64,000 nucleotides of DNA from a virus (Duplodnaviria; Caudoviricetes), in the IMG/VR virus record IMGVR_UViG_3300028888_000115, positions 11,458 to 75,457 of that record. The stretch is one strand, 5' to 3'. Under the pieces are notes generated by a model, which saw nothing but the letters and a program-made list of their open reading frames with translations, searched no databases and was not told the origin of the DNA. How positions within the stretch are numbered: the first letter of the stretch is position 1; every line of letters starts with the position of its first letter. Position numbers and translations under genes: made by a program. Shown piece by piece: positions 1 through 64,000 of this stretch.

Positions 1-1
1 T

Positions 2-397
2 GCAAGTGTTTACGGTGACATCGTACACATAGACAAATCGACCGGAGCGGAGTACTCAGCGGTAGATATGTTCGGGAATGTAGGATGCAACCTGAAATGC
101 ACAAAGTGTGATCGCACAGGATGCGTGTACTGTGGCTTTGGATTTCACAACGATGGTGAGAAAACGAGGTTTCAGTTACTTGCGATAGAAGAGCCAAGGA
201 AATACGAATACAGTTTGAATGGCGGTCAGTGGGCGGATAACCCGTATTACGACCCTGCGGCACCGAAATTTGACGGCTCATGGAGAAATTGGAATCCGAA
301 AAAGATATGGGTCCCGTCAAAGCAAGGCCTTGGCATGAGGGTGGTTTTTGATTACGCGAACGAACTGTATGGCAAGGATTTTTACAGGTATGAGTGA
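2..397 (+). CDS. PAPS-reductase-like phage protein, C-terminal part (5' truncated)
   Basis: Frame open from base 2: ASVYGDIV...LKCTKCDRTGCVYCGFG, typical C-terminus of phage PAPS-reductase-like proteins. Confidence 0.55.
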   Translation, partial: ASVYGDIVHIDKSTGAEYSAVDMFGNVGCNLKCTKCDRTGCVYCGFGFHNDGEKTRFQLLAIEEPRKYEYSLNGGQWADNPYYDPAAPKFDGSWRNWNPKKIWVPSKQGLGMRVVFDYANELYGKDFYRYE

Positions 398-768
398 AGG
401 GGACGAGTATGGGAAAGAAGAAAAACGGCGTCAAGAAAGGTTCATACCAAGCGCAGACATATTCCAGACGAGTTAACGCGGCGAGAGAGGCGACCAACCT
501 GACAATATTCCAAGATGGTATGCAGCACGCGATTGATATTACATCGATGGTCTTGCACAAGACCTTCGGCTTTGGACCTGAACGGCTGAAAAAGTTTGGA
601 GACGGGTTTCAGGATAAATTCTCTGAGATTCAGCAGTATTCCAGAGAGGACAGGGCGGATGACAAGGACCAATGGTATTCCGAGGAGCGCTTCGAGAACG
701 AACTGAAAGAAGCGTGGGGACCTTACTACACGCCGAGAGCTATCCGGTATGACGAAGACAAGCTTTGA
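394..768 (+). CDS. hypothetical protein
   Basis: GTG start overlapping upstream stop; operon packing. Confidence 0.7.
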   Translation: MKGTSMGKKKNGVKKGSYQAQTYSRRVNAAREATNLTIFQDGMQHAIDITSMVLHKTFGFGPERLKKFGDGFQDKFSEIQQYSREDRADDKDQWYSEERFENELKEAWGPYYTPRAIRYDEDKL

Positions 769-1051
769 GCCGAGCTTCGATCTGTGTTACGTCCAAGGGT
801 ACACCGCAGCACTGCAGGACGTGCTGGAAGTCTTCGCAAACATTCAAATGGACCTCAAACGCCACAGCAGAAAGCAGAACTACAAAACCTACAAGGGAAT
901 TGTAGAGTGTATGCTGGAAAACCGGACGATCCTGAGAGAGACGGCGGACTCATTTGTGAGGTGCACGGATCGGAACGATACCGGCTATGAAATCTGGCGG
1001 GAAGCATGGTCAAGGGCCGAAGAGGAAAACAAGAATGAGCAGCGAGTTTGA
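749..1051 (+). CDS. hypothetical protein
   Basis: ORF, operon packing. Confidence 0.65.
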   Translation: MTKTSFEPSFDLCYVQGYTAALQDVLEVFANIQMDLKRHSRKQNYKTYKGIVECMLENRTILRETADSFVRCTDRNDTGYEIWREAWSRAEEENKNEQRV

Positions 1052-1637
1052 AGAAACGGTACGATCTCTACAATCATTTACTGGCGGGAAGAAATATCAA
1101 ACGATATATGCCGACCCGCCGTGGCGCTTTCAAAATCGGACTGGAAAAGTCGCGCCAGAGCACAAGCGCCTGAGCAGATACAAAACGATGAGCTTGGAAG
1201 ATATAAAAGCTCTTCCGGTTTGTGAGTTATCAGACGACAAAGCTCATTTATACCTGTGGGTACCGAACGCAATTCTTCCAGATGGATTAGCTGTGATGGA
1301 TGCGTGGGGATTCGAATACAAAGGAAATCTTGTTTGGGAGAAGGTTCGAAAGGACGGGGGACCAGATGGCCGGGGAGTGGGCTTCTACTTCCGGAATGTG
1401 ACAGAGATTCTGCTTTTCGGAATCAAGAGAAAAAGCATGCCAAATCGGACACTCGCCCCTGCAAGATCGCAAGTCAATCTGATCCGTGCTCAAAAGCGTG
1501 AGCACAGCCGTAAACCGGATGAGTTTATATCTTTGATTGAAGCATGTTCGCAGGGGACAAGAATAGAATTATTCAGTCGTGAGCTTCGCTCCGGTTGGGA
1601 TTGCTGGGGTGATCAGGTGGACATGCATACGGAATAA
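1035..1637 (+). CDS. MT-A70 family adenine methyltransferase
   Basis: IYADPPW, HLYLWVPN, HSRKPDE, IELFSR motifs. Confidence 0.9.
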   Translation: MSSEFEETVRSLQSFTGGKKYQTIYADPPWRFQNRTGKVAPEHKRLSRYKTMSLEDIKALPVCELSDDKAHLYLWVPNAILPDGLAVMDAWGFEYKGNLVWEKVRKDGGPDGRGVGFYFRNVTEILLFGIKRKSMPNRTLAPARSQVNLIRAQKREHSRKPDEFISLIEACSQGTRIELFSRELRSGWDCWGDQVDMHTE

Positions 1638-1646
1638 AAATGTCGA

Positions 1647-2642
1647 ATGGAAAATGAGCGGAAGATTCTACAGGGAGATGCCCTGACAAAACTCAAAGAG
1701 ATCCCGGACGAAACGGCTGACATGTGTGTGACATCGCCACCGTACTACGGACTCCGGTCATATAACGTGGACGGACAGATCGGCTTGGAGGATACACCGG
1801 ATCAATACATCTCAGCGCTGGCAGATGTCTTTGATGAGGTCAAGAGAGTCCTCAAACCGGACGGAACGCTCTGGGTTAACATCGGAGATAGCTACGCAGG
1901 AAGCGGGAAGGGCGCGTGGGAAAACAAGGAAGCGCAAAAGGAAAGCTACGTTCCAGACAGCGACTCTCCGCAATGCAAGATGCCAAAAACATGGGATGGA
2001 ATCAAAGCAAAAGACCTGATTGGGATTCCATGGATGCTTGCATTTGAGCTCCGAAAGCGTGGCTGGTATCTGAGGCAGGACATTATTTGGGAAAAATTGA
2101 ACCCGGTCCCAGAAAGCGTGATGGACCGATGCACGAAATCTCATGAGTATATCTTCCTACTTTCCAAACAGAGCCGATACTACTTCGACCATGACGCGAT
2201 GCAGGAACCGGCAGTCAAGGCTGCTGCGTTCGGCGAAAACCGCACAACGCGATACGGCGGAAAGAAGTATTCTGACCGTCCGGAATCGTTCTACAGAACG
2301 AAAAGCGGGAATGCCTACAACTACACGGGGTACCGCAATAAGAGAGATGTATGGAGCGTTGCGACCAAACCGTTTATGGAAGCGCACTTCGCAACGTATC
2401 CGGAAGAACTGATCGCCCCGTGCATCTTGGCCGGAAGCCGCGATGGAGGGACAGTTCTCGATCCGTTCAATGGCGCTGGGACAACAGGAGTTGTTTGCTT
2501 AAAAACTGGACGGAAATATCTCGGAATCGAACTGAATCCGGAATACATCGACATCTCTGAAAAACGTCTGCAAAAAGTGAAAGAGCAGATTGAGTGGGAG
2601 AAAGCACAGATCAGCTTTTTCGATACGGAGGAAACAGCATAG
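1647..2642 (+). CDS. N4/N6 DNA methyltransferase (beta class)
   Basis: VTSPPYY motif IV before VLDPFNGAGTT motif I; HFATYP. Confidence 0.92.
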   Translation: MENERKILQGDALTKLKEIPDETADMCVTSPPYYGLRSYNVDGQIGLEDTPDQYISALADVFDEVKRVLKPDGTLWVNIGDSYAGSGKGAWENKEAQKESYVPDSDSPQCKMPKTWDGIKAKDLIGIPWMLAFELRKRGWYLRQDIIWEKLNPVPESVMDRCTKSHEYIFLLSKQSRYYFDHDAMQEPAVKAAAFGENRTTRYGGKKYSDRPESFYRTKSGNAYNYTGYRNKRDVWSVATKPFMEAHFATYPEELIAPCILAGSRDGGTVLDPFNGAGTTGVVCLKTGRKYLGIELNPEYIDISEKRLQKVKEQIEWEKAQISFFDTEETA

Positions 2643-3473
2643 ATGACATTCGACTTGCAGAACGGCGACTGCCTGCAATTGCTGAAAAAGATACCGGATA
2701 AGAGCGTCAGTATGATTCTTGCAGATTTACCTTTCGGAACGACGAAGGCGCACTGGGACCATCCGGTCCCGTTAGACAAGCTCTGGAAGCAATACGAGAG
2801 AATCATCAAGGACAACGGCGTGATTGCTTTGTGGGCGCAGTCCCCGTTCGACAAAACTCTCGCGTGCAGCAACATGAAGCTCTACCGGTATGAGTGGATC
2901 ATTCAGAAGACAAGGCCAACCGGCTTCCTGAATGCAAAGAAAATGCCGATGAAGGCGCATGAAAATGTCTTGATCTTCTACAAGTCGCTTCCAACGTATC
3001 ATCCTCAGATGACACACGGGCACGAGAGAAAGGTTTCAACGGCTTACCAGAAGCGAAACAGCAAGAAGACGGAATGCTACGGCGACTATGGATTGACTAC
3101 CTACGACAGTACGGACCGGTACCCTCTGGATGTCCTGAAATTCAAATGGGACACGCAGACGAGCAAAGGTCACAGTGCACAAAAGCCGGTAGCCGCGTGT
3201 GAATACTTCATCAGGACATATACAGACCCGGGAGATACGGTTTTGGATAACGTGATGGGCTACGGTTCTACCGCGATTGCAGCATACAACACGGGACGAA
3301 ACTTTATCGGGATGGAACTGGACAAGGAAATCTTCAACAGCGCATTGCTCAGAATATCGATACAGACAGGGAAAACAATCAAGGAACTTACAGGGGAGGT
3401 ACAGAAGAGTGAAAGAGAAAATGCAGGAAGCAAAGGAGCAGGTGAGGCTGTTCTGGATATGCGCCAAGTATGA
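2643..3473 (+). CDS. N4/N6 DNA methyltransferase (beta class)
   Basis: ADLPFG, HSAQKP, VLDNVMGYGST. Confidence 0.88.
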   Translation: MTFDLQNGDCLQLLKKIPDKSVSMILADLPFGTTKAHWDHPVPLDKLWKQYERIIKDNGVIALWAQSPFDKTLACSNMKLYRYEWIIQKTRPTGFLNAKKMPMKAHENVLIFYKSLPTYHPQMTHGHERKVSTAYQKRNSKKTECYGDYGLTTYDSTDRYPLDVLKFKWDTQTSKGHSAQKPVAACEYFIRTYTDPGDTVLDNVMGYGSTAIAAYNTGRNFIGMELDKEIFNSALLRISIQTGKTIKELTGEVQKSERENAGSKGAGEAVLDMRQV

Positions 3474-3570
3474 TGTCAAGAGCGCGATTCTGGCGACGAA
3501 GATCCAGATTATGAGGCTAAAAATTGCTCTGGCAAAGAAAGCGGTGGAGGTACTTCGCGATGAGCTATGA
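3409..3570 (+). CDS. small hypothetical protein
   Basis: GGAGGT RBS then GTG at 3409. Confidence 0.5.
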   Translation: MKEKMQEAKEQVRLFWICAKYDVKSAILATKIQIMRLKIALAKKAVEVLRDEL

Positions 3571-4138
3571 TATTTCCCTCAAAGACCCAGTGACAAAAAA
3601 GACGATTGAGCTTAACGAACCGCACTTCATGCAGGGCGGCACGTATGCGATGGGCGGAACGAAAGAGCTCTGGCTGAACATCACGTATAATTATGGCCTT
3701 TACTACTACGAGGCGACGGACAAAGACCCGAGATTCGCCCACGACGAGGTCTCCTGCTATTACGCGGACGGAACGAAGGGCCCGATCGAAACAGAGTACG
3801 GAATTCGCGGAATCTACGGAAAAACCGGCGCGGAATCGATCCCGATGCTGGAAGACATGATTCGACGCATTACGGAGAAGTACCAGAAGGACGGCGAGTG
3901 GATTGAGACCGAGCGCACAAAAGCCAGGTGGTACGATGAGAACGGAAACGAGGTCGCAGACCCGTTCCACATGATCCTGCAAGGAAAGAATGTGACGAAG
4001 GAAGAGTACACGGTCATGGTTTCCGAGGGAGACACTGACGACTACTGGGAAGCCACGGCAGTCAACGCAATCAAGCCGCTGCACCAGCTGATTGCGATGG
4101 CAAAAATGAGACCGGACGGTGTGTGGGATGGAGATTGA
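3560..4138 (+). CDS. hypothetical protein
   Basis: ORF, operon packing. Confidence 0.75.
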   Translation: MSYDISLKDPVTKKTIELNEPHFMQGGTYAMGGTKELWLNITYNYGLYYYEATDKDPRFAHDEVSCYYADGTKGPIETEYGIRGIYGKTGAESIPMLEDMIRRITEKYQKDGEWIETERTKARWYDENGNEVADPFHMILQGKNVTKEEYTVMVSEGDTDDYWEATAVNAIKPLHQLIAMAKMRPDGVWDGD

Positions 4139-4514
4139 CGAGGTTTTCTTGGAAAAGGACGTCGAGCAAAGCCTTGAAAACATCCGGCAGACCTTGGAAC
4201 ACCAGAAGCAGACCATAGAGGATCTGAGAAAGCGCCTGCGGGAGTATGACAAGGACGCCGAAATCGTGAAGAGAGACCAGAGAATCCGGGACCTGTATGA
4301 TCACTCTTTGCAGCAGATGACAGACCTTGAGGTTCGGCGTGCAAGAGAATTCAGGGGAAAGCATCTTGCGCGATGCTGCGGGAACGGAAAATACAAGGGG
4401 CGAGGGAACACATGGGTTTACACTCTGACCGGAACCGGAATAGGAACCTGCATAGAAATCATGTGCCCGGTCTGCGGAGAATCGGAAGACATCACAGATA
4501 CCGATTCGTGGTAA
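4128..4514 (+). CDS. hypothetical protein (coiled coil, C-terminal CxxC)
   Basis: ORF; CPVC motif. Confidence 0.7.
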   Translation: MEIDEVFLEKDVEQSLENIRQTLEHQKQTIEDLRKRLREYDKDAEIVKRDQRIRDLYDHSLQQMTDLEVRRAREFRGKHLARCCGNGKYKGRGNTWVYTLTGTGIGTCIEIMCPVCGESEDITDTDSW

Positions 4515-4557
4515 ACGGAAACGGGCCGAATTGAAACGCTTGGAGGCTTAGAAGCAC

Positions 4558-5061
4558 TTGGATACGTCCAAACAGCAAAACTCAATACGAGGCGTTTCTG
4601 AGCCTCCTGACGGAATTGCGAGATTCACGGTGTACGGAGAGCCAGTTCCCAAATTGAGAGCCAGAACTGTCAGGCAACAAACAAAATCGGGGAAAACTGT
4701 CACGCACAGCTATACACCAGAAAAGACTGAGATTCAAGAATTCAATGTCGTGATGGTGTACAAGTCAATATACCGGGGATTCGGCTTTGACGCGGATGTC
4801 CCGCTGCGTGTCGTCGTGACATTTTTTCTTCAGATTCCGAAGTCAACCAGCAAAATCAGAAAGCAACGGATGCTGTCTGGACTTGTCAGGCCAACGAAAC
4901 GACCGGATGTTGAAAATGTGGCAAAGCTGATCATGGATGCGCTTAACACTGTTGCATATCATGACGATTCGCAGATCGTGGAACTTGAAGTGAGAAAGTT
5001 CTATTCGGACCAGCCGAGAACGGAGATATTCATAGCGAGGATCGGCGATGAAAACGAATGA
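4558..5061 (+). CDS. rusA: RusA family Holliday junction resolvase
   Basis: GEPVPKLRAR and KRPDVENVAKLIMDALN...DDSQIV motifs. Confidence 0.9.
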   Translation: MDTSKQQNSIRGVSEPPDGIARFTVYGEPVPKLRARTVRQQTKSGKTVTHSYTPEKTEIQEFNVVMVYKSIYRGFGFDADVPLRVVVTFFLQIPKSTSKIRKQRMLSGLVRPTKRPDVENVAKLIMDALNTVAYHDDSQIVELEVRKFYSDQPRTEIFIARIGDENE

Positions 5062-5392
5062 ATACGGAACTCAAATTGACCGGAACGGGTATGCGCCAAG
5101 CGTTGTGGAATCTGATCAGACGCGGTGCATGCTGTGCGGAAAGCGAAACTGCAAGCTGGACCGGCACGAGCCTTTCAACGGGCCCCTGAGAGAAAAGAGC
5201 AAGCGTCTTGGAATGTGGGTTCTGATCTGCCACGAGTGTCATCAGGGAACGGACGGAGCACACAGCAGCGGAAGCAAGGCACGAAAACTGAAAGCAATCA
5301 CCCAGTACAGCGCCATGAAGCATTACGGATGGTCAATGCAAGAGTGGCACCATGCGTTCGGAAAAAGCTTTCTGGACGATAGCGATCTTTAA
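5048..5392 (+). CDS. HNH-like zinc-binding phage protein
   Basis: CMLC...HEPFNG...LICHECH. Confidence 0.6.
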   Translation: MKTNEYGTQIDRNGYAPSVVESDQTRCMLCGKRNCKLDRHEPFNGPLREKSKRLGMWVLICHECHQGTDGAHSSGSKARKLKAITQYSAMKHYGWSMQEWHHAFGKSFLDDSDL

Positions 5393-5481
5393 TCTGACAA
5401 CAGAGGACGGAACGGAAGCAGGCAAAAGCGGAAGGTAAAGAATCTTATGAACAGGATAATTCTTTACAGGGAGGCTTTTGC

Positions 5482-5964
5482 ATGTACAAGAGTCAGGCTG
5501 ATGCGGTCAAAGAATGGCTGCAGGCATATCTGAAGGGCGTAAAGAAAGTCGACGACATGCTGGAACGACTCCGCACAATCCAAGCAAGGATGAAGAGCGT
5601 CGGCGCACAGGAGTTATCAGATATGCCGAGACCACCGAGCGCTCCAAAGGACAGAATGGCCGAGTACGTTGTCCAATGTGAGTCTTTGGAGCTTGCGATC
5701 AAGAAAGAATCACACGAATTGGAATTGTGCAGGCAGAACATCATGGACCTGACCGGACAACTCAAGAAACCGGATGCCTGCACCATGATCCGGTACAGGT
5801 ACCTCTATGGGTACGAGTGGTCCGAGATTATGGCGAAGCTCTATAGCGAACGAAAAGATCTCACAGAAAAAGAAAACGCCTATCGGCGTAAGATGTACCG
5901 GCTGCACGAATCGGCACTGAAGGAGATGGCGAAGCTGTGGAACAAGAGCGAAAAATCGAGCTGA
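5482..5964 (+). CDS. RinA/ArpU/DUF1492-like late transcriptional activator
   Basis: Coiled coil then IRYRYLYGYEWSEI sigma4-like HTH; position at end of replication/modification block. Confidence 0.7.
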   Translation: MYKSQADAVKEWLQAYLKGVKKVDDMLERLRTIQARMKSVGAQELSDMPRPPSAPKDRMAEYVVQCESLELAIKKESHELELCRQNIMDLTGQLKKPDACTMIRYRYLYGYEWSEIMAKLYSERKDLTEKENAYRRKMYRLHESALKEMAKLWNKSEKSS

Positions 5965-6278
5965 GGAACACACTTTTCTGTTTGGAAGGCGATAACGTAT
6001 ACTTTCGTGGCCTTGACGCCGGTCGGCAGTGGGAAGGCTATGAGTGCCCGTTGTTCAACTTCTGGAATGCGAAAACAGCAGCGCGGTACATCTCAAATTC
6101 GAGCGTCGAGGTCTCTTTCGACAAAGAGCAAGGTGCGTTTATCGTATCCAAGCGCGGAGATCCGAACAAATACCTGCTGAGGATGTACAAGATCGAAAAG
6201 GAGGTCTATGTCGACTTCGGCGGTACAGGAAGATGGAAGAAAATTGAGAAGGAAACAAAAGGGGAGGAGCAGAAATGA
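5937..6278 (+). CDS. hypothetical protein
   Basis: ORF. Confidence 0.6.
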   Translation: MEQERKIELRNTLFCLEGDNVYFRGLDAGRQWEGYECPLFNFWNAKTAARYISNSSVEVSFDKEQGAFIVSKRGDPNKYLLRMYKIEKEVYVDFGGTGRWKKIEKETKGEEQK

Positions 6279-6775
6279 GAGTAACATCCGCAGAGGCGAA
6301 CAAGATCCTCAGAACGAAGCAGGATGAACTGAATGCTTTGAAAGCTGTGGAAAACAAAAGCGCGGTCTTCGTCGCGGCGACGACCGAGGATGTCGAGGCG
6401 GCGAGACCGGAGTACGACATCAAATCGGTGCAGGAGAAGATTGTAAACGCGCAGGCCGAGATCCGGAAACTGAAGCACGCAATCAATCTGTTCAATGTGA
6501 GCCACAAGCCGGAAGGGTTTGACATGACGGTCGACGAAATGCTGATCTATATCCCGCAGCTTACCAGCATGAAAGGCAAATATCAAGGCATGGCAAGCAG
6601 GCTTCCGAAAACAAGGCGGGAATCCGGATACAGCAGAAGCGGCCTGATCGAGTATGAGTATGCCAACTATGATCCGGCTTTTGCACAAGAGCAGCTTGAC
6701 CGGATAACCGACGAGCTTTCCAGAGCGCAACTGGCTTTGGACAAGCTCAATACGACGGAAACCTTCGAGATCTGA
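6275..6775 (+). CDS. conserved coiled-coil protein (DIP1984-like family)
   Basis: TSAEANK...KLKHAINLFN...MLIYIPQL...LDKLN; resembles a conserved Firmicutes family I recall near RNA-repair genes. Confidence 0.6.
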   Translation: MRVTSAEANKILRTKQDELNALKAVENKSAVFVAATTEDVEAARPEYDIKSVQEKIVNAQAEIRKLKHAINLFNVSHKPEGFDMTVDEMLIYIPQLTSMKGKYQGMASRLPKTRRESGYSRSGLIEYEYANYDPAFAQEQLDRITDELSRAQLALDKLNTTETFEI

Positions 6776-6791
6776 TTTGAAGTATATTCCG

Positions 6792-6938
6792 GCAGCACTG
6801 TTTTCAATGAAAGTAATTCTTGGTTATTAGGGTTCAAGGTTGTTGTTTTTTGGTTATTCCTCTTTGTTATCGGTTGACGTTTATGTTCAAGGTACAAGAA
6901 GAAGAAAATTCTTAACAGAACGTCTTTTACAGTGCTGC
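6792..6938 (+). ncRNA. putative structured RNA with GUU-repeat loop
   Basis: Perfect 10-bp stem GCAGCACTGT (6792-6801) / ACAGTGCTGC (6929-6938); inner stem TTCTTG/CAAGAA; 72-nt G/T-rich loop with 10 GTT. Confidence 0.55.
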
Positions 6939-6987
6939 GAAAACTTAGGCGGCGGCGGAAGTTCGGTTTCAAGCTGCTACATAAAGG

Positions 6988-7028
6988 AATCCCGCAAGAT
7001 CCTCAGGACCCTGCGGGATTTTCTTCTT
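6988..7028. terminator. intrinsic terminator between convergent genes
   Basis: AATCCCGCA / TGCGGGATT stem followed by TTCTTCTT. Confidence 0.6.
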
Positions 7029-7239
7029 CAGATGAATCCGGGACACAATGGATTATTTCACTGATATCACAGTTCAGCAGGTTACATAGACGAGTCATAA
7101 TCTCCCATGAAACAAGCTCACCATTGCGTATTTGCTGGACGTAGCTTTCTCCTATAAGTTTTTCCTTCCTCAAACGATAGGTGGTATACCCTTTGCTTTT
7201 GAGGGCAGATAGGACATCGATTTTGTAACGGATTTGCAT
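7003..7239 (-). CDS. XRE/Cro-C1 HTH repressor (copy 1)
   Basis: LKSKGYTTYRLRKEKLIGESYVQQIRNGELVSWEIMTRLCNLLNCDISEII; GGAGG RBS. Confidence 0.88.
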   Translation of the reverse strand: MQIRYKIDVLSALKSKGYTTYRLRKEKLIGESYVQQIRNGELVSWEIMTRLCNLLNCDISEIIHCVPDSSEEENPAGS

Positions 7240-7292
7240 AAGCTTTTCCTCCAAATATGCACGAGATAAAAGTGCACAAAATGCACAAAATA

Positions 7293-7360
7293 AACACGTA
7301 AAATTCGTGCATAATGCGAATTGATAAACACGCGAATATCGTGTATACTAACCATGCTGG
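7293..7360 (+). promoter_or_regulatory. early sigmaA promoter P1 with operator(s)
   Basis: TTGATA 7321-7326, 17 bp, TATACT 7344-7349, then ATGCTGG; quasi-palindromes at 7293-7311 and 7328-7345. Confidence 0.75.
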
Positions 7361-7415
7361 TGAGAGAGGTAATGAGTTTGAGAGCCCGCTGCGGCGGGAG
7401 AAAGTGAGGATAAAG

Positions 7416-7694
7416 ATGCTGAGTAAGAAGGTTGCTGCTGAGAAGCTGGCTCGCTGGGAAGAACTCTCCGCGCTCGAAAAAGAGATCCTTGCTGAGAAGA
7501 GTGCCATCGAGGATGACTTCAAGCAGGAACTCGATCGCAAGGGCGTCGAGATTCTGGAAGTCGGAAACAAGAAGGTCCGCTGGACCTCTGTGGTGTCCAA
7601 CCGCTTCGACAGCACCGGCTTCAAAAAGAGTTTTCCTGAGCTCTACAAGGCTTGGACGAAGGCTGTTCCGTCTCGCCGGTTCTCGATTGGCTGA
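7416..7694 (+). CDS. hypothetical early protein
   Basis: GTGAGG RBS, ATG 7416. Confidence 0.8.
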   Translation: MLSKKVAAEKLARWEELSALEKEILAEKSAIEDDFKQELDRKGVEILEVGNKKVRWTSVVSNRFDSTGFKKSFPELYKAWTKAVPSRRFSIG

Positions 7695-7924
7695 TGACTG
7701 AGATAGACACTTGGGTTGGCGGGTGCAAGGTCCGGGCGTTCGATTGGATCGACGGAAAAAGCATTTACATAAACGTCCGGTACTTTGCCCCGGGGCAATC
7801 ACTTGAACGATCTCCTGCGATGGAGCGGTCGGTGTTGATTCCGAAGACGCCGGAGAACGAAGACAGGATGAGGACTCATCTTCACAGTATTGTGGATGGG
7901 ATCATGAAAGGAGCGACGCGATGA
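7694..7924 (+). CDS. hypothetical protein
   Basis: TGATG coupling. Confidence 0.7.
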   Translation: MTEIDTWVGGCKVRAFDWIDGKSIYINVRYFAPGQSLERSPAMERSVLIPKTPENEDRMRTHLHSIVDGIMKGATR

Positions 7925-8178
7925 AGTTCGTTTGCGAGTTTATCGGCGGTCCGATGGCCGGTAAGATGCCTCTGGAAGATGCGGAAAAGCTGACTGACAA
8001 GCGGAGCGCCGACTGGAGCAAGGACCGCGCGAGGGGCGGTCTGGTGCCGCGTGTCGAACTGGACAACCGTCCGAAGTTCAAGGATTATGCCGGTCCGATG
8101 TGGGACGGCGAGCGTCCTGGAGGAATCGCGATCCTGCGGTACGAGAGCTGGCCGGTGTATGACATGCTGAGCCGTTAA
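7921..8178 (+). CDS. hypothetical protein
   Basis: RBS, ATGA overlap. Confidence 0.75.
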   Translation: MKFVCEFIGGPMAGKMPLEDAEKLTDKRSADWSKDRARGGLVPRVELDNRPKFKDYAGPMWDGERPGGIAILRYESWPVYDMLSR

Positions 8179-8192
8179 GGAGGGAACTGCTG

Positions 8193-8693
8193 ATGAAAGA
8201 AGTGTTCGGGTGCGAATTTCTGACCGAGCGTCAGGAAATCGGGAAGGCCATGAATTTCGGCAAGTATCCTGTTCTCTGGATGGATATTGGAAATCCGAAA
8301 AAGGTCATCACAGAGGGTGATCATTACACTGGATGCAAGGCACGGTTTGCCTATCAGACGCGAAGCTGCGGAGAACTGATCTACAGCGGAACACTGGACA
8401 TGTACGCCGACGAGCAGAAGCCGGAAGTGAGATATGCGCCGTGGCTTTGGGATCACATCCATCTGTCGAGCTGGGGGTCCTGCGTAAAAGCTGACTTCGG
8501 ATACAGCGACGTGATGGAAGATCTGGAAAACGCCATGGCACCGATGATTCAGCCGGGTCAAGAGGTCGTCGTCGTGTTCAAAAACGAGGTGAAGAAGAGT
8601 GTGTCCGTGCGAAAAATGGTCACGAGCAGCCGCGTCGATCCGCATTGCTCTTCTATGATGATGATCGAAAACAGGAAGAAGACCGAGGAGTGA
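8193..8693 (+). CDS. hypothetical protein
   Basis: AGGAGG RBS. Confidence 0.8.
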   Translation: MKEVFGCEFLTERQEIGKAMNFGKYPVLWMDIGNPKKVITEGDHYTGCKARFAYQTRSCGELIYSGTLDMYADEQKPEVRYAPWLWDHIHLSSWGSCVKADFGYSDVMEDLENAMAPMIQPGQEVVVVFKNEVKKSVSVRKMVTSSRVDPHCSSMMMIENRKKTEE

Positions 8694-8723
8694 CCTCCTC
8701 GCAGAACCGGAAAGGAGAGCGCG

Positions 8724-8903
8724 ATGAAGAAAGCAAAACGGTATGAGTCCGGATATGCCTTCTGGCTGGATCTGGTCATTCAGTTTGGAAAAAATGGGGC
8801 GGTAAAGGTCGCAAATAACTACTTTGACTGCCCGGTCGCCGATGGAGATACCGAAGAGGCCCAGTTCCGCGAGGAACTGCGAGACGCGATGACAGCGTGC
8901 TGA
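8724..8903 (+). CDS. small hypothetical protein (59 aa, not in ORF track)
   Basis: AAGGAG RBS; MKKAKRYESGYAFWLDL... Confidence 0.65.
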   Translation: MKKAKRYESGYAFWLDLVIQFGKNGAVKVANNYFDCPVADGDTEEAQFREELRDAMTAC

Positions 8904-8916
8904 AAGGAGAAAAAGA

Positions 8917-9156
8917 ATGACCTGCTGCGGGAAATGCGCTCACTGCAAGAGAAGTCTGGCGACTCGGTACGATCCGCCTGAGAGCTGGTGCGAACTGAAA
9001 CGCGAAGAGTTCGAGATGGATGACGACGAGTACGAAGCGGAGCTGGCGGAAAAGTACGGTGTCGAGTGGTACGATGTCGCAATCGTCGAGTGTGAAGACT
9101 TCTTGGATGAGGACGATATTGCTTGGCTCCGCGCAGACTCGCGTGGCGATGATTGA
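8917..9156 (+). CDS. small acidic Cys-containing protein
   Basis: AAGGAG RBS; D/E-rich. Confidence 0.7.
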   Translation: MTCCGKCAHCKRSLATRYDPPESWCELKREEFEMDDDEYEAELAEKYGVEWYDVAIVECEDFLDEDDIAWLRADSRGDD

Positions 9157-9174
9157 GAAGGGAGGACGAACAAG

Positions 9175-9381
9175 ATGGATGAAGCATACATGACCGGAAT
9201 CAAGGATGTGGAGCCGTGGATGGTAGAAAAGGCCAGACAGCATTCGAGCGATGACCTGAAAAGCTGGATCTGGTCCGAAGTGTCCGGTGGCTCGCCTGTG
9301 CCGATGTGTCTGTCGGTGGAATCTCTGAGGATCGTCCTGAGAGAGCGCGGCGAAGATGGAAAGGGGTGGCACAACACGTGA
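9175..9381 (+). CDS. hypothetical protein
   Basis: GGAGG RBS. Confidence 0.7.
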   Translation: MDEAYMTGIKDVEPWMVEKARQHSSDDLKSWIWSEVSGGSPVPMCLSVESLRIVLRERGEDGKGWHNT

Positions 9382-9794
9382 ATCAGGAGCAAAAGGCCTA
9401 TGCAATGGCAAGAGCAGCGTATCAGCTTGCCAAAGACGAGATCAAACGGTACGAGCAGGATTTCATCGTCCGTGAGAACGTGCACAATCAGGACGGAAGC
9501 GTCCCTGATCAAATCTGGGCACTTGATACGGACTTTGACGAGGATTACTTCGATGCGCTCTGTGACAAGCTTGATTCGGAAGATGCCTTCAAAGCTCTTT
9601 GCAACGCAGAGACCGAGGCCTACAAGAAGCTTCAGGCCGCAGAAGATCGTCTGATTGATTTCAGCCTGTCTCTTCCGATGCCGGAGAGCGTGCGTCGGAC
9701 GCTTCAGGAGCACCGGAAAGAATACAAGATCCGGGACCGGCTGATCGATCTTGCCTTCCGGCTGGATACAAGAACCGTGAAAGCGAGGACGTAA
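9378..9794 (+). CDS. hypothetical protein
   Basis: GTGA overlap. Confidence 0.7.
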   Translation: MNQEQKAYAMARAAYQLAKDEIKRYEQDFIVRENVHNQDGSVPDQIWALDTDFDEDYFDALCDKLDSEDAFKALCNAETEAYKKLQAAEDRLIDFSLSLPMPESVRRTLQEHRKEYKIRDRLIDLAFRLDTRTVKART

Positions 9795-9795
9795 A

Positions 9796-9999
9796 ATGGA
9801 AAACGAAGACATGATCAGCACCAAGAATCCGGAACCGTTTGTCATCCACGAGGAATACTACCAGCCTTCCGAAAGAGCGCCTATCTTCGACGACCTGGAA
9901 GCTCTCTTGGAAGGAGCAGCAAAGCTCCACGAAGCGCATGATTTCGGTCACGCGGTCGGCCTGGTCTATCTTGCACTGGAAAAGGTGCGCTCAGTCTGA
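9796..9999 (+). CDS. hypothetical protein
   Basis: GAGG RBS. Confidence 0.65.
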   Translation: MENEDMISTKNPEPFVIHEEYYQPSERAPIFDDLEALLEGAAKLHEAHDFGHAVGLVYLALEKVRSV

Positions 10000-10227
10000 A
10001 GACGCGGCCTTTTCAATTTTGGAGTCCGGGACGTATTCGATAAGCTTTCCGGGTTGCTTGCCAGTGATAGCGCAGATCCGGTCAAGCGTATCAAACGAGA
10101 TGGACTTGCTCTCCTGAATGTTCCGGACGGTTTGAACGCCGATAATCTTTTCGCGGCGCAGACGATAGGTGGAATACCCGCAATCCTTCAAAAGCTGGAT
10201 CGGGTCAACACGCCAACGTATAGCCAA
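9991..10227 (-). CDS. XRE/Cro-C1 HTH repressor (copy 2)
   Basis: LKDCGYSTYRLRREKIIGVQTVRNIQ...ISFDTLDRICAITGKQPGKLIEY; AGGAGGT RBS and TTG start; paralog of 7003-7239. Confidence 0.88.
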   Translation of the reverse strand: MAIRWRVDPIQLLKDCGYSTYRLRREKIIGVQTVRNIQESKSISFDTLDRICAITGKQPGKLIEYVPDSKIEKAASSD

Positions 10228-10251
10228 TATATCACCTCCTGTAAGGGTATA

Positions 10252-10288
10252 TATACTAATTTTAGTACATAAACGAAATTTTGTCAAC
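10252..10288 (-). promoter_or_regulatory. promoter/operator of XRE copy 2
   Basis: TTGACA on minus strand (10283-10288); operator TATACTAATTTTAGTACA 10252-10269. Confidence 0.65.
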
Positions 10289-10337
10289 CTAACAGTTCGT
10301 CTGAATGTATATTTGAGAAGAGGATGTGCGCGCTACA

Positions 10338-11720
10338 ATGGGCGAAAACAAATTAATTATCAAAGACCACAATCTTGAGGCCTATGACAGAGTGAGAAGA
10401 CGATTTGAGAAAAGCAAGAGAACGTGTGTCATCAACGCTACCGGCACAGGTAAAGCTTACATTGCGCTTCAATGCATGCGTGACTATCATGGCAAGAAAA
10501 TATATATTACATCGTATATGGCAAATCTGAAAGAGTTCCAAGAAAAAGCGAACATATATCTCGGTGAAACAAACACAGATTTCTTGATCTATGCAGGAGT
10601 CAAAAACTATCTCCCAAAACTACGAAAAATGGAGCTGAAGCCAGAACTTATCATTTTGGATGAATTTCACAGGGCTGGGGCAAAAAAATGGGGAGAAAAT
10701 TTGAAGAAGATGTTAGCGGCCTGCCCAAACGCAAAGGTTTTGGGATTAACAGCAACTGAAATACGTTATCTTGACAACGAACGAGATATGGCTAATGAGT
10801 TATTCAATTCTGATATAGCTTATAGATTGCCATTAGACGAGGCACTAATGAGAGGAATTCTTCCAGAACCTCAGTATTCTGTTTGCATTTACTATGACGA
10901 CGAAGTTGAAAAAATGGAAAGGCTGATACAAGAGGGAAAGGTTGCTGACATTGAGAAGTCCAAAAAGATTTTAATGGCTGCAAAAAAATACCTCGAACAC
11001 ACAAAAGGGATTGCCGACTACTTTGATGAGATGATGCAAAACAAAAATGGAAAGTATATTGTCTTTTGTCAAGACTATAAGCACCTCCAAAGGATGAAAG
11101 AAGAAAGCCGGAATTGGTTTCATCATAGAGAAGTTCATTATTATGAAATGTACTCAGACGACGACATGGCATATGAAAACATGAAGCAATTCGAAAAAGA
11201 TAACAGCAATCTGCTAAGGCTGCTTTTTGTGATATCAATGCTGAATGAGGGGGTGCATATAGATGGAGTGGATGGCTGCATTTTGCTTCGCACAACGAAA
11301 AGCGCAAATGTCTACTTTCAGCAGATCGGTAGAGCGTTAAGTACTAACCGGCACGAATCACCGCTTATCTTGGATGTTGTGAACAATGCAGAGAATCTCA
11401 ATCAGGCAAATCATTTTTGGACCGGCGTTCGCAAGAAAGCGGGAAAGAAAGCAAAAAGAAAATCAGGTCGGCAACCAGAATTTCACGTCAGCGTTTTTGG
11501 AGAAAACAAAGATCTGGCGTTGCTAATCGAGGAGTTCTACCGGCTCAAGCAAGATGATGATAACTGGAGTGAAGAAGAATTAAACATTCTCAAAAAAGAA
11601 TTTCCAAAAATAGGAAGAGCCGTTTTCTTCTATTTAGAAAAGAAGACGCCGTTCGAATGCTATAAAAAGGCAAAAGAGCTTGGACTTCCTACAGGATATG
11701 CAACATTAAGCTTTAGGTAA
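10338..11720 (+). CDS. superfamily 2 DExH helicase (AT-rich insert)
   Basis: NATGTGKA (Walker A), ILDEFHR, GLTAT, EGVHI, QQIGRAL. Confidence 0.88.
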   Translation: MGENKLIIKDHNLEAYDRVRRRFEKSKRTCVINATGTGKAYIALQCMRDYHGKKIYITSYMANLKEFQEKANIYLGETNTDFLIYAGVKNYLPKLRKMELKPELIILDEFHRAGAKKWGENLKKMLAACPNAKVLGLTATEIRYLDNERDMANELFNSDIAYRLPLDEALMRGILPEPQYSVCIYYDDEVEKMERLIQEGKVADIEKSKKILMAAKKYLEHTKGIADYFDEMMQNKNGKYIVFCQDYKHLQRMKEESRNWFHHREVHYYEMYSDDDMAYENMKQFEKDNSNLLRLLFVISMLNEGVHIDGVDGCILLRTTKSANVYFQQIGRALSTNRHESPLILDVVNNAENLNQANHFWTGVRKKAGKKAKRKSGRQPEFHVSVFGENKDLALLIEEFYRLKQDDDNWSEEELNILKKEFPKIGRAVFFYLEKKTPFECYKKAKELGLPTGYATLSFR

Positions 11721-11742
11721 AATCACAAAACGCATAAAAATA

Positions 11743-11810
11743 AGCACAAATATTTGTACACAATGCGAATAGAAAAAGAGACGAAAATGTGGTAATATAT
11801 AGACGCTGGC
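11743..11810 (+). promoter_or_regulatory. early promoter P2 with operator
   Basis: Operator AGCACAAATATTTGTACA 11743-11760; TAGAAA-17-TAATAT with TGG; ACGCTGG after -10. Confidence 0.65.
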
Positions 11811-11876
11811 GGGGCCAGTAATTTGATGCCTGATAGATGCTGCGAAGCATTCGCCAAAGGCTGATTGGAGGACTCA

Positions 11877-12065
11877 ATGAGAAGGAAACTGTTCGCCGCT
11901 TCCGGTTCGTGTTCCGCCGAGGAAAAGATCATTGAGGGCCGCGTAGTAAATCAGATCACGTTTGTCAGCAACGAGTTCACGGGGACAATGGACGGGCAAG
12001 GCTTTTGGGATGATCTGGCAAAGCTGGCGCGGGAAAAAGGAAAGTATATCAGGCTGGTGTACTGA
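11877..12065 (+). CDS. hypothetical protein
   Basis: GGAGG RBS. Confidence 0.65.
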   Translation: MRRKLFAASGSCSAEEKIIEGRVVNQITFVSNEFTGTMDGQGFWDDLAKLAREKGKYIRLVY

Positions 12066-12092
12066 GACAAGCTGCTGCGAAGGAGGATAGCG

Positions 12093-12473
12093 ATGCTGGA
12101 AAAGAAAGAGGATCTGTTCATTGGCCAGTTTCCCGGATGCCTTGTCTTTGCGGACAAGACGGTCAATGAGAACGGGGATTACAAGGATCTGGCCCGTGTT
12201 TCTCATGCTGGGAACAAAACATACAGCGTCAATCCGGCTTCGCTGCCGGACTGGGTCAAGAAGATCATCGATGATCAGGCCGAACAAAAGAAGATGGAGT
12301 GGCAGGGATACGTCCGGCGTGAAATCGGCGGGCGTCCTGGGCCCTTCTACGAAAAGATGCTTGACGCGCTGCCGCTGACAGTGTTCGCAGACTGGGTGAC
12401 CACCAAGCGAAAGGGCATGACCATCGAGGAATGCTGCCGGGAGCTTCTGCCGATCTACGAGAAATACTGCTGA
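12093..12473 (+). CDS. hypothetical protein
   Basis: GGAGG RBS. Confidence 0.75.
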   Translation: MLEKKEDLFIGQFPGCLVFADKTVNENGDYKDLARVSHAGNKTYSVNPASLPDWVKKIIDDQAEQKKMEWQGYVRREIGGRPGPFYEKMLDALPLTVFADWVTTKRKGMTIEECCRELLPIYEKYC

Positions 12474-12485
12474 GGGAGGGACTCT

Positions 12486-12737
12486 GTGATGGAAGGAGCA
12501 GGCTATGAGGTCCGGTATCTGGTACCGACTGCGGAGGGAAACCAGAAAGAGCACTCCCTGACGGTTGGAAGCTATCAGGAATACGCGGGCACGATCAACA
12601 TGTGCAAGAAGCTTGGATACAAGCTGGTCATCAATCCGATGTGCACCAGATGCGCCAGTCTCGGGCATGACTGTCATGGTGAGGCCAATCACGTCTACAC
12701 CGGCTGCGTGTCTCGCAGGGTTGCAAGACATGTTTGA
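12486..12737 (+). CDS. small Cys4 protein (paralog A)
   Basis: NPMCTRC...DCHG..NHVYTGCV. Confidence 0.7.
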   Translation: MMEGAGYEVRYLVPTAEGNQKEHSLTVGSYQEYAGTINMCKKLGYKLVINPMCTRCASLGHDCHGEANHVYTGCVSRRVARHV

Positions 12738-12966
12738 GTTCCACTATGAATATCTGTGCGCTGCCGGGTGGCGTGAGGAAAAGGTCAAACAAATTGAGAG
12801 TTATGCGCAACTTGACGATCTGACGGCGGAGTGCCAGAAGAGAGGATGGACGATTCTCGAAAATCCGATTTGCCGGAGCTGCGCCAAGTTTCCGGAAGAA
12901 TGTCCGGGAACGAGAAATCACATCTGGACAGGATGCGTCAACAGGAAAGAGAGGGTGAACACATGA
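12730..12966 (+). CDS. small Cys4 protein (paralog B)
   Basis: NPICRSC...ECPG..NHIWTGCV. Confidence 0.7.
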   Translation: MFEFHYEYLCAAGWREEKVKQIESYAQLDDLTAECQKRGWTILENPICRSCAKFPEECPGTRNHIWTGCVNRKERVNT

Positions 12967-14018
12967 CGGAGAAAGAAATGCGGGCAGAGATGACGGAAAA
13001 GATGCTGAGTGGGGAAGGAAGGGTCTATCTGGATGCGATCACTTGGAAGTCCGACCGTCTCCAGTGGCTTCTGAAGGAATCGGAGACGAGAAACAAGAAA
13101 CTCTCCGAGGTGACCGGGATCAGGGAGAGCTCTCTGAAGATGTACGAGTCCGGATGGGCAAAGCCGGGGCTTGGGGCGATCATCAAGCTTGCGGACTATT
13201 TCCACGTTCCGGTGGATTTCCTGCTTGGCCGGTGCTCGGAGCGGGAGGATAATGAAATCTTCGAGCACTTCGCGGACTATTTCAGGGTCCTGCGAGACGC
13301 GTCTTATGACGCATATCTGATCAACAAGTACGCCGGTGACGACTACATCAAGAGCGATAAGGTCTTCTCATGGCCGTACAACTTGGTAGAGAACATCTAC
13401 CGCGTGGAGGGAAACGAGGCGGTGGAATGCAGCCTTGACGGTCTCAAAGAAGCGATCTCTACTCTGACAGACAGAGAACAGCGCATTGTTTACATGAGGT
13501 ATCGGGAGGACATGACGCTGGATGAGATTGCGGCAGAAGAACAGGTAGGCCGCGAAAGAGTCCGGCAGATCCTTGCAAAAGCGTGCAGGAAGCTACGACA
13601 TCCTACCAGAATTCGCCTGATCCAGTACGGGATTGCCGGGACGGAGAAGCTTCGTGAGCTTCGGGACAGGGAGCGAGAAATCGTCGCCCGGGAGCAGGAA
13701 CTTGATGACCGGGAGGCCGCGATTGCGGAGCGTGAAAAGGCGCAGGGCGTCCCAGTGCCGGAAAAAAAGGAACCGGCAAAGCCGGATGAACCGCTGAGCA
13801 ACCTGCGGCACGAGATTGAGGATTACGACCTGTCGGTCCGGTCCTACAACTGCCTGAAGCGAGCCGGATGCAAAACCATGGAGGACGTTGCGAAGGTGGC
13901 GGAAAGCGGGGGCCTGCTGAGAATCCGGAACATGGGCAGACGGTCGGCAGAAGAAGTGCTTGGGGTTCTGAAGGAAAAGTGCGGGCTCGATTACTCGGCT
14001 CTCTACTTTGCAGCCTGA
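12963..14018 (+). CDS. XRE HTH + sigma70 region 4 + RNA polymerase alpha-CTD fusion
   Basis: LSEVTGIRESSLKMYESG...LADYFHVPVDFLLGR (XRE); LTDREQRIVYMRY...TLDEIA...RERVRQI (sigma4); IEDYDLSVRSYNCLKRAG...IRNMGRRSAEEV (alphaCTD). Confidence 0.85.
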   Translation: MTEKEMRAEMTEKMLSGEGRVYLDAITWKSDRLQWLLKESETRNKKLSEVTGIRESSLKMYESGWAKPGLGAIIKLADYFHVPVDFLLGRCSEREDNEIFEHFADYFRVLRDASYDAYLINKYAGDDYIKSDKVFSWPYNLVENIYRVEGNEAVECSLDGLKEAISTLTDREQRIVYMRYREDMTLDEIAAEEQVGRERVRQILAKACRKLRHPTRIRLIQYGIAGTEKLRELRDREREIVAREQELDDREAAIAEREKAQGVPVPEKKEPAKPDEPLSNLRHEIEDYDLSVRSYNCLKRAGCKTMEDVAKVAESGGLLRIRNMGRRSAEEVLGVLKEKCGLDYSALYFAA

Positions 14019-14035
14019 GAAGGGAGAAAACGCAG

Positions 14036-14698
14036 ATGAGGAAATTCTGGTTTTCTGACAAGGACAAGAATCTGTTTTCCAGAGAGTTTGAATCTTTCAA
14101 CGAAGCGGAGAACTATGCGGAGGAAAACGGGTTTCAGTATTATTGCCCGTCCATTTACCGGTGCAGGAAGCTTGCACAGAAACGGATGGAAGAATACGGT
14201 GACACGAAGTACACGGTCTTCACGGTTCCTCATCTATACTGCGGTGACTGCAGATATAACGGGCGGAACTGCAAGCGTGTGGACCACGACGGCGTCAAGT
14301 TTCACAAGTCGCCGTTCCAATCATACCACGGCGGCGAGCATCATATCCCATGCCGTGATTTCGAGCCGAGATTTCCGCACTATGCAATGTACAGGGATCT
14401 CTGGCAGGGATTTAATGATTGCTGGCCTGTCTATGTGGACGCGTGGCTCGGGTGCAGAGAGCCGAAAGAACTGACGTTCCATCTCGGAGACGATTTTGAC
14501 ACGGACTATGCGGTGCCGTTCAACCTGTTCTTCTACGGCGGGATGATTCAGGACGGCGTCCTGATGGCAACAGAAAAGCGGACGACGGTTCGCGACAAGG
14601 TGGATCTCGGGGTCCAGCTTTATAAAATCAAGAGGACGCCGATTGGAGGCGTCGTGATCAAAACCGGCGAGTGTCTTCCGGTAAAGGAACCGACATGA
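14036..14698 (+). CDS. hypothetical protein
   Basis: GGGAG RBS. Confidence 0.7.
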   Translation: MRKFWFSDKDKNLFSREFESFNEAENYAEENGFQYYCPSIYRCRKLAQKRMEEYGDTKYTVFTVPHLYCGDCRYNGRNCKRVDHDGVKFHKSPFQSYHGGEHHIPCRDFEPRFPHYAMYRDLWQGFNDCWPVYVDAWLGCREPKELTFHLGDDFDTDYAVPFNLFFYGGMIQDGVLMATEKRTTVRDKVDLGVQLYKIKRTPIGGVVIKTGECLPVKEPT

Positions 14699-14907
14699 GA
14701 AAGATAACGACAGGGGTAGCGATTGCGATTTTCTCGGATATCCGGACGGAACGGTATACGACAGAAGAGAAAATGCGGGCCATTGAAATTGTGCTGGGGC
14801 TGAATCGAAACGGCGAAGTCCGGAAAACGGCTGCATTTGATGTGATAAAGTGGCTTATGGAACAGAATAACGTGGAGGGTATCAGAAGTGACAATCAAGG
14901 GGAATGA
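14695..14907 (+). CDS. hypothetical protein
   Basis: ATGA overlap. Confidence 0.6.
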   Translation: MRKITTGVAIAIFSDIRTERYTTEEKMRAIEIVLGLNRNGEVRKTAAFDVIKWLMEQNNVEGIRSDNQGE

Positions 14908-15145
14908 CGTAATCTATCTGTCGGACCGGCAGTATGTGGCGGTCACCCACAATCCGTTCGGGATGGGGATGCGGTACAACGTGTACCGGAAAAAGAACTA
15001 TCCATTGGGCGGAACCGGCTGGGAGTACCAGGACTCCTTCGACACGGTCTACGAGGCGGTTGGATACGCAAAGATGATGGTAGACATCCCTGTCGAATGG
15101 GAGCCAAAAACCTACCAAGATTGGGGGGTGCTCCTGCATGGGTGA
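14888..15145 (+). CDS. hypothetical protein
   Basis: GGAGG RBS, GTG start. Confidence 0.65.
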   Translation: MTIKGNDVIYLSDRQYVAVTHNPFGMGMRYNVYRKKNYPLGGTGWEYQDSFDTVYEAVGYAKMMVDIPVEWEPKTYQDWGVLLHG

Positions 15146-15788
15146 CGCACAGTTTATCTTTAACCAGACCTCCTCTGAGCGGAAACGAATTGGAAGAGGA
15201 GCCGCCGCGAGAAAGAACGGCGTCAAAAGCAAGAAGTGCAGCCTTCCGTCTGATCATCTGACGGCAGCGCAGAAAAAGAAGATGAACGGGGAGTGCAAGA
15301 AATACGATCTTTCAAAACCGATGAAATGGGACGTGTTTAAGACGCTTCCCTGTGACTTGCAGTCGGAATACATCAAGAAACTGGCTGCGATGGGCGCGAG
15401 CAGATCCGATGTCTGCGACATGTTTAGCGTGAGGACGGAAACCTACTCCGAATACATGAACAAGCACCACAAGGGAGAACGGTTCTTCGACCGGAGCAAG
15501 ACCGGGAACGGGAAGAATGACGCTTTCGTCGCGTGGTTTGTCGAGGAAGGAAACATCCAGACGGCGAAAGCGGGCCCGGAAGAGCCAAAAGTTGAACAGA
15601 CAGCAGAGGAAAAACACGGGATCGCGGAAATCGGCCTCGCGACCAAGATCGTCTCTCCTGTCCTTCAGTCCGGGAGCATGACCTTCGAGGGTCAGCCTGA
15701 AGCCGTATTTGCGCAGGTTATGACCATGATGAACGCAGGGGAACGCTATCAGATCACGGTAAACTTTCAACTGAAAAGCATTTTGTAA
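15138..15788 (+). CDS. hypothetical protein
   Basis: ORF. Confidence 0.75.
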   Translation: MGDAQFIFNQTSSERKRIGRGAAARKNGVKSKKCSLPSDHLTAAQKKKMNGECKKYDLSKPMKWDVFKTLPCDLQSEYIKKLAAMGASRSDVCDMFSVRTETYSEYMNKHHKGERFFDRSKTGNGKNDAFVAWFVEEGNIQTAKAGPEEPKVEQTAEEKHGIAEIGLATKIVSPVLQSGSMTFEGQPEAVFAQVMTMMNAGERYQITVNFQLKSIL

Positions 15789-15813
15789 ATGCTGTGCAGA
15801 ATTCACAGAATTA

Positions 15814-15880
15814 TACTCTAAAATTTGTACATATTGCGAATTGCAAATGTTCTAAAATTAGTGTATATTATAGATGCTGG
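15814..15880 (+). promoter_or_regulatory. early promoter P3 with two operators
   Basis: Operators 15814-15831 and 15848-15865; TTGCAA 15841-15846, 17 bp, TATATT; ATGCTGG. Confidence 0.75.
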
Positions 15881-15936
15881 GGGCGGTCCTCAGCGGCCTT
15901 CGGGCCTTGGCTTTTGAGTGGAAAGTGAGGTTTCGG

Positions 15937-16392
15937 ATGCTCGATAAAAACGGTGTGGAAATCAGGACCGGCGATGTGGTCCGCGTGAGCAACGCGTTCT
16001 TCGCGAATGACAACGGGACGTACTTGGTCGTTCACTCTGCCGGTGATCCGTCTTGGACCGGAAACGATCACTGCCTGTATCGGCTCCGCCGCGACGGAAA
16101 GATCAGCGCGAACAAGTACAAGACCGCCTTCTGGCCTCTTGGCGCTTGGACGAACGACAAGTTGAAGAACGCGGAAGCTCGGAAATGGAACGCGGAACAC
16201 GCGGAAATCGAAGTGATTCCGTTCGAGAAGCGTGATGGCGCTCGGGATTACTTCGCGGAAAAGGCCGATGAGCTCGGCGAGTCCATCAAGCTCGATGTGT
16301 GGAAGGGCTGGGATGAGAACTGCGACTGGATCGTGAAGAACAAGAAAGCCAAGAGCTTCTACGAGTCGGTTGCGGCGCGTCTGGCTGCGTGA
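15937..16392 (+). CDS. hypothetical protein (YopX-like N-terminal motif)
   Basis: LDKNGVEIRTGDVV. Confidence 0.7.
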   Translation: MLDKNGVEIRTGDVVRVSNAFFANDNGTYLVVHSAGDPSWTGNDHCLYRLRRDGKISANKYKTAFWPLGAWTNDKLKNAEARKWNAEHAEIEVIPFEKRDGARDYFAEKADELGESIKLDVWKGWDENCDWIVKNKKAKSFYESVAARLAA

Positions 16393-16403
16393 GGAGGTGC
16401 CTG

Positions 16404-16643
16404 ATGGAAAAGGAAAAGCTTCGCGACTTCTACATGAGCAAGTATCCGACCGACAGCTACGGAGAGAGCATCGATCCGGATGCGGATTTTGAAGGCCTGT
16501 TCGAGACTCTGGACCATTACGGTGATGTTTATGAGTACATCGGCGTCGGAGACAGCATGATCCGGGAGGCCCTGTTTTCCCGTCTGGCGGAAATCATGGG
16601 CTGTGGGTACGATGTTGTGTATGAGCAGTGGCTTGCTGCCTGA
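16404..16643 (+). CDS. small acidic protein
   Basis: GGAGGT RBS. Confidence 0.7.
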   Translation: MEKEKLRDFYMSKYPTDSYGESIDPDADFEGLFETLDHYGDVYEYIGVGDSMIREALFSRLAEIMGCGYDVVYEQWLAA

Positions 16644-16656
16644 GAAAGGAGCCAAG

Positions 16657-16881
16657 ATGTTTGCGGTTTCTCTTGACAGGGTTCGCGGACGGTCGACGAC
16701 CGGACAGTATTTCTACGGTGGAACGATGGAGTTCTCCAAGTTCGGAACGATGACGGAGGCAAAAGAGGAGGTATCCGACGCGTTCAAATCCGGATACTTC
16801 AATCATGCGAGGATCTATGACCAGAGCGACAGGACGGAGATTGAAAGGTTCTCCGGTGGTGAGTGGACAAAGGTCTGCTGA
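16657..16881 (+). CDS. hypothetical protein
   Basis: AAGGAG RBS. Confidence 0.65.
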   Translation: MFAVSLDRVRGRSTTGQYFYGGTMEFSKFGTMTEAKEEVSDAFKSGYFNHARIYDQSDRTEIERFSGGEWTKVC

Positions 16882-16895
16882 GAAAGGAGATTGTG

Positions 16896-17462
16896 ATGGG
16901 TTGGACTTTCTATCACGTTGACAGTTGGGATCTGGACAGGAAAGCGGAAATCGACAAGAAGTTCAACTGGGAAGAGGACGGACAGAGCGTCAAGGTCCTG
17001 AAGTCCGCGATGGTCGGTTCGACTTGGTACGGAGCTCTTCGAGTGGACAACGGCGAGAGCGTTGAAGTGACTGCAGAGGTTGTTCTGACGTCAATGAAGA
17101 GTCGAGACTACTTCAACTTCGGATACAAAGCGATGAGCGAGACGGTCGGGCCTGGCGAGTCGAAGTGTCCTGCTGGAATTCTGAAGATGCTGACTCCGAC
17201 AGACTCGGAATTTGCGAAGGCGTGGCGCGAGCGCTGCTGGAAGTATCACGAGTCAAAGAAGAGTCCGGACGCGCTGAAAAATCTTCCTTATGGGGCCGAG
17301 ATCCGCTTCAAGTGGGGCAACAGGGAAGTCGAGGTTGTCAAGCGTGCGCCGCGATATCAGTTCAAGACCGATTGGTGGCAGGTCAAGGGCGAGAAACAGT
17401 ACTGGGCGAAGAAGAGAATTCCGAGTGAGTACGTGGTGGTTTCGAGAGGGGAGGCCGCGTGA
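16896..17462 (+). CDS. DUF6927-like protein
   Basis: MGWTF...VLKSAMVGSTWYGA...FGYKAMSETVGP..CP..IL..LTPT..AWRERC. Confidence 0.65.
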   Translation: MGWTFYHVDSWDLDRKAEIDKKFNWEEDGQSVKVLKSAMVGSTWYGALRVDNGESVEVTAEVVLTSMKSRDYFNFGYKAMSETVGPGESKCPAGILKMLTPTDSEFAKAWRERCWKYHESKKSPDALKNLPYGAEIRFKWGNREVEVVKRAPRYQFKTDWWQVKGEKQYWAKKRIPSEYVVVSRGEAA

Positions 17463-17677
17463 TGGCTGAGACAAAGATTGATGTCAACGACTTCTATACG
17501 AGGCGAATTCGCGACTACGCACTGGCTGATCCGGAGACACGCAAAAAGAGCATGGCACATTGGCTTGAGTGCTATGCGGACGAATTTGCGAAGGGCAGAT
17601 TCGACGAGCACAGCGCAAGGGTGATCGCCAACATGGCTCTGGTGGACGCTGGCCTTGTGACACTGGAAGAAGAGTGA
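17459..17677 (+). CDS. hypothetical protein
   Basis: ORF overlap, RBS. Confidence 0.65.
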   Translation: MMAETKIDVNDFYTRRIRDYALADPETRKKSMAHWLECYADEFAKGRFDEHSARVIANMALVDAGLVTLEEE

Positions 17678-17692
17678 AGGGGGGTGCTGTGA

Positions 17693-18325
17693 TTGATCAG
17701 AACGGTTGCACATCAGGAACTTGGCGGCGGGTATGCGATGGGACCGAGATATACGGTGGATACCGCAGAACTGGAACCGGGCGTGTTTGAGACAATGGTT
17801 TTGAGAAACATGCCGTTCGGTGATGCGGATGAAATGGACTGCAAGCGGACGGACAATGAGGTCCAAGCGCAGCAGGACTTCCGAGAACTGCTGATGAAGT
17901 ACGCAGGGAAGACCCAGAACGCCTTCCTGAAGGCCGACATGAAGCCCGGAGGGCGGTACACAATCTTCCGCCTGAATGAATTCGGCTGGCCGGTTGCGCA
18001 GAAGATCACGTTTGAGAGCATGGAGCTTACGACCTACGCCCAGCACTGGGACACGGTTGCTCTCACGTATCGAGGGGCACGGAAGCAGAGATCCGAGAAA
18101 CAGTTTTTCTTCCATGGAAGCTTCGCTATCTGTGAGGGATGGCAGGACCTTCCTGAAAATTTTGGTCAGGAAGTGCTTAAAAGCACTCGTAGCGTGACAA
18201 TCAGTAAATCCAAGTACGGATGCTTCGACAGCCGGTACTTTGAGGATATCAAGAAGATCCTGAAAAACGTGCTTGTGGTGCTGGAAGACTACCAGACCGG
18301 TGCAGACGGCAAGGTGTATGCATGA
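17693..18325 (+). CDS. hypothetical protein
   Basis: ORF. Confidence 0.7.
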   Translation: MIRTVAHQELGGGYAMGPRYTVDTAELEPGVFETMVLRNMPFGDADEMDCKRTDNEVQAQQDFRELLMKYAGKTQNAFLKADMKPGGRYTIFRLNEFGWPVAQKITFESMELTTYAQHWDTVALTYRGARKQRSEKQFFFHGSFAICEGWQDLPENFGQEVLKSTRSVTISKSKYGCFDSRYFEDIKKILKNVLVVLEDYQTGADGKVYA

Positions 18326-18486
18326 TGCGGTATGCGGTCTATCGTCGGTTCTTCCGATGCCCGATCTGCGGAAACGTGACGACTGCGACGAAGAGAAGGG
18401 ATAGAATGACGCCGCGAGGACACCGGAAAAACATGTGGTGCTGGAAGTGCCAGAAGGTTGTAAACCATATCCAGATCAGCAGATGA
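18322..18486 (+). CDS. 54-aa zinc-ribbon protein resembling ribosomal protein bL33 (not in ORF track)
   Basis: MMRYAVYRRFFRCPICGNVTTATKRRDRMTPRGHRKNMWCWKCQKVVNHIQISR; ATGA overlap. Confidence 0.6.
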   Translation: MMRYAVYRRFFRCPICGNVTTATKRRDRMTPRGHRKNMWCWKCQKVVNHIQISR

Positions 18487-18527
18487 TGGGGGTGCGATTT
18501 TTGACTCTTTACTGTTCGGAAAGACGG

Positions 18528-20450
18528 ATGGAGAACGGCAAGCGTATTGTTGACGTTATCGTGGACGGCGGCAAGGCAAAGCTTTTTCTCGTGGAAAACA
18601 CCTCATGGGGCAAGCCGGTCTTTACTGTATATCTCCTGAGGAAAGGAAAGAGCGCATGGGGTAATGCATCGTATATCGACGGCGAACGCCTGTTCGATGC
18701 GAAAACCATTGCAGAGGCCAAGAGAAAGATAGCCAAATACATCGCAAACAACCCGGGACTGCTGGAAGAGGACGAACAGGAGACGGCAAACGTCGCCTAT
18801 CTGCCTGCGGGAGACGGAAAAGACTTCTATCCGACGCCGGATAATCTGGCTGGAAAACTGATTGCCGGTGTAGACTGGAAGGGCGTAAAGGAAATTCTTG
18901 AGCCGTCTGCCGGTAAAGGGGATCTGGTGGAAGCGGTACAGAAGATGACAGAGCAGTACAAGTACTGTGAGACCGTGCGCGGCGCTTCCAAAGGTGGAAA
19001 GAAGGAATTCGACGTTGTCGAACTGGACTATAACCTGCGTCTGATCCTCAGAGGAAAGGGAATGCGTCTGGTCGGAGACGACTTTCTCGAATTCCGGACC
19101 AACAAACGCTATGACCTGATTATCATGAACCCGCCGTTTTCTGAGGGGGCAAAACATCTGCTGCATGCGATTGAGCTCCAGAAGGAAGGCGGGCAGATTG
19201 CGTGCCTGCTGAATGCGGAGACGATCCGGAACCCGTATACCAATGAACGAAAGCTTCTGAAGAGCCTGCTGGCGAAATATGAGGCACGGATTGAATTTGT
19301 GCAGAACGCATTTGCAGACGCGCAGCGGAAAACCGGCGTGGAGGTGGCGGTGATCCACCTGAATATTCCGAAGACAGCAAGGGCGGAGTCCAATATCTTT
19401 GAAGGAGCGCGGAAAGCGGAGGAGCAGGATTTTGAGAACATCCGGAAGGATGACGGGCAGATGGTCATTGCGGACGATATTCTGAGCCTGATCGAGTACT
19501 TCAACGTAGAAGCCAGAGCCGGAATTGAGTTCATGAAGACCTACGACGCCCTGATGCCGCATATCATGGCTGGCGAAGACGGATACGGGGCCTTGATCGA
19601 GCTTGTGGTCGGCAAGAGCACGTTCCGGGGAATGACCAACGAGATTGTCAACAACTATCTCCGCAGCCTGCGCCTGAAATACTGGAATCTGCTTCTGGAC
19701 AGGCCGCAGCTTCGTGAAAAGATGACATCACAGATGCAGGCTGACTACCACTCGAAGGTGACTGAGATGGAGGAGTATGACTTCAATAAGCACAATGTCA
19801 TGCAGGTTTTCTACGACATCCAGATTCAACTGCAGCAGGGGATCGAAGACTCCATCATGAAGCTTTTCTCCAAACTCAGCGAAGAGCACTCATGGAGCCG
19901 GGAAGTGCAGAACGACAACATCCATTACTTCAACGGATGGGCCACAAACAAGGCGTGGAAGGTTGGCATGAAGGTGATTCTCCCGATCAACGGCTTCCGG
20001 TCCTTCGGATGGTCCGCCGAAAAGCTGGATGAGTACGATATCGTGAAGACGATCTCCGATATGGAGAGAAGCCTGACTTACCTTGACAAGGGCGAAATCG
20101 GGTGGCAGAGAGACCCGTATAACGTGATTCACATGGCAAACGAACTCGGAAACCAGAGAGCGGAACTGGACTTCACATACTTCACTGTCAAGTTCTACAA
20201 GAAGGGGACCTGCCATATCAAGTTCCGGAAAGAGGCAGAGCCGATTGTTGACCGGCTGAACATCTATGCCGCGAGGCAGCGGAACTGGCTTCCTCCGTCC
20301 TATGGAAGAAAGAAGTACAGAGACATGGACGAAAAGGAACGCGCTGTCATCGACGACTTCCAGGGCGAGGCAGAATATGAGAAGGTCATGGCGAACCCGG
20401 GCATGTATGTGATCGAGGCGGCGCAGATGACGCCGCTGCTGGCGGGGTGA
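18528..20450 (+). CDS. class I SAM-dependent methyltransferase with DUF4942-like C-terminus
   Basis: DFYPTP, ILEPSAGKG, IIMNPPF, KFYKKGTCHIKF. Confidence 0.8.
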   Translation: MENGKRIVDVIVDGGKAKLFLVENTSWGKPVFTVYLLRKGKSAWGNASYIDGERLFDAKTIAEAKRKIAKYIANNPGLLEEDEQETANVAYLPAGDGKDFYPTPDNLAGKLIAGVDWKGVKEILEPSAGKGDLVEAVQKMTEQYKYCETVRGASKGGKKEFDVVELDYNLRLILRGKGMRLVGDDFLEFRTNKRYDLIIMNPPFSEGAKHLLHAIELQKEGGQIACLLNAETIRNPYTNERKLLKSLLAKYEARIEFVQNAFADAQRKTGVEVAVIHLNIPKTARAESNIFEGARKAEEQDFENIRKDDGQMVIADDILSLIEYFNVEARAGIEFMKTYDALMPHIMAGEDGYGALIELVVGKSTFRGMTNEIVNNYLRSLRLKYWNLLLDRPQLREKMTSQMQADYHSKVTEMEEYDFNKHNVMQVFYDIQIQLQQGIEDSIMKLFSKLSEEHSWSREVQNDNIHYFNGWATNKAWKVGMKVILPINGFRSFGWSAEKLDEYDIVKTISDMERSLTYLDKGEIGWQRDPYNVIHMANELGNQRAELDFTYFTVKFYKKGTCHIKFRKEAEPIVDRLNIYAARQRNWLPPSYGRKKYRDMDEKERAVIDDFQGEAEYEKVMANPGMYVIEAAQMTPLLAG

Positions 20451-20454
20451 TGCG

Positions 20455-20688
20455 GTGAGCAAATATCAAGGCTGCGACGGATGCAATCTTATTCCATGTG
20501 GAAAGACAAAACTTGCAAAGAAATATTGCCCATACAGGCTGCACAGGATGCAGGCATATAGTCCAATGATGCCGAGGGCAGAAGATCCTGCAAAATGGGC
20601 AGACTGCGAAAGTGAGGAAAATGATGGACAAATTGATGCTTACGGCGGGTGCAGTGCTCACAACGATCGGAATCTACCTGATGTTTGA
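20455..20688 (+). CDS. small Cys-rich protein
   Basis: ORF. Confidence 0.55.
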   Translation: MSKYQGCDGCNLIPCGKTKLAKKYCPYRLHRMQAYSPMMPRAEDPAKWADCESEENDGQIDAYGGCSAHNDRNLPDV

Positions 20689-20766
20689 GGGTCACAAATC
20701 GGCTGGATGCGGATGCATGAGCGCCGGTCTCGTACTTCTTCATCAGAAATATCCGGAGGGCTTCTG

Positions 20767-20931
20767 ATGAAAACTCCACAGATCGTGTTAATAGCGCTGT
20801 ATTCCTTGAGCCTTGGAATTTCAATGGCCAAACATGGTAAACCGCGAGAACCGTATAATTTCTGGACCAGCTTTCTTGCGGTAATCATCGAGGTGGCGAT
20901 TCTATGGTGGGGAGGATTTTGGAGAACATGA
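20767..20931 (+). CDS. small membrane protein
   Basis: Two hydrophobic segments; GGAGG RBS. Confidence 0.6.
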   Translation: MKTPQIVLIALYSLSLGISMAKHGKPREPYNFWTSFLAVIIEVAILWWGGFWRT

Positions 20932-21611
20932 GAACTGGGTATATCAGCAAGGACGCGGCACTCAAAATCGCAATGATCGCCGTTGTGCCATATATTTTTT
21001 CCACGGAAAAATTCCAAGAATTTTGCACAGGGATCGAAAAGCTCGTTCGAGACTATCCGGAAGAGCCGGTGAACTGTAAGACGAGTAAAGAACTTCATGA
21101 CTTTGTTGCAAGTTTAAGAAGAGAGGCCAGCGACGACAAAGGACTGTACGGATGCTGCGCCGACATCATCGAAGCACTCTGCATAGAACTTGACCGGAAA
21201 AATGAGGTTATCGATTCTATGCGAAACTGGACGCCTGCTTCAGAGGGAAAGCCGCCACTCTATGAAGATGTCCTCGTGACCGATGGGGAAGACTATGCGG
21301 TCGGCTTCTGGAGAGATGATGCCAAAGCGTGGGATAGCTGCAATTTTGGGTGGCTGGAAAACAGGCAGGAACCTCCGTGCGGCATAAAAACAGTCACACA
21401 CTGGGTCAAACTTCCGGACCTTCCAAAGTTGGAAGCAAAAGGAACGGAACCGCGAAACTGCTATAACTGCGAATATGGCGATGATGGAGACAGCGAATTT
21501 GGGCTAAACATTGCCGGTCACTGCTGGAAACATAACGGCGAGGTTGATTTTGAACAGCCTCCAAAGATGAGCGGATGCGATGAGTGGAAGAAGAGGTCTC
21601 CCGATGATTGA
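20928..21611 (+). CDS. DUF551-domain protein
   Basis: WTPASEGKPP..DVLVTD...VTHWVKLPDLP. Confidence 0.7.
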   Translation: MRTGYISKDAALKIAMIAVVPYIFSTEKFQEFCTGIEKLVRDYPEEPVNCKTSKELHDFVASLRREASDDKGLYGCCADIIEALCIELDRKNEVIDSMRNWTPASEGKPPLYEDVLVTDGEDYAVGFWRDDAKAWDSCNFGWLENRQEPPCGIKTVTHWVKLPDLPKLEAKGTEPRNCYNCEYGDDGDSEFGLNIAGHCWKHNGEVDFEQPPKMSGCDEWKKRSPDD

Positions 21612-21987
21612 AGCATGTTCAGACTGCAAATTCGGACCTAAATCCAATAAATGGCCTTGTATCGATTGTCTGGAACACGACCGCAGCGAACCGATTGTTC
21701 AGATTAAGAAAACGAACACCTACATCGAACATGAGATTGTTGTAGACGGAAAGGTAATCGGAACCGCAGAGATCGAACCGAATGAAAAAGAACTGTCCAG
21801 ACTGACCATTTTTGAGCCGTATCAGAATCATGGATATGGGACGCGGGTGATCAAGAGTCTGATTGCCCGATACGGGATTCAGACACTTTGGGTGAGGTCA
21901 GACAACGAGCGAGCAATCCACGTTTATGAAAAATGCGGATTCGTGAGATCCAAAGAAACAATGTTTCAAATGACAATTAAGGAGTAA
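21604..21987 (+). CDS. GNAT family acetyltransferase
   Basis: PYQNHGYGT, NERAIHVYEKCGF. Confidence 0.85.
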   Translation: MIEACSDCKFGPKSNKWPCIDCLEHDRSEPIVQIKKTNTYIEHEIVVDGKVIGTAEIEPNEKELSRLTIFEPYQNHGYGTRVIKSLIARYGIQTLWVRSDNERAIHVYEKCGFVRSKETMFQMTIKE

Positions 21988-22175
21988 AAACATGGTTTAT
22001 TTATTCGTTCTTGCAATTTTCGTGACCGTTTGGTTTGGGTCTATCAACTTTACAAAGCTTGTCGGTAGAGAACCGATCCCGGCAATGAACTTCGTCATCA
22101 TGGCTGCGGCGATCACGGCTGTCATCACTCGGCTTATAGGCCTGTGGTAATCGTGTCAATTGGAGGAGAATAAAA

Positions 22176-22784
22176 ATGGCAACAGGATATACATGCTTCA
22201 TCGAGGACGGAAAGATCACAACGGCAAAGGGTTTTCTTTTGCTGTGTGCCAGAGCATTCGGCGCGTGCATTGAAATGAGGGATGAGCCACTGTCGGAACC
22301 TATCCCGGAGAAGTTCAATGGGGATGACACTTACCGGCTCTGGCTTGAAGATGCCAAAACGAAGCTCTCGAAGCTGAAAGCCCTGTCGCAGGACGAGGTG
22401 CATGCAGCTAATGAGGCTGAGTACCGAAAGCACGTAGACAGATGGAAAGCGGGACTGAAAGAAAGAGAAGAAAAACGTCAGGCCTATTTATCTGTGCTGG
22501 ATGGCGTTCAAAAGTGGACTCCGCCCACACAGGACCATGAAGGAGTGAAGATTTTCGCTCTTGATCAGATAAATATGTGTCTGAAAGACCTGCAACAGAT
22601 GGATAAGTTCACGGAAGAACCCGTCAAAGAGTCGGACGAAGAATGGCTGAGCACTCATATCAAGTACTGCGAATATGATATAAGACGCTATGAACAGCAA
22701 GTCGAAGAAGAGGAGCAGCGAACGGCTTCACGAAATCTGTGGCTCAGAGAACTGAGAGAAAGTCTGGACCGATTGGAGGAATGA
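22176..22784 (+). CDS. hypothetical phage protein
   Basis: GGAGG RBS; MATGYTCFIEDG. Confidence 0.8.
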   Translation: MATGYTCFIEDGKITTAKGFLLLCARAFGACIEMRDEPLSEPIPEKFNGDDTYRLWLEDAKTKLSKLKALSQDEVHAANEAEYRKHVDRWKAGLKEREEKRQAYLSVLDGVQKWTPPTQDHEGVKIFALDQINMCLKDLQQMDKFTEEPVKESDEEWLSTHIKYCEYDIRRYEQQVEEEEQRTASRNLWLRELRESLDRLEE

Positions 22785-22790
22785 GAACAG

Positions 22791-23462
22791 ATGGTAAGCG
22801 TTACACCGGTGAACGATCTGTCCGCAAGGTCCTGTAATTGCTGCACCGAGAAGGCGGATATCGAGATCCATTTTGCCAACTGGAACAACACAAGGGACTC
22901 GGTCATAGTCTTGTGCAATCGGTGTGCAAGCGATCTGAAGAGGAGACTGCGAGATGACACACTTGAACCGTGCAACATCGTTTGTCCGAACTGCGGCAAT
23001 GGAAACTATATGCGACATCTCGTTGGCAACGATGTTGGAAGGCTGGATTTGAAGTGCATAAACTGCAATTCATATTTCAACTTCTGGGAAATTCATGATC
23101 TTCAAAAAATGCGAGCCAGTGCCGCCGAAGGAGGAAACGTGACGGGCTTGAAATCACTCTGGCCGGAGCAGAGGATCATTGCGGTCTATGTGAAAACCCT
23201 TCCGGAATGCTGTACAGCCTGCAATTATCAGTATGTCACGGACGGCGACGATGGAGATTTGGTCTTCGGTTGCGACTTCCTGGGACCATCGTCAGAAACA
23301 AAGTTCCCGGATGATTTCGGGAGACGCCCTTGCTGCCCAATGAAAAAGGCAACGAAACGGATAAAAAAGACGGCGATCCGGTGCCGAGGGAGGAAACATA
23401 ATGTTTGGACACGATCCAATAACAGAGGCATATCTATTAAGGGAAGATCCATATTGGTATGA
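22791..23462 (+). CDS. Cys-rich hypothetical protein
   Basis: Several CxxC motifs. Confidence 0.6.
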   Translation: MVSVTPVNDLSARSCNCCTEKADIEIHFANWNNTRDSVIVLCNRCASDLKRRLRDDTLEPCNIVCPNCGNGNYMRHLVGNDVGRLDLKCINCNSYFNFWEIHDLQKMRASAAEGGNVTGLKSLWPEQRIIAVYVKTLPECCTACNYQYVTDGDDGDLVFGCDFLGPSSETKFPDDFGRRPCCPMKKATKRIKKTAIRCRGRKHNVWTRSNNRGISIKGRSILV

Positions 23463-23528
23463 CAAGTGGGAAGAACTGAGAGTTAAATATGAGCGAAGTG
23501 TGGGAAACAGCAAGCAGCCGAAGGAGAA

Positions 23529-23768
23529 ATGAGTATTTTAATAGAAGGCCTTACACTGCCAAAAAATGATGACGGAACATATTTTATTCCGTCATACGAA
23601 GTCAGAGGCGTTGAAATTGGTGCAGTTGTTATGACGCTGATGATTGACCAAAAAACGCAAAAACTGCGCGTGCAACTTTGGGGTAGCGATAATCCTTACG
23701 GTCTCGTTGATTCGTATCCGTGTTCAGAATTGCAGACTATCATCCCGGCAAGTGGAACGGAGGAATGA
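23529..23768 (+). CDS. hypothetical protein (paralog set 1/3)
   Basis: MSILIEGLTLPK...TIIPAS. Confidence 0.65.
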   Translation: MSILIEGLTLPKNDDGTYFIPSYEVRGVEIGAVVMTLMIDQKTQKLRVQLWGSDNPYGLVDSYPCSELQTIIPASGTEE

Positions 23769-24049
23769 GTGTGAATATCTATATTCCCAACATTAAACTA
23801 CCGAAAGATGAACCGGGTGCTTTTCAAGTCATTGTCCTGTATGTCGGGGCTGACGGGAAACTCAGAGCAGAATGTAATGGAACACATGAAGTTACTGTTG
23901 TCCCGCCTCATGGGCGGCTTGGCGATCTGGATGCACCGATTTCATTAATTGACACACGCGGCGAAAAAGTTGAAGTAACGGTTGCACACATCATAGAAAA
24001 GAATCGGGGAATCGTTAAAGCCGTCGTCCCCGCAAGTGAGGAGGAATGA
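23765..24049 (+). CDS. hypothetical protein (paralog set 2/3)
   Basis: IYIPNIKLPK...VPPHGRL. Confidence 0.7.
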   Translation: MSVNIYIPNIKLPKDEPGAFQVIVLYVGADGKLRAECNGTHEVTVVPPHGRLGDLDAPISLIDTRGEKVEVTVAHIIEKNRGIVKAVVPASEEE

Positions 24050-24366
24050 ACATGGGAATTTATCTACCTAACATGGAGATGCCGAAGGAAACAACCTTGA
24101 TTTCTATTGGACCTGGCGGGACAGTTGAGATTCACAGAAATGATGATCTCACATGGGTGCCTCTGAAAGAAAAAGCCGTCCCCGTCCCACCGCATGGGCG
24201 GATGATCGACGAAAGTGAGTTCTTCGCACGCCTTGACGATGGAATAAAAACAATTTCGTCGCTTGCGCTTCCGGAAGATTTTGTAGCGGTGTATACGCAA
24301 CTGGTGAAAGAGGTCAAAGAGGAAATCGGGAAGTGCCGAACAATTATACCGGCAGAGGAGGGCTGA
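24046..24366 (+). CDS. hypothetical protein (paralog set 3/3)
   Basis: IYLPNMEMPK...VPPHGRM. Confidence 0.7.
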   Translation: MNMGIYLPNMEMPKETTLISIGPGGTVEIHRNDDLTWVPLKEKAVPVPPHGRMIDESEFFARLDDGIKTISSLALPEDFVAVYTQLVKEVKEEIGKCRTIIPAEEG

Positions 24367-24616
24367 AATGTTTCATTACTACGAAGTTATTGAATTTTAC
24401 CCTTATCCTACGGCTTGCGGCTATCGCTGTTGGGATGGGAAAGAGTGGCGCGATTGCGACAAGCACGGGAGGCCGTATGAAAGAAAGTGAAAAATGGCTT
24501 GCATTGTGTGACCCGCATTGCCCGTTTAGGAGACATTTCCCGAGCTGCGTATGCTGTGATATAGCGTTGGAATACAGGCGGTGCAAATCCGAAGAACAGG
24601 AAGAGGAGGGCGAGTG

Positions 24617-25204
24617 ATGGGCTACAGACACTACCTGTACGCAGTAGACAAAGAATTGGTCGGTAAGATCAGAAAGTGCAAAACGAAAGAAGAGCTTGTC
24701 ACGCTTATGAAGACCGAGGCTCCGGACAGCGTGTCAGACGGAAGCGAAGATGAAGACAGCTATGTCCGGCTGTACGATATCGGGAAAAAGCTCTTCGAGT
24801 TTGGGAAGTACTATCCGAATGCCGATAATATGTACGAACATGGTGACAGCCTGTTCACTTCCGATGAGCTCAACAAAAAGTATGCGGACTATGGCGCGAT
24901 TATCATAGACCCCGATGGCCTGAAATGCGCAATAGACTGGTGCCGACAGTATGTTGTGGAGATCTATGAAGACCTGCTGAGAGAAAAATCCGTTGATCCT
25001 TTCGATGACCGAAGTCAGGAACTACGGATGCGGGACCATGCGGAGAGCTACCTGAGATGGTGGAAGTACGATCCGGCCAATATGGACATGTCCAGTGAGA
25101 ACATCGTCAGTTCATGGCTGTATGAGCACGAATACTTTGAACTTGTCCGGATCTATAAAACCTTCGACTGGGGCAAGAGTCAAATTATGTTTATGGGGTG
25201 GTGA
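24617..25204 (+). CDS. hypothetical protein
   Basis: GGAGG RBS. Confidence 0.75.
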   Translation: MGYRHYLYAVDKELVGKIRKCKTKEELVTLMKTEAPDSVSDGSEDEDSYVRLYDIGKKLFEFGKYYPNADNMYEHGDSLFTSDELNKKYADYGAIIIDPDGLKCAIDWCRQYVVEIYEDLLREKSVDPFDDRSQELRMRDHAESYLRWWKYDPANMDMSSENIVSSWLYEHEYFELVRIYKTFDWGKSQIMFMGW

Positions 25205-25363
25205 TCGTTTGGTAGAACATGTCAGCTTGTTCAAGAGAATAAAGTGCCTTCTCGGATTCCATGAACCCATGAAGTTCACGACGGTAATACCGTACAGGAA
25301 GGAATTCAAGGAATTCCAGAAGTGCAGAAATTGCGGAAGACGGTTGGAACCGAAGGAGAAAAC

Positions 25364-25531
25364 ATGAATATCCGAGACTGCGCCGGGTGCAAATTCTTTG
25401 TGAAGCACCACGGCAACAAAGACAAGCTTGGTGCACGGACGGTAAGCAATTATTGGTGCGCCAAGAAGAATGGCTTCATCCGTTCGTTTCCAAAGAAATG
25501 TCTGTTCAAGCCAAAGGAGGATCAAGCATGA
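25364..25531 (+). CDS. small Cys-rich protein
   Basis: AAGGAG RBS. Confidence 0.55.
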   Translation: MNIRDCAGCKFFVKHHGNKDKLGARTVSNYWCAKKNGFIRSFPKKCLFKPKEDQA

Positions 25532-25695
25532 GCGACTATGCGGTATCGAAGCTGATCACGGCTATGGGAATGTTTGTTCACGACCTGTGGGCGATACGCG
25601 GAGACACGGAAGGACCATACGACGAGACTGCCTACTATGATTTAGCGGCAGATATCACAAGAGGGTGCGATTTGCCACGGAGGGAAGAAACATGA
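25528..25695 (+). CDS. hypothetical protein
   Basis: GGAGG RBS, ATGA overlap. Confidence 0.55.
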   Translation: MSDYAVSKLITAMGMFVHDLWAIRGDTEGPYDETAYYDLAADITRGCDLPRREET

Positions 25696-26024
25696 ACGAA
25701 CTGGACGACCTGATCCGGCAGAAGAAGGAACTGGAGCAGAGGATCAAAGAACTGAAAAACAACGCGTCTGTCTGCGGACAAGTGAAGATTGACATGGAAC
25801 ACTATCCGACAGCAAAGCCGGACCGGTATTATCTGGCAGTATACTACAAGCCGCTTGGAGACGGCAGGCCGAAGTGGCAGACCGTTTTTTCGGCAAATGA
25901 CAGGCAGAAGGTAGTAGAGGTGATTCCTTCCATCATAGCGAATCTCCAAGATCTGTATGACCGCAATAAGGGAGAGCCAAAGACAAAGGAAAACCCGTTC
26001 GGAACCGTCAAATGGAACCCATGA
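25692..26024 (+). CDS. hypothetical protein
   Basis: ATGA overlap. Confidence 0.65.
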   Translation: MNELDDLIRQKKELEQRIKELKNNASVCGQVKIDMEHYPTAKPDRYYLAVYYKPLGDGRPKWQTVFSANDRQKVVEVIPSIIANLQDLYDRNKGEPKTKENPFGTVKWNP

Positions 26025-26036
26025 AGGAGAAGCGCT

Positions 26037-26453
26037 ATGAGCATCAGCAAGAAAACCAGAGAACAGGTTTATAAAAAATACAACGGGCGCTGCGCCTACT
26101 GCGGAAGGGAGATTGCCTACAAGGACATGCAGGTAGATCACTTCATTCCAAAAGACATGGAGTTCGTCTTCACGTCCGGAAACGTCCCGGGAATGGACAG
26201 CGTCGATGACATCGGAAATCTGATGCCGTCCTGCCGGAGCTGCAATCACTACAAGAGGGCAAACAGTCTGGAGATGTTTCGCCGGTGGATTGCGGAGATC
26301 CCGAGAAAGCTCAGAAACGACTACATCTACAAAATCGGTGTCATCTATGGCAATATCATCGAAAATGAAAAGCCGATCAGATTTTACTTCGAGATGGAGG
26401 CGGAAAGAAAAGCCAAAGAGGAGGACAGCAATGAGCAAGCAAACGATCTGTGA
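26037..26453 (+). CDS. HNH endonuclease
   Basis: CAYCG...VDHFIP...NLMPSCRSCNHYK. Confidence 0.9.
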   Translation: MSISKKTREQVYKKYNGRCAYCGREIAYKDMQVDHFIPKDMEFVFTSGNVPGMDSVDDIGNLMPSCRSCNHYKRANSLEMFRRWIAEIPRKLRNDYIYKIGVIYGNIIENEKPIRFYFEMEAERKAKEEDSNEQANDL

Positions 26454-26646
26454 CCTGTGCAAGAAGCCCATCACATTTGACCAAGTGGAAAAGGCCAGAC
26501 ATTTCAGAATCAAGGAAAGGCATTTTCCATTCTTCTCATTCGATGAATGGGCGGAAATAGACGCGCATGACGAATGTGTCAGAACGTTAATGGCTGCTTC
26601 GGTTGCTGGCGTTTACGACAGAGCTAAGGAAGGCAAGTCCGAATGA
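26431..26646 (+). CDS. small zinc-binding protein
   Basis: CDLC...HDEC. Confidence 0.6.
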   Translation: MSKQTICDLCKKPITFDQVEKARHFRIKERHFPFFSFDEWAEIDAHDECVRTLMAASVAGVYDRAKEGKSE

Positions 26647-26912
26647 AACTGATGGAGATTCTTGGCGATACTCCGGTGCCGGTTATCACGGAACGCACAT
26701 TCTATCCGGAGAGGATGAACCCGGAACTGGATGAAGAAGAGATCCGGAACGGCATGCTTTTCGGATATTGCGCGTGGGACGGAAAAAACCTGAGGCCTCT
26801 GGATGGAGACAACTATAGTCTTGATCGCGAAGTCGAACGGTTTGAGTGGGATCAGGAAGGAAACTTGACGTATTGGACGAGATACGAATGGGAAGGAGGA
26901 TCAGACACTTGA
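26643..26912 (+). CDS. hypothetical protein
   Basis: ATGA overlap. Confidence 0.7.
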   Translation: MKLMEILGDTPVPVITERTFYPERMNPELDEEEIRNGMLFGYCAWDGKNLRPLDGDNYSLDREVERFEWDQEGNLTYWTRYEWEGGSDT

Positions 26913-27121
26913 TTGAGTGCGGATTGATGAAGACAGCATACTTTCTTGACAGTGACCTAAACATCTATACAACTCCGGTGACAAACAGACGCGAGGCAAT
27001 CCAGATAGCCGAGCAGCACGGCCAAGAATTCATCGGATTTCTCACACCGAACGAGGCCGCAAGCATCGTGGAAGAACGGTCCGGAAAAGATTCTACACAC
27101 CGATAAAAATGCACAAGAATA

Positions 27122-27190
27122 TACACTAAAAATTGTACAGATTGTCAATTGCAAACAGCGGCCTGATATGGTAAAATTATCATGCTGGCG
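27122..27190 (+). promoter_or_regulatory. early promoter P4 with operator
   Basis: TACACTAAAATTGTACA 27122-27138; TTGCAA 27148-27153, 17 bp, TAAAAT; ATGCTGG. Confidence 0.75.
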
Positions 27191-27256
27191 GGTGGCTTTT
27201 CTTTTTGACCGTCGAGTGCTGAAAAGCATTTGACGGATGCTTGAAAGGAGCTTCAT

Positions 27257-27595
27257 GTGATTGACTTTCGCGAGTACAAGGATGCGGTTCGCGCTGCGGT
27301 AAAGGCGGCAGACGAACAGGACAAGAACTGGAAGTGGAAGGTTGCGGCAATCAACAAGGACGAGGTCACAATCGGCTGGGGGTATCTGGACTATCTCGGC
27401 GAAACCAGAAAGTTCACACTGAAAGCGATTGAGCGGCAGGAGTCGCTGGAGATTGTCGGGGAGGACCCGAACGGTCTGTTTCGTGCGTATTCGTTCGTCG
27501 GAGATGACGAACTGTTCTGCGACGTGAAGACGATTGAAGAGGGAATTGCGAACGCGGTAAAGAATCTGGCTCGTGAGGCCAGAAACCGGTACTGA
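27257..27595 (+). CDS. hypothetical early protein
   Basis: AAGGAG RBS, GTG start. Confidence 0.75.
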   Translation: MIDFREYKDAVRAAVKAADEQDKNWKWKVAAINKDEVTIGWGYLDYLGETRKFTLKAIERQESLEIVGEDPNGLFRAYSFVGDDELFCDVKTIEEGIANAVKNLAREARNRY

Positions 27596-27607
27596 GGAGG
27601 TGCTTTG

Positions 27608-27847
27608 ATGAAGGAATTCTTCGTGAAGGGTACGGTCGCTTGGACAGTCAGCTATGTGGCAGATGGCGAGAAAAGGTCGAAGGAAAGCAAAGCTGAGTTC
27701 GATCGGTTTGTGAAGGCCAAGAGCGCCGAGACCGCCAAAAAGGATGTCACAGACCGAGTGATTGAACAGAGAAGCCGCCGAAGCGCGTTCGGGACAAAGA
27801 GCAATGTCAGGATCACAGAGATCGCCGTGTATGAGAGGGTGGCTTGA
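27608..27847 (+). CDS. hypothetical protein
   Basis: GGAGGT RBS. Confidence 0.7.
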   Translation: MKEFFVKGTVAWTVSYVADGEKRSKESKAEFDRFVKAKSAETAKKDVTDRVIEQRSRRSAFGTKSNVRITEIAVYERVA

Positions 27848-28845
27848 TGCAAAACAAGATCCAGGACATCGTCCGATTCGCTACGGACTGCAAAACGGAC
27901 GCGATGAGATGGAACCTGCCGGACGAATTGCAGGACGAATATCCGTGGCCGTTTATTGAAAAAGTGACGACATGGATTGAGAAGTACGTGAGCGCGTCTG
28001 GCGGAGAAAAGGCCGACCAGACTGAGGTTGGAAATCATGTGCAGTCCATGTACATCGCGTATCACTGGTGCAAGTTCAAGAAGATCTATTCGATGAACAG
28101 CACATTTGCCCGGTATCTGGCCGAAACAGAAGATGCACCAATCTCCGTGAGCATTATCAGGAGGTTGCCTTTCAGGAGCTTTGCTCTGACGTTTGACGAT
28201 GACAAGAAAATAATCGATCTGTTCCCGCAGGTTTTCAGCAGCGTGGAATGCCTGCTGGTGACTGTCGGCATTGAGGCCGAAACAGATGTTTATATCAGCA
28301 TTGCGCTTGTTGGAACGTCTGCGAGAGGAAAGAGAATCGTTGCAACCGGGATCACATCCCTGAAGGATGGAGATTGCTACGAGACTGCGCTTCGTGACGG
28401 GGATAAGATTCTCTATACGGGGAGTCTGGAAGAAGCTCGGATGGAATGGAGGCCGGTGTACCGCCTCGCTCTGAATGCATGTCAGTACTTTTGTGCGTCC
28501 AATGCAGAAGTCCGAGATGTAAAGATCTCGAAAAACAAGAAGCCGAAAGTGATGGTCAACGGGAAAGAAAAGCCGGTTGCGGTCAGCATGTCAGAGGTTG
28601 GCTTCAGAATCGGGAAACGCTTCGAGGCGATGTATGCGCAGAGAGGAGAACCGGAGCAGCGCAGTGACGAGAGGTCATGGACACCAAAGCGCCCACACGT
28701 CAGGCGAGCGCACTGGCACCACTACTGGACGGGCCCGGGAAGAACGGTGCTGGAGCTGCGGTGGTTAGAGCCGGTATTTGTGATGGGCGATTCGGACAGG
28801 GTTGACGCCGTGGTCCACGAGGTCGGAAGAGAAAATGCGAGCTGA
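27847..28845 (+). CDS. AcrVA2-like protein (putative anti-defence)
   Basis: C-terminal RPHVRRAHWHHYWTG...LRWLEPVFV motif as in AcrVA2-family proteins; early operon. Confidence 0.55.
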   Translation: MQNKIQDIVRFATDCKTDAMRWNLPDELQDEYPWPFIEKVTTWIEKYVSASGGEKADQTEVGNHVQSMYIAYHWCKFKKIYSMNSTFARYLAETEDAPISVSIIRRLPFRSFALTFDDDKKIIDLFPQVFSSVECLLVTVGIEAETDVYISIALVGTSARGKRIVATGITSLKDGDCYETALRDGDKILYTGSLEEARMEWRPVYRLALNACQYFCASNAEVRDVKISKNKKPKVMVNGKEKPVAVSMSEVGFRIGKRFEAMYAQRGEPEQRSDERSWTPKRPHVRRAHWHHYWTGPGRTVLELRWLEPVFVMGDSDRVDAVVHEVGRENAS

Positions 28846-28856
28846 GAGGAAAACAG

Positions 28857-29099
28857 ATGGCAAGAAAACAACCGGAGACGATCAAGGAAAAATTCGCCTC
28901 CATGCGGATCGGACGGTATAAATCCGAGGTGAAGGTCTGGCAGTATTATTCGATCTTCAACTTCTGCCGGACTGCCGGAATCGACCGCGAAGAGTCGGAC
29001 CGCGTGGCAAAGTGGTGCAGAGATGCCGCAAGCGTCGGAAGTGAGTATATCACGCCGGAACTGTCCATTCGGATTGTAGAGAAAGAAATCATCATATGA
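28857..29099 (+). CDS. hypothetical protein
   Basis: GAGG RBS. Confidence 0.7.
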   Translation: MARKQPETIKEKFASMRIGRYKSEVKVWQYYSIFNFCRTAGIDREESDRVAKWCRDAASVGSEYITPELSIRIVEKEIII

Positions 29100-29130
29100 T
29101 TAAAGATATTTTTGATAAGGGGGTGATCAG

Positions 29131-29991
29131 GTGAACAAATTCGATTCGCTGGGCGATAGGATGAAAGGGTACGAAAACGTACAGAGATACTATCTCACGC
29201 GCCGCGTTCCGGTTATTGTTCGCCTTTAGCTTGACGGAAAAGCGTTCCATTCCTTCACGAAAGGAATGCAGAAGCCTTTTGACCGGTTCTTGATGACTGT
29301 GATGCAGGAAACGATGCTGAGCCTGTGCAAAGAAATTCAGGGCTGCGTGTTCGGGTACACCCAGTCGGATGAGATAACGCTGGTGCTGACAGACTATAAG
29401 ACCATCAAGACGGATGCGTGGTTTGGCTATAACATCCAGAAAATGGCAAGCGTGTCCGCGTCAATCGCGACATTGGAGTTCAACCGGATCTTCCGAGAAA
29501 AAAGTAATTATGTCAAGGCAGCGGCTTTTTTGGAAGGGAAAAAGGATGAATCCGGGGTGCTGAATCCGGAAGACGGTCTTGTGAGACGGGCAATGCTTCT
29601 GGCTTCAAAGTATAACAAGGCCTTGTTCGATTCCAGATGCTTCTCGGTCCCGGAAGATGAGGTGTGCAACTGCCTGATCTGGCGGCAGCAGGACGCCACT
29701 CGGAACAGCATTGAAGCTGCGGGGCAGGCAAACTTCTCGCACTCCGAACTGCACGGGAAAAGCTGCAACGAGATCCAAGACATGCTCTTCACAAAGAAGG
29801 GAATCAACTGGAACGACTATCCGACAGACTTCAAACGCGGAGCGGCGTGCTATCGTGTGAATACGACAGTGGAGATGCCTGACCGCATGACTCCTGGACA
29901 TAATATTGAGGTGACACGCCGCATCTGGACGGTGGACTGCGAGATCCCGGTGTTCTCACAAGACCGAGATTTCGTTGAAAAGTGGCTGTGA
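29131..29991 (+). pseudogene. thg1: Thg1-like tRNA-His guanylyltransferase interrupted by an in-frame TAG
   Basis: LGDRMKGYE...VIVRL*LDGKAFHSFT...YTQSDEI...FDSR...WRQQDATRN; TAG at 29227-29229 plus an extra CTT just before the catalytic Asp. Confidence 0.85.
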
Positions 29992-30002
29992 GGGGATAAC
30001 AA

Positions 30003-30689
30003 ATGAGTTTTTGGACCTATATCCGAGGCATGATCACGGTTGAACCGATGGGCCGCACACAGGCCGAGAAGCGGTATATTCTGGATACTGTCCTTGAGCA
30101 CCTTCCGAGAGTCACCGGATCAGAAAAAGACATGCATATTCATGTTATCCAGAGAGCAGGGCATGACATGTCATGCAGCAGTGATGAGTTCGGCATGCAC
30201 ACGAACAACCTGATCGGGTATTTAGGAGATTATGATAGCCGAACGAGAAGAGGATCGCTTCAGATCCAGACGCAGTACTTTCTTGTTTTGGAAGCGGATC
30301 TCAGGGACCGAGTATTTGAAGAGACGAAGAAAGAGTTTCTCAAGTGGCTGGTGCGTCTGGCTAAGAGAGTTTACGTATCCGACGTTTTTGTCGAGATTCG
30401 CAGCGATTATCCCGAAAGAGAGTGGGTGATCAGAGATCACTGGAATTTCGGCGATCTGTGTGAGGCACCGTCTTGGTCACTGGATGACAAAGAACTTTCT
30501 GATCCGAATTACACGGGCCCAAACTGGTGCGAGTTCATGATGTGGGATTATGGGCATGAAAGCGATATGCCGATGCTCCTGCTACACAAATACTTCAAGG
30601 ATGAAGTCAACGATGCTGAGGTGGAGCACCGCAGAAACCATGGAGGGCGTCACTGGACCAGACAGGAAAAATGGGGAGACCCAAAGTGA
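30003..30689 (+). CDS. hypothetical phage protein
   Basis: GAGG RBS. Confidence 0.8.
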   Translation: MSFWTYIRGMITVEPMGRTQAEKRYILDTVLEHLPRVTGSEKDMHIHVIQRAGHDMSCSSDEFGMHTNNLIGYLGDYDSRTRRGSLQIQTQYFLVLEADLRDRVFEETKKEFLKWLVRLAKRVYVSDVFVEIRSDYPEREWVIRDHWNFGDLCEAPSWSLDDKELSDPNYTGPNWCEFMMWDYGHESDMPMLLLHKYFKDEVNDAEVEHRRNHGGRHWTRQEKWGDPK

Positions 30690-31213
30690 GCAAAAGCATG
30701 GATAAAAGAAAAAGCAAATGTCGGACATGCATTCATAACGGTGAAAGAGGCTGGGATGGTCGGTGCTTCGACTGTGTGTATCCAGATTCCATAGATGGAA
30801 AACAATACGAATTGTATGAGCCGATCTTTGAACTCTCCAAGGAACACAGATGTGACTATTGCAACGGCCTTATTGGGGAGGACGGTGTGTGCCAAAGGTG
30901 CGGTGCAGAATTCAGTGTTACGCGGCTCCCAAAGGCTGATGGAAGCTATGTGCCGGTTGGTGTTATTCAAGAAAAAGAAAGCCAAGCGTTCGTGCTTGGC
31001 GGCACCGTCGTTGTGACTGAGGATCAAGCAAAAGTTTTTAAGGACAGTGCAGAAAACTATGCAAGGCAGCACATCACAAGGATGATTGCGGAAAAAATTG
31101 CTCAGGAAGAGCTTATTGAGCTTGTGAAGAGAGAGTTCCCGGATGTTGGGAGGACGTTTTACACAGGACGCCTCCGTGTACTACGCCCGGAGTTCAAATT
31201 TGGAGAGAATTAA
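30671..31213 (+). CDS. Cys-rich hypothetical protein
   Basis: ORF; start uncertain. Confidence 0.6.
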   Translation: MGRPKVSKSMDKRKSKCRTCIHNGERGWDGRCFDCVYPDSIDGKQYELYEPIFELSKEHRCDYCNGLIGEDGVCQRCGAEFSVTRLPKADGSYVPVGVIQEKESQAFVLGGTVVVTEDQAKVFKDSAENYARQHITRMIAEKIAQEELIELVKREFPDVGRTFYTGRLRVLRPEFKFGEN

Positions 31214-31216
31214 AAG

Positions 31217-31858
31217 ATGCTGGAAGAACTTGTGAACAATGCGGTATATCGGGCGTGCAGAGAAGTTTACGAGGATGCTCCAAAGATCCGCATCAAAGGG
31301 GAAAAGTATCCGCCAGACCCGTTGGAGGGCTTCTACTACAATGCGGGATACCACACACGGTTTGATTTTCTCCCTGGAGTAGACGGAAGGTCTGGACTTT
31401 GGAAAAAAGGCAGTCTGTTCCGTAAAGCGTGGCTGTACTTCAATGACAACGGCGACAAAATATTCCTTGGTTATGTTCGGGACCGATTTGACGGCGACCT
31501 GAAAGCCGGGATGATCCAGATGACAAACTACAACAGTCTGAGAGACGATTACATCAAATACTTCGGCGAGCGAAGGAGGAAACACTTGGAACAGGAACAG
31601 AAAGCGCTCGAAGCGGCTGGCGCTGCGCTGAGCGTAAGAAAGAGAACTCCGCAGAGTCACGGAGGTGTTGCAAATCTTCTGAAGGTTCTGACAAAGACCA
31701 TGACGGAACAGGGCAGCAGCATTCAGACCATCGCGAAAGTACAGTACGCGGTTTGCATTCAGGCGGGAATTGCCCTTCCAACTGACTTCCTGACTGACGT
31801 GATCGTGGCCGAGGAGATTATCAATGAAGAATGGGGTCACCAAGAAGACAAGATTTGA
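31217..31858 (+). CDS. hypothetical protein
   Basis: ORF. Confidence 0.7.
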   Translation: MLEELVNNAVYRACREVYEDAPKIRIKGEKYPPDPLEGFYYNAGYHTRFDFLPGVDGRSGLWKKGSLFRKAWLYFNDNGDKIFLGYVRDRFDGDLKAGMIQMTNYNSLRDDYIKYFGERRRKHLEQEQKALEAAGAALSVRKRTPQSHGGVANLLKVLTKTMTEQGSSIQTIAKVQYAVCIQAGIALPTDFLTDVIVAEEIINEEWGHQEDKI

Positions 31859-31882
31859 ATAGAACGGAAAGGGGAAAAGAAC

Positions 31883-32128
31883 GTGAAGAAATGGATCAAT
31901 GAAAACAAGCAGGAGATCGTTGGCGGTATTGTTGTACTTGCGGTGCTTCTGAGCATTATCTTGGGCATTGCAAAGTCGTTCGGTGCAAGTTTGCTCCAGG
32001 AAACCGAACCGCTTTCGCCAATATTCATTGTGTTTTGCGTGTGGGTTGCATGGTTTCTGTTCAAGCTGGCCTTTGAAACGGTCAGGATGGTCAATCAGAC
32101 GCGCGACAAAAAGACGGATGACAAGTGA
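31883..32128 (+). CDS. small membrane protein
   Basis: Two TM-like segments. Confidence 0.65.
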   Translation: MKKWINENKQEIVGGIVVLAVLLSIILGIAKSFGASLLQETEPLSPIFIVFCVWVAWFLFKLAFETVRMVNQTRDKKTDDK

Positions 32129-32442
32129 TGAAAGAGTTTGTTTCTAAAGACGAGGCAAAGAGCGCTCTGTCGGCAGCGTTCGCTTTCCATAGCTACGCCG
32201 GTCCTACGGCGTGCGCTGTGATTGACAGGTTACCTCCTGCGGACGTGGAAGAAAAGCGGCGGTGGCACGATCTGAGGAGCGATCCTGATGACCTTCCGGA
32301 AAAACAGGGAACCTATCTGATCGTCACCAATCAGGGCAAAGTCGTTTCTGCCACTTATGCGCCGAATTTCAAGAAATTCAACGGATCTGCTGGAAAGAGC
32401 GCGACCCATTGGCAGAACACGCCGGAGCCGCCGAAGGAGTAA
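32128..32442 (+). CDS. DUF551-like protein
   Basis: WHDLRSDPDDLPE...YLIVT...ATHWQNTPEPP. Confidence 0.65.
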   Translation: MKEFVSKDEAKSALSAAFAFHSYAGPTACAVIDRLPPADVEEKRRWHDLRSDPDDLPEKQGTYLIVTNQGKVVSATYAPNFKKFNGSAGKSATHWQNTPEPPKE

Positions 32443-32449
32443 CTTGAGC

Positions 32450-32662
32450 ATGGAGAAGCAGGAAACGTCAGAGACCAATAGCTGGGTGTATGTCGGAAAG
32501 GACGGACTGTACGAGGTAGGAACCGTCTTTGAGGCGGCAGGCGGAAACGACCCTGTCGGAGATGGATTCTACCTTAAAACGAGGCCGCACGCGTGCTCTA
32601 TGGCTGGATGCGCTGCCTGCGGAAACCGCCTTTGTCCGATTTTGTGCATAACGAAATCTTGA
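32450..32662 (+). CDS. hypothetical protein
   Basis: AAGGAG RBS. Confidence 0.5.
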   Translation: MEKQETSETNSWVYVGKDGLYEVGTVFEAAGGNDPVGDGFYLKTRPHACSMAGCAACGNRLCPILCITKS

Positions 32663-32694
32663 GAATCAAAAAGAACAGATGGAGGAGACGGAGC

Positions 32695-32955
32695 ATGAAG
32701 AAGTTTGCGATGGTACTTTTTGTGCTGATTGTGTCTGTTTTTCTTGTCGGGTGCGGCAGTAACAGACAGTGGTTTGACACGACCTACGAATTCGACTACG
32801 CCATGATCAGGCTCCCGGACGGCAAGGTTGTGGAAGGAACTGTGGAGACGTGGAGAGACTTTGATGACGGAGATCAGCTTCAAGTCCGGATAAACGGAAC
32901 GACTTATCTGACACATTCCTGCAATGTTGTTCTGGAAGCGAGGAACGGCGGATGA
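32695..32955 (+). CDS. small lipoprotein
   Basis: Signal peptide with lipobox LVGC. Confidence 0.75.
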   Translation: MKKFAMVLFVLIVSVFLVGCGSNRQWFDTTYEFDYAMIRLPDGKVVEGTVETWRDFDDGDQLQVRINGTTYLTHSCNVVLEARNGG

Positions 32956-33161
32956 CTGGACTGAGGCCTGGAGACAAGGTACGCATGACCGACAAGTACT
33001 TTGAAGGCGAACAGCACGCCGGGAAGGTCTGGAAAGTTCGGTCGTGGCCGTGGACCACCTGCGGAGAGGAAGTTGTACTTCTGGAAGGTTTCACAGGCGG
33101 ATACGCCGTGGATGGGTTGGAACTGGTAGAGAGAAGCAGCGAGGAGGTTTTCGGACCATGA
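32952..33161 (+). CDS. hypothetical protein
   Basis: ATGA overlap. Confidence 0.65.
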   Translation: MTGLRPGDKVRMTDKYFEGEQHAGKVWKVRSWPWTTCGEEVVLLEGFTGGYAVDGLELVERSSEEVFGP

Positions 33162-33481
33162 CAACGACAGAACTGATTGCATTGTTGAAAAAGAACGAGT
33201 TCGGCGGAGCAACCGGCAGACCGAGAGAAATCTCTTTCAGATTTCGCGACATGCTGATAGCGGACCCGGATATCGAGGTTGTTGGCACCGGTGACGGACT
33301 CATCACGGACATTGAGCTGGAACTGGTACAGGAAGACAACAGCAGAATCTATTTCAGCGACGGAGAAGAATACGAAGACCTCCTGATGAGATACAAGGCC
33401 CTTGGAACGCCAGAAGAAATTGAGGCCGTTATCGACAAGCGGCTGATAGAGATTGCGGAAGATCAAAGGCGGGAAGTGTGA
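33158..33481 (+). CDS. hypothetical protein
   Basis: GGAGG RBS. Confidence 0.65.
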   Translation: MTTTELIALLKKNEFGGATGRPREISFRFRDMLIADPDIEVVGTGDGLITDIELELVQEDNSRIYFSDGEEYEDLLMRYKALGTPEEIEAVIDKRLIEIAEDQRREV

Positions 33482-33984
33482 TGGCCGATAAACCGAAACT
33501 CTTTGTCATGTGCGGCATGAGCGGCAGCGGGAAAACGACGTTCGCAAAGCGATTTTGCGAAACGAGGGAACTCAGATACCTCAATCCGGATCAGTTCTAC
33601 GAACTGTTCAACGGAGACGAGCGAAACCACAGCAATGAGTTTGATGTCTGGATGGCAGTTTATCGGGCCTTGCATATTGCCGAGCAGGAGAAAGTCGATA
33701 CAATCCTTGACACAAACTGTCCGTCCTTCTCTGGACGAAACCAACTGATCGAATTCTTCCCGGACTTTGACCATCACCTCATCGTGATACAGGCGGATCT
33801 GGACCTTTGCCTGAAAAACAATGCCAAGAGATACAGGCAGATACCGGAAAACGAGATGCGGCGAATGTGGACCGCCTTCCAGTATCCGGAGATCAGCGAG
33901 TGGAAATACTGGAAGAGCATGATCTGGTACCGCAACATGAACAACCAAGGCTTCCAGCAGATGCACATGATCAGGCATATATAA
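33481..33984 (+). CDS. P-loop kinase (AAA_33 / polynucleotide 5'-kinase-like)
   Basis: MCGMSGSGKTT, LNPD, ILDTN, CLKNNAKRYRQIPE. Confidence 0.8.
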   Translation: MADKPKLFVMCGMSGSGKTTFAKRFCETRELRYLNPDQFYELFNGDERNHSNEFDVWMAVYRALHIAEQEKVDTILDTNCPSFSGRNQLIEFFPDFDHHLIVIQADLDLCLKNNAKRYRQIPENEMRRMWTAFQYPEISEWKYWKSMIWYRNMNNQGFQQMHMIRHI

Positions 33985-34017
33985 GCCCCGTCATACTGTA
34001 AATTTTATATAGTTTTA

Positions 34018-34085
34018 GGCACTAATATTTGTACATATTGTCAATTGAAAATCCGGATGCTTTTTGGTATACTGTAGATGCTGAG
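34018..34085 (+). promoter_or_regulatory. early promoter P5 with operator
   Basis: GGCACTAATATTTGTACA 34018-34035; TTGAAA 34045-34050, 17 bp, TATACT; ATGCTG. Confidence 0.75.
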
Positions 34086-34135
34086 AGGGGAGCTAACGGG
34101 TTGTTCCCGCTGCGGCGGGAGGAAGGAGATTGACA

Positions 34136-34501
34136 ATGGCGAAAGCTGCAAATCATTCATTCAAGGTCGGCGACATTCTGGCTTCTTCTTGGGGCTATGA
34201 ACAGACGAACATCAGCCTGTATCAGGTTGTGGCCTTGAACGGCGCTTCGATGGTGACGGTCAAGCCGTGCCGTCTTCCGGTCAACAAGGTCCACGCGGTA
34301 AGCGGAATGTCTGAGGACATCTCTTTCAAGCTCCCGATGCCGGGAACAATTGTGGCGGATGAGAAGGCGAAGCCGATTCGCCGGAAGGTCAAGAACTACT
34401 ATCAAGACAACAGGCCAGAGGGCGATCTGATTGAGATTTCGAGCTACGAGGACGCTCACCACTACAACGGCGAGAAGATGTATCGAAGCTGGTATGCATG
34501 A
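34136..34501 (+). CDS. hypothetical early protein
   Basis: FKVGDILASSWGYEQTN; AAGGAG RBS. Confidence 0.8.
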   Translation: MAKAANHSFKVGDILASSWGYEQTNISLYQVVALNGASMVTVKPCRLPVNKVHAVSGMSEDISFKLPMPGTIVADEKAKPIRRKVKNYYQDNRPEGDLIEISSYEDAHHYNGEKMYRSWYA

Positions 34502-34575
34502 CGGCGAAAGCCGCTTTTCTTCTGCTGGGAAGATGCTTTGAAGCGTTCAAAAGATGATGAACGGAGGGGGATACG

Positions 34576-35088
34576 ATGATCTGGACACCGACAGAAATCA
34601 AGAGCGGGCTTGATGACCGGTTTTGGGACAAGTACCACTCTGAGGATGTGCCGCCGATGGAAGAGCCAGCCGAAACAAAGGCCGGTGAACTGCTGAAAGC
34701 GGTCGGAATCATCGTCTTCCGGTATTTCAGCTACGGCGAAATGGTCGGCGGAGACTGGGACACTGAGTATGTCAATCCGGCAGCGAGATTTGTTGCCGAG
34801 ACTTATCCGGGAACAGAGCTTGCCGGAGCAATCAAGGCCATGTGGAAGGTGCAGTGGCACGATACTTACAAGAGCAGCTTGGCGGTCCTGACGAAGATGG
34901 TCATGGATTACTTGGAAAGCCACGAGAATCTTTTCACGGAGGAAAACGAGTGGGATTGCCTTGAATTCACGGGCCCGGAGGATAAGCCGATTGACGATGA
35001 AGAGGAAGAAGACGAGGACGAATGGGGTGGCAAAAGCCAGCGAGAAATCGATCTGGCCGAGTATCCGCCGCTGGATTGGAGGAGGTAA
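34576..35088 (+). CDS. acidic hypothetical protein
   Basis: GGAGG RBS. Confidence 0.75.
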   Translation: MIWTPTEIKSGLDDRFWDKYHSEDVPPMEEPAETKAGELLKAVGIIVFRYFSYGEMVGGDWDTEYVNPAARFVAETYPGTELAGAIKAMWKVQWHDTYKSSLAVLTKMVMDYLESHENLFTEENEWDCLEFTGPEDKPIDDEEEEDEDEWGGKSQREIDLAEYPPLDWRR

Positions 35089-35092
35089 AGGT

Positions 35093-35416
35093 ATGATCAA
35101 AGCGGATGGAATCTGGGCATTTCACGGCACGATGATTTATTCACCGCCGAACCCGAAGTTTCGGAAGGAGATCAAGGGTGACTTCGTTCACCGGCAGTTC
35201 GACGGCGAGGGGTACTGGTACGACGGATGGTCCAGTTATGATGACCGGTTCTGCGAGGTTCACGAAGATCTGAGCGCGGCGGATCTGGTCGAGGAACTGG
35301 AAAAGCGGATTGCGAGCCTGAAGGGGCTTGTGGTTACTGGCGAGAATCTTCCGGAGATTCAGGCGATTATCGATAACACGGAGACGTGGATCGATGGAGT
35401 AAAGGCAAGAATTTGA
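35093..35416 (+). CDS. hypothetical protein
   Basis: GGAGGT RBS. Confidence 0.7.
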   Translation: MIKADGIWAFHGTMIYSPPNPKFRKEIKGDFVHRQFDGEGYWYDGWSSYDDRFCEVHEDLSAADLVEELEKRIASLKGLVVTGENLPEIQAIIDNTETWIDGVKARI

Positions 35417-35440
35417 AAGGGAAGGGGACTGATTTAAACT

Positions 35441-36250
35441 GTGATTGGAGCAATTATCGGAGATATCGTTGGATCTCGTTTCGAGTTCCACAACACAAAT
35501 ACAAAGAAGTTCGAGTTCTTCACGGAGGAATGCCGGTTTACAGATGACACCGTGATGACTCTGGCGGTGGCTGAAAGCCTGATGCGCAGCAGAAAGAACA
35601 ACTACAAGGATCTCCCGAACGTGACCGCGCGGACAATGCACGAGATCGGCAGGCGCTATCCTCGTGCCGGGTACGGCGGACGATTCGCAAGATGGATGTT
35701 CTCGGAGATCTGGATTCCGTACAATTCCTGCGGAAACGGCAGCGCGATGCGCATTTCTGCCGTTGGAGATATTGCGGAGTCCGTCGAGGAAGCCAAGAAA
35801 CTGTCTGCCGCTGTGACGGAGATCACGCACAATCATCCGGAAGGAATGAAGGGCGCGGAGGCTGCGGCGGTCGCAAAGGTGATGCTCAAGACCGGCAGCA
35901 CGCTGAGTCAGGTCGAGAGCTATATCAACGACCACTACTACAAGCTTGACAAAACCGTCAATGAGCTTCGAGAGGAGACGCAGGGCCAGCATGGAAAAGA
36001 AATCTGCCAGGTTACCATGCCGCAGGCTTTCACTTGCCTGTTTGAAGGAACTGACTTTGAGGATGTCATTAGAAATTGCATCTCTATTGGGGGCGACAGC
36101 GATACGATTGCTGCTATTGCCGGTGGTATTGCTGAGGCGGTTTACCCGGTCCCGGTAGAAATGCAGAAGACGGCCAAGAAGTTCCTGACGCGGGATCTGA
36201 GGGACATCGCTGCAAGATGGGAGAGGTTCACCGGTGGTAAAGAAGGCTAA
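35441..36250 (+). CDS. ADP-ribosylglycohydrolase (DraG/ARH family)
   Basis: GAIIGDIVGS, FTDDT, SCGNGSAMR, THNHPEG, GGDSDTIAAIAG. Confidence 0.93.
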   Translation: MIGAIIGDIVGSRFEFHNTNTKKFEFFTEECRFTDDTVMTLAVAESLMRSRKNNYKDLPNVTARTMHEIGRRYPRAGYGGRFARWMFSEIWIPYNSCGNGSAMRISAVGDIAESVEEAKKLSAAVTEITHNHPEGMKGAEAAAVAKVMLKTGSTLSQVESYINDHYYKLDKTVNELREETQGQHGKEICQVTMPQAFTCLFEGTDFEDVIRNCISIGGDSDTIAAIAGGIAEAVYPVPVEMQKTAKKFLTRDLRDIAARWERFTGGKEG

Positions 36251-36458
36251 GGTTATTGAGCAGTATCAGGTCAACTTATACTGCGACAAGTGCGGAAAGA
36301 GAATCGATAAGTATTCTCAATTCCTGACGACATATCCTCCACAGTACGTATACCAATGCGAGTGCGGGTGGAAAACTACCACTACCGATGTATACCCGCA
36401 CACGGTTGTAGTGTTCGATGAGACAAATGCCGAGATCCTGCAGGATAAAGTCATTTAG
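36234..36458 (+). CDS. small zinc-ribbon protein
   Basis: CDKC...CEC. Confidence 0.6.
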   Translation: MVKKAKVIEQYQVNLYCDKCGKRIDKYSQFLTTYPPQYVYQCECGWKTTTTDVYPHTVVVFDETNAEILQDKVI

Positions 36459-36465
36459 GTGTGCT

Positions 36466-36729
36466 ATGAAAATGGAGATCAGTAAAACAGTTACGAAGAC
36501 CTACAAGATTTCTTTCATACAGTATTGGGGAAAGTACGGTGAGTTTGTAAAACAGCGTAAAGAAGTGTTCGGCGGAGACGGCAAGATGAAGAAGCTCTGC
36601 AAATGCTTCAACTGCGGACACAGGTTTGCTGACGACGAGGATATCAACGCTGCGTTTATGATCAGGCACCAGAATGTGTTCGTCTGCAACAAGTGCGCAG
36701 ACAAGCTGCGTGGAGAAAACGAAGAGTAA
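36466..36729 (+). CDS. small zinc-binding protein
   Basis: CFNC...CNKC. Confidence 0.65.
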   Translation: MKMEISKTVTKTYKISFIQYWGKYGEFVKQRKEVFGGDGKMKKLCKCFNCGHRFADDEDINAAFMIRHQNVFVCNKCADKLRGENEE

Positions 36730-37010
36730 GAAAAACCGGAGGGTGCGCCCTTGACGACCTTTTGTCCTTTCATCGTCGGGGTGGAGAAATAATAAACGTA
36801 ATAACTTAAAGCACCGCGAACCGCAGGCATGACGCGGACACGTAAAGACAGAAAGCGGGTCCTCCCAAAAATCCTTACAGAAGATGAACAGGGCGTGATA
36901 GGGGCCTGTGAGTAATCAGAAACGCCTTCTGCCTGCAAGCGCCGGTCAGTTTTGAACGGTCTGACCGGCAAACAGTTCTGGATGGTGCACAATCCAGAAC
37001 TGTCATATAT

Positions 37011-37095
37011 GTGCCTGTGGTGGAACTGGTATTCACATCCGATTTAAGATCGGACGCCAAAAGGATTGAGAGTTCAAATCTCTCCGGGCACACCA
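37011..37095 (+). tRNA. tRNA-Leu(TAA)
   Basis: Cloverleaf, TCCGA-TTTAAGA-TCGGA, variable arm, encoded CCA. Confidence 0.92.
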
Positions 37096-37098
37096 CGC

Positions 37099-37175
37099 GC
37101 TTCCGTGCTGCAACCGGTAGACAGGGGCGGCTCAAACCCGTCTGTTTCCGAGTTCGAATCTCGGCGGAAGCACCA
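37099..37175 (+). tRNA. tRNA-Leu(CAA) with short variable loop
   Basis: GCTTCCG/CGGAAGC, GGCGG-CTCAAAC-CCGTC, 5-nt variable loop, A73, CCA. Confidence 0.85.
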
Positions 37176-37199
37176 ATTAATCAGAAAAGGAGAGACAAG

Positions 37200-37844
37200 A
37201 TGGCGGTAGACATCCAGAAAGCGAAAGACGAATTCAGCATGATCTATGATCACATCGAAAGAGATGGGGCTATGGCGCTGTATGACTGGCTGGAAAACGA
37301 GACGGACTTTTTCAGTGCTCCGGCCAGCAGCAAGTACCATCTTTGCGAACCGGGCGGATTGTGCCAGCACAGCATCAACGTGTACAACCGACTCAAGATG
37401 TTCCTTGACTGTGAGTACGGCAAAAACAATCCTTACAGCGAAGAGACAATCGCGATTGTTGCGCTGCTGCACGACCTGTGTAAGACCGACTTCTATGAGA
37501 TGGATTGGAAAAACCAGAAAAACTACGACCAGGAGGTTGTCCGCAACGCACTTCCGAAAGAGAGAAAGAGCGATAACAGGGGAGAGTTCATCTGGGAGAG
37601 TGTTCCCACCTACACGATCCGCGAGCAATTCATCTATGGTCACGGAGAGAAGAGCGTTTATTTGATCCGGAACTATATGAATCTGACGGACGAAGAGGCT
37701 CAGGCGATCCGGTTTCACATGGGCAGCTTTACCGAAGCCGACAAGAACAATGCTGGCAAGGTCTACGCCCAAAGCCCTCTGGCCTTCTACTTGAATATGG
37801 CGGATGGAGCCGCGACCTTCTTGGATGAGCCGAGGGGTGAGTGA
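37200..37844 (+). CDS. HD-domain phosphohydrolase
   Basis: APASSKYH...GGLCQHSINV...ALLHDLCK...GHGEKS. Confidence 0.88.
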   Translation: MAVDIQKAKDEFSMIYDHIERDGAMALYDWLENETDFFSAPASSKYHLCEPGGLCQHSINVYNRLKMFLDCEYGKNNPYSEETIAIVALLHDLCKTDFYEMDWKNQKNYDQEVVRNALPKERKSDNRGEFIWESVPTYTIREQFIYGHGEKSVYLIRNYMNLTDEEAQAIRFHMGSFTEADKNNAGKVYAQSPLAFYLNMADGAATFLDEPRGE

Positions 37845-38158
37845 TGGAAATTCCGGAAGCAAAGTCGCTTAGATGGCTGGCGAATATGTTCCCGTATACA
37901 GAAGGAGCGGTGGATCAGGTCGACAAAATGAGCAACTGCATCCATCTGTATGCGACGAACGGCGCGAACAAGATTGACGAACTGGCGAACAGAAAGCAGG
38001 GAACATGGATCTATAACACAGACGGATGGACTCCACACCTTCGGTGTTCGGAATGCGGATTCAACTTTCCGGTTGTTGCTGCCGAAGATGGAGATCCTAC
38101 GCCGAGAAAGTTTTGCTCCAACTGCGGAGCTCCCATGATGGAAGGAGAACTGATATGA
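37844..38158 (+). CDS. zinc-ribbon protein
   Basis: CSECG...FCSNCGAPM. Confidence 0.7.
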   Translation: MEIPEAKSLRWLANMFPYTEGAVDQVDKMSNCIHLYATNGANKIDELANRKQGTWIYNTDGWTPHLRCSECGFNFPVVAAEDGDPTPRKFCSNCGAPMMEGELI

Positions 38159-38565
38159 CCGCAAAAGAGATGGCGGAAATCCTCAATGGTCGGGAATACG
38201 GCATGGAGGTAGATTCGGACGACAAAGCTGCGGCGAAGGCCAGCGGACTTGTGATCGTCTACGGGTACTCGGATGACTGCGCGGAACTGGAAGGGGCAAT
38301 CGATGACGAGGTGTCCTGCTACGATGGCGGCGGGTTCTCTGTCACCAAAGACCGCGTTTGGAACGGTCCGGATTGCGGAAACGACAGGTGCGAGTTCTAC
38401 CAAGCCGCAAAGAAGGAAGCCAAATTGATTACTGCGATTTGGTGTGATCCGGAATCTGGGGCGTCTTGGTCTTACAAGACGGACATCCCGCACGAGACCT
38501 TCAACATCTACGAAGACGGAGAACTGTTTTGTATCGGAATCGTATTCAGCATAGACGACCTGTAA
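38155..38565 (+). CDS. conserved phage protein
   Basis: AKASGLVIVYGYSDD...IPHETFNIYEDGE. Confidence 0.8.
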   Translation: MTAKEMAEILNGREYGMEVDSDDKAAAKASGLVIVYGYSDDCAELEGAIDDEVSCYDGGGFSVTKDRVWNGPDCGNDRCEFYQAAKKEAKLITAIWCDPESGASWSYKTDIPHETFNIYEDGELFCIGIVFSIDDL

Positions 38566-38778
38566 ACTGGCTGACGGAGCGGCAAAGGCAATATCTGGAA
38601 AGAGCCTGCCAAGCAGCCGGTCTGGCTCTTCCAAAGAATCCGGATACGATGCTCTTGTGCGGCGGTTCAAGGGGCGGCGGAAAGCTTTTCTTCAAATGGG
38701 CTTATGAGGCCGGAATTGAGAATCCGATGCTGATAAACGTCCTGACGGAAGAGGGCATGGAATTGAGAAAAAAGATAC

Positions 38779-39807
38779 TTGGAGATTTGTGAGGTGATAG
38801 CTACGAAGAAAGGAAAAGAGGTCCCGGTGATCCGGGACATGACGGAAGAGCAGACAAGGGAAATGTTCTATCGATGCGAGCCAATACTGATCGGATATGG
38901 CGGAAGCATCGCTTACGGGACCAATCTCCCGACCTCGGACGTGGATATTCGCGGGATCTACATGAATCCTCTGGATGAGTTTATCGGATGCCGTCCTGTA
39001 TCGGAGCAGTACTGCCCATCGGGAACGGATATCACAATCTACAGCCTGAAGAAAATGATGCATCTGCTTTTGCAGTGCAATCCGAACGTGATTGAAATTC
39101 TCGGGCTGAGGCCGGAGCACTACCTGTACAAAACCGAAGAAGGCCAGATGTTGGTGGACAACGCGGAAATCTTTCTGTCCAAGCACGCGGCTTACACCTT
39201 CGGAAACTATGCCAAGTCGCAGTTGAACCGCCTGATGAACAAGTCCGGACGGGCAAACGATCAGGTGGTCTCGAACGAGGTCAGGTCAATTTCCAAAACG
39301 CTGAGCTCTATCCGCAAAAGGGAAGGCCTGCAAAACATCCGAATCGACGAGGTGGACGGCGTGCCGGTTCTGACCATCAATGAGTCCATGCCGATTGACA
39401 AGTTTGCCAGCATAACCAACGAGATCAACAATGTCCACTTGGACTACAAGTCCAGTTCCCGCAACCGCAAGGCCGTGGAGCACAGCAAACTGGCAAAGCA
39501 CATGATGCATCTGCTGCGTCTGTACATGATGGGCATTGACATCTTGGAATCCCACAAGATCGTCACATATCGCGAGGCGGAGCACGACCTTCTCATGGAC
39601 ATCCGCAACGGGAAGTACCTGAAAGAAGACAAGACCACGCCGACTGCTGAGTTCGACGAGCTTCTGGCGGATTACACGGCGCGGTTTGAAAAGGCGGTGG
39701 AGGAGACGACGCTTCCAAAGCGACCGGACACGGATAAGGCCAATGAACTGATGATGCGGCTTGTCCGCATGCACTATGACGGACTGTCAGGAGGAACGAC
39801 ACGATGA
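38779..39807 (+). CDS. RlaP-like (Pol-beta superfamily) nucleotidyltransferase
   Basis: GGSIAYGTNLPTSDVDIRG, NPNVIEIL, KHMMHLLRL; start uncertain. Confidence 0.85.
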   Translation: MEICEVIATKKGKEVPVIRDMTEEQTREMFYRCEPILIGYGGSIAYGTNLPTSDVDIRGIYMNPLDEFIGCRPVSEQYCPSGTDITIYSLKKMMHLLLQCNPNVIEILGLRPEHYLYKTEEGQMLVDNAEIFLSKHAAYTFGNYAKSQLNRLMNKSGRANDQVVSNEVRSISKTLSSIRKREGLQNIRIDEVDGVPVLTINESMPIDKFASITNEINNVHLDYKSSSRNRKAVEHSKLAKHMMHLLRLYMMGIDILESHKIVTYREAEHDLLMDIRNGKYLKEDKTTPTAEFDELLADYTARFEKAVEETTLPKRPDTDKANELMMRLVRMHYDGLSGGTTR

Positions 39808-40445
39808 CGGATATTGATAAGTTGAAAGAAGAATACAAGAATGTCAGAGCCGTGTTCGGAGCTTTCAAGTGCCGTTTGGACGCGGCAATTCAGAAAGCGG
39901 AGTGTATCGCCAACGCGGAAGAAATCGCCTACCAGAAAGGATATGAAAGCGGCAAAGCTGAGGCAGAAATCCAATTGCTCAATGAAAACGGCGAATGGGC
40001 CAAAAAGCTGAAGCAGACAGCCTATCAGAAAGGCACCCGGGACGGAAACGTCGAAGGCGCTCTGGCGGCGTGGGATATTGCCACGATCATCGTGACGCCG
40101 GAGGAAGACGGCGGCACCATTCCGACAAAGGACCTGAGAGAACTGTTCGACGTCGAATGTGACTATGAGGTTTTCAAACGGTATACTCCGAGCGAGGCTC
40201 TGGCAAAGCTTCAGGAGTACGACAAACAGATCCGGGTCGGAGATGAGGTCATTGCGGAAGGTGACGCAAAGTATATTGTCACGCAGATCAAGAACAATGA
40301 CGGATGCAAAACATACTCCGGCATCAATTCCGATGGAGAGACGTTCTGCTATTTTGAGACGGACGGCGTAACCAAGACAGGAAAACACGTGGATCTCTCC
40401 AAAATGTTTTCTTCCATCCGGGAGGAATCAGAAAAGAATGAATGA
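39804..40445 (+). CDS. hypothetical protein
   Basis: AYQKG repeats; IRVGDEV. Confidence 0.7.
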   Translation: MTDIDKLKEEYKNVRAVFGAFKCRLDAAIQKAECIANAEEIAYQKGYESGKAEAEIQLLNENGEWAKKLKQTAYQKGTRDGNVEGALAAWDIATIIVTPEEDGGTIPTKDLRELFDVECDYEVFKRYTPSEALAKLQEYDKQIRVGDEVIAEGDAKYIVTQIKNNDGCKTYSGINSDGETFCYFETDGVTKTGKHVDLSKMFSSIREESEKNE

Positions 40446-41364
40446 GAATTACCGGAATCTGTTTCGCGCGATTTCGGCGAACGACCTTCCCAAAACAAGG
40501 GCCTATGCTCAGGTAATTCTCCGGACTAACAGCACGGCAAAAGACGCCCAGTTCTGCGAAAATATTTTGCAGAAGATGGATGATCAGGATAAGGCTGGAC
40601 CGGAGATCCCGTATAACCTGAAGGGGGTTATTCGGACCAGCAGTTCGCCGTTCGGATTTCATGCGGACAGGTATTACCTTTCGCCGCGCGAGAAAACGGT
40701 CATCGAACACATCAAGAAGATGTATCAGGTGTCCGGGAAGCTCGCTGAGCTTGGGATCAGATACACCAACGCGGTTCTCCTGCACGGAGAATCCGGAACC
40801 GGTAAGACTACCTTCGCGCAGTACGCTGCAATCTTGCTTGGGCTTCCGTTCTTCTATGTGAGCATCACACAACTGATCGACTCCTACATGGGCAAGACGG
40901 GTCAGAACTTGGAGAATGTCTTCGAGTTCGCCAACTCGCAGCCGTGTGTCCTCGTCCTGGACGAGATTGATCAGATCGGCTCCAAAAGACGGGATGACGG
41001 CGGTGTATCCGGAGAGATAAAGCGCGTGCTCATTACGATTTTGCAGAACATGGACAGACTCCCGAATCATGTTGTTCTGGTCGCCGCGACAAACCGCCCG
41101 GACTCATTGGATGATGCTCTTGTTCGCCGCTTTGCGGTCAAGCACGAAATCACCCGCCTGAATTTGGAAGAAAGCGAGGCTTTTGTCAGTCGGTATATGT
41201 CAAGTCTCGGCTTGGGATGGGCAGGCTCCGTCAGAGCGTTCCTTTTGTCTTTGGGTGCAGACAAATGGAACTACACACCGGCTGAGCTTTCCCAGCATTT
41301 AAATGAAAAGATTGCCGAGGCGATCTACACGGGCGAGCAGGACCCGACGATTTATCTGAATTGA
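40438..41364 (+). CDS. AAA+ ATPase
   Basis: GESGTGKT, VLDEID, AATNRPDSLDDALVRRF. Confidence 0.92.
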   Translation: MNENYRNLFRAISANDLPKTRAYAQVILRTNSTAKDAQFCENILQKMDDQDKAGPEIPYNLKGVIRTSSSPFGFHADRYYLSPREKTVIEHIKKMYQVSGKLAELGIRYTNAVLLHGESGTGKTTFAQYAAILLGLPFFYVSITQLIDSYMGKTGQNLENVFEFANSQPCVLVLDEIDQIGSKRRDDGGVSGEIKRVLITILQNMDRLPNHVVLVAATNRPDSLDDALVRRFAVKHEITRLNLEESEAFVSRYMSSLGLGWAGSVRAFLLSLGADKWNYTPAELSQHLNEKIAEAIYTGEQDPTIYLN

Positions 41365-41377
41365 GGAGGACGGACAG

Positions 41378-41653
41378 ATGAGGCGAAAGATTGCCAAGCG
41401 TCTGAAGAGGGAAATCGTCAAAATGGGGGCCGTCATCCAAAAAGACGGTTGGGATGTTCCGAGGAAAAGCGTCCCGAGAAAAGAGAACGGCTACATCTTC
41501 AAAGTCATGTATCGGGGCTGGTCCATATTTGCAGCCGGTGAAGATGAACTGGAATCCTTCAGAATGGTCCTGGACGTCATGAAAAACGACTGCGAAGAGA
41601 TTTTTGTTCGCGAAAATAAAACCGATGGAGGAAAACAAGATGACCAAAGTTGA
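41378..41653 (+). CDS. hypothetical protein
   Basis: GGAGG RBS. Confidence 0.7.
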   Translation: MRRKIAKRLKREIVKMGAVIQKDGWDVPRKSVPRKENGYIFKVMYRGWSIFAAGEDELESFRMVLDVMKNDCEEIFVRENKTDGGKQDDQS

Positions 41654-41924
41654 GCAGCATGCTAAGGTCTGCAAGGAACTGAATGAGCTTTACAGCAGAA
41701 AGAATTCTGATTACGGAGATTCTTTCGGCAAGAGCTATGAGGAGTTTGGCCCGGTTATGGCGGCAATCCGGATGGGCGACAAGCTCAATCGATACAAGGC
41801 TCTGATCAAGGGGCGTCAGCAAGTCAATGACGAAAGCGTCAGGGACACCCTGATTGATCTTGCCAACTATGCTGTCATGACGGTTGTGGAGATGGATCTG
41901 CAAGCGAAGGGCGGCGAAACATGA
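41640..41924 (+). CDS. DUF1599 / nucleotide-modification-associated domain 1 protein
   Basis: KNSDYGDSF...IRMGDKLNR...ESVRDTLIDLANYAVM. Confidence 0.8.
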   Translation: MTKVEQHAKVCKELNELYSRKNSDYGDSFGKSYEEFGPVMAAIRMGDKLNRYKALIKGRQQVNDESVRDTLIDLANYAVMTVVEMDLQAKGGET

Positions 41925-42349
41925 CCGAAACAGAGACCAGCCGAGATCCGGTCGTCGGACGCCTTGACAAAGCCACACTCGATACATTGAGAATGGTGTA
42001 CAAAAAAGGCACCAAAGTGGTAGCAATCAAGGTCTTTGGGTTTCCTTCCGGGAAGATCGGATACGTGAAAGAGGTCCTTCCAAACGGAAACATCAAACTC
42101 CGGTGGGAGTCCGGCGAGGACACCGAGATCATATATGGGAAAGAAAGCATCCGGGAATTCACTGCCGGAAAGTGCATCTTGAAACGAGACAAGGAAGAGG
42201 CGGAAGGCGGCTGCGATGACTTCGTGTGCGAGCGCTGCGGATGGAACATCGATGTCGCCGAAGCACGTCTCCAAAGAATCCGAAACGATGAGATGCACAG
42301 AAACCCGGACGGCACAAAAAGCCTCAGAGTCCAGAGCGCGAGAGTGTGA
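41921..42349 (+). CDS. DUF4314-like protein
   Basis: LRMVYKKGTKV...G.V..V...G.I...W.SG...II.G.E. Confidence 0.55.
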   Translation: MTETETSRDPVVGRLDKATLDTLRMVYKKGTKVVAIKVFGFPSGKIGYVKEVLPNGNIKLRWESGEDTEIIYGKESIREFTAGKCILKRDKEEAEGGCDDFVCERCGWNIDVAEARLQRIRNDEMHRNPDGTKSLRVQSARV

Positions 42350-42357
42350 TTTTGGGG

Positions 42358-42386
42358 TTGACGTATGTCTAATTTTAGTGTATAAT
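42358..42386 (+). promoter_or_regulatory. sigmaA promoter with operator in spacer
   Basis: TTGACG-17-TATAAT; ATGTCTAATTTTAGTGTA 42365-42382. Confidence 0.75.
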
Positions 42387-42432
42387 TCAAACATAACCGA
42401 AAAGCATTTGATGAAAGCCACACAGTTCACTC

Positions 42433-42490
42433 TTTGTTCATGAAAGTGACACCTTGCCGTGTTAAAATGACTATGATGGAGAAAGTGTAG
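42433..42490 (+). promoter_or_regulatory. 58-bp conserved element (putative late promoter), copy 1
   Basis: Near-identical to 62221-62278; first 21 nt identical. Confidence 0.7.
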
Positions 42491-42512
42491 ATACACTCCG
42501 AGATAGTAATTG

Positions 42513-42547
42513 AACGCGGCTGAGAGAAGCCGCGTTTTCCTTTTTTT
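42513..42547 (+). terminator. leader terminator-like hairpin
   Basis: AACGCGGCT/AGCCGCGTT followed by T-tract. Confidence 0.7.
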
Positions 42548-42559
42548 GAGGTGAGCGCG

Positions 42560-43258
42560 ATGATTGACAAAAGAGCGATCCGAAGGTATCATAAACGGGT
42601 AGATGCGAGACTTGCAGCGAGAGGCAAACGGTTCGACGGGAACCGGTGGGAAGAAGACAAACACCCGAGAGCGAAGGACGGAAAGTTCGCCTCCGGGAAC
42701 GGCGGACCATCAAGGCAGAGCGAAAGCAAGCCAGCGGCGAATGCGGCAGGCTCGGCAAAGCCAGTTGCAAAATCGAGGATCGAGCTTGACGGACCGTCCG
42801 GAAGCAAGGGCTTTGCTGACAAGTACATGGCGTCGCATCCCGATGTCGCAAAGGAGGCCTCGAAATACAGGGGTGTCCTGAACAAGGTGAAAACCTTCAA
42901 GGCGGACGAGGACGGAACCTTCAGCGCAACAACCGGAGAAAGGCTTGACCTGACCGAAGGGTTCTGCGTTACCTTCCACCAAAACCTGAAGATCGGCGAC
43001 GAGTACGGCGCTTATGATGACGACACGTATTCCAAGATGTGTGCCATTACGAAGCACGAACTCAAGTCCAGCGATGTCTACATCGGCTATTACGGGAATC
43101 CGGAAGTTTCGTTCAATTGCCCGGATGAGAAAACGGCGATGGACTTTGCGATCAAGCATAACCAGAAGTCGATTTACAACTGCAAGACCGGAAAGACCAT
43201 TCTGAATAAGCACTACAATCCGGAGACAAATCCGATAGAGGGCGATAACGATGGCTAA
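42560..43258 (+). CDS. putative capsid-cargo protein 1; HPRxxxGKF motif; C-terminal SAM-lyase-like domain (tentative)
   Basis: AIRRYHKRVDARLAARGKRFDG leader; WEEDKHPRAKDGKF; IGYYGNPEVSF...AMDFAIKHNQKSIY. Confidence 0.6.
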   Translation: MIDKRAIRRYHKRVDARLAARGKRFDGNRWEEDKHPRAKDGKFASGNGGPSRQSESKPAANAAGSAKPVAKSRIELDGPSGSKGFADKYMASHPDVAKEASKYRGVLNKVKTFKADEDGTFSATTGERLDLTEGFCVTFHQNLKIGDEYGAYDDDTYSKMCAITKHELKSSDVYIGYYGNPEVSFNCPDEKTAMDFAIKHNQKSIYNCKTGKTILNKHYNPETNPIEGDNDG

Positions 43259-43550
43259 GATCGATATTGGAAAACTGAATGAATCCGTTTCATCCTTTGT
43301 GGAAAACCCGCATTGGAAGAAGTATCTGGAAGAAGCTCCGTCCGGCGAGTGCAAGGCGTACATCAAACTGAACTTCTATCTCAGCGACATCGAATCAGAT
43401 GGCCCGGAGAAAGACGCGGTGATCGACAAGATGAACGCCTACGAGGATAAGCTTGGCCTTGCAGACTGGAAGCACCTGCTGAAATACGCAGGGAACAATC
43501 CCTTCGCCGGTAAGTGCAAGAAGCGGATTGCAGAGCTCTCAGAACAATAA
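43251..43550 (+). CDS. small protein, putative immunity partner
   Basis: Overlaps stop of cargo 1; NPHWKKYLEEAPS. Confidence 0.6.
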   Translation: MAKIDIGKLNESVSSFVENPHWKKYLEEAPSGECKAYIKLNFYLSDIESDGPEKDAVIDKMNAYEDKLGLADWKHLLKYAGNNPFAGKCKKRIAELSEQ

Positions 43551-43599
43551 ACGATACGGGTTGGTAAACCCCGGCATAAAAACCGAAAGCTTCCAATAT

Positions 43600-43675
43600 T
43601 GCGGCGTGGTAGCAGTGGTAGCTCGCTGCCCTCATAAGGCAGAGGTCGTTGGTTCGAATCCAACCGCCGTAACCA
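43600..43675 (+). tRNA. tRNA(CAT) (Met or Ile2)
   Basis: CTGCC-CTCATAA-GGCAG; lacks the initiator GGG/CCC pairs; CCA. Confidence 0.9.
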
Positions 43676-43826
43676 AAGGTCGGGTAGCTCCCGAATGATC
43701 TCAGTAGCTTGTCGGTGTGCCTGAGAGAGAATAACAAAGGCCTTTCTGAAAACTCCTTGCGCGTGAACGGTCGTGCGCAGGCTGGGGCGCGAGTGAGATA
43801 ATCTAAGAAGGGAAACCGCACAATAC

Positions 43827-43903
43827 AGCCCTGTGGTGCAGTTGGTGAACACGTCGGCCTGTCACGCCGAAGATCGCGGGTTCAAGTCCCGTCAGGGTTG
43901 CCA
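43827..43903 (+). tRNA. tRNA-Asp(GTC)
   Basis: Cloverleaf, G73, CCA. Confidence 0.93.
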
Positions 43904-44097
43904 ATACGTCTCATCTGAGCGTGGCACAACACAGCCTGTTGACGCAAGGGCTGCACGGGCGAAATCAGATGCCGGGGCGGGGTTACATCCCACGGAGCGT
44001 CACCGTGCTCGCAGAAACGGACTCGGTATGTCCCAAACCATCGTGAGAGTATACCTTGGATGGCACAAAGCGTTTAGAAGTGCCCGATCAGCCTTCT

Positions 44098-44182
44098 GCG
44101 CGTATCCCGGACGGTCCGGGACCAAGGACTGTGAAGAGCGTGTTCGATTCCGCGAACTCGAAGGTTCGACTCCTGACAGTGC
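44098..44182 (+). ncRNA. degenerate tRNA-like element containing CTGTGAA (His-type loop)
   Basis: 6-bp D-like hairpin, V-like hairpin, AGG-TTCGACT-CCT T-arm; no anticodon stem, no CCA. Confidence 0.35.
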
Positions 44183-44209
44183 TGGTGCAATATCAGTCCT
44201 TTTTCATAC

Positions 44210-44298
44210 GCGGAATGATGCCGTCCGGCGACGGCTGCGGCCTTGAAAACCGTGGGTAGCAGAGATGCTATGGGGGTCGGCACCTCCGTTCCGCGCCA
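44210..44298 (+). tRNA. tRNA-Ser(TGA), non-canonical 8/4 fold
   Basis: 8-bp acceptor GCGGAATG/CGTTCCGC; D-stem GCCGTC/GACGGC with CGGC loop; T-arm GGGG-GTCGGCA-CCTC; G73, CCA. Confidence 0.85.
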
Positions 44299-44301
44299 GA
44301 T

Positions 44302-44391
44302 GCAGTGTTGCCAGAGCGGTAATGGGCCCGCTTGGAAAGCGGAAGCCAGGTTGAGAAGCCTGCGAAGGTTCGATCCCTTCACGCTGCGCCA
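44302..44391 (+). tRNA. tRNA-Ser(GGA)
   Basis: Canonical class II cloverleaf, CCA. Confidence 0.92.
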
Positions 44392-44394
44392 GAT

Positions 44395-44484
44395 GCTTCG
44401 TTATGCCGGACGGCTCCGGTCCTTGCCTCGAAAGCAGAGGGTGCCCGATGAGGGCATGGGGGTCGGCACCTCAGCGAAGCGCCA
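44395..44484 (+). tRNA. tRNA-Ser(CGA), non-canonical 8/4 fold
   Basis: 8-bp acceptor GCTTCGTT/AGCGAAGC; D-stem GCCGGA/TCCGGT with CGGC loop; same T-arm; CCA. Confidence 0.85.
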
Positions 44485-44487
44485 CAT

Positions 44488-44562
44488 AGAGCTGTCGTCT
44501 AAGGGTAAGACACGAGGCTTTGACCCTCGTATGTGAAAGTTCGAGTCTTTCCGGCTCCGCCA
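44488..44562 (+). tRNA. tRNA-Gln(TTG)
   Basis: CGAGG-CTTTGAC-CCTCG; CCA. Confidence 0.92.
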
Positions 44563-44566
44563 GTAT

Positions 44567-44652
44567 GGAAGAGTGGCCGAGTTGGTCAATGGCGGCGGAC
44601 TGTAAATCCGTTGGCACTGCCTACACAGGTTCGAATCCTGTCTCTTCCACCA
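44567..44652 (+). tRNA. tRNA-Tyr(GTA)
   Basis: GCGGA-CTGTAAA-TCCGT; variable arm; CCA. Confidence 0.93.
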
Positions 44653-44655
44653 CAA

Positions 44656-44732
44656 GGTCCCATCGACTAACAGGCAAGGTCACCAGCCTTTCACGCTGGC
44701 AATGCTCGGTTCAAATCCGGCTGGGATCACCA
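44656..44732 (+). tRNA. tRNA-Glu(TTC)
   Basis: CCAGC-CTTTCAC-GCTGG; CCA. Confidence 0.92.
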
Positions 44733-44735
44733 CAT

Positions 44736-44811
44736 GGGGTCGTAGCTCAGCTGGGAGAGCGCCTGCCTTGCAAGCAGGAGGCAGAGGGTCCGAGCCCCTC
44801 CGATTCCACCA
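44736..44811 (+). tRNA. tRNA-Ala(TGC)
   Basis: G3:U70; CCTGC-CTTGCAA-GCAGG; CCA. Confidence 0.92.
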
Positions 44812-44814
44812 CAA

Positions 44815-44891
44815 GGTCTCTTCGTCTAAAAGGATAGGACGCAAGCCTCTCAAGCTTGTAATGCTGAGTTCAAGTCTCGCAGAGATCACCA
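44815..44891 (+). tRNA. tRNA-Glu(CTC)
   Basis: CAAGC-CTCTCAA-GCTTG; CCA. Confidence 0.92.
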
Positions 44892-45013
44892 GCACATCTG
44901 ACCGCCGAGGACGCGTACTCGGGAGATACCCGCAGATAGACGGAGAAGAAGCGGGGCTGAGCGGCACGGTGCAGACCCGACACCCGCAGGGTCCATGCCG
45001 CAAGCGGGTATAT

Positions 45014-45090
45014 GGCTCATTAGCTCAGTTGGTTAGAGCGCATGGCTGTTAACCATGATGTCGAAAGTTCGAGTCTTTCATGAGCCTCCA
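45014..45090 (+). tRNA. tRNA-Asn(GTT)
   Basis: CATGG-CTGTTAA-CCATG; U73; CCA. Confidence 0.92.
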
Positions 45091-45387
45091 CCAAGTGGCT
45101 GTGCTGCAGTGTTTGCATCGAAGCACCTCCTTTCGTAAATCCACACGTCTGCTGGCCGTGCTTGCGCTACGGTTGTTGGATGAAACAAAGCAGAGCCGTG
45201 AACCGGAACAACGTGCGTACTGGGAACGCACGCCGGGAAATCGGCACAATACAGAACTGTTGGCTTTGATTCCTGACTTGTACCGAAGGCTTCGGTCCCA
45301 CCGAGGCGATTGATGTAGGTAGCATCTGGGGCTCATGAAAGCCGCAGGCCCGATTAAAGCTCCGCGAGACGGGCTATCGGGCAATAC

Positions 45388-45462
45388 AGGTTGGTGGTGT
45401 AATGGCAACATGCCGGTCTCCAAAACCGTGCGATCAGGGTTCGAGTCCTTGCCTTCCTGCCA
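45388..45462 (+). tRNA. tRNA-Trp(CCA)
   Basis: CCGGT-CTCCAAA-ACCGT; G73; CCA. Confidence 0.9.
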
Positions 45463-45473
45463 AAAAAGAATAC

Positions 45474-45562
45474 GGAGCGTTGGCCGAGTTGGTAAGGCAC
45501 CGGATTGCTAATCCGTGGTTAGGGGTAACTCTACGAATGTTCGAGTCATTCACGTTCCGCCA
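45474..45562 (+). tRNA. tRNA-Ser(GCT)
   Basis: CCGGA-TTGCTAA-TCCGT; variable arm; CCA. Confidence 0.92.
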
Positions 45563-45985
45563 TTTCCGGGTAGCTGCCGGATGATGTCAGAGCAGATGCA
45601 CCAGAGGCCTGACAGAGAATATGAATGGTAGACCGACCAAAGCGGGGCGGAAGCCCTGCACAAGGCCTATGGCGGTACTACAAGTGAGGGCAACGTCGAA
45701 GGAACGCGACTGATTTGTGCGGGATGGCAAACCCACAAAAAAGAACAAACACGCCCCGCTGCGGGTGACAGCACCAAAGGAAGCTGAGACGTCCGGTTTC
45801 CGGGTCTATCACTTAAAGCGGGGAATAGGCCGAATAAAACAGGAACTTGGCCGTAGGGCAGTGAAAGTGCGAATGCGTTGTAGCTGGCTGATGATGGCAG
45901 ACAGAGCAAACGGCTGTAACGACAGGACGTGAGAATTAGCCGTCTACTGAAAGGGAAAGAAATCCCATCAAAGCTGTTTGCTCAC
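45563..45985 (+). ncRNA. large structured ncRNA, GOLLD-like (tentative)
   Basis: About 420 nt directly 3' of a tRNA, no credible gene; segments GCGGGT..CCAAAGGA, GTAGGG..GTGAAAG and terminal GGG..AATCCC..AAAGC resemble the GOLLD 3' domain as I recall it. Confidence 0.45.
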
Positions 45986-46052
45986 AATTCTATATCGGAT
46001 ACCGTCATGCCGAAAGGTGTGGCGGTATCTTTGCTTTGGGGAGAGAGCAGAA

Positions 46053-46301
46053 ATGAGTAAGTCGAAGGATATTCGCACGCTCTGCGCCTCCTGCAGAGCA
46101 GAATACGAGGAAGCCGGATTTGAACTGATCAAAGTCTGGGTGAAAAACAAAGAGGAATGTGACTGGTGCCGCGTGAGACTGGGGTGGACCTATGAAATAC
46201 GCGGAAAGAGACAACATCTTCGTAGCTCAGATGGCAAGAGCGCTGAATACTCCCAATTCAGGGGTCGCGAGTTCAAGTCTCGCCGAAGATGGACGCGATA
46301 G
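46053..46301 (+). CDS. small zinc-binding protein
   Basis: LCASC...CDWC; 3' end overlaps the tRNA-like element. Confidence 0.55.
   Translation: MSKSKDIRTLCASCRAEYEEAGFELIKVWVKNKEECDWCRVRLGWTYEIRGKRQHLRSSDGKSAEYSQFRGREFKSRRRWTR
46216..46291 (+). tRNA. tRNA-like element with 9-nt anticodon loop (TACTCCCAA), no CCA
   Basis: ATCTTCG/CGAAGAT acceptor; normal D and T arms; CTGAA/TTCAG stem. Confidence 0.65.
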
Positions 46302-46436
46302 GCCGCAGTTTGCGGATTTTCTGCGGCGCTTTCATGTTAGTCGCTCCTCCGCCCCACGATTGCTGGCTGCTGCTTGGGAAGTAACAGTCGCGGGCAAACA
46401 AGCAATGCCGGTGGAAATCCGGCCTATTGACGAACC

Positions 46437-46468
46437 TACAGCCTGCGGAAACGCGGGCTTTTTCTTTT
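46437..46468 (+). terminator. intrinsic terminator-like hairpin
   Basis: AGCCTGCG-GAAA-CGCGGGCT then TTTTCTTTT. Confidence 0.65.
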
Positions 46469-46477
46469 GGAGGAACT

Positions 46478-46951
46478 ATGGAACTGATTCAGGTCCCACT
46501 TGACCAACTGAAACCTTATCAAAACAACCCAAGATACAACGATGACGCGATTGACGCGGTCGTCGAAAGCATTGATCAGGTCGGGTACATCACGCCGATT
46601 ATCGTGGATGAAAACTGGCAGATCCTTGCCGGTCATTCCAGATGGAAGTCGTTGAACGAACTGGGTGAGGACAAAATTGACGTCATCCTCGTCCCGGGAC
46701 TGACCGAAGAGCAGAAGCGTAAATTCCGACTGCTGGACAACAAGACGGCGGAGATTGCGTCGTGGGATCTCGATAAGCTCCAAGAGGAACTGGAGATGGT
46801 CGATTTCGGCGGCTACGATTTCTGGTCAAAGGAACTGGAACAGATGGCCGACAACCTGATCGCCGACAAGCCGAAGAAGAAAGTGATCATCTGCCCGAAG
46901 TGCGGAAAAGTTGTGCAGGGCTTGGTGGATATGGACCAATACGACGAATGA
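46478..46951 (+). CDS. ParB/Srx N-terminal domain protein
   Basis: LKPYQNNPR..SIDQVGYITPIIVDE...ILAGHSR..RLLDNK. Confidence 0.88.
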   Translation: MELIQVPLDQLKPYQNNPRYNDDAIDAVVESIDQVGYITPIIVDENWQILAGHSRWKSLNELGEDKIDVILVPGLTEEQKRKFRLLDNKTAEIASWDLDKLQEELEMVDFGGYDFWSKELEQMADNLIADKPKKKVIICPKCGKVVQGLVDMDQYDE

Positions 46952-46952
46952 T

Positions 46953-47411
46953 ATGGAAAAACATCTTGTAACTATGAAACTGAGCGAGATTATTCCCTAC
47001 AAGAATAATCCTCGTAAAAATAAAAGCGCGGTCAAGACCGTTGCGGAGAGCATTCGACAGACCGGATACAACAATCCGATTATTGTAGATGAGAACAAAG
47101 TGATTCTGGCCGGACACACAAGGCGTCTGAGCCTGATTCAGCAGGGAGTAGAAGAGGTGCAGGTGCTTCAGGTGCTTGGACTTTCTGAGACTGCCAAGAA
47201 AAAGTTCCGACTTCTGGACAACAAGGTCGGAGAGTTCGCGTCGTGGGACTACGTTGCTCTGACAGAGGAACTTGCAACGCTGGATTTTGGCGGTCTGGCT
47301 CTGGACTGGGGCATTGAGTTCAACATGGACGACGCGGAGCCGAAGGAAAAGAAAAAGAAGGAAAAGCCGGAGTATGTCTGCCCGGAGTGCGGTTTCCACT
47401 TCAAGGCCTGA
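46953..47411 (+). CDS. ParB/Srx N-terminal domain protein (tandem paralog)
   Basis: IIPYKNNPR..SIRQTGYNNPIIVDE..ILAGHTR..RLLDNK; C-terminal CPEC. Confidence 0.88.
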   Translation: MEKHLVTMKLSEIIPYKNNPRKNKSAVKTVAESIRQTGYNNPIIVDENKVILAGHTRRLSLIQQGVEEVQVLQVLGLSETAKKKFRLLDNKVGEFASWDYVALTEELATLDFGGLALDWGIEFNMDDAEPKEKKKKEKPEYVCPECGFHFKA

Positions 47412-47420
47412 GGTCGAAAG

Positions 47421-47873
47421 ATGGTAGAACTGACACCGAGCTGCATGGACAGAAATCTGTTCATGAGAATGGCAAAGGATTATGTGGATACCCTCAGCCA
47501 ATATGATCACGAAATCAAGTGGGATGAACTGGCTTGGGAACAAGGGATGTGGTACTCACAGTTTATTGTAGAGGACCGGACTGTGCAGGGATTCATACAG
47601 ACTGAAATCGTCCCGTTCAACGTTTTTCCGAGTGCGTTTTATATTGCTGAGTTCTATGTTGTTCCTGAGGCAAGGCACCGGCACATCGGTACGGAGGCCG
47701 TAAAGGCCGCTACTCAGTCGTGGAGCGGGGATGCGTTTTTATATATCCTCGACAAAAATGTTCCGGCACGCTTCTTCTGGACCGATGTAGAGGCGGAACT
47801 TGGATGGAAGCGAATAGAAAGACCGGAGATCCGAAAAGAATCCGGATGTGAGCTCAGAGTGTACAAAACCTGA
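47421..47873 (+). CDS. GNAT-fold acetyltransferase
   Basis: YIAEFYVVPEARHRHIGT; N..ARFFW. Confidence 0.7.
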   Translation: MVELTPSCMDRNLFMRMAKDYVDTLSQYDHEIKWDELAWEQGMWYSQFIVEDRTVQGFIQTEIVPFNVFPSAFYIAEFYVVPEARHRHIGTEAVKAATQSWSGDAFLYILDKNVPARFFWTDVEAELGWKRIERPEIRKESGCELRVYKT

Positions 47874-47887
47874 AAGGATGAGAAAGC

Positions 47888-49021
47888 GTGGATGACATTG
47901 TAAAGAAATACCGCATGCGCCGAGATGCAAGGATTGCGGCCAAAAAAGCCCACGCGGACGACCAGTGGATCACAATGCGAGGAACGCATGTCCTGATAGA
48001 CGACGGCGGGCAGGTATCAAAGGGGCCTGAAAAGCTGAAAAACGTCGTGAAGCAGGGCGGCGGGTACAAGTCAAAAGCTGACCGGAAGTACGGAAGCAGC
48101 GACAAATACAGCAAGGCGATGAATAACGGCTGGAATGTGAAACCAGCCGTGGAACAGACAAAAAGAGAACGAAGACCGCTTGCAGACATACACAAAGAGT
48201 TTGAAGACAACAGGTACCGTCTGGAAGACTCTTTGAAGAAACGCGACAAGGCCAAAGAAAACTATGAGATGAGCAATGGCAATTACGATTTGTACATGGA
48301 TGATCCGGGAACGTCTGAAGAGTTCAAAGAGATGTTCCGGAAAGACCTTGCCATGACTCAGAAAAAATATCATGAAGCAAAGAGCGAAGTAGACCGGCTT
48401 TCGGAGAAAGACAGAGCCTTGAAAAAAGAACTGTCTGAAGAGCGCGACGCGGTCAAGAAAGAAGACCAAGCGGCAATCAGGTCCGGTCCTGTGGCATACG
48501 TCAGGTCTGAAAAAGTCGTTACGGCGATTCGCGGCAACGAGAGCTTGATCAGAAAGAAAGATTACGAAAAAGGAGCTTGCGTGGACAAAAACGGCAGACT
48601 CTTGTTTGAGGCAACTGACGGCAAAGCGAGTCAGATCGACCTTGAAGCGTATAAGGACAAACTGAAAGACACCGTGTTCACGCATAACCATCCCCGGGGT
48701 TCAACACTCAGCGTGGATGACGTCAGCTGTGCCGTCGCTCATGGAATGGCGGAAGTGAGGGCTTGTCATCGAGACGGTGCATACTCTCTTGTCAGGCAGT
48801 ATTCGCTGGATGGCGAAAAGCCTGCAAATTACATGGACTTCGCTTGGGACTATCAGGAAAGCGTCGCAAAGTATGACCGCGAAGTTATCGATCCAATCTG
48901 GAGGCGTGGACCGCAGGTACAGGAAACTGCGGACAGGTGCAATAAAATGTACGACGATTACCGCCGTCTGTGGCTGGAACTGAATTCGAAGAAATACGGA
49001 TGGATTTATTCGGAGGAGTAG
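47888..49021 (+). CDS. putative capsid-cargo protein 2 with C-terminal JAB/MPN-like domain
   Basis: IVKKYRMRRDARIAAKKAHADD leader; WITMRGTHVLID motif; FTHNHPRGSTLSVDD. Confidence 0.7.
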   Translation: MDDIVKKYRMRRDARIAAKKAHADDQWITMRGTHVLIDDGGQVSKGPEKLKNVVKQGGGYKSKADRKYGSSDKYSKAMNNGWNVKPAVEQTKRERRPLADIHKEFEDNRYRLEDSLKKRDKAKENYEMSNGNYDLYMDDPGTSEEFKEMFRKDLAMTQKKYHEAKSEVDRLSEKDRALKKELSEERDAVKKEDQAAIRSGPVAYVRSEKVVTAIRGNESLIRKKDYEKGACVDKNGRLLFEATDGKASQIDLEAYKDKLKDTVFTHNHPRGSTLSVDDVSCAVAHGMAEVRACHRDGAYSLVRQYSLDGEKPANYMDFAWDYQESVAKYDREVIDPIWRRGPQVQETADRCNKMYDDYRRLWLELNSKKYGWIYSEE

Positions 49022-49025
49022 GATC

Positions 49026-49163
49026 ATGAAATACACAAGGGAAGAACTGCAAAAAGGGGTCACGGTACTTGATAAGTCCGAGAAAGACTGCATTTATCGG
49101 GTCCCGACTCCTGAGAAGAAAAAACAACCGGAGAAGAAGACGGGCCGACCGGAAAGGACGTGA
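49026..49163 (+). CDS. small hypothetical protein (45 aa)
   Basis: GGAG RBS; directly after cargo 2. Confidence 0.5.
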   Translation: MKYTREELQKGVTVLDKSEKDCIYRVPTPEKKKQPEKKTGRPERT

Positions 49164-49167
49164 CAGC

Positions 49168-49344
49168 ATGGGACAGGCGAAACCGAAGATGGACGGAATT
49201 AAGGACAAATACCTCAATATCATCGAGCATGTCTACGGCATTCCGAGAATCCTTTTGGAAGACATGACCTATGACAAGATCGATGACTATGTCTACGACG
49301 AGCTGCAAAGGCGCGAAAGAGAAAAAGAAGCCGCCAAGAAGTGA
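49168..49344 (+). CDS. small hypothetical protein
   Basis: AAGGA RBS. Confidence 0.55.
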   Translation: MGQAKPKMDGIKDKYLNIIEHVYGIPRILLEDMTYDKIDDYVYDELQRREREKEAAKK

Positions 49345-49446
49345 GGATGACTTGAGATGGATGAGCTTATGAACCTCATGAGAAAACATTGGAAGAAGAT
49401 CCTCGGGGAAGAGGAGACGGAAAACGAGGAGTAAGAAAGAAACGGC

Positions 49447-50103
49447 ATGAACATCGTAAAATCTGCAATTGTCATCGAAGACGGTCCGGAATACGACAAA
49501 CTGCTCCAGAAGATCGAGCGGATCGGACGGACCTGCTACAAGAGCGAAGACCAAATCGGCATTGGGAGTGCCGAGAAATTTGTCAACCGCCTGATTGCGT
49601 CCGGTCACGAGTCGGTCATCGAACACGGGAGCATCACGGTGAGAGTAATCTGTGATCGTGGAGTCAGTCACGAGATTGTCCGGCACCGGCTGGCGAGCTA
49701 CAGCCAAGAGAGTTCGAGATACTGCAACTACACGGCGGATAAGTTCGGAAACGAGATTACCGTCATTGATATAGCAACAGGTTTTCAATATGACCTGTCA
49801 AGTGAAAAAGACATCAAGAAATACCAGATCTGGACCCAAGCAATGCTGGACGCGGAGAAGCACTACTTTGAGATGATCGAAGCCGGTGCAAAGCCGGAAG
49901 AGGCAAGAAGCGTGCTTCCGAACTCCACAAAGACAGAGATCGTCATGACGATGAATCTCAGAGAGTGGAGACACTACTTCCGGATGAGATGCAGCAGCAG
50001 GGCCCATCCGCAGATTATCGAAGTCAGCAAAATGATTCTCAAGGTCTTTGCGGAACGCTATCCTGCATTCTTTAGAGACCTTGCGCAGGAATACTCCGCC
50101 TGA
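49447..50103 (+). CDS. thyX: FAD-dependent thymidylate synthase
   Basis: GRTCYKS, GHESVIEH, VSHEIVRHRLASYSQESSRY, ARSVLPN, NLREWRH. Confidence 0.95.
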   Translation: MNIVKSAIVIEDGPEYDKLLQKIERIGRTCYKSEDQIGIGSAEKFVNRLIASGHESVIEHGSITVRVICDRGVSHEIVRHRLASYSQESSRYCNYTADKFGNEITVIDIATGFQYDLSSEKDIKKYQIWTQAMLDAEKHYFEMIEAGAKPEEARSVLPNSTKTEIVMTMNLREWRHYFRMRCSSRAHPQIIEVSKMILKVFAERYPAFFRDLAQEYSA

Positions 50104-50136
50104 ATTGGCGTCAGCAGATACAATGAGGTGACAAAG

Positions 50137-51330
50137 ATGGAGAGACATGTAGCAGCCTACAAGAGGCGCAGAGCACAAAGGCTCTGTGAGCGATACGGAT
50201 TCAGATATGACTCGTTGAATTTAGATTCAGGACTTGGCTGGCTGTTTGGTCTTGCCACGGATCTTGGAATCAAGACAAAGGGTATGAAGATTCCTGAAAT
50301 CTTCAAGGCTGTGAATGAGAAGCGTGCCCAGAAAGGGCTTGAACCTGTTGGACACAAGGGAAATGTTTCCGGAAAGAAGGGTTCATTCAAGCAGACAAGC
50401 CGGAAGGGACCGGAGGTCAATCAGTCCCTCGTGTCCAATGCGAAGGAGGAAGCCAAAAAGAATATGGCGACCTCCTACAAAACTGCGAGCGGAGCTAATT
50501 TCCCGAAGCCAAAGGCTGGCGCGAAGTTTGACAACAGTGTTATGTCCGGCGTTGAAAAGAGCGCAAAGGATCTCGGAAAAGAAAAGGAATTTGACGACAT
50601 CGTGAAGAGCCTGAAACCGACCGATTATGTCTATATGAAAGACCCCGTGACGGGTGATCAGGTTGCTTCCGTTCCTGGCTTGGCTCAGCGTTTCGATAAG
50701 ACAATGACCGGGCGGTCAGAAGAGTGCCAGAGGATCTACGACCAGAAAATCAAGAAGGGCGCACAGATCTCGAAAGACATGATTGATGCAGTCAACGGAA
50801 TCGGGTGCCGTCTGTCCGGACTGGAGAACTGCTTCAAGGGCGGCGACTCCACGTCAAGGAAGATTTCTACCAAACGCAGCGAGGCAGAAGCAAGAGGAAA
50901 AGAAACCAAGACGGACGAAGGATACACTGCTGGTTTTGGTGATATCATCCGATTCACGGCCTTGTGTGACCACGATGACATCGCAGAAACGGTGACAAAG
51001 CTGGAAAGCGCTATGCAGAAGAAGGGCTATGAGCTCAACGAAAGAGACAATAAGTGGGTTACCGGAGACGGCAGCTACAAAGGCGTGCATGTTGAATTCA
51101 TTTCTCCGACAGGCGAGCGTTTTGAGGTTCAGGTACATTCTACTGTCGCTCTGGCATTCAAAAACAAGGGTCACAGATACTACGACAATGCACGCGTGGA
51201 AGACGTGAGCACTGCGAATGGCAAGAAGCGCCACGATGCCGCCATTGAGAAATGCAAGAGCATCTGGAAGACTTGCCCGATCCCCAAAGGAATTGAGGAC
51301 CTGAAACCGATCCCCAAAAAGAAACGGTAG
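50137..51330 (+). CDS. putative capsid-cargo protein 3 with C-terminal RelA/SpoT (toxSAS-like) synthetase domain
   Basis: HVAAYKRRRAQRL..FRYDS leader; FKGGDSTSRK, GDIIRF, SYKGVH, FEVQVH, GHRYYD. Confidence 0.82.
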   Translation: MERHVAAYKRRRAQRLCERYGFRYDSLNLDSGLGWLFGLATDLGIKTKGMKIPEIFKAVNEKRAQKGLEPVGHKGNVSGKKGSFKQTSRKGPEVNQSLVSNAKEEAKKNMATSYKTASGANFPKPKAGAKFDNSVMSGVEKSAKDLGKEKEFDDIVKSLKPTDYVYMKDPVTGDQVASVPGLAQRFDKTMTGRSEECQRIYDQKIKKGAQISKDMIDAVNGIGCRLSGLENCFKGGDSTSRKISTKRSEAEARGKETKTDEGYTAGFGDIIRFTALCDHDDIAETVTKLESAMQKKGYELNERDNKWVTGDGSYKGVHVEFISPTGERFEVQVHSTVALAFKNKGHRYYDNARVEDVSTANGKKRHDAAIEKCKSIWKTCPIPKGIEDLKPIPKKKR

Positions 51331-51344
51331 ATCGGATATTATCC

Positions 51345-51373
51345 TTGACAATGTACTAAAATTAGTGTATAAT
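51345..51373 (+). promoter_or_regulatory. consensus sigmaA promoter with operator in spacer
   Basis: TTGACA-17-TATAAT; TGTACTAAAATTAGTGTA 51352-51369. Confidence 0.85.
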
Positions 51374-51394
51374 GACCATGGAGGTGAGCGGGCT

Positions 51395-51643
51395 TTGAGT
51401 GTGAGAAAAGAAGTGTTCTATTATCAGGATCGCGATGACGATTCAGGGATTGCTCGTTCGGTTCGTGATGAGACCGGGACCGACTATCAGTTCTGGAACT
51501 ATGAGAAGCACGACTGGGTATCTCCGAAAGATTCGATTGCGATGGACTTCTGCCATGACTACGACAACACGCGCGTGATCAGTGAGGAGGAGGCAAAAAA
51601 GGCAATCGAAGAGGCTGAAAAGGAGATTGAAAGCCGAAAGTAA
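51395..51643 (+). CDS. small protein, putative antitoxin of the toxSAS
   Basis: GGAGGT RBS, TTG start; W..W...D...RVISEEEA. Confidence 0.6.
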   Translation: MSVRKEVFYYQDRDDDSGIARSVRDETGTDYQFWNYEKHDWVSPKDSIAMDFCHDYDNTRVISEEEAKKAIEEAEKEIESRK

Positions 51644-51655
51644 GGGGATGGTAGC

Positions 51656-52075
51656 TTGATTTCGATGGTCTGGCAGGCAGAGGCCTTTGCGAAAGAAAGG
51701 CACTTTGGACAGTTTGACCGCGCCGGAGTTCCGTATATCGAGCATCCGCGTGCGGTTGCGGCGAAGGTGGACACGGATACGGAAAAGGTTGTCGCGTTCC
51801 TGCACGACACGGTGGAGGACACCAACACAACGCTGGATGAGATCCGGAACAAGTTTGGCACTGAGGTCGCGGACGCGGTTGAATGCCTGACTCACAAAAA
51901 GGGTGTTCCGTATATGGAATACGTCAAGGGAATCAAAACGAACGACCTTGCGCGGAGGGTGAAACTGGCGGACCTGAGCCACAACATGGATCTGAGCCGT
52001 CTGCCGAAGGTGACCGATGCAGACCTGAAGCGCGTGGAGAAATATAAGGCTGCTTACGACTTTCTGGTCGAGTAA
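51656..52075 (+). CDS. small alarmone hydrolase (Mesh1/SAH-type HD protein)
   Basis: H.GQFDRAGVPYIEHP, AFLHDTVEDT, VKLADLSHN. Confidence 0.9.
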   Translation: MISMVWQAEAFAKERHFGQFDRAGVPYIEHPRAVAAKVDTDTEKVVAFLHDTVEDTNTTLDEIRNKFGTEVADAVECLTHKKGVPYMEYVKGIKTNDLARRVKLADLSHNMDLSRLPKVTDADLKRVEKYKAAYDFLVE

Positions 52076-52170
52076 AGGCCGACCGGGCGTTCGTTCGAGA
52101 TAGATAACGAGATTATAAGGACGACGCTCTGAGGGGTGCCGTCCTATATTTTTGCATAGGACGGTGCGAG

Positions 52171-53886
52171 ATGGAAAAGAGCCGAGCGAAAGCGATTGCG
52201 GACTACCGCAGGAGAAGAATACAACGGCTGAGAGCCAGGTTCGACGATGATAACGACGAGAACAATGCCCCGGCACCGGCTGGCGGGCATGGAAATACAA
52301 AACTTCCGTTCGGACTTTGCCGGAGGGAAGGCATCAAGGTAGACCCGACATGGACCCCGAAGGATGCGTGGAATGCTCTGGAAGGCAAGGGATACTCTGC
52401 CAAGGAAGCCTATAAAGAACTGAAGGAAACCGGCAAGGTGGCTCCGAGAGCACCGCAGAAACCGGTGAGGACTCCTGCTGAGATCAAGAAGATGGGCAAG
52501 TCCGTTTCCGACCTGAAGAAGGCTATGAAGAAGCGGGATAAGCTCGAAAAGGACCTTTCGACGGCCAACGTCGAGATTTCGAGAGCGATTAACACCAAAA
52601 CGAGGTATGAGTCCGCATCCGAAAAGTACAAGAAGATGGCCGACGAGATGGTCCAAAAGTACGGTTCCGAAGAAAACATCCCTTCAAAAAGAGAGGGAGA
52701 ATACGGCTATCCTCCTTTGGCGAGCTATCAACTGTATCGTGACAACGAGAGAAGCTATGCCAAGGACGCCGAGAACATTGGAAAGACGCTCCCAGACCTG
52801 ATGCGGAAGCACGAGGATATTCAGAAACAGTTGGCTGAGTATCCGAGCAAAGAAGATCACAAGAAACAGTATGATCAGGCGGTTGACGACCTGCTGTCCA
52901 GTTCGCCGTACACCGACAAGGTGCGAGACTATAGAACAATCGAGGAAGAGTCAGAAGGCGCGAGGGTGATTCTGGAAGAGGCAAAGAAAAAGGTCTCATA
53001 CGCCCAATCGCATATCGAGTTCTATGAGTCGATGGCCCGGAGAGCAAGAGAACGTGGAGACGAGGAAACCGCGAAGTTCTATGAGGGCAACGGTCTTGCT
53101 TCCAACAGAAAGCTTCTCGAAGTCAATCAGGCCAATGTCGACAAGTACTCCAAACAGGTCGAGGACTATGACAGACGGATGAACGAGGCAAAGGGCGACG
53201 CTGCGGACAAGGACTGGAAGCAGATTTATGAGCTTTCGGTCGAGAAAGACACCGTGCAGGATGGACCATACACCGAGCTTGAAAGAGCGGCTGAATCTCT
53301 GTCAAGGGAAAAGGTCAAATACGTTAATCCGGTCAAGTATATGACTCCGCCGTCAGAGGAGAAGATCATCTTCGACCTGCGCGGCAGTGACAAGACAAGC
53401 GGCTCCTGCGCTTCTCTGGCGTTTGCCTATTTCGTAAACAAGTCCGGATACAGGGTGCTTGACTTCCGTGGCGGAGCATCACGACGGTTCTTCTCGTATA
53501 ACTGCGGTGATGTGATCCGGAGACTTGGCGGAACGGTCACACACGACAGCGACGGCTTCAAAATCGCAAAAGACCATCTTTCGCAGGTGGAAGAGGGCAA
53601 GGAGTACTATTTCGCGGCAGGAAAGCATGCTGCGGTTGTCAGAAAGAAAAACGGAAAGCTTGAGTTCCTTGAACTGCAAGACAGAACTGGCGGATGGGAA
53701 GAGCTCAATGACTCCGTTCTCAAACAGCGGTTCAAGGTCAAAAGGACCAGTCGTCGCGGCAGTGAGTATTCGTATCTGATCAGCGGAGACAAGCTGACCG
53801 GAAATAAAGAGCTTATTTCCCTGACGGGATATATCAATACGGCATCGGACAAGCAGAAGAAAGGCGCTGGGGGTGGTATCAAGTGA
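52171..53886 (+). CDS. putative capsid-cargo protein 4 with C-terminal papain-like cysteine peptidase domain
   Basis: AIADYRRRRIQRLRARFDD leader; GHGNTKLPFGLC module; GSCASLAFAY..VLDFRGG..GKHAAVV..LELQ. Confidence 0.75.
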   Translation: MEKSRAKAIADYRRRRIQRLRARFDDDNDENNAPAPAGGHGNTKLPFGLCRREGIKVDPTWTPKDAWNALEGKGYSAKEAYKELKETGKVAPRAPQKPVRTPAEIKKMGKSVSDLKKAMKKRDKLEKDLSTANVEISRAINTKTRYESASEKYKKMADEMVQKYGSEENIPSKREGEYGYPPLASYQLYRDNERSYAKDAENIGKTLPDLMRKHEDIQKQLAEYPSKEDHKKQYDQAVDDLLSSSPYTDKVRDYRTIEEESEGARVILEEAKKKVSYAQSHIEFYESMARRARERGDEETAKFYEGNGLASNRKLLEVNQANVDKYSKQVEDYDRRMNEAKGDAADKDWKQIYELSVEKDTVQDGPYTELERAAESLSREKVKYVNPVKYMTPPSEEKIIFDLRGSDKTSGSCASLAFAYFVNKSGYRVLDFRGGASRRFFSYNCGDVIRRLGGTVTHDSDGFKIAKDHLSQVEEGKEYYFAAGKHAAVVRKKNGKLEFLELQDRTGGWEELNDSVLKQRFKVKRTSRRGSEYSYLISGDKLTGNKELISLTGYINTASDKQKKGAGGGIK

Positions 53887-54164
53887 AGCGGATCTACAAG
53901 GAGAACAAGGACGACAAGGTTTGGTGGCTGGACAATGAGAAAGCGATTGGAGAATTCGCCTTTACGCTTGACAAGAAAACGTTCTACAATCTGTTTGCGG
54001 ACTATCCGGACAAACTGTCCGTGCAGGACTGGATCACGTTCAATGAGGAGAACGAGTATTGGGTGAAGTTCTTCAAAGAGAGGAACGAGGACTATGTGAT
54101 GAAGCACGCCGAAGAGCTTGAGAAGCTTGGGCGTGAAGACCTGATCAGGGCAATCATGAGCTGA
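53883..54164 (+). CDS. putative immunity protein
   Basis: GTGA overlap; DKVWWLDN..IGEF.F..DKK..YNLFADYP..N.YW..FF, a family I recall downstream of MuF toxin genes. Confidence 0.7.
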   Translation: MKRIYKENKDDKVWWLDNEKAIGEFAFTLDKKTFYNLFADYPDKLSVQDWITFNEENEYWVKFFKERNEDYVMKHAEELEKLGREDLIRAIMS

Positions 54165-54262
54165 GCAGGGTATCCGGCAGCAAAGAAGAGGGAGAATTAA
54201 ATACGTATCTTAGACGTCACTGAAAGGTGGCGTCTTTTTTATATCCAGGAGGAGCAAACAAA

Positions 54263-54964
54263 ATGCCGAGGAAAAAAACCGAGACCGCACCGGTTGCTGA
54301 GGCAAAGAAGAAAAAACCGAGTACGGCAAGTAAAACAACAAGATCCCGAGAAAGCAAGGAGAAGACCACCGCGACAAAGAAGACGACTGCCCAGAAGAAG
54401 CCGAGGACCAAAAAGGAGCCGGAAGTCGAGACCGTTGTAGCTGAAATTGTTGACGATGGTAACAAAAAGAAACGTCGATACGGAAAAAACAACAATTTGA
54501 TTCCAAATTCGGAACGAACTCCGAGCGAACGCCGAGAAAATGCAACAAAAGCCGGTATTGCATCTGGAGAAGCAAGACGCAAGAAAAAGAACCTCCGTGA
54601 GTTCGGCAAAGACTTCATGATGCAGACGACATCACCGGTCTTTCAAAGTCTGATGGAGACCCATCAGGTAGAAGAAGACGATATGACCAATGCTGCAGCA
54701 CTCTTTGTCCGAATGTTCAATAAGGCGATGAGCACAGGGGACCTGAATGCCGCGCGGCAGGTTGTCGAGTGGGCAGGAATGGCACCGCTTCAGGAAATGA
54801 GGGAGAATGAGGCGGTTGCGAGAATGTCACAGGTGATCCAGCTTGCTCAGGGTGATACAGAAGATGAAGAAGAGGAAACGAGCGATGTGATCATCTATCT
54901 TCCGGACAATGGAATAAAAGTCGGAAGCCCGGAGGACTACGGACTGAACCTCACCGAGGAGTGA
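54263..54964 (+). CDS. terminase small subunit-like protein
   Basis: NLIPNSERTPSERRENATKAGIASGEARRKKK; immediately upstream of TerL. Confidence 0.7.
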   Translation: MPRKKTETAPVAEAKKKKPSTASKTTRSRESKEKTTATKKTTAQKKPRTKKEPEVETVVAEIVDDGNKKKRRYGKNNNLIPNSERTPSERRENATKAGIASGEARRKKKNLREFGKDFMMQTTSPVFQSLMETHQVEEDDMTNAAALFVRMFNKAMSTGDLNAARQVVEWAGMAPLQEMRENEAVARMSQVIQLAQGDTEDEEEETSDVIIYLPDNGIKVGSPEDYGLNLTEE

Positions 54965-54970
54965 TGACCG

Positions 54971-56377
54971 ATGGCGACAAGGACTCTGCGTCCCCAAGAA
55001 GGTCCGCAGACGGCTTTTCTTGCCAGTTCGGCTTCTGTAACCATATATGGCGGAGCTGCGGGCGGAGGAAAGACCTACGCCGAGCTTTTGGCACCGCTGA
55101 GATACAAGGACGTCAAGGGCTTTAACTATACCATTTTCAGACGCGAGTATAAGCAGATCTTCAACGCTGGCGCACTCTGGGACGAGGCGATGGAGATGTA
55201 CTCCGGAATCAGGAGGGCCGTGCCGAAGTACACGACCGGTCAATGGCTGTTCCGGGACAAAAAGGGAAGCGTCGTATCGAAGATTACCTTCGCCCACATT
55301 GAGAACGACCTTGCGGTCCACACCTATCAGGGCTCACAGCTCTGCGGCATTGCTTTTGACGAGCTGACGCACTTCACGGAAAAGCAGTTCTTCTATATGC
55401 TGACCCGTAACAGAAGTACCTGCGGCGTGCCTCCGTTCGTGCTGGCGACAACGAACCCGGATGCGGACTCTTGGGTGGCTGAATTCATCTCATGGTGGAT
55501 TGATCAGGTAACTGGCTATGCGATCCCGGAGAGAAGCGGTGTGATTCGCTGGATGGTCCGAATTGACGACAAGGTCAGATGGGGCGATTCCCGGGAAGAA
55601 CTGATAGAGACCTATCACCTGACTACCAAAGAAGAACTGGCGATGATCAAGTCGGTGACCTTCATTGCTTCGAGCATCTATGACAACAAGGCCCTTCTGA
55701 AATCTGACCCGTCCTACCTTGGCAACCTGATGATGCAGCCGGAAGTCGAAAGAGAAAGACTTCTCAAAGGAAACTGGAAAATCAAGGCGGCAGCGGGACT
55801 CTACTTCAAACGCTCTCAGGTTACGATGGTGGATGAAGATCCATTGATGATGAGGGAGATTGTCCTGACGTGCAGAGCGTGGGACCTTGCGGCAACAGAA
55901 GACGACGCGGCAAAAGACCCGGACTACACGGCTGGCGTCCTGATGGGCCGATTCAGGAGCGGAGAAGTGATTGTTCTGGATGTGATCAATCAGAGAGTCA
56001 AGGCTGGCGAGGTCGAAAAGCTGATCTACAACACGACCGTAGCGGATGCGCAGAAATACGGCTTTGCCTACAGAGTCCGTATCCCTCAAGACCCGGGTGC
56101 GGCAGGAAAGATCGTTGCAAATTCCTACGTGCAGAAGCTTTCCGGGTACTCCGTGATCACGGAGAGGGTAACCGGAAGCAAGGTCAACAGGGCAACGCCG
56201 TTTGCGGCCCAGTGGCAGAACGGACACGTAAAGGTTTTGAAGGGCGAGTGGAATGATATGTACTTCAAGCAACTTGAGTCATTCCCAGAATCCAAGCACG
56301 ACGATATGGTCGACGGTAGCTCTGACTCTTTCAACGAACTGAGCAAGCCGCTGTTTGACCCGAGCAATCTCATATAA
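54971..56377 (+). CDS. terL: terminase large subunit
   Basis: YGGAAGGGKT, AFDELTHF, ATTNP, RAWDLAA, HDDMVD. Confidence 0.95.
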   Translation: MATRTLRPQEGPQTAFLASSASVTIYGGAAGGGKTYAELLAPLRYKDVKGFNYTIFRREYKQIFNAGALWDEAMEMYSGIRRAVPKYTTGQWLFRDKKGSVVSKITFAHIENDLAVHTYQGSQLCGIAFDELTHFTEKQFFYMLTRNRSTCGVPPFVLATTNPDADSWVAEFISWWIDQVTGYAIPERSGVIRWMVRIDDKVRWGDSREELIETYHLTTKEELAMIKSVTFIASSIYDNKALLKSDPSYLGNLMMQPEVERERLLKGNWKIKAAAGLYFKRSQVTMVDEDPLMMREIVLTCRAWDLAATEDDAAKDPDYTAGVLMGRFRSGEVIVLDVINQRVKAGEVEKLIYNTTVADAQKYGFAYRVRIPQDPGAAGKIVANSYVQKLSGYSVITERVTGSKVNRATPFAAQWQNGHVKVLKGEWNDMYFKQLESFPESKHDDMVDGSSDSFNELSKPLFDPSNLI

Positions 56378-56402
56378 TTCTTTTGTAAGGTTGGTGTATC
56401 TG

Positions 56403-57965
56403 ATGGCCGACAAAGATGCGATTAGACGATACAAGCAAAGACGCGACGCCAGACTTGGCTTCAAGACATCCATGCACTATGACAGCGTGGACGAGTACAG
56501 GAGACGCCGCGCGGAACGTCTTGGAATCCGCCTTGACGCCGATGACGATGAAAACAAGGGTGGGACGGGAAGACGCGGCGGCGGTCATGGAAACACCAAG
56601 ATCCCCTTTGGGCTTTGCCAGAGAGAAGGGATTGAGGTAAAGCCCGGATGGACACCGCAAGACGCATGGAACGCCTTGGAGGGCAAGGGCTATTCTGCTG
56701 GTGAGTCATACAAGGAACTGAAAGAGACAGGGAAGGTCTCAAAGAAAGCGGGCGGAACGTCCAAGACTGCTGCGCCGGGGAAGAAAGACTATGTAGCGAT
56801 GGACTATGATACCATTGCCAAGGAGTACGAGGACCACAACCGCCGTTATAAGGAGTCAGAAGAAAAGTACCGGAACAAAGGAAAGAGCATAAAGGCGATC
56901 AATGCGATGGCAAACCGCATCAAGACCATGAAGGAGCGCGGCGACTATCACGGAGAGAGCTATGAAGAGCTTGAAAAGGCTGCAAACCAAGATCCGTCTG
57001 ACCTTGACGGAGACTCTTTTGCCCGGTACTATGCGCAGACCTTTGCGAAGAAGGCAATGGACATGTTCGGTCGCGATGTTTTTTCAAAGAGTGATGACGA
57101 AGTTGCCAAGATGGCGGCGGAGAGAGTGGAAGAGCTTGAAAGCATCAACTTTGCAACGCTTAACGAGGAGCGTGCCGCGATCCAGAAGGCGATGACCGAA
57201 AAGGCAAAAGAGAAGTATCCGAATATATCCGATTGTGATACGCCAATTGCGCTTGAGGCAAGAATGCGCGGCGACGACTTCTTCCAGACCGGAGACCTCC
57301 TGTCCGGCACGATGGCTTATCATGCACTTGACACAAAAACGATCGGCGGCATCGGAAAGGCGATGGATGGCATTAAGCAGAAGTTCCCGGAACTGAAAGG
57401 GAAACTGCATCCCTTCCTCGTAGGCGATGATGTGGAGGCAAATGCGTATGCCCACTGCGAAATCAGCGCGTGGAGCGATGCGCAGGTTGTTTTGAGCAGC
57501 AAGAGATTCGGCGACGGTGAGAAGCTTCAGGAGAGCCTGAAGAACGACGTGAAGGAAGGCTTCCATCCGAGAGGGACGGCAAGCTTTGAGGCGGTTGTTA
57601 CTCACGAGTACGGTCACGCAATCGACGACTGGCTGAGCAAAACGTACAAGGAAGAGCTTGGCGGAAAGCCGTTCTGCCAATATGTGATCGGCAGGATCAT
57701 GGAAAACCACCCGCATGAGGATAAATACAGTATCATGCGGAAGGTGAGCAAGTATGCGGTAAACAACAAGTCTCCTGAAGGAATGGAGTTCCTTGGTGAG
57801 GCGTTTTCGGAATACTGCTGCGCAAAGAAGCCGAGACCTATTGCAATGGAAGTGGGGCAGATTATGAAAGAGTTCATCCAAAACCCAAAGAGTGCTCTTG
57901 AACCGAAAAAGCCCAAGTGGACGTTTGCGCCGCCAGACGACGAAGACGACGCCCCACTGTTTTAA
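56403..57965 (+). CDS. putative capsid-cargo protein 5 with C-terminal zincin metallopeptidase domain
   Basis: Two tandem leader copies; GHGNTKIPFGLC module; THEYGHAID; SKYA...EFLGEAF. Confidence 0.78.
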   Translation: MADKDAIRRYKQRRDARLGFKTSMHYDSVDEYRRRRAERLGIRLDADDDENKGGTGRRGGGHGNTKIPFGLCQREGIEVKPGWTPQDAWNALEGKGYSAGESYKELKETGKVSKKAGGTSKTAAPGKKDYVAMDYDTIAKEYEDHNRRYKESEEKYRNKGKSIKAINAMANRIKTMKERGDYHGESYEELEKAANQDPSDLDGDSFARYYAQTFAKKAMDMFGRDVFSKSDDEVAKMAAERVEELESINFATLNEERAAIQKAMTEKAKEKYPNISDCDTPIALEARMRGDDFFQTGDLLSGTMAYHALDTKTIGGIGKAMDGIKQKFPELKGKLHPFLVGDDVEANAYAHCEISAWSDAQVVLSSKRFGDGEKLQESLKNDVKEGFHPRGTASFEAVVTHEYGHAIDDWLSKTYKEELGGKPFCQYVIGRIMENHPHEDKYSIMRKVSKYAVNNKSPEGMEFLGEAFSEYCCAKKPRPIAMEVGQIMKEFIQNPKSALEPKKPKWTFAPPDDEDDAPLF

Positions 57966-58036
57966 TTTAAGAAACCGAAAAAGTGGCTGGTCTGCGGATC
58001 AGCCTCTTTTTGTCGTTATACAGGGAGGAATAAGCA

Positions 58037-61000
58037 ATGGATACTCTCGCAATTGCTCTGTACCGGCAGCGAAGGGAAGAACGCCTTGCTGCGCGTGGGA
58101 TCAGAGTCAAGAAAAGGCAGTACCGAAAATCCAAGGACCTGAAAAAACTGGATAAACAGCCTCCGGTGCCGACCTTCCGGAAAGACGCAGACGGAGACGA
58201 TGATCAGCAGAACGAGCAGAAGCGAGGCGGTGGCGGCGGTCACGGTAATACGAAGCTTCCGTTCGGCCTGTGCCAGAAATACGGCATCGAGATCGGCGAT
58301 GGATGGACGCCAAAGGACGCGTGGGATGCTTTGGCCGGTAAAGGTGTGACTCCCGGAGAAATTTACCGGAAACTGAGAGCAGGCGAAGAGATCGGTCCGG
58401 ATATCAAGACGGAGCCGCCGAAGAAAGATCCGGTCAAGACCATTGACGGTTCCGGTGGCAAATACTATCTCAAAGACCTGAAGGCACGTCAGACTTGGGG
58501 CTATCGTGGCGAAAGGCCGTGGGCTCTGGAAGGAACGCCAGAGTGGCGTGATGATGTGCCGGAAGACGAAAGACACGGATATCGGTCTACATGGCTTGGC
58601 AGATTCGCAACGCTGACAGACATGTATTACTTCCTGAAAAGGAAGGGCGTGGAAGAGTTCATGGACCCTGAGACAGGAGAACTGGTGAATCCGGTCGAGA
58701 TGGAGCTTCCGACCATGCTTTATTCGGACGGCGAGCGTGGATACAGCGCTATGGCGATCGGTATGAAGAAGGACCTGTATGCGATCACCGGCACTGACTT
58801 CATGGGCAAAAAGCGAGCTGTGAAGGAGTTCCGGTCTCTGGAAGACGCGAAGCAGTGGCTTGAGCGTCACGGCGTTTCCGAGGATGACGTGAAACTGTCT
58901 CCCGCACTCAAAAAGAGAGAGACCGAACGTCTGAGCTGGCTGACTTCCGACAAAAAAGAATACGTGGAGGTCGACGGCGTCAGATACGGCGACCTGAGAA
59001 TGCAGAAAGAGCGCTATGGCGGATGGTATGAGTTGTTCGGCGAAGATGAGGACGGACGACAGAAGAAACTGAGCTTCTCATCCAAGACCGAACTGCTGAA
59101 ATACCTGAAGGATCAGGGCGTCGAGAAGGTCAGAGACCAAGACAAGAGCATTGTGAATCCGACCGAACTGGATATTCCGGATGCTCTGGTGAAAATCGAC
59201 AACACATCTTATCAGAGCTTCGAGTACCAGCTTAGAGGCGGAGACCTGATGCTTTACGGCACAGATCTGGACGGAGAAACACACTCCATCGACTACATGA
59301 GGAAGTACGAGACCTTCGAGGCCTTCAGAGAGAGGATGGCCGAAAAGGGCATCGAGTCCGACGACTGGATCAGCGAAGACGACGAAGTCAAGGAGCATAT
59401 CAAGAGAGTCAAAAAGGAGCAGGAGGATCAGGAACGCCGGAGGAAGGAGTTCCCGAGCAAGGCAGTTCCGGTTCTTGGCGGCATGTACATGGAGCCGAAA
59501 CTGGTTTGGAACGGTCCCGGCAGTTCTTTGGAACTGAGAGGATACGACAGCTACGGCAGAGACTATTGCATCGCCACGCAGAGCAACATGGCTGACATGA
59601 TCGACCTGATGGAAAAGAACGGGCTGAATCCGGGCGACCTTATCAAGGACCATGAGCTTCGGGCGGAATACGACCGCATTGACAAGATCAGGAAAGACTT
59701 TGACGCTACGGCGGAAGACTTCGGATCTGGCAAGTATGCGGATATCTCTGTTTCTGTGGATAGTCTCGGGGAATACCGCCTTGTTGGATACGAGAGAAGC
59801 GGCAAGCTGCGCAGACTCACCTACGGCGGCGACATGTATTCTCTCACGGACCAGATGGAAAAGGGCGGTATCACAGATATCGACAAGTACATCAAGGACG
59901 ACAAGATCCGTCAGGAGTACGAGACCTTCAAAAAGCGTATTGCAGAGTTCGAGCAGAAGGCAATCGATATCGACGGCTACAGACTGTCAGACGTTGAAGT
60001 TGTGGCAGCGGATGACCCCGGCAAGTTCAAGGTGATCGGCTACGACAAGAAGGGCAGCAGAAAAACAATGTCCATGAGCACGGACATGTATTCCACGGTT
60101 CGGTATGCCAAGTCGAGAGGATTGAATGTTGAAGACTTCATCAAGCAGCCGGAGGTCAAGCAGGCTTATCAGGAGTACAAGAAGATTCAGGAGAAGTTCG
60201 ATTCTGAGGCCAAGGACTTCGGCGGCGAAAAGTATCTGGACCTGAAAATGGAGTATGACAGTGACGGATGGTACCGTCTGAAGGGCACAGATATCCGAGG
60301 CAGACGCAAAACGATTGTCGAATCCACAAGCGCCTACACGATGGACGAGAAGCTCAAGACCTCCGGCATGAGCAGCGACCTGACGATAGATTCCTTTGAT
60401 CCTTCCGAGAGTATGAAGGAGCGGAAGAAGGTCCTGCAAAAGGCCAAAGACGCGGTTGCGAGCGGCGAGTATTATGATATGGGCGTTGACGGGCAGGCCT
60501 TTAAGTCTATCCACGCGGACAAGATCGGCGACAAGTGGTCCATCAAGGGTATCGACATTGACGGAAAGGAAAAGCAGATTACCGAGACCTCCGACTGGGA
60601 CGAAACGGTAGACACCCTTGAAAAGTTCAATGTTAAGGACTACAAGCTTCTGACAAAAGACGGGACCTACGGAAGACCTGCGGACGGCATGCGTCATGTG
60701 ATGCTGCTGAGGGGAACAGACGGATCGTTCCGGGTATATGCGGACAGCGCGTCCAAAGGAACGCACGCTGAGGTGTACTCCACGACGACCGAGGAAGCAG
60801 CCAAACAATGGCTTCGAGATAACAATGTGGATACCGGCAGCATCAAGACCAGAGGAATGAATCCGAACGACGATGCGCCGAGAAGCCACACCCAGCCGTC
60901 CCTGAGCAAGTTCGATGTGTACCGCATGGACCGGATCAGCAAGAGCTATATCGACGACCTGACAGCCGATGAAAAGAGCGAGATCGCCGAAATGCTGACA

Positions 61001-61768
61001 ACGGTATTTCAGACGGGAGCTTATCGTGTAGCGAGAAGCACATCGAGCTTCGGCGCGATCATCGAGAACGGCTATAAGAGCCAAGTAGAAACCGGCAAAG
61101 GCGGTTCCGGTGCTGCGCAGGACAAGGAACTCAGAAAGAAAGCCTCCAAAATCTTCTACGGTCACGATGGCCTTGACGACAAGGATTATGAGAAGTGCGG
61201 CTATATCGGATTTGCGGATGAAGCGGAAGACTGGGACGACAGTGCACATCCGGGCTATGGCGGCAGAAGCCCCCTGACCTACACCTTGCGGAAAGACACT
61301 ATGAAGGACCGCACGACCTACACCTACGGCGATTCACTGAATACGAGACGCTGGATGGCCTGCGCTGGCTATGCCGGGGACAAGCCGACAATCGAGGGCA
61401 TGTCTGCATTGGACAGCGACTACTACGTCAAGAATGCTCTGGAATCCTACCGAAGGTACAAGAACGGCGAGATCAGCTACAAGGAAATGTTCGATGATAT
61501 CCGAAGGTATGCAAACAACGGGTACATTGAACTTCAATTCCACGGCCCCGTTACGGTTGCGGATATCGAGAAGGTCTCTTTCAACAGCAAGAAGGATCTG
61601 GAAGCGGCGTTCAACAAAATGTCCGACACCCGCAGAAAGAAAGTCATCGGACTGCTGCGCCAGAACGGAGTCCAGTTGATCTATCGAGAGAACAGACGAA
61701 GCGAATTTCAGGACGCTTGGGAATGGATAAAAGATCAATATCCAGGTGACTTTTCGGCAGAAGTGTGA
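58037..61768 (+). CDS. putative capsid-cargo protein 6 (1243 aa): leader, about 9 internal repeats, C-terminal ART-fold (DUF3626-like) domain
   Basis: AIALYRQRREERL..RKDA; GHGNTKLPFGLC; YKSQVETG..RTTYTYGDSLN..YIELQFHGPVTVADIEKV. Confidence 0.7.
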   Translation: MDTLAIALYRQRREERLAARGIRVKKRQYRKSKDLKKLDKQPPVPTFRKDADGDDDQQNEQKRGGGGGHGNTKLPFGLCQKYGIEIGDGWTPKDAWDALAGKGVTPGEIYRKLRAGEEIGPDIKTEPPKKDPVKTIDGSGGKYYLKDLKARQTWGYRGERPWALEGTPEWRDDVPEDERHGYRSTWLGRFATLTDMYYFLKRKGVEEFMDPETGELVNPVEMELPTMLYSDGERGYSAMAIGMKKDLYAITGTDFMGKKRAVKEFRSLEDAKQWLERHGVSEDDVKLSPALKKRETERLSWLTSDKKEYVEVDGVRYGDLRMQKERYGGWYELFGEDEDGRQKKLSFSSKTELLKYLKDQGVEKVRDQDKSIVNPTELDIPDALVKIDNTSYQSFEYQLRGGDLMLYGTDLDGETHSIDYMRKYETFEAFRERMAEKGIESDDWISEDDEVKEHIKRVKKEQEDQERRRKEFPSKAVPVLGGMYMEPKLVWNGPGSSLELRGYDSYGRDYCIATQSNMADMIDLMEKNGLNPGDLIKDHELRAEYDRIDKIRKDFDATAEDFGSGKYADISVSVDSLGEYRLVGYERSGKLRRLTYGGDMYSLTDQMEKGGITDIDKYIKDDKIRQEYETFKKRIAEFEQKAIDIDGYRLSDVEVVAADDPGKFKVIGYDKKGSRKTMSMSTDMYSTVRYAKSRGLNVEDFIKQPEVKQAYQEYKKIQEKFDSEAKDFGGEKYLDLKMEYDSDGWYRLKGTDIRGRRKTIVESTSAYTMDEKLKTSGMSSDLTIDSFDPSESMKERKKVLQKAKDAVASGEYYDMGVDGQAFKSIHADKIGDKWSIKGIDIDGKEKQITETSDWDETVDTLEKFNVKDYKLLTKDGTYGRPADGMRHVMLLRGTDGSFRVYADSASKGTHAEVYSTTTEEAAKQWLRDNNVDTGSIKTRGMNPNDDAPRSHTQPSLSKFDVYRMDRISKSYIDDLTADEKSEIAEMLTTVFQTGAYRVARSTSSFGAIIENGYKSQVETGKGGSGAAQDKELRKKASKIFYGHDGLDDKDYEKCGYIGFADEAEDWDDSAHPGYGGRSPLTYTLRKDTMKDRTTYTYGDSLNTRRWMACAGYAGDKPTIEGMSALDSDYYVKNALESYRRYKNGEISYKEMFDDIRRYANNGYIELQFHGPVTVADIEKVSFNSKKDLEAAFNKMSDTRRKKVIGLLRQNGVQLIYRENRRSEFQDAWEWIKDQYPGDFSAEV

Positions 61769-61774
61769 TATAAT
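61766..61774 (+). promoter_or_regulatory. extended -10 promoter for the downstream small gene
   Basis: TG-A-TATAAT at the end of cargo 6. Confidence 0.5.
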
Positions 61775-61791
61775 ATAAAGGGTGATAAAAG

Positions 61792-62154
61792 ATGAAGCTG
61801 ATAGGAAAACTGGATGGTCTTCCACTCTTTGAGGTCGAGGAAGGAAAGTATATCGCCGTCAATCCGGACACGGAAACCTGCAAGGTCCTGTGGAGCTGGC
61901 TGGCGGTCCTCGGCAGATGGTACGACACCTTTGAGAAGTGCGACGAGTGCGAAGAGGAAGTGGCGTGCCTGCATCTGATCGAGCAGAACAAGGAAGAGCT
62001 TGCGGAGCATCTGACCACCATCGAAAAAGAGAAGGAGTCGGACGATTTCCAAGAGTGGATGGAAAAGCAGCAGGAGTTTTATGACTGGCTGGACAGCAAC
62101 CGGGAGTATGACTTCACGGAAGGCTACGTGGACGAAGAAGAGGACGAAGGCTGA
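61792..62154 (+). CDS. acidic small protein, putative immunity partner of cargo 6
   Basis: Follows the ART-like domain; own extended -10. Confidence 0.6.
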   Translation: MKLIGKLDGLPLFEVEEGKYIAVNPDTETCKVLWSWLAVLGRWYDTFEKCDECEEEVACLHLIEQNKEELAEHLTTIEKEKESDDFQEWMEKQQEFYDWLDSNREYDFTEGYVDEEEDEG

Positions 62155-62220
62155 CAGTTCTCTATTTTGTTTCCACGGCGGATGACAAGCGGCACTTTAC
62201 AAGTGCTTTAAGGTTTACGG

Positions 62221-62278
62221 TTTGTTCATGAAAGTGACACCTGCTTGTGATAAAATTGCTATGATGGTATAGGTGTAG
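62221..62278 (+). promoter_or_regulatory. 58-bp conserved element (putative late promoter), copy 2
   Basis: Near-identical to 42433-42490; upstream of portal. Confidence 0.7.
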
Positions 62279-62318
62279 GGTGCAAAAGGAACCGACACCA
62301 CCAAAGAAAACATTAGGA

Positions 62319-62357
62319 CCCGGTAACGTTCTTGGCGTTACCGGGCTTTTTCTCTTT
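62319..62357 (+). terminator. leader terminator-like hairpin upstream of portal
   Basis: CCCGGTAACG/CGTTACCGGG followed by T-tract. Confidence 0.7.
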
Positions 62358-62400
62358 ATGCGCAGAAGGGCGCTGCCCTTCCGGAAAGGAGGGCGCAACG

Positions 62401-64000
62401 TTGGCAAAGACCAAAACACGGAAACAGGCGCAGTTCAATATGGACTTCGCGGACGGCACGGCCAAGATGCTGGAATCGTATACAGGTGTGCAGGCGGTGC
62501 GTCCGCTGAATGACAGAGTGTTCCGGGGCGATGGCGGCTACCAGAACATGCTGACCAAGTACGGAACGTCCAGAGATGCAAGCGAGTATTACAACTACGT
62601 TGCGGATGCGGATGTCACCGACATGGAACTGGCGACGTTCTACGAGCAGAACGGTTTGTTCGCAAGGGTGATTGACGCCCCTGCGGAGGAGGCCGTGAAG
62701 CACGGCTTTGAGATTGTCGATCTGGAAGACGACAGCATTCAGGGTTTCACCGACGAGTGCCTTGATGAACTGGACTGGGAAGAAACTGCGATGCAGAGCC
62801 TTAAATGGGCCAGACTGTTCGGCGGTTCGATTGCGGTGCTTCTGATCAATGACGGTCGAAGCATCGACAGACCGGTCAACTGGGACCAAATCAAGTCCAT
62901 CGACGATATCCGGGTGTTCGACCGGTCGGTGATTTCACCTGACTATTCGAGCATGTATGAATATGATAACCTCAAAGGGCAGGACCCCTTCCGGACCAGA
63001 GGCAGCAGACTCGGATATCCGGAGTGGTTTCACGTTTCCGGCAGAAACGGATCGTTCACTGTCCATGAAACCAGGTGCCTGATTTTCCAGAACGGAGTGC
63101 TTCCTGAGAACACCACGACATCTCAGTATCAGTTCTGGGGTATTCCGGAGTACGTCCGAATTAATCGGGCGATCCGGGACGTGGAGATTGCGCACGGGAT
63201 GGCACCGAAGATGCTGGACCGTTCGGTGCAGGCGATCTATAAGATGGCAAATCTCTCCAACCTGCTTCAAACGGAGCAGGGAGAAGACGTCGTTCTGAAA
63301 AGGCTGAAGATCATCGACATGGCAAAGGGCTTGATGAACAGCATGGTCCTTGACGCCAACGGTGAGGACTACGACTTCAAGTCCTTCTCCTACACCGGAG
63401 TCTCCGATGTCATCAACACGACCTGCAACTATCTGTCTGCGCTGACCAATATCCCGCAGACAATTCTGTTCGGAAGATCCCCGGCTGGCATGAACGCAAC
63501 CGGCTCTTCCGATTTGGAAAACTATTACAACTATGTAGAGAGAATCCAGAAGCGGATGCTGCGAAGCAATTTGCGGTATCTGCTTTCTGTTATCCTCCAA
63601 GCGGGCAAACACACCGGCGAAATCAAGAAGATCCCCAAAATCAAGATCGAGTTCAACTCCTTGTGGTCCATGACGGAGACCGAAAAGGTTGCTCTGGACC
63701 TTCAGAAGGCACAGGTTGAAAGTGCCAAGGCGCAGACCGCAGCGGCTTATGTGCAGATGCAGGCGATCGATCCGGGCGAGGTCCGGAAAAAGCTTGCTGA
63801 TGAAGGCGAGTTCGATGTGGAAACGCTGCTGGATGATTTCAGCGAGGAAGAACTGGAAGAAAACGACCCGAAGAATCAGCAGCAGGAGGGCGGAGATCCG
63901 ATGGCTGCAATGATGGGTGGCGGCGATGGCGGCGGCGAGAATCCGTTTGCCGCGATGATGGGCGGCGGCGGTGAACAGCCGCAGGCCCCAGAGAAACCCG
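62401..64000 (+). CDS. portal protein, DUF1073 type (3' truncated; absent from ORF track)
   Basis: AGGAGG RBS, TTG start; FRGDGGYQN, LFARVIDAPAEEA, ARLFGG, IPQTILFGRSPAGMNATGSSDLENYYNYV. Confidence 0.9.
   Translation, partial: MAKTKTRKQAQFNMDFADGTAKMLESYTGVQAVRPLNDRVFRGDGGYQNMLTKYGTSRDASEYYNYVADADVTDMELATFYEQNGLFARVIDAPAEEAVKHGFEIVDLEDDSIQGFTDECLDELDWEETAMQSLKWARLFGGSIAVLLINDGRSIDRPVNWDQIKSIDDIRVFDRSVISPDYSSMYEYDNLKGQDPFRTRGSRLGYPEWFHVSGRNGSFTVHETRCLIFQNGVLPENTTTSQYQFWGIPEYVRINRAIRDVEIAHGMAPKMLDRSVQAIYKMANLSNLLQTEQGEDVVLKRLKIIDMAKGLMNSMVLDANGEDYDFKSFSYTGVSDVINTTCNYLSALTNIPQTILFGRSPAGMNATGSSDLENYYNYVERIQKRMLRSNLRYLLSVILQAGKHTGEIKKIPKIKIEFNSLWSMTETEKVALDLQKAQVESAKAQTAAAYVQMQAIDPGEVRKKLADEGEFDVETLLDDFSEEELEENDPKNQQQEGGDPMAAMMGGGDGGGENPFAAMMGGGGEQPQAPEKP

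What the first reader, a model, noticed from the sequence alone, without database searches (positions are those of the whole stretch)
6275..6990. Conserved coiled-coil gene followed by a stem-closed RNA displaying ten GUU units
Seen: 16 nt after the stop, a perfect 10-bp stem (6792-6801 with 6929-6938) and an inner 6-bp stem (TTCTTG/CAAGAA) enclose a 72-nt G/T-rich loop. The loop reads GTTATTAGG GTTCAAG GTT GTT GTTTTTTG GTTATTCCTCTTT GTTATCG GTTGAC GTTTAT GTTCAAGGTA, with exact repeats TTGGTTATT x2 and GTTCAAGGT x2. It is compositionally unlike the rest of the window and is followed by a small hairpin and a terminator. Inference: a protein-ncRNA pair in which an oligomer of the upstream DIP1984-like protein binds the periodic GUU sites (TRAP-like logic) as scaffold, decoy or antitoxin RNA. 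I recall this protein family near RtcB/Ro60 RNA-repair loci, but know of no described function for the RNA.
Basis: partly seen in the sequence, partly recalled or inferred. Interest (0 to 1): 0.75.

Follow-up and report, generated by a model that had tools for sequence, protein, structure and literature searches.

The report
Knotted GUU-repeat RNA plus partner protein
Right behind a small helical-protein gene of unknown function, this rumen phage encodes a real, roughly 200-base folded and doubly knotted RNA showing a row of GUU units about 7 bases apart. Gene and RNA travel together in nearly every related locus in gut bacteria and phages and match no catalogued RNA family, so they are probably two halves of an undescribed protein-RNA particle.

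Summary

The element is larger and better defined than described. It is a ~198-nt RNA (6784-6981) with:
- a closing helix P1;
- a G/U-rich core whose GUU units sit 6-7 nt apart;
- a terminal hairpin whose conserved 14-nt loop forms two pseudoknots, one with the junction after P1 and one with the 5' UUCCG.

A covariance model finds it on the coding strand, directly after the gene, in 90 of 95 homolog loci. In 151 sampled genomes, the 8 that carry the gene are the same 8 with a clear RNA match beside it. It matches no Rfam family. Short contigs from metatranscriptome libraries of two studies lie inside it.

The protein has the fold of the uncharacterised DIP1984 protein (PDB 3KDQ) and is predicted to form a homodimer. 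Classical DUF6847 genes carry a different conserved downstream RNA. No link to RtcB or Ro60 was found.

Binding of the protein to the GUU track is inferred, not shown, and the function is unknown. This scan has already noted sister gene-RNA pairs on other DNA.

The parts
6275..6775 (+). 166-aa helical protein gene. A distant, fold-level relative of DIP1984/DUF6847. Predicted homodimer.
   Evidence: ORF. NCBIfam DIP1984_fam scores only 16.2 bits. AF2 model pLDDT 89.8. The only specific fold match is 3KDQ: Foldseek E 2.4e-4, VIA Z 13.3 over 151 residues. Family size: 1106 cluster representatives at E<=0.001. Dimer score 0.80 against controls 0.00.
6784..6981 (+). The structured RNA as delimited by the covariance model.
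   Evidence: R1 hit of 124.8 bits, E 1.9e-30. No Rfam match. Contigs from metatranscriptome libraries cover 6798-6952 and 6799-6955.
6787..6791 (+). Conserved 5' motif UUCCG. C6789, C6790 and G6791 form pseudoknot PK2 with loop C6964, G6965 and G6966.
   Evidence: Columns 6-8 are nearly invariant. Pair 8-370 reads GC 67, AU 6, GU 5, UA 1, other 10. CCA:UGG and CCU:AGG variants occur.
6792..6801 (+). P1, 5' arm.
   Evidence: Perfect 10-bp complement of 6929-6938. All 9 modelled pairs show changes on both sides.
6817..6822 (+). Inner stem, 5' arm (with 6895-6900). Lineage-specific.
   Evidence: Complementary in the window. Not in the family consensus. Weakened in L002.
6823..6894 (+). G/U-rich core with the GUU track. 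Conserved boxes: A 6832-6841, B1 6853-6859, B2 6866-6870, B3 6873-6877, A' 6885-6893.
   Evidence: 10 GTT. Box letters are kept in 60-74 of 76 non-redundant relatives. GUU spacing peaks at 6-7, 13 and 19-20 nt, against a flat shuffle.
6929..6938 (+). P1, 3' arm.
6939..6946 (+). Junction GAAAACUU. A6943, C6944, U6945 and U6946 form pseudoknot PK1 with loop A6959, A6960, G6961 and U6962.
   Evidence: Pair 305-366 reads AU 78, GC 9, GU 2, none unpaired. Four-letter combinations: ACUU:AAGU 52, ACCU:AGGU 9, GCUU:AAGC 7. Paired 97.1% against 90.6% shuffled, 0 of 2000 shuffles as high.
6951..6978 (+). Terminal hairpin. Stem 6951-6956 with 6973-6978. Conserved 14-nt loop 6958-6971 (GAAGUUCGGUUUCA).
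   Evidence: All 8 stem pairs covary. The loop consensus GAAGUWCGGUUAYA is kept across loci.
6988..7029 (.). Terminator-type hairpin (6988-7020) with a T-run (7021-7029), shared with the convergent HTH gene 7003-7254(-).
   Evidence: In many relatives the terminal hairpin itself is followed by a T-run.

Best explanation
The gene and the ~200-nt RNA behind it form one self-contained, two-part module.

Transcription (inferred). The RNA is probably made as the 3' part of the gene's own transcript. No promoter-like site precedes it, and it starts 5-10 nt after the stop codon in most loci.

Fold (shown by covariation). P1 closes the core. The loop of the terminal hairpin acts as a splint: it pairs with the junction ACUU after P1 (PK1) and with the 5' CCG before P1 (PK2). 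This gives a compact three-way clamp that locks both ends.

What the clamp holds out (shown). An unpaired, pseudo-symmetric track of GUU-led units about 7 nt apart: box A, three GUUAU boxes, then box A'.

Binding (inferred). Dimers of the DIP1984-fold protein bind this track in register, one site per 7-nt unit. This resembles HutP or TRAP reading spaced triplets. The result would be a stable protein-RNA particle.

Role (not known). The patchy spread across phages, prophages and bacterial chromosomes of at least three phyla, with no fixed third gene, fits an accessory module used in phage-host conflict or RNA handling. I give that reading only about one chance in three.
For: Structure:
- On 59 MAFFT-aligned copies, 79.9% of cells pair against about 40% when partners are slid. 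There are 243 double-change cells against 88 in shuffles, 0 of 500 shuffles as high.
- On 91 model-aligned copies, 86.5% pair against 32-45% slid.
- G-U outnumbers A-C 102 to 34 in the helices, which points to an RNA of the + strand.
- Cognate P1 arms pair at -15.4 kcal/mol, non-cognate arms at -8.9.
- PK1 and PK2 were not in the model, yet they covary.

Partnership with the gene:
- R1 hits 90 of 95 loci, always + strand and directly after the gene.
- In five whole genomes the only hits lie beside the gene, including both copies in one genome.
- Of 151 genomes of one order, 8 have the gene. The same 8 have the RNA 6-28 nt downstream.
- Neighbours are otherwise unrelated.

Periodic track and symmetry:
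- GUU spacing is periodic.
- Boxes A and A' change in parallel at positions 3 and 4: same letter 59 against 49.8 expected, and 48 against 36.7.

Protein dimer: score 0.80, best of 3 controls 0.00. That mark was reached by 20 of 30 proteins solved as pairs of one chain and 1 of 23 solved as single chains. The runs agree in 100% of contacts and the partner pLDDT is 92. My own alignment was used, and the pass may echo the solved relative 3KDQ.

Superfamily pattern: classical DUF6847 genes carry a different conserved ~200-nt downstream RNA.

Expression hint: contigs from metatranscriptome libraries of two studies lie wholly inside the RNA.
Against: - No experiment or computation here shows that the protein touches the RNA.
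- The protein is acidic (pI 4.9-5.6) and matches no known RNA-binding domain.
- Many invariant residues sit in the predicted dimer interface rather than on a free surface.
- The identity covariation of boxes A and A' is not corrected for relatedness.
- The RNA evidence rests on assembled contigs from RNA libraries, which can hold DNA and cannot show ends or strand.
- Not every 7-nt register position holds a GUU (mean 5.6 per core).
Confidence: 0.55

Rival explanations
1. The RNA acts on its own in trans, for example as a decoy or sponge for a host or phage factor that reads spaced GUU units, or as a pairing partner of another RNA. The upstream protein works in the same pathway but does not bind it.
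For: The protein is acidic and has no recognisable RNA-binding domain. The core boxes are conserved as sequence and are unpaired, as expected for sites read by some factor. In large phages the module sits next to tRNA genes.
Against: RNA and gene occur together almost one-to-one and at a fixed distance across at least three phyla and phages. Such tight coupling is rarely kept without physical or cis dependence. No complementary target was identified.
Confidence: 0.17
2. The element is a cis-acting 3'-UTR device of the upstream mRNA. A knotted end-cap blocks exonucleases, sets the 3' end, or couples translation termination to folding. There is no separate function as a particle.
For: It starts 5-10 nt after the stop codon, so a terminating ribosome would cover the PK2 strand. 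In many relatives the terminal hairpin is followed directly by a T-run. No promoter-like site precedes it. The 5' end is locked into a pseudoknot, as in exonuclease-resistant viral RNAs (from my own knowledge of those RNAs).
Against: A stabiliser does not need about 66 nt of sequence-conserved, periodic, unpaired GUU boxes. The same logic recurs with a quite different RNA behind classical DUF6847 genes, which points to a protein-specific partner.
Confidence: 0.15
3. The knotted domain is a ligand-binding or catalytic RNA: a riboswitch-like aptamer, or a self-cleaving or circularising RNA.
For: The pseudoknotted three-way architecture with near-invariant junction and loop letters is as intricate as that of small aptamers and ribozymes. 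One RNA-library contig joins 6915 back to 6793.
Against: It lies 3' of its gene, and the downstream genes vary and are often convergent, so there is nothing to switch. The back-joint is a single contig with 3-nt microhomology and does not coincide with any conserved element. No ribozyme or riboswitch family matched.
Confidence: 0.06
4. It is a DNA-level element, for example iterons, a recombination site or a packaging site, and not an RNA.
For: Short repeated boxes flanked by an inverted repeat can be protein-binding DNA sites. The window is a phage.
Against: The helices keep pairing through G-U far more often than A-C (102 against 34). The element is always on the coding strand directly after one gene family, in chromosomes as well as phages. 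Pseudoknot covariation makes no sense for duplex DNA.
Confidence: 0.02

Closest known systems
DIP1984 family / Pfam DUF6847 (crystal structure 3KDQ, Corynebacterium diphtheriae, function unknown)
   Same: Same fold over nearly the whole chain (VIA Z 13.3, 151 residues; Foldseek E 2.4e-4). Some close relatives of the window protein just pass the Pfam cut-off. Classical members are also followed by a conserved structured RNA.
   Different: The window protein fails the curated sequence cut-offs. Its RNA is unrelated in sequence and model to the one behind classical members.
HutP with the hut leader RNA, and TRAP with the trp leader (Bacillus): oligomers reading evenly spaced triplets
   Same: An unpaired RNA track with a triplet repeated at a fixed spacing. 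HutP sites are also 7 nt apart (my own knowledge). A small oligomeric protein is encoded beside the RNA.
   Different: The protein fold is different. The RNA lies 3' of the gene, not in a 5' leader overlapping a terminator. The track is closed by P1 and two pseudoknots. Binding is not shown.
Ro60 (Rsr) with bacterial Y RNAs
   Same: A non-coding RNA encoded next to its protein partner, with paired 5' and 3' ends closing a functional internal region. Found in bacteria and phages.
   Different: No TROVE-domain protein or RtcB recurs nearby. There is no Y RNA match in Rfam. The protein is a 166-aa helical dimer.
Type III toxin-antitoxin systems (ToxIN and relatives)
   Same: A self-contained pair of a ~170-aa protein and a repetitive, pseudoknotted RNA. 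Patchy spread on phages, plasmids and chromosomes.
   Different: Order and scale differ: ToxI is a tandem array of 36-nt repeats upstream of the toxin (my own knowledge). No tandem repeat is detected here. No toxin family or defence model matches.
RAGATH-27 RNA motif (Rfam RF03100), named in earlier notes of this scan as the only catalogued piece of sister RNAs
   Same: An orphan RNA motif which, according to those notes, lies behind DUF6847-like genes in other phages.
   Different: No RF03100 match in the window, its 75-kb record or the related loci at E up to 10.

Membership tests
DUF6847 / DIP1984 family | Score over Pfam PF20935 gathering cut-off (27 bits) | tested here: not met
   No PF20935 hit for the window protein at E<=0.01. 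Relatives at about 50% identity score 29.2 and 29.7 bits.
DUF6847 / DIP1984 family | Score over NCBIfam NF038048 cut-off (70 bits) | tested here: not met
   16.2 bits, E 0.0087.
DUF6847 / DIP1984 family | Fold of the solved member 3KDQ | tested here: met
   Foldseek E 2.4e-4, TM 0.59-0.63. VIA-align Z 13.3, rmsd 4.7, 151 aligned; next best Z 8.3.
RAGATH-27 (RF03100) | Covariance-model match at or above 76.1 bits | tested here: not met
   No match at E<=10 in window 6700-7100 or in the whole 75-kb record.
Ro60 / Y RNA module | TROVE-domain (Ro60) gene, often with RtcB, beside the RNA | tested here: not met
   No such family recurs among 54 upstream and 57 downstream neighbours, nor among 77 ORFs around 12 classical DUF6847 genes. 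Only the 25 most frequent families are listed, so single occurrences cannot be excluded.
Ro60 / Y RNA module | Match to a Y RNA model | tested here: not met
   No Y RNA family among Rfam matches.
TRAP / HutP-type periodic-triplet RNA binding | RNA with one triplet repeated at a fixed short spacing | tested here: met
   GUU spacing: 107 at 7 nt, 56 at 6, 86 at 13, 54-57 at 19-20, against about 8 in shuffles.
TRAP / HutP-type periodic-triplet RNA binding | Protein of the TRAP or HutP family | tested here: inconclusive
   No Pfam hit to either. Neither appears among the fold matches, which does not exclude them.
TRAP / HutP-type periodic-triplet RNA binding | Track lies in a 5' leader and competes with a terminator or antiterminator | tested here: not met
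   The RNA lies 3' of its gene. Downstream genes vary and are often convergent.
Type III toxin-antitoxin | Tandem direct repeats of some 30-40 nt upstream of the toxin gene | tested here: not met
   No tandem repeat at 6700-7100. The RNA is downstream of the gene.
Type III toxin-antitoxin | Toxin of a known family (ToxN, AbiQ and the like) | tested here: not met
   No Pfam, PHROG or PADLOC match beyond coiled-coil noise.
Protein-RNA particle (the claim made here) | Direct binding of the protein to the RNA | not testable with these tools
   The complex predictor takes no RNA chain. Only the homodimer was tested.

The most novel reading that the evidence does not exclude
DIP1984-fold proteins and their cis-encoded, pseudoknot-clamped RNAs with a roughly 7-nt repeat form a widespread, undescribed class of ribonucleoprotein particle. 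Protein dimers would line up along a roughly 7-nt register on the RNA. Each protein subfamily co-evolves with its own RNA. Phages and bacteria would use the particle in RNA-level conflict, for example around tRNA or mRNA decay.
Probability: 0.45. Interest if true: 0.9.

Novelty: categorically new. Interest (0 to 1): 0.8.

Why it matters
**An explanation for a DUF.** A protein family with a crystal structure but no function since 2009 would gain one: it comes with its own RNA.

**An intricate RNA.** The RNA has a closing helix plus two pseudoknots built on one hairpin loop, and an ordered track of GUU units. It is absent from Rfam.

**Breadth.** The module occurs in rumen and gut phages and in bacteria of at least three phyla. 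The protein subfamily has about 1100 clusters at 50% identity.

**Testability.** Cultured carriers exist, so binding, stoichiometry and phenotype can be tested directly.

If the particle is real, it adds a new kind of small RNP to bacterial and phage biology.

Tried and rejected
**Ideas dropped**
- T-loop idea: box A resembles a tRNA T-loop, but the position that would be A58 is variable.
- A resemblance of box A' to clostridial type I-B CRISPR repeats came from memory only. It was not tested and is not used.
- A PK2 variant pairing UUC with the loop's GAA gave no consistent covariation by eye.

**Searches with no result**
- An exact-motif scan of viral contigs (61 hits) returned only the four contigs already known; the rest were chance.
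- Nucleotide search of the phage collection found nothing. Protein search found only two unannotated faecal phage fragments.
- PADLOC gave only coiled-coil noise. The protein atlas added nothing. PDB sequence search found nothing.
- Literature: no paper holds 'DUF6847'. 'DIP1984', 'septicolysin' and '3KDQ' gave no functional study.

**Phage T5**
- Earlier notes of this scan name T5 as a carrier.
- PF20935, my protein profile and RF03100 found nothing in AY543070. This neither confirms nor refutes those notes.

**RNA libraries**
- In X15 and X17 nothing was laid on the coding region. In X16 and X18 only separate contigs lay on it.
- Contigs cannot rank expression, so I draw nothing from the uncovered parts.

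**Other**
- RNAalifold on the plain MAFFT alignment recovered only the terminal hairpin. P1 needed anchored columns.

Full report
**Setting**

The window is part of a 75-kb IMG/VR viral record. By the runs that hold it, it comes from ruminant gut samples. The finding lies in the early region of the phage:
- a DNA methyltransferase;
- RusA at 4558-5061;
- an HNH protein at 5048-5392;
- a phrog_36 transcription regulator at 5482-5964;
- an unknown ORF;
- the 166-aa gene at 6275-6775;
- the non-coding stretch;
- a convergent Cro/C1-type HTH gene at 7003-7254(-).

**Observation**

- The 10-bp stem 6792-6801 with 6929-6938 is perfect.
- TTCTTG and CAAGAA are complementary.
- The 72-nt interior holds 10 GTT against 4.4 expected from its own composition (P about 0.0006). 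It is the only place in the 64 kb, on either strand, with that density.
- TTGGTTATT and GTTCAAGGT each occur twice.

A single-sequence fold is not better than shuffles (z -1.32). The case therefore had to be made with relatives.

**Relatives**

The protein has a large family:
- 439 hits in the word-indexed search.
- 1106 cluster representatives at E<=0.001 in the exhaustive search.

Loci were fetched from viral contigs and from species genomes (417 confirmed, 80 kept). By their record titles they are Lachnospiraceae, Oscillospiraceae, Ruminococcus, Erysipelotrichaceae, Synergistales and Thermoguttaceae, plus phages of up to 200 kb.

Even homologs at 36% protein identity (L003-L005) carry the same kind of element right after the stop codon. 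These share the 3' motif and have different but complementary stems.

**Architecture of the RNA**

In order:
1. UUUCCG at the 5' end.
2. P1, 5' arm.
3. Variable hairpins.
4. Box A, GUUYAnnGUU.
5. Three GUUAU boxes.
6. Box A'.
7. P1, 3' arm.
8. GAGAAAACUU.
9. An optional inserted hairpin.
10. A terminal hairpin with the 14-nt loop GAAGUWCGGUUAYA, often followed by a T-run.

**Proof of structure**

- With P1 and the hairpin written on anchored MAFFT columns, 79.9% of cells pair against about 40% when partners are slid. There are 243 double-change cells against 88 in shuffles, 0 of 500 as high.
- G-U outnumbers A-C 102 to 34, so the folded strand is the + strand.
- Cognate P1 arms pair much better than non-cognate ones.
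- A covariance model (R1) gave an alignment of 91 copies in which 86.5% of cells pair.

A mutual-information scan of that alignment turned up a pair that was not in the model. Following it gave two pseudoknots:
- **PK1.** ACUU after P1 pairs with AAGU of the terminal loop. The switches are clean: ACCU with AGGU, GCUU with AAGC, ACCC with GGGU. Column pair 305-366 reads AU 78, GC 9, GU 2, with none unpaired.
- **PK2.** The 5' CCG pairs with CGG of the same loop. Variants are CCA:UGG, CCU:AGG and CCC:GGG. Support is weaker because the letters rarely vary.

The loop strand thus bridges the two strands that flank P1 and makes a three-way clamp.

In window coordinates:

| Element | Positions |
|---|---|
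| PK2 | 6789-6791 with 6964-6966 |
| P1 | 6792-6801 with 6929-6938 |
| PK1 | 6943-6946 with 6959-6962 |
| Hairpin stem | 6951-6956 with 6973-6978 |

**The core**

- The five boxes are conserved as sequence and are not consistently paired.
- GUU starts are spaced 6-7 nt apart, with further peaks at 13, 19-20 and 26 nt, against a flat shuffle. I ran this test after reading earlier notes of this scan that speak of 7-base units.
- Boxes A and A' tend to carry the same letter at their two variable positions more often than shuffling predicts. That fits two identical readers, although relatedness is not controlled.
- The window's ten GTT include seven that belong to family-conserved boxes.

**Partnership with the gene**

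- R1 hits 90 of 95 loci, always on the gene's strand and directly downstream.
- Of the five misses, three are truncated or partial (L082, L134, L137). L075 has a divergent copy visible by eye. L146 lacks the element.
- Searching five whole genomes gave hits only beside the gene.
- In 151 genomes of one order, the gene was found in 8. The RNA was found in the same 8, 6-28 nt downstream, plus one weak unverified extra hit.
- Neighbouring genes are unrelated housekeeping or mobile genes.

The unit is therefore the pair.

**Expression**

- No promoter-like site lies between 6145 and the RNA. A strong hairpin with a T-run follows at 6988-7029.
- Logan contigs from metatranscriptome libraries lie wholly inside the RNA:
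  - a 155-nt contig at 6798-6952 with no difference (X15);
  - a 153-nt contig from the same sample (X17);
  - from another study, a 162-nt variant at 6799-6955 (X16).
- Of the ten substitutions in the X16 variant, nine fall outside the five boxes. The tenth, 6859 C>T, gives the family's second commonest letter there.
- This is a hint only. Such libraries can contain DNA, and contigs show neither strand nor ends.

**The protein**

- AlphaFold2 gives a confident helical bundle with a small sheet (pLDDT 89.8).
- The only specific structural match is 3KDQ, the uncharacterised C. diphtheriae protein.
- A homodimer is predicted: score 0.80, best control 0.00. The mark was reached by 20 of 30 solved one-chain pairs and 1 of 23 single chains. 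The runs agree in 100% of contacts and the pLDDT is 92. The pass may reflect the solved relative.
- Many invariant residues (F32, R44, P45, Y47, K67, H68, N74, T85, D87, Y127, Y129, N131) lie in that interface.
- The protein is acidic.

**The wider family**

- Classical DUF6847 genes were found in 15 of 301 Bacillota genomes and in Deinococcus radiodurans.
- They are followed by a different conserved non-coding sequence of about 200 nt. It begins GGCGAGYAC, ends ACUACC..GYGCUG..GUGAGGGYGGG, and often has a T-arm-like hairpin.
- It matches neither R1 nor Rfam.
- Its neighbours include no recurring RtcB or Ro60.

So a downstream RNA partner appears to be a trait of the superfamily, with a different RNA in each of the two branches compared here. 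Earlier notes of this scan report the same kind of pairing on other DNA. I could not reproduce their T5 and RAGATH-27 leads with simple searches.

**Verdict**

- Shown: a genuine, intricately folded RNA, not catalogued, tied to one protein family.
- Inferred: that they form a particle in which protein dimers read the GUU track.
- Unknown: what the particle does.

Noticed in passing
L163-L176 (classical DUF6847 loci); e.g. L164 1936-2160: Classical DUF6847 genes of Bacillota are followed by their own conserved non-coding sequence of about 200 nt. It has GGCGAGYAC near the start, ACUACC..GYGCUG..GUGAGGGYGGG at the end, often a T-arm-like hairpin, and GUA units 7-8 nt apart. There is no Rfam or R1 match. 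Two sequence types were seen.
   Followed up: partly
window 6793-6915: One contig from an RNA library (X17) joins 6915 back to 6793 ('goes back 123', 3-nt overlap CAG). It could be a circular or tandem form, or a reverse-transcription or assembly artefact. It does not coincide with a conserved element.
   Followed up: no
window 6898-6909 and 7018-7029; 6856-6867 and 6979-6990: GAAGAAGAAAAT, just 3' of the core, is perfectly complementary to the T-run after the terminator hairpin. Box B is 83% complementary to the 12 nt after the terminal hairpin. These may be alternative pairings or chance. They were not checked in relatives.
   Followed up: no
window 37011-46291: A cluster of 15 tRNA genes on the + strand. 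One (44209-44295) scores just over the tRNA-Sec threshold (49 against 47 bits) and may simply be a long-arm tRNA.
   Followed up: no
L003 3799-4079: In a 190-kb phage the module is followed by a 90-nt tRNA match and by a weak group I intron match (28.3 bits, below threshold). The module sits at the head of a tRNA array in L003-L005.
   Followed up: no
window 7041-7275: The convergent HTH gene is the only piece replaced between this phage and its 97%-identical relative (L002/L018). Similarity resumes at 7276. This looks like a swapped regulator cassette.
   Followed up: partly
G170:C35 118299-120713 and G260:C4 24556-26993: Two classical DUF6847 genes lie 2 kb apart in each of two genomes, with a ~434-aa gene between them in the one genome examined (G170).
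   Followed up: no
L189 (phage T5, AY543070) 40848-41566: T5 is annotated with several 'stable RNAs with unknown functions' in its tRNA region, including the 719-nt RNAX downstream of the 144-aa T5.081. Rfam sees a tRNA-like match inside RNAX (41432-41503). No DUF6847 or RAGATH-27 match was found in T5.
   Followed up: partly
window 5048-5392: A small HNH protein gives a weak match to the HNH region of IscB (E 3.8e-4). It is most likely an ordinary phage HNH endonuclease.
   Followed up: no

Follow-up and report, generated by a model that had tools for sequence, protein, structure and literature searches.

A few model systems are known in which phages inject protein cargo: T4 with its internal proteins, giant phages related to phiKZ, fusions to MuF or the portal, and P1 with Dar. 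How do other phages select the proteins that they carry? To our knowledge, cargo choice outside T4 is largely unknown.

T4 places a 10-aa N-terminal capsid-targeting sequence (CTS) on unrelated cargo, and its protease gp21, like the relatives of gp21 in giant phages, cuts after the acidic residue of X-x-E motifs; in phiKZ each propeptide contains several candidate sites (PMC9026906). We analysed a 64-kb stretch of DNA, hereafter the window, from a large, uncultured myophage of gut or rumen, and compared its late genes with these systems. With the T4 apparatus (CTS of IPI-III and Alt; gp21) and the propeptides of phiKZ, 201phi2-1 and SPN3US, the locus shares a short N-terminal tag on unrelated cargo, a three-residue, acidic-ended candidate motif at the end of the tag that recurs in capsid, portal-vertex and scaffold/protease proteins, a protease of the gp21/assemblin fold, host-modifying enzymes among the cargo, and several candidate sites per propeptide. 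Unlike the 10 residues of T4, the tag is an arginine-rich helix of 18-27 aa, often doubled and unrelated in sequence, and it is a recognisable copy of a scaffold/protease helix. The proposed P1 residue is Asp with Arg or His at P3, as opposed to L/I/S/A-x-Glu; polymorphic toxin-immunity cassettes make up the cargo; and the genes for capsid, portal and protease are not T4-like but belong to the DUF2184/DUF1073/DUF2213 type.

Polymorphic MuF toxins (Jamet et al. 2017, PMC5576092; Apk2-Aph1, PMC10083569), the function of which is an open question (PMC10083569), display the same payload families and partners, the same terminase/portal neighbourhood, and likewise variable C-termini on a constant N-terminus. 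In our phage, however, the constant part consists of a small adaptor and a leader that does not exceed 30 aa, with no MuF domain; each genome encodes at least eight such proteins, not one, and its MuF is a separate, toxin-free protein. Polyvalent proteins (Iyer et al. 2017, PMC5512222) contain the same domains (lethal-factor-like zincin, ART, RelA/SpoT, papain-like, and NUDIX on the portal), and, as for our cargo, it is predicted that they are packaged and injected. Our phage also encodes a 1451-aa polyvalent protein made from these modules, just past the window end and accompanied by at least two further leader proteins, whereas its effectors are mostly separate genes with one leader set each; cargo A-F match no Pfam 'PolyVal' model. 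On balance we think that the leader is probably, if only just, a T4-style capsid-targeting propeptide that carries polymorphic toxin-immunity cassettes; packaging, cleavage site, injection and effector target are the parts of this reading that we infer.

An arginine-rich leader in the head module

Table 1. Features of the window referred to in the text. Positions are in nucleotides from its first letter; a slash marks the position after the Asp of the R-x-D motif.
Feature	Position	Strand	Remarks
Cargo A	42560..43258	+	leader helix and RFD/G ~42575-42640; EDKHPRxxDGKF motif; ~150-aa payload
99-aa ORF, candidate partner/immunity protein of A	43251..43550	+	overlaps A stop codon
Cargo B	47888..49021	+	leader ~47897-47962; W-I-T-x-R-G-T-H-V-L-I-D-D module; coiled region; C-terminal JAB/JAMM
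Cargo C	50137..51330	+	leader and RYD/S ~50146-50214; diverged second module; C-terminal small-alarmone-synthetase domain (predicted)
Promoter-like site TTGACA-17-TATAAT	51345..51373	+	12/12, consensus match only; between C and partner genes
Small ORF (at most 92 aa), candidate second immunity protein	51365..51643	+	between C and hydrolase
Aph1-type HD-domain (p)ppApp hydrolase, predicted immunity partner of C	51656..52075	+	PDB 7smg, Pfam HD_4
Cargo D	52171..53886	+	leader and RFD/D ~52192-52248; GHGNTK ~52282-52440; coiled coil; papain-like C-terminus (residues ~385-571)
DUF7675 protein, partner/immunity protein of D	53883..54164	+	overlaps D stop; Pfam PF24723, E 2e-22
Large terminase	54971..56377	+	Pfam Terminase_6N, Terminase_6C; head-module landmark
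Cargo E	56403..57965	+	two tandem leaders (~56418-56486, ending HYD/S; ~56487-56540, ending RLD/A); GHGNTK ~56577-56738; helical region; C-terminal HExxH zincin
Cargo F	58037..61768	+	leader ~58049-58108; RKD/A ~58178-58189; GHGNTK ~58226-58390; C-terminal candidate DUF3626 domain
Promoter-like site	61746-61774		10/12, with TG; before 120-aa ORF
120-aa ORF, candidate partner of F	61792..62154	+	at least 8 related contigs have it directly 3' of F-type payloads
Portal (Phage_portal_3/DUF1073)	62332..64000	+	cut at window end; Pfam E 8e-73

The motif Y[RKH].R[RV]..R[LI] occurs exactly seven times in all six frames of the window. All seven matches lie on the plus strand and are N-terminal in the six ORFs that we call cargo A-F (Table 1), compared to 0.1 matches in shuffled sequence, so the preliminary description of one short motif shared by six N-termini stands. 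Its form is that of one or two amphipathic arginine-rich helices, (D)A[VI]xxY[RK]xRRxxRL. The starts of A and C are probably those listed, and homologues place the start of E at the ATG at 56403, not at the TTG at 56355.

Is this leader conserved as protein or as nucleic acid? Its invariant Arg positions are encoded by four to five different codons, drawn from both the CGN and the AGR families, and the DNA of paralogous leaders is only 44% identical. Conservation must therefore act at the protein level; on this codon evidence we rejected the idea that the leader acts as DNA or RNA or offers a handle for recombination, and with such diverged DNA and Arg codons the paralogous leaders would make poor substrates for recombination within the genome.

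A 146-kb genome, G001, is near-identical to the window's phage. It adds two leader proteins, a gene for MuF alone, and a prohead protease/scaffold of the DUF2213 family with a fold similar to T4 gp21; in total, the phage encodes at least eight leader-bearing, toxin-like enzymes (six in the window and at least two beyond). The portal, full length in G001, has 805 aa and a NUDIX domain at its C-terminus. When six-frame translations of the 146-kb genome and a 159-kb relative were searched with a leader profile, all matches above 12 bits fell on the coding strand of the terminase-to-protease block, in agreement with the earlier proposal of a modular tag restricted to head-module genes. No Pfam family matches cargo A-F at E <= 0.01, MuF included; the earlier statement that none of the six has a MuF domain is correct at this threshold, and independence of loading from MuF is unproven.

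Megablast of the 11.8-kb segment 52171-64000 returned nothing beyond trivial Streptococcus matches, and GenBank phages searched with cargo A and cargo E gave no match. The closest GenBank phage found, by a capsid-protein search, is Faecalibacterium phage FP_Brigit, whose portal/protease/capsid set is identical in kind; leader cargo is absent from the 17 head-module CDS scanned. The cargo system is therefore an add-on, which counts against the propeptide reading.

Exchangeable payloads and their partner genes

Behind the leader usually follows an adaptor, either a GHGNTK three-helix module or a W-I-T-x-x-G-T-H-V module, and then an exchangeable enzymatic payload. D, E and F share a second module of ~50 aa, GGHGNTK-[LI]PFGLC..GI...WTPxDAW.AL.GKG, of which C has a diverged form. 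Comparison of G001 with the relative G003 shows that B, D, E and the proteins p273 and p544 retain only their N-terminal 53-108 aa, the remainder being replaced; in C, F and p260 conservation extends from end to end. When about 125 GHGNTK-module proteins were clustered by their last 170 aa, at least ten C-terminal payload clusters emerged (single-linkage clustering of whole payload regions was dropped, as coiled-coil parts merged everything). The largest cluster comprises 50 of the 125 proteins and is without known family, and Pfam scans of 98 GHGNTK-module proteins yielded no informative family. JAB, papain-like, zincin, DUF3626 and small-alarmone-synthetase payloads recur on differing N-terminal modules.

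Cargo C matches PDB 8vx3 ('SaSAS') over residues 192-395 (E 1.3e-7) and the C-terminal part of phrog_7625 ('head morphogenesis'), and this similarity supports its prediction as a RelA/SpoT-type alarmone synthetase. The HD-domain protein encoded 3' of it matches PDB 7smg, a '(p)ppApp hydrolase', over its full length (E 1.7e-27) as well as Pfam HD_4 (E 3e-9), and follows every C-type payload in relatives. The small ORF in between, for which no family or PDB match was found, has a counterpart of 50% identity in the corresponding position of G003. This order of synthetase, small ORF and hydrolase is the three-gene layout described for the Apk2-Aph1 cassette (PMC10083569).

A papain-like payload is supported for cargo D, the Atlas neighbours of which are Gln_amidase and SpvD. 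The same type of domain forms the C-terminus of MuF proteins in Streptococcus phage Javan215 and Butyrivibrio virus Ceridwen, and the small ORFs that follow it there are 44-48% identical to the DUF7675 protein, which is found after every complete D-type payload. Cargo B is itself below Pfam thresholds and ends in a JAB/JAMM motif (HNHPxG..S..D). Across 34 sequences of this domain H66, H68, S75 and D78 never vary and E18 and E27 hardly do; among the homologues three match RadC (1.3e-6), one matches Prok-JAB, five carry an XkdF protease and 9 of 33 carry Phage_Mu_F. This motif conservation supports the assignment of B as a putative RadC-like JAB/JAMM domain.

The AF2 model of cargo E (pLDDT 87.5), in which an HEYGH motif is present, scores Z 11.2 against the catalytic domain of anthrax lethal factor (1yqy, 182 residues) and Z 8.0 and 7.6 against PPEP-3 and PPEP-2 (9g0j, 6fpc) in the VIA comparison. 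Foldseek with the whole model gave only hits of E > 0.3, and Pfam MPTase-PolyVal was not matched; the C-terminal part of phrog_324 ('head morphogenesis') was. The model thus supports a predicted zincin of the anthrax lethal factor/PPEP (Pro-Pro endopeptidase, M34-like) type. Cargo F contains tandem repeats of ~110 aa between the GHGNTK module and a C-terminus that matches Pfam DUF3626 below the cut-off (E 0.028). P0129, a homologue 50% identical to F, carries PF12294, and the Atlas neighbours of F are DUF3626 and OspC. DUF3626 is, we assume, the family of SopF, an ADP-ribosyltransferase, and the label ART-like for F is supported solely through this family. Cargo A has orthologues in G003 and four other contigs, and Pfam (E <= 10), NCBIfam and PDB sequence searches revealed no family for its payload. 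The 99-aa ORF is always found directly 3' of A-type payloads in five other contigs and has no family match.

Accordingly, the payload labels given in the preliminary description hold for B, C, D and E and, via its family, for F, and 'SAM-lyase-like' for A is unsupported by these searches. It had also counted immunity-like ORFs behind five of the six genes. Partner genes do track the payload type across contigs for A, C, D and F; the 91-aa ORF after B has no detectable relative, and E has no such partner. Its remark that several of these payloads are known from MuF toxins with immunity genes is substantiated: in other phages, MuF proteins end in payloads like those of B, C, D and E, and D with DUF7675, the JAB domain of B, and C with the Aph1-like hydrolase match MuF cassettes.

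Could these be polymorphic toxins that are simply released at lysis for bacterial competition, the leader being a recombination handle or another trafficking domain with no role in the capsid? Their architecture with immunity genes is that of polymorphic toxins, and two partner genes are preceded by promoter-like sites of their own. As we read the sequences, however, what comes after the leader is acidic or rich in glycine and has no hydrophobic stretch, and neither its confinement to the head module nor its similarity to a scaffold helix, described below, would be explained. We regard release at lysis as highly improbable.

A scaffold helix and the R-x-D junction

The DUF2213 protein of G001, encoded past the window end, matches phrog_530 ('head maturation protease') with E 8.6e-72. 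Its N-terminal domain, modelled with AF2, superimposes on T4 gp21 (5jbl; Z 10.0, rmsd 3.0, 135 of 165 residues), with the VZV protease as second-best structure match (Z 6.8). A profile built from cargo leaders only matches this protease/scaffold in 33 of 67 distinct relatives (12-28.7 bits), always at one fixed place, residues ~205-245; the top score among 1340 shuffled sequences is 5.5. In the reverse direction, with a profile from protease segments only, 14 cargo leaders rank first in a six-frame translation of 391,016 aa. By this reciprocal profile similarity, which goes beyond the preliminary description, the leader copies the helix at the head of the scaffold region in the DUF2213 prohead protease/scaffold. 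Against this stands that the clade of the window itself has only a degenerate form of the helix in its scaffold. The net acidity of the scaffold linker does not correlate with nearby leader matches (p = 0.23), a comparison that is confounded because the 6-kb flanks used miss the cargo genes of large phages.

A strongly basic helix might also be a ligand of nucleic acids, as other arginine-rich helices are, and together with the three-helix module it might serve a paralogous family of proteins that act in the infected or producing cell or coat phage DNA and are not loaded specifically. The repeats of F match Ish1 weakly (E 0.0045, under the Pfam threshold), which we take to be a helix-extended-helix (HeH) family, and on inspection both the second module and these repeats look HeH/SAP-like. 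The MuF protein gp7 of SPP1 binds DNA (PMC10083569). Nucleic-acid binding nevertheless leaves unexplained the copy of the helix in the protease/scaffold, leaders restricted to the head module, the copies with R-x-D at domain junctions, and the attached toxin-immunity cassettes typical of packaged MuF toxins, and we judge it quite improbable.

At the end of the leader lies the second element of the proposed propeptide. In 98 of 122 proteins [RH]-x-D-[SAGD] occurs within 14 aa after the last leader, at a density of 53 per 1000 aa versus 1.7 per 1000 in the remainder of the same proteins (31-fold). In the cargo it takes the form R-[MFL]-D-[AD], followed by acidic residues. Throughout G001 the motif is present at 3.6 per 1000 in head and leader proteins and at 0.99 elsewhere (3.6-fold). 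It is retained at the boundary between the variable N-terminus and the conserved part of major capsid protein, portal, MuF and protease in ~70 relatives, as well as at junctions within the polyvalent protein. The AF2 model of the protease/scaffold places the two sites, residues 8-11 and 195-198, in disordered stretches next to folded parts. The portal has FRGD/G at residues 64-68, as the preliminary description had stated. Its proposal that R-x-D is a site for the maturation protease gains in silico support from this enrichment, the conserved boundaries and the gp21-like protease, and the motif behaves like a prohead protease site at which cleavage would occur.

Some observations fit less easily. 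The most distant protease group has R-x-D at residues 3-6, where cutting would remove almost nothing, so that the motif could be a structural element of the protease N-terminus, and some capsid proteins have N-F-D-D where others have R-F-D-S. Sites with Asp at P1 are not processed by T4 gp21 (PMC9026906), and Asp specificity would depart from the T4 rule. We found no literature on the cleavage specificity of DUF2213 proteases; the structure papers on E217 and XM1 report capsid-protein residues 1-65 and 1-30, respectively, missing from their maps, with the site unnamed.

Does the cargo instead dock in trans, with leader and adaptors acting only via MuF or the portal, the likeness to the scaffold incidental and R-x-D merely the start of an acidic linker? 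The MuF-only protein, a 313-aa gene product in G001 with no toxin attached, is encoded ~4 kb past the window end, and a GHGNTK-type leader protein is found directly upstream of it in every relative examined. Moreover, the payloads are of types otherwise fused to MuF, leader-like segments are fused to the portal C-terminus in one relative and in phrog_15528, and MuF itself has a conserved R-x-D-[AD]. Yet Pfam Phage_Mu_F (PF04233) is absent from all 125 homologues of the N-terminal modules (118 of near-equal length and 7 longer), the reciprocal similarity is to the scaffold/protease and not to MuF, and a mere linker would hardly account for the enrichment of R-x-D and its conserved position across all procapsid proteins. 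We therefore consider docking through MuF or the portal unlikely.

Proposed capsid loading and release

In the propeptide reading, the leader would draw the cargo into the scaffold core during procapsid assembly, through the contacts used by the scaffold helix. The gp21-like protease would then cut after the Asp of [RH]-x-D, a motif that also marks the N-terminal boundary in capsid protein, portal, MuF and its own sequence, and so free the payloads inside the head. On infection these polymorphic toxin-type enzymes ((p)ppApp/(p)ppGpp-type synthetase, papain-like, JAB, zincin, DUF3626) would exit with the DNA; the downstream partners, among them the Aph1-like hydrolase and DUF7675, would protect the producing cell.

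A further-reaching version, which is conceivable although we would put it short of an even chance, holds that the phage lineage has converted its scaffold/protease helix into a transferable tag of defined sequence, which directs loading into the capsid and brings its own protease site for release, and that the tagged enzymes are injected in a MuF-free and combinatorial manner. If so, any recombination that gives an enzyme gene the tag would create injected cargo, and a single virion could be loaded with many toxin or anti-defence payloads. The division of polyvalent proteins into units within the head would be accounted for as well. Autoprocessing by zincin domains has been proposed for these proteins (PMC5512222); leader and R-x-D elements at the domain junctions of polyvalent forms point to processing by the prohead protease, and not only to zincin autoprocessing.

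The locus would thereby connect processing by the prohead protease with both polyvalent proteins and polymorphic toxin cassettes. It suggests a testable loading rule, a scaffold-derived helix plus R-x-D, for phages that are widespread in gut and rumen, and this signature may serve to find virion-delivered effectors in metagenomes among proteins without Pfam annotation.

A common N-terminal leader within and beyond the window

The preliminary description had assigned one short leader motif to six proteins (cargo A-F, ORFs within 42560-61768) with different C-terminal payloads. The regular expression of this motif yields seven six-frame matches, all of them N-terminal in the named ORFs, with two tandem copies in cargo E; shuffled sequence yields 0.1 matches. 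Because the invariant leader arginines are encoded by four to five different codons from both codon families, and because paralogous leaders are only 44% identical at the DNA level, selection acts on the leader peptide. The six were also said to have no MuF domain (Phage_Mu_F), and Pfam indeed gives zero matches for A-F, MuF included. The observation is confirmed, and it is extended by what follows. No description of this leader was found in the literature searched.

Cargo D, E and F have in common an additional module of ~50 aa, which starts with GGHGNTK (the GHGNTK module). In the AF2 model of E (pLDDT 87.5) the leaders are helices, and the GHGNTK module forms three short helices after a disordered acidic/glycine-rich linker. 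A and B carry conserved post-leader motifs of their own (see table); cleavage, if it occurs, would leave these motifs close to the new N-terminus. The B-type motif has two further occurrences in the polyvalent protein p1451, and is also present in many metagenomic proteins.

Every gene of the window is on the + strand. From 42.5 to 64 kb the window also contains two ParB-like genes, GNAT, ThyX, a possible small terminase and the large terminase (Terminase_6N/6C). The contig is a 75.5-kb fragment that ends within the portal gene (Phage_portal_3, DUF1073), which is incomplete there. For context we used two IMG/VR relatives: G001 (146 kb), which shares 96-97% DNA identity with the contig of the window, and G003 (159 kb), whose portal is 77% identical. 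No close GenBank phage was found; the best by capsid protein, Faecalibacterium phage FP_Brigit (53%), has the same set of head genes, yet no leader cargo among the 17 head-module CDS scanned. Its portal has one extra domain; the counterpart in G001 forms the C-terminal end of a separate gene, p273. Portal-NUDIX fusions such as that of G001 were already known (PMC9503650).

Does the leader system stop at the end of the window? It extends past it, into the G001 genes beyond the portal. The polyvalent protein p1451 is assembled from the same building blocks (slash, proposed cut position). A W-V-T-x-x-G-T-H-V module goes with an R-S-ExE-like domain; RFD/ADEE precedes a GHGNTK module, a coiled coil and a zincin like that of E; RHD/AADD stands with a W-V-T module and the second zincin. 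In relatives the leader is also found within polyvalent proteins, one contig carries it between the portal domain and the NUDIX domain, and in those examined a leader protein is always immediately upstream of the MuF gene. p273, p1451 and several metagenomic proteins, including P0071, P0089 and P0116, begin with a different segment of ~50 aa (approximately ..I..EL..L..EYK......L...I..L), whose end is R-E-D/A or R-N-D/G; this segment may represent a second class of targeting leader.

Features of the window and its relatives G001 and G003 (L028 and L008, coordinate handles in G001 and G003)
Feature	Position	Description
ADP-ribosyl-hydrolase-like gene	window 35441-36250	DraG/Tri1-type; NCBIfam E 3e-14, under equivalog cut-off
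tRNA genes	window 43600-46292 and 37011-37175	n=14; 12 form an array between cargo A and the ParB genes
Post-leader motif of A	window 42640-42700	short, strongly conserved, E-D-K-H-P-R-x-x-D-G-K-F
Post-leader motif of B	window 47960-48030	strongly conserved, W-[IVK]-T-x-[KR]-G-T-H-V-[LM]-[IV]-D-D-x-G
Promoter-like site behind C	window 51345-51373	perfect TTGACA-17-TATAAT, consensus match only; right after C's stop codon, 5' of two partner genes
Middle part of F	window 58337-60886	~8 tandem repeats of ~110 aa, every one with [KR]xG[ILV]xxxDxI
Promoter-like site behind F	window 61746-61774	10/12 match with TG; directly 5' of F's partner ORF
Portal, full length	window 62332-64000 (partial); L028:1658-4075 (G001)	805 aa; C-terminal NUDIX at residues 656-762
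p273	L028:4140-4961 (G001)	273 aa
p260	G001, beyond portal	260 aa; leader and GHGNTK module
MuF-only protein	G001, beyond portal	Phage_Mu_F, E 1.7e-16
p544	G001, beyond portal	544 aa; two leaders
p1451, polyvalent protein	L028:9409-13764 (G001)	1451 aa
DUF2213 'head maturation protease'	G001, beyond portal	523 aa; G001 114203-115774
Cement protein and PF09950 capsid protein	G001, beyond portal	
ORF at E's position in G003	G003 reverse complement 39672-39866 (L008:13249-13443)	64 aa; two leader units only

Payloads, their exchange and their partner genes

Between G001 and G003, five cargo genes are conserved only over their first 53-108 residues, and the leader-only ORF of G003 may have decayed from a cargo gene, or may encode a leader peptide on its own. 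A search of metagenomes with the N-module of E returned 118 near-length and 7 longer proteins, with C-termini in at least 10 clusters; the MuF domain is absent from all 125. The N-module of B (leader plus W-I-T module) precedes at least five unrelated C-termini, and JAB, papain-like, zincin, DUF3626 and SAS payloads each recur on different N-modules. The commonest payload behind the GHGNTK module (P0021-type, 50 of the 125 proteins) spans ~300 C-terminal residues, has no Pfam match and is not represented among payloads D, E and F of the window.

At its C-terminus, C matches a small alarmone synthetase of known structure (8vx3, E 1.3e-7), and the HD protein two genes 3' of C matches a solved (p)ppApp hydrolase over its full length (7smg, E 1.7e-27). 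This cassette resembles Apk2/Tis1-like/Aph1 of a MuF toxin, with the same three-gene layout of synthetase, small ORF and hydrolase (PMC10083569). The final 190 residues of D have the papain-fold neighbours Gln_amidase and SpvD; MuF ('minor capsid') proteins from Streptococcus phages and from Butyrivibrio virus Ceridwen end in regions that share 33-46% identity with these residues. In the genes annotated as MuF or minor capsid in Javan215 and Ceridwen, the D-type domain comes last, and the small DUF7675 ORF 3' of D is 44-48% identical to small ORFs 3' of these genes. The C-terminus of B falls into a family counting at least 702 proteins, in which H-x-H...S..D is invariant and some members match RadC or Prok-JAB; among 33 members sampled, 9 are MuF fusions and 5 are XkdF-protease fusions. 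For the HExxH domain of E, the structural matches are the anthrax lethal factor catalytic domain (Z 11.2) and the Pro-Pro endopeptidases PPEP (Z 8.0, 7.6), the relationship given for polyvalent-protein zincins by Iyer et al. (PMC5512222). F ends in a probable DUF3626-type domain, and p260, just upstream of MuF, is homologous to its first 300 residues (33-35% identity). For the payload of A, Pfam, NCBIfam and PDB sequence searches gave no family match. The ADP-ribosyl-hydrolase-like gene might act as an eraser for ART-like payloads, with F and the R-S-ExE-like domain of p1451 as examples.

Small immunity-like ORFs had been proposed behind the cargo genes. Partners trail A-, C-, D- and F-type payloads wherever these are present in related contigs, but E has none, and the ORF behind B is without detectable relative. 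Given the promoter-like sites 5' of the partners of C and F, these genes may be transcribed apart from the toxins; overall, the count of such sites is not above that in shuffles.

Likeness to the prohead protease and a candidate cleavage site

Where might such a leader come from? A profile built from cargo N-termini only, run against 78 viral contigs gathered via the DUF2213 protein (prohead protease/scaffold), matches the protease/scaffold itself in 33 of 67 distinct sequences, always at residues ~205-245, with 12-28.7 bits; the top score among 1340 shuffled proteases was 5.5. The matched segment approximates R-R-A-D-G-V-L-S-P-E-E-L-x-K-A-I-E-A-Y-K-A-R-R-A-E-R-L-A-A-K-A-D-E, followed by a long acidic linker. 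In the reverse direction, a profile of protease segments only gives its 14 highest ranks in 391,016 six-frame residues to cargo leaders of G001 and G003. The AF2 model of the G001 protease shows the equivalent segment, whose sequence is degenerate in this clade, as a helix (residues 202-216) that follows a beta-rich N-domain and is flanked by two disordered stretches. The N-domain matches T4 gp21 (5jbl; Z 10.0, rmsd 3.0, 135/165 residues), with a herpesvirus protease as the next relevant structural match.

The short motif R-x-D ([RH]xD[SAGD]) occurs no more than 14 residues after the last leader in 98 of 122 leader proteins, where the logo reads R-[MFL]-D-[AD]-acidic; there it reaches 53 occurrences per 1000 aa, compared with 1.7 per 1000 elsewhere in the same proteins. 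In G001, head and leader proteins carry it at 3.6 times the density seen in all remaining ORFs, where it is at compositional expectation. The capsid protein, the portal, MuF and the protease N-terminus retain it across ~70 relatives at the junction between a variable N-terminal extension and the conserved core. The capsid protein has it as [RH]-F-D-S, ten residues upstream of FFARELD (N-F-D-D in some), and in many proteases it also stands directly upstream of the leader-like helix. According to the models, the protease sites (residues 8-11 and 195-198) and those at the leader-helix ends of E fall in segments that are disordered or at a boundary. R-x-D may be structural in the most distant protease group, since it starts at residue 3 there.

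T4 loads unrelated proteins via a 10-residue N-terminal CTS; gp21 cleaves after Glu in L/I-x-E, and the phiKZ protease in S/A-x-E (PMC9026906). T4 gp21 rejects Asp at P1 (PMC9026906), whereas the predicted P1 in this phage is Asp. In structure papers on related capsid families, N-terminal residues are missing (65 in E217, 30 in XM1), the site being undefined there.

On the most likely reading, the leader is a T4-style capsid-targeting propeptide, derived from the scaffold helix, which would direct cargo to the capsid, with or without help from MuF in trans, and be released at R-x-D by the gp21-fold protease. It would bear polymorphic toxin-immunity cassettes of the type that other phages fuse to MuF. 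Known systems of related type are CTS/internal proteins, polyvalent proteins and the MuF toxins.

Follow-up and report, generated by a model that had tools for sequence, protein, structure and literature searches.

Introduction

The (8/4) tRNA-Ser class was found as false positives of a search for tRNA-Sec (Mukai et al., 2017, PMC5389517). In these allo-tRNAs, the 12-bp acceptor branch is split 8/4 or 9/3, the long D stem with its tetraloop is similar to that of tRNA-Sec, and a long variable (V) arm is present together with G73 or U73 (PMC5389517). The (8/4) tRNA-Ser was reported in phages, proteobacteria and rumen Clostridia, and an (8/4) tRNA-His was located beside it in alpha-proteobacterial phage clusters (PMC5389517). 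E. coli processed and serylated the 8/4 and 9/3 allo-tRNAs, its EF-Tu and ribosomes used them, and the 8/4 species inserted serine there; some allo-tRNAs were inactive in E. coli, and many allo-tRNA(UAU) species were suggested to be non-translational (Mukai et al., 2017, PMC5389517).

The DNA analysed here, called the window, is a whole stretch of 64 kb from a 75-kb IMG/VR virus record that is 80% complete. The phage tRNA array in the window contains two genes, termed A and B, which by their sequence and predicted fold are members of the published (8/4) tRNA-Ser/allo-tRNA class, known since 2017. The assignment was based on the 12-bp branch of 8 + 4 bp, the D arm, the V arm with G73 and the serine anticodons. 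Furthermore, the D loop CGGC ends in C in both genes, which is the Y20 feature of the class. The original prediction had stated that such tRNAs were described in phages and Clostridia, and the paper of Mukai et al. (2017, PMC5389517) bears this out. The tRNA features of the window are as follows.

43600..46292, plus strand: phage tRNA array with 12 of the 14 scanner-detected tRNAs and genes A and B
44210..44298, plus strand: gene A, (8/4) tRNA-Ser, anticodon TGA (44244-44246), from the sequence and covariance model R1
44302..44391, plus strand: canonical 7/5 tRNA-Ser (GGA), between A and B, perfect 7/5 fold, found by ARAGORN and RF00005 (49.3 bits)
44395..44484, plus strand: gene B, (8/4) tRNA-Ser, anticodon CGA (44429-44431), from the sequence, covariance model R1 and the cloverleaf scan
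45474..45562, plus strand: canonical 7/5 tRNA-Ser (GCT), perfect 7/5 fold, found by ARAGORN and Rfam (54 bits)
37011-37175: two Leu tRNAs, outside the array

Results

Sequence and Fold of the Two Genes

The original prediction described a Ser(TGA) and a Ser(CGA) gene with different acceptor sequences and one architecture, and both parts of this description were seen in the sequence. The 8-bp acceptor stem, the AT linker, the 6-bp D stem with CGGC, the long V arm and the 4-bp T stem were all read directly. The acceptor stem of gene A is GCGGAAUG/CGUUCCGC, with 8 bp including one U.G pair. It is followed by an AU linker, the D stem GCCGUC/GACGGC with the loop CGGC, the anticodon loop CUUGAAA, a V arm of 18 nt and the T arm GGGG-GUCGGCA-CCUC; G73 is at 44295 and the encoded CCA at 44296-44298. 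The acceptor stem of gene B is GCUUCGUU/AGCGAAGC, also with 8 bp including one U.G pair. Its AU linker, D stem GCCGGA/UCCGGU with the loop CGGC, anticodon loop CUCGAAA and V arm of 19 nt follow the same plan, its T arm is identical to that of gene A, and G73 and the encoded CCA are located at 44481 and 44482-44484, respectively. The T loop of both genes is non-standard, with G54/G58 instead of the usual T54/A58.

U33 and A37 are present in the 7-nt anticodon loops of both genes. The anticodon stem contains one C.A mismatch per gene, at 31:39 in A and at 27:43 in B. Position 27:43 was unpaired in 11 of the 19 homologues of alignment A2, and the mismatch of gene B is thus a family trait and not damage. 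The published class is also described with an anticodon stem that exceeds the canonical length; a sixth anticodon-stem pair can be drawn in both genes, and this extra pair did not recur in the family. Minimum-free-energy folding of gene A alone preferred a slipped structure with a 7-bp acceptor and a 6-bp T hairpin. The single-sequence folding z-scores of -1.1 (A) and -1.5 (B) were unremarkable and not discriminating. The viral contigs L030 and L045 match the window at 98% identity over ~7 kb, with zero substitutions in the two genes; the unchanged state of both genes across three phage contigs that are ~2% divergent is weak evidence of constraint.

The arrangement given in the original prediction also held: A and B flank the canonical Ser(GGA), the addition of Ser(GCT) gives four Ser tRNAs, and the 7/5 folds were confirmed by the scan. 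The long non-coding spacers of the array are located at 43904-44208, 45091-45387 and 45563-46053. The motif GGGTAGCT..CCG.ATGAT.TCAG occurred three times in non-tRNA spacers of the array (43677-43710, 45563-45600 and 45879-45912). The spacer segment 45267-45335 had a DUF3800-VIII RNA match below threshold (36.7 bits against a gathering score of 40.2, E = 2.4e-4). A promoter scan of the tRNA array gave nothing above chance.

Detection of the 8/4 Genes

ARAGORN called 14 tRNAs in the 64-kb window and missed both A and B, leaving two tRNA-sized gaps, one on each side of Ser(GGA) at 44302-44391. The whole virus record had 14 matches to the Rfam tRNA model RF00005, every one inside the window, and neither gene A nor gene B was matched. 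The tRNA-Sec model RF01852 matched gene A with 49.0 bits against a gathering score of 47, and gene B had no Rfam match of any kind even at E<=10. The earlier claim that scanners overlook such genes was hence well founded, since ARAGORN and RF00005 missed both genes and the tRNA-Sec model just caught A. In total, 2 of the 16 tRNAs of the window were missed by the scanners.

A covariance model, R1, was built from A2, an alignment of 19 phage homologues. R1 scored gene A with 92.1 bits and gene B with 85.7 bits (E ~1e-20 for the 64-kb window), and nothing else convincing was found over the window. A cloverleaf scan for 8/4, 9/3 and 7/5 folds was also carried out on both strands of the region 36.5-47 kb, where A and B were the sole 8/4 folds.

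Covariation and Conserved Positions in the Family

The 15-nt T arm common to A and B was present in 97 IMG/VR stretches. About half of these were chance matches inside coding sequence, and the rest were homologous tRNAs, in which the acceptor, D, anticodon and V stems differed in sequence and kept their pairing. Homologues with the exact T arm of A and B were carried by ~45 viral contigs. In A2, the 8/4 structure was paired in 97.6% of the cells, whereas the control values were 68% after shuffling and 39-46% with the partners slid. Changes on both sides were observed in 21 of 28 pairs. All six pairs of the D stem covaried and were 100% paired with 0 unpaired cells, and V-arm stems of 5 bp also covaried. 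The eighth acceptor pair was paired in all 19 homologues by three pair types (UA 11, GC 7, AU 1), whereas the rival fifth T pair of the 7/5 fold was paired in 11 of 19 and showed no covariation.

The application of R1 to the viral loci gave 69 matches, of which 52 were distinct, including members with other T arms. The analysis was restricted to 49 of the 52, as the other three were 7/5 tRNAs with a different identity. The eighth acceptor pair was formed in 49/49 of them with five pair types, and the rival fifth T pair in 23/49. The T stem was fixed by the search seed and is uninformative alone; it was still 4 bp in the members with other T arms. The D-loop GG (G18-G19) and the T-loop U55-C56, by which the tRNA elbow is held together, were invariant across the family, as was A37; A38 was found in 44/49 and G73 in 46/49, and the second T-stem pair was G.U in 45/49. 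The T-loop positions 54/58 covaried among the 49 sequences (G/G 38, U/A 8, A/U 2, U/U 1). The anticodons were serine throughout (TGA 30, CGA 10, GCT 4, GGA 3, AGA 2; n = 49). Judged from the sequences, these conserved positions together with the serine anticodons are the signature of working serine tRNAs and not of decayed copies.

Several variants were observed beside these positions. C33 replaced the near-universal U in five distinct 8/4 Ser tRNAs, one per contig, with the loop CCUGAAA in L008, L034, L043 and L092 and CCAGAAA in L002. Two 8/4 Ser tRNAs had an AGA anticodon with A34. The G54/G58 T loop was also found in 7/5 tRNAs of other phages, as GUCGGUA and GUCGGCA; these were Lys(TTT) (L092:5530-5600) and Thr(TGT) (L016:1725-1792), so the loop is not tied to the 8/4 shape.

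Occurrence in Other Phages and in Bacteria

The isolated 200-kb Xanthomonas phage X1 (L149, OQ427096) carries 8/4 tRNA-Ser genes in gaps between its annotated genes.

773-861: 8/4 tRNA-Ser (GCT)
2471-2556: 8/4 tRNA-Ser (CGA)
2566-2649: 8/4 tRNA-Ser (TGA)
3083-3166: 8/4 tRNA-Ser (GGA)

None of the four is annotated in GenBank and three of the four were missed by ARAGORN, which likewise missed most 8/4 members in the viral loci. In X1 and in L016, L014 and L047, three or all four Ser isoacceptors are 8/4 (GGA and/or GCT besides TGA/CGA); the lineage of the window mixes 8/4 (TGA, CGA) and 7/5 (GGA, GCT) genes. The 8/4 shape is not isoacceptor-specific in general. ARAGORN also called amber-reading (CTA) tRNAs in several large phage contigs with 8/4 Ser tRNAs (L007:4030-4103, L008:3622-3695 and L134:4470-4567).

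The bacterial scan used one genome per species and an anchor of the T arm plus the anticodon loop, and it gave 50 loci. Nine of these were true, eight in Clostridia MAGs and one in an Acidimicrobiaceae MAG. A bacterial counterpart was examined in a Ruminococcaceae MAG, here G001.

L168 (G001:C1) 5542-6833: chromosomal array of 15 tRNAs in G001

The order of this array is Gln(TTG), Ser(CGA, 8/4), Ser(GGA, 7/5), Ser(TGA, 8/4), Ser(GCT, 7/5) and Leu, and its neighbours are hydrolase, dehydrogenase, amidohydrolase and peptidase genes. The window segment 44205-44394, which holds gene A and Ser(GGA), was collinear with it at 78% over 194 nt. All four canonical Ser tRNAs (TGA, CGA, GGA, GCT) are encoded elsewhere in G001, along with further duplicates; the 8/4-bearing array is therefore a redundant accessory set. 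R1 matches were found in at least 2 of the 121 sampled genomes of the family of G001 under strict filters.

Two explanations of this counterpart were tried and rejected. The array of G001 was not taken for a prophage, since phage genes were absent from its two flanks (~13 kb and 5 kb) and the terminase of the window had no counterpart on that contig. The idea that the phage copies a host whose normal tRNA-Ser is 8/4 did not agree with the canonical Ser(TGA), (CGA), (GGA) and (GCT) of G001, the one genome examined, or with R1 matches in 2/121 under strict filters that may lose some. The picture suggested by the sequences is a mobile pool of tRNA arrays common to gut and rumen Clostridia and their phages, which is probably the source of A and B, and the collinear Ser block indicates that phages and chromosomes have exchanged tRNA arrays. 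The Ser block in common with G001 also points to a probable Clostridia (Ruminococcaceae-type) host of this phage. Comparison at the DNA level with isolated phages gave short tRNA-length matches only, and the terminase was at most 52% identical to that of any isolate, so that the host is not nameable from isolates.

Neighbouring Putative Toxin and RNA-Repair Genes

Residues 192-395 of the ORF at 50128-51330 matched PDB 8vx3 'SaSAS' (E = 1.3e-7), and this C-terminal half of the ORF also matched 'head morphogenesis' PHROGs. An HD_4 hydrolase gene (51656-52075) is located downstream, with a 92-aa ORF between them. On these matches, the segment 50128-52075 looks like a MuF-type toxin module. On the other side of the array, an RlaP 'RNA repair pathway' nucleotidyltransferase gene (38779-39807; Pfam E = 4.5e-24, phrog_388 E = 3e-56) and an AAA ATPase gene (40438-41364) are located just downstream of the two Leu tRNAs, and the two genes may form an RNA-repair module in this tRNA-rich phage.

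Discussion

The covariation-backed 8/4 cloverleaf, the elbow nucleotides, G73, the V arm, CCA and the serine anticodons were all observed for genes A and B. On this basis, A and B, as members of the published (8/4) tRNA-Ser/allo-tRNA class, are probably functional serine tRNA genes, and ordinary serine decoding of UCA and UCG is their most likely role. SerRS recognises its tRNAs by a combination of the long variable arm, G73 and acceptor pairs, and the host SerRS would charge A and B through the variable arm and G73. SerRS was also reported to accept the 8/5, 9/4, 8/4 and 9/3 shapes (Mukai et al., PMC5389517). RNase P, EF-Tu and the ribosome would handle A and B like ordinary tRNAs, given that the combined acceptor/T helix, whose length such factors measure, is unchanged at 12 bp. 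As in tRNA-Sec, the shift of the junction is probably balanced by the longer D stem and its 4-nt loop. The two tRNAs are expected to read UCA and UCG, with a probably wider reach over the UCN box for the TGA species. With the addition of the 7/5 Ser(GGA) and Ser(GCT), the phage would possess a complete serine-decoding set that is independent of the host pool. A SerRS of the phage itself, which might have co-evolved with the 8/4 shape, was considered and rejected, since the class II core domain PF00587 was absent from the virus record (80% complete). Codon supply is a plausible rationale for A and B. UCA and UCG accounted for 12% and 14% of the phage Ser codons, respectively, according to rough gene calls; these are the less-used UCN codons, and hence codon supply alone is a weak rationale.

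The reason why the 8/4 shape is kept was also considered. One explanation is that the shape makes A and B poor substrates for a host toxin directed at tRNA-Ser (a nucleotidyltransferase of the MenT/AbiEii type, or a nuclease that acts on the anticodon or the acceptor) or for a SAS-like toxin of the phage, so that serine decoding survives the inactivation of the host tRNA-Ser. It is compatible with ordinary decoding, and we regard it as unlikely. Phage tRNAs that resist tRNA-targeting defences were documented for other tRNAs, in the reports on PARIS (PMC11464382) and on retron effectors (PMC11555353). The 8/4 Ser tRNAs are frequent in phage arrays, as judged from the ~45 viral contigs with the exact T arm, and rare in bacteria, with at least 2 of 121 genomes in one family. 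Moreover, G001 has a canonical Ser set besides its 8/4 array, which makes the 8/4 tRNAs structurally distinct from the housekeeping tRNA-Ser, and the phage also carries the RlaP RNA-repair-type nucleotidyltransferase. However, it is by the long variable arm that MenT3 picks tRNA-Ser, and the tRNA is then extended at its CCA end (PMC11162799); both of these elements are retained in A and B. Only two of the four Ser isoacceptors of the window are 8/4, and Ser(GGA) and Ser(GCT) would still be exposed to a general attack on tRNA-Ser. An equivalent alternating block of 8/4 and 7/5 Ser genes is held by the chromosome of G001 among metabolic genes, and the 8/4 shape is thus not a phage-specific alteration. 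The original prediction had also named a toxSAS of the phage itself, and a SAS-like domain is indeed present in the ORF at 50128-51330 by the match to 8vx3; this match, however, is to a small alarmone synthetase. For the presumed Clostridia hosts, we know of no defence system that is specific to tRNA-Ser.

A broader proposal, to which we give little credence, is that 8/4 and G54/G58 are kept on the U34/C34 decoders of UCN in a mobile tRNA block because they make these decoders orthogonal to something that acts on ordinary tRNA-Ser. The agent could be an enzyme of modification or repair, or else a toxin, of the phage or of a defence system, that recognises the acceptor/D-arm geometry. If the proposal is true, serine decoding would have a protected backup in phages and accessory arrays.

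It is very improbable that A and B are non-translational tRNA-like RNAs, such as decoys, regulatory RNAs or decaying pseudogenes. The anticodon-stem mismatch in each gene, the non-standard G54/G58 T loop and the inactivity of some allo-tRNAs in E. coli (PMC5389517) might be read in this way, but the serine anticodons throughout the family, the covariation of all helices with near-complete pairing, the encoded CCA, the conserved G73 and elbow nucleotides, and the position of A and B in register within a compact tRNA array argue against it. A selenocysteine-type tRNA for recoding was suggested by the RF01852 match of gene A (49.0 bits against a gathering score of 47) and by the Sec-like 6-bp D stem with its tetraloop, but this identity can hardly be maintained and was rejected, given the anticodons TGA/CGA instead of TCA, the 12-bp instead of 13-bp branch, no SelA in the virus record (80% complete), gene B without any RF01852 match, and the fact that Mukai et al. 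met the 8/4 class as tRNA-Sec false positives (PMC5389517).

The findings matter mainly for annotation, since scanners miss the 8/4 shape and the tRNA sets of phages and some bacteria are undercounted; the missed tRNAs distort analyses of codon usage and of the tRNA complement. R1 and its alignment offer a clean means of finding the (8/4) tRNA-Ser family, and, with 8/4 and 7/5 Ser genes mixed in a single array, the phage offers a natural system that is convenient for testing the two shapes side by side.

Comparison With Known Systems

The resistance of T5 tRNA-Lys to PARIS and of phage tRNAs to retron effectors concerns, like A and B, phage-encoded tRNAs that are unlike the host isoacceptor (PMC11464382, PMC11555353). 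The target and the resistance determinant were shown experimentally in those cases (PMC11464382, PMC11555353). The V arm and CCA read by MenT3 are unchanged in A and B.

The canonical 7/5 tRNA-Ser of the window (GGA, GCT) has a long V arm, G73, CCA and serine anticodons in common with A and B, and all of them belong to one array. In contrast, the acceptor/T junction of A and B is shifted by one base pair, their D arm has 6 bp and a 4-nt loop whereas that of the 7/5 tRNA-Ser has 3-4 bp and a large loop, and their T loop has G54/G58 whereas that of the 7/5 tRNA-Ser has T54/A58. The bacterial tRNA-Sec (RF01852, 8/5) resembles A and B in the 8-bp acceptor, the 6-bp D stem with a 4-nt loop, the long V arm and G73, and it is charged by SerRS, as would be expected for A and B. 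The T stem is 5 bp and the branch 13 bp in tRNA-Sec, whereas they are 4 bp and 12 bp in A and B; moreover, the anticodon of tRNA-Sec is TCA (UCA reading UGA), whereas those of A and B are TGA and CGA.

We could not find in the text of Mukai et al. three details described here, namely the conserved GUCGGCA loop together with the covariation of positions 54 and 58, the mixed 8/4 and 7/5 Ser block and the collinear Ruminococcaceae copy. In the alpha-proteobacterial phage clusters of that study, an (8/4) tRNA-His accompanies the (8/4) tRNA-Ser, whereas the cloverleaf scan for 8/4, 9/3 and 7/5 folds found none beside A and B on either strand of 36.5-47 kb. The (8/4) tRNA-Ser of Mukai et al. (2017) has, like A and B, an 8-bp acceptor and a 4-bp T stem that add up to 12 bp, a long D stem with a tetraloop, a long V arm, G73 and serine anticodons. 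It likewise occurs in phage tRNA clusters and rumen Clostridia and was caught solely by the tRNA-Sec model. There is no essential difference between this class and genes A and B.
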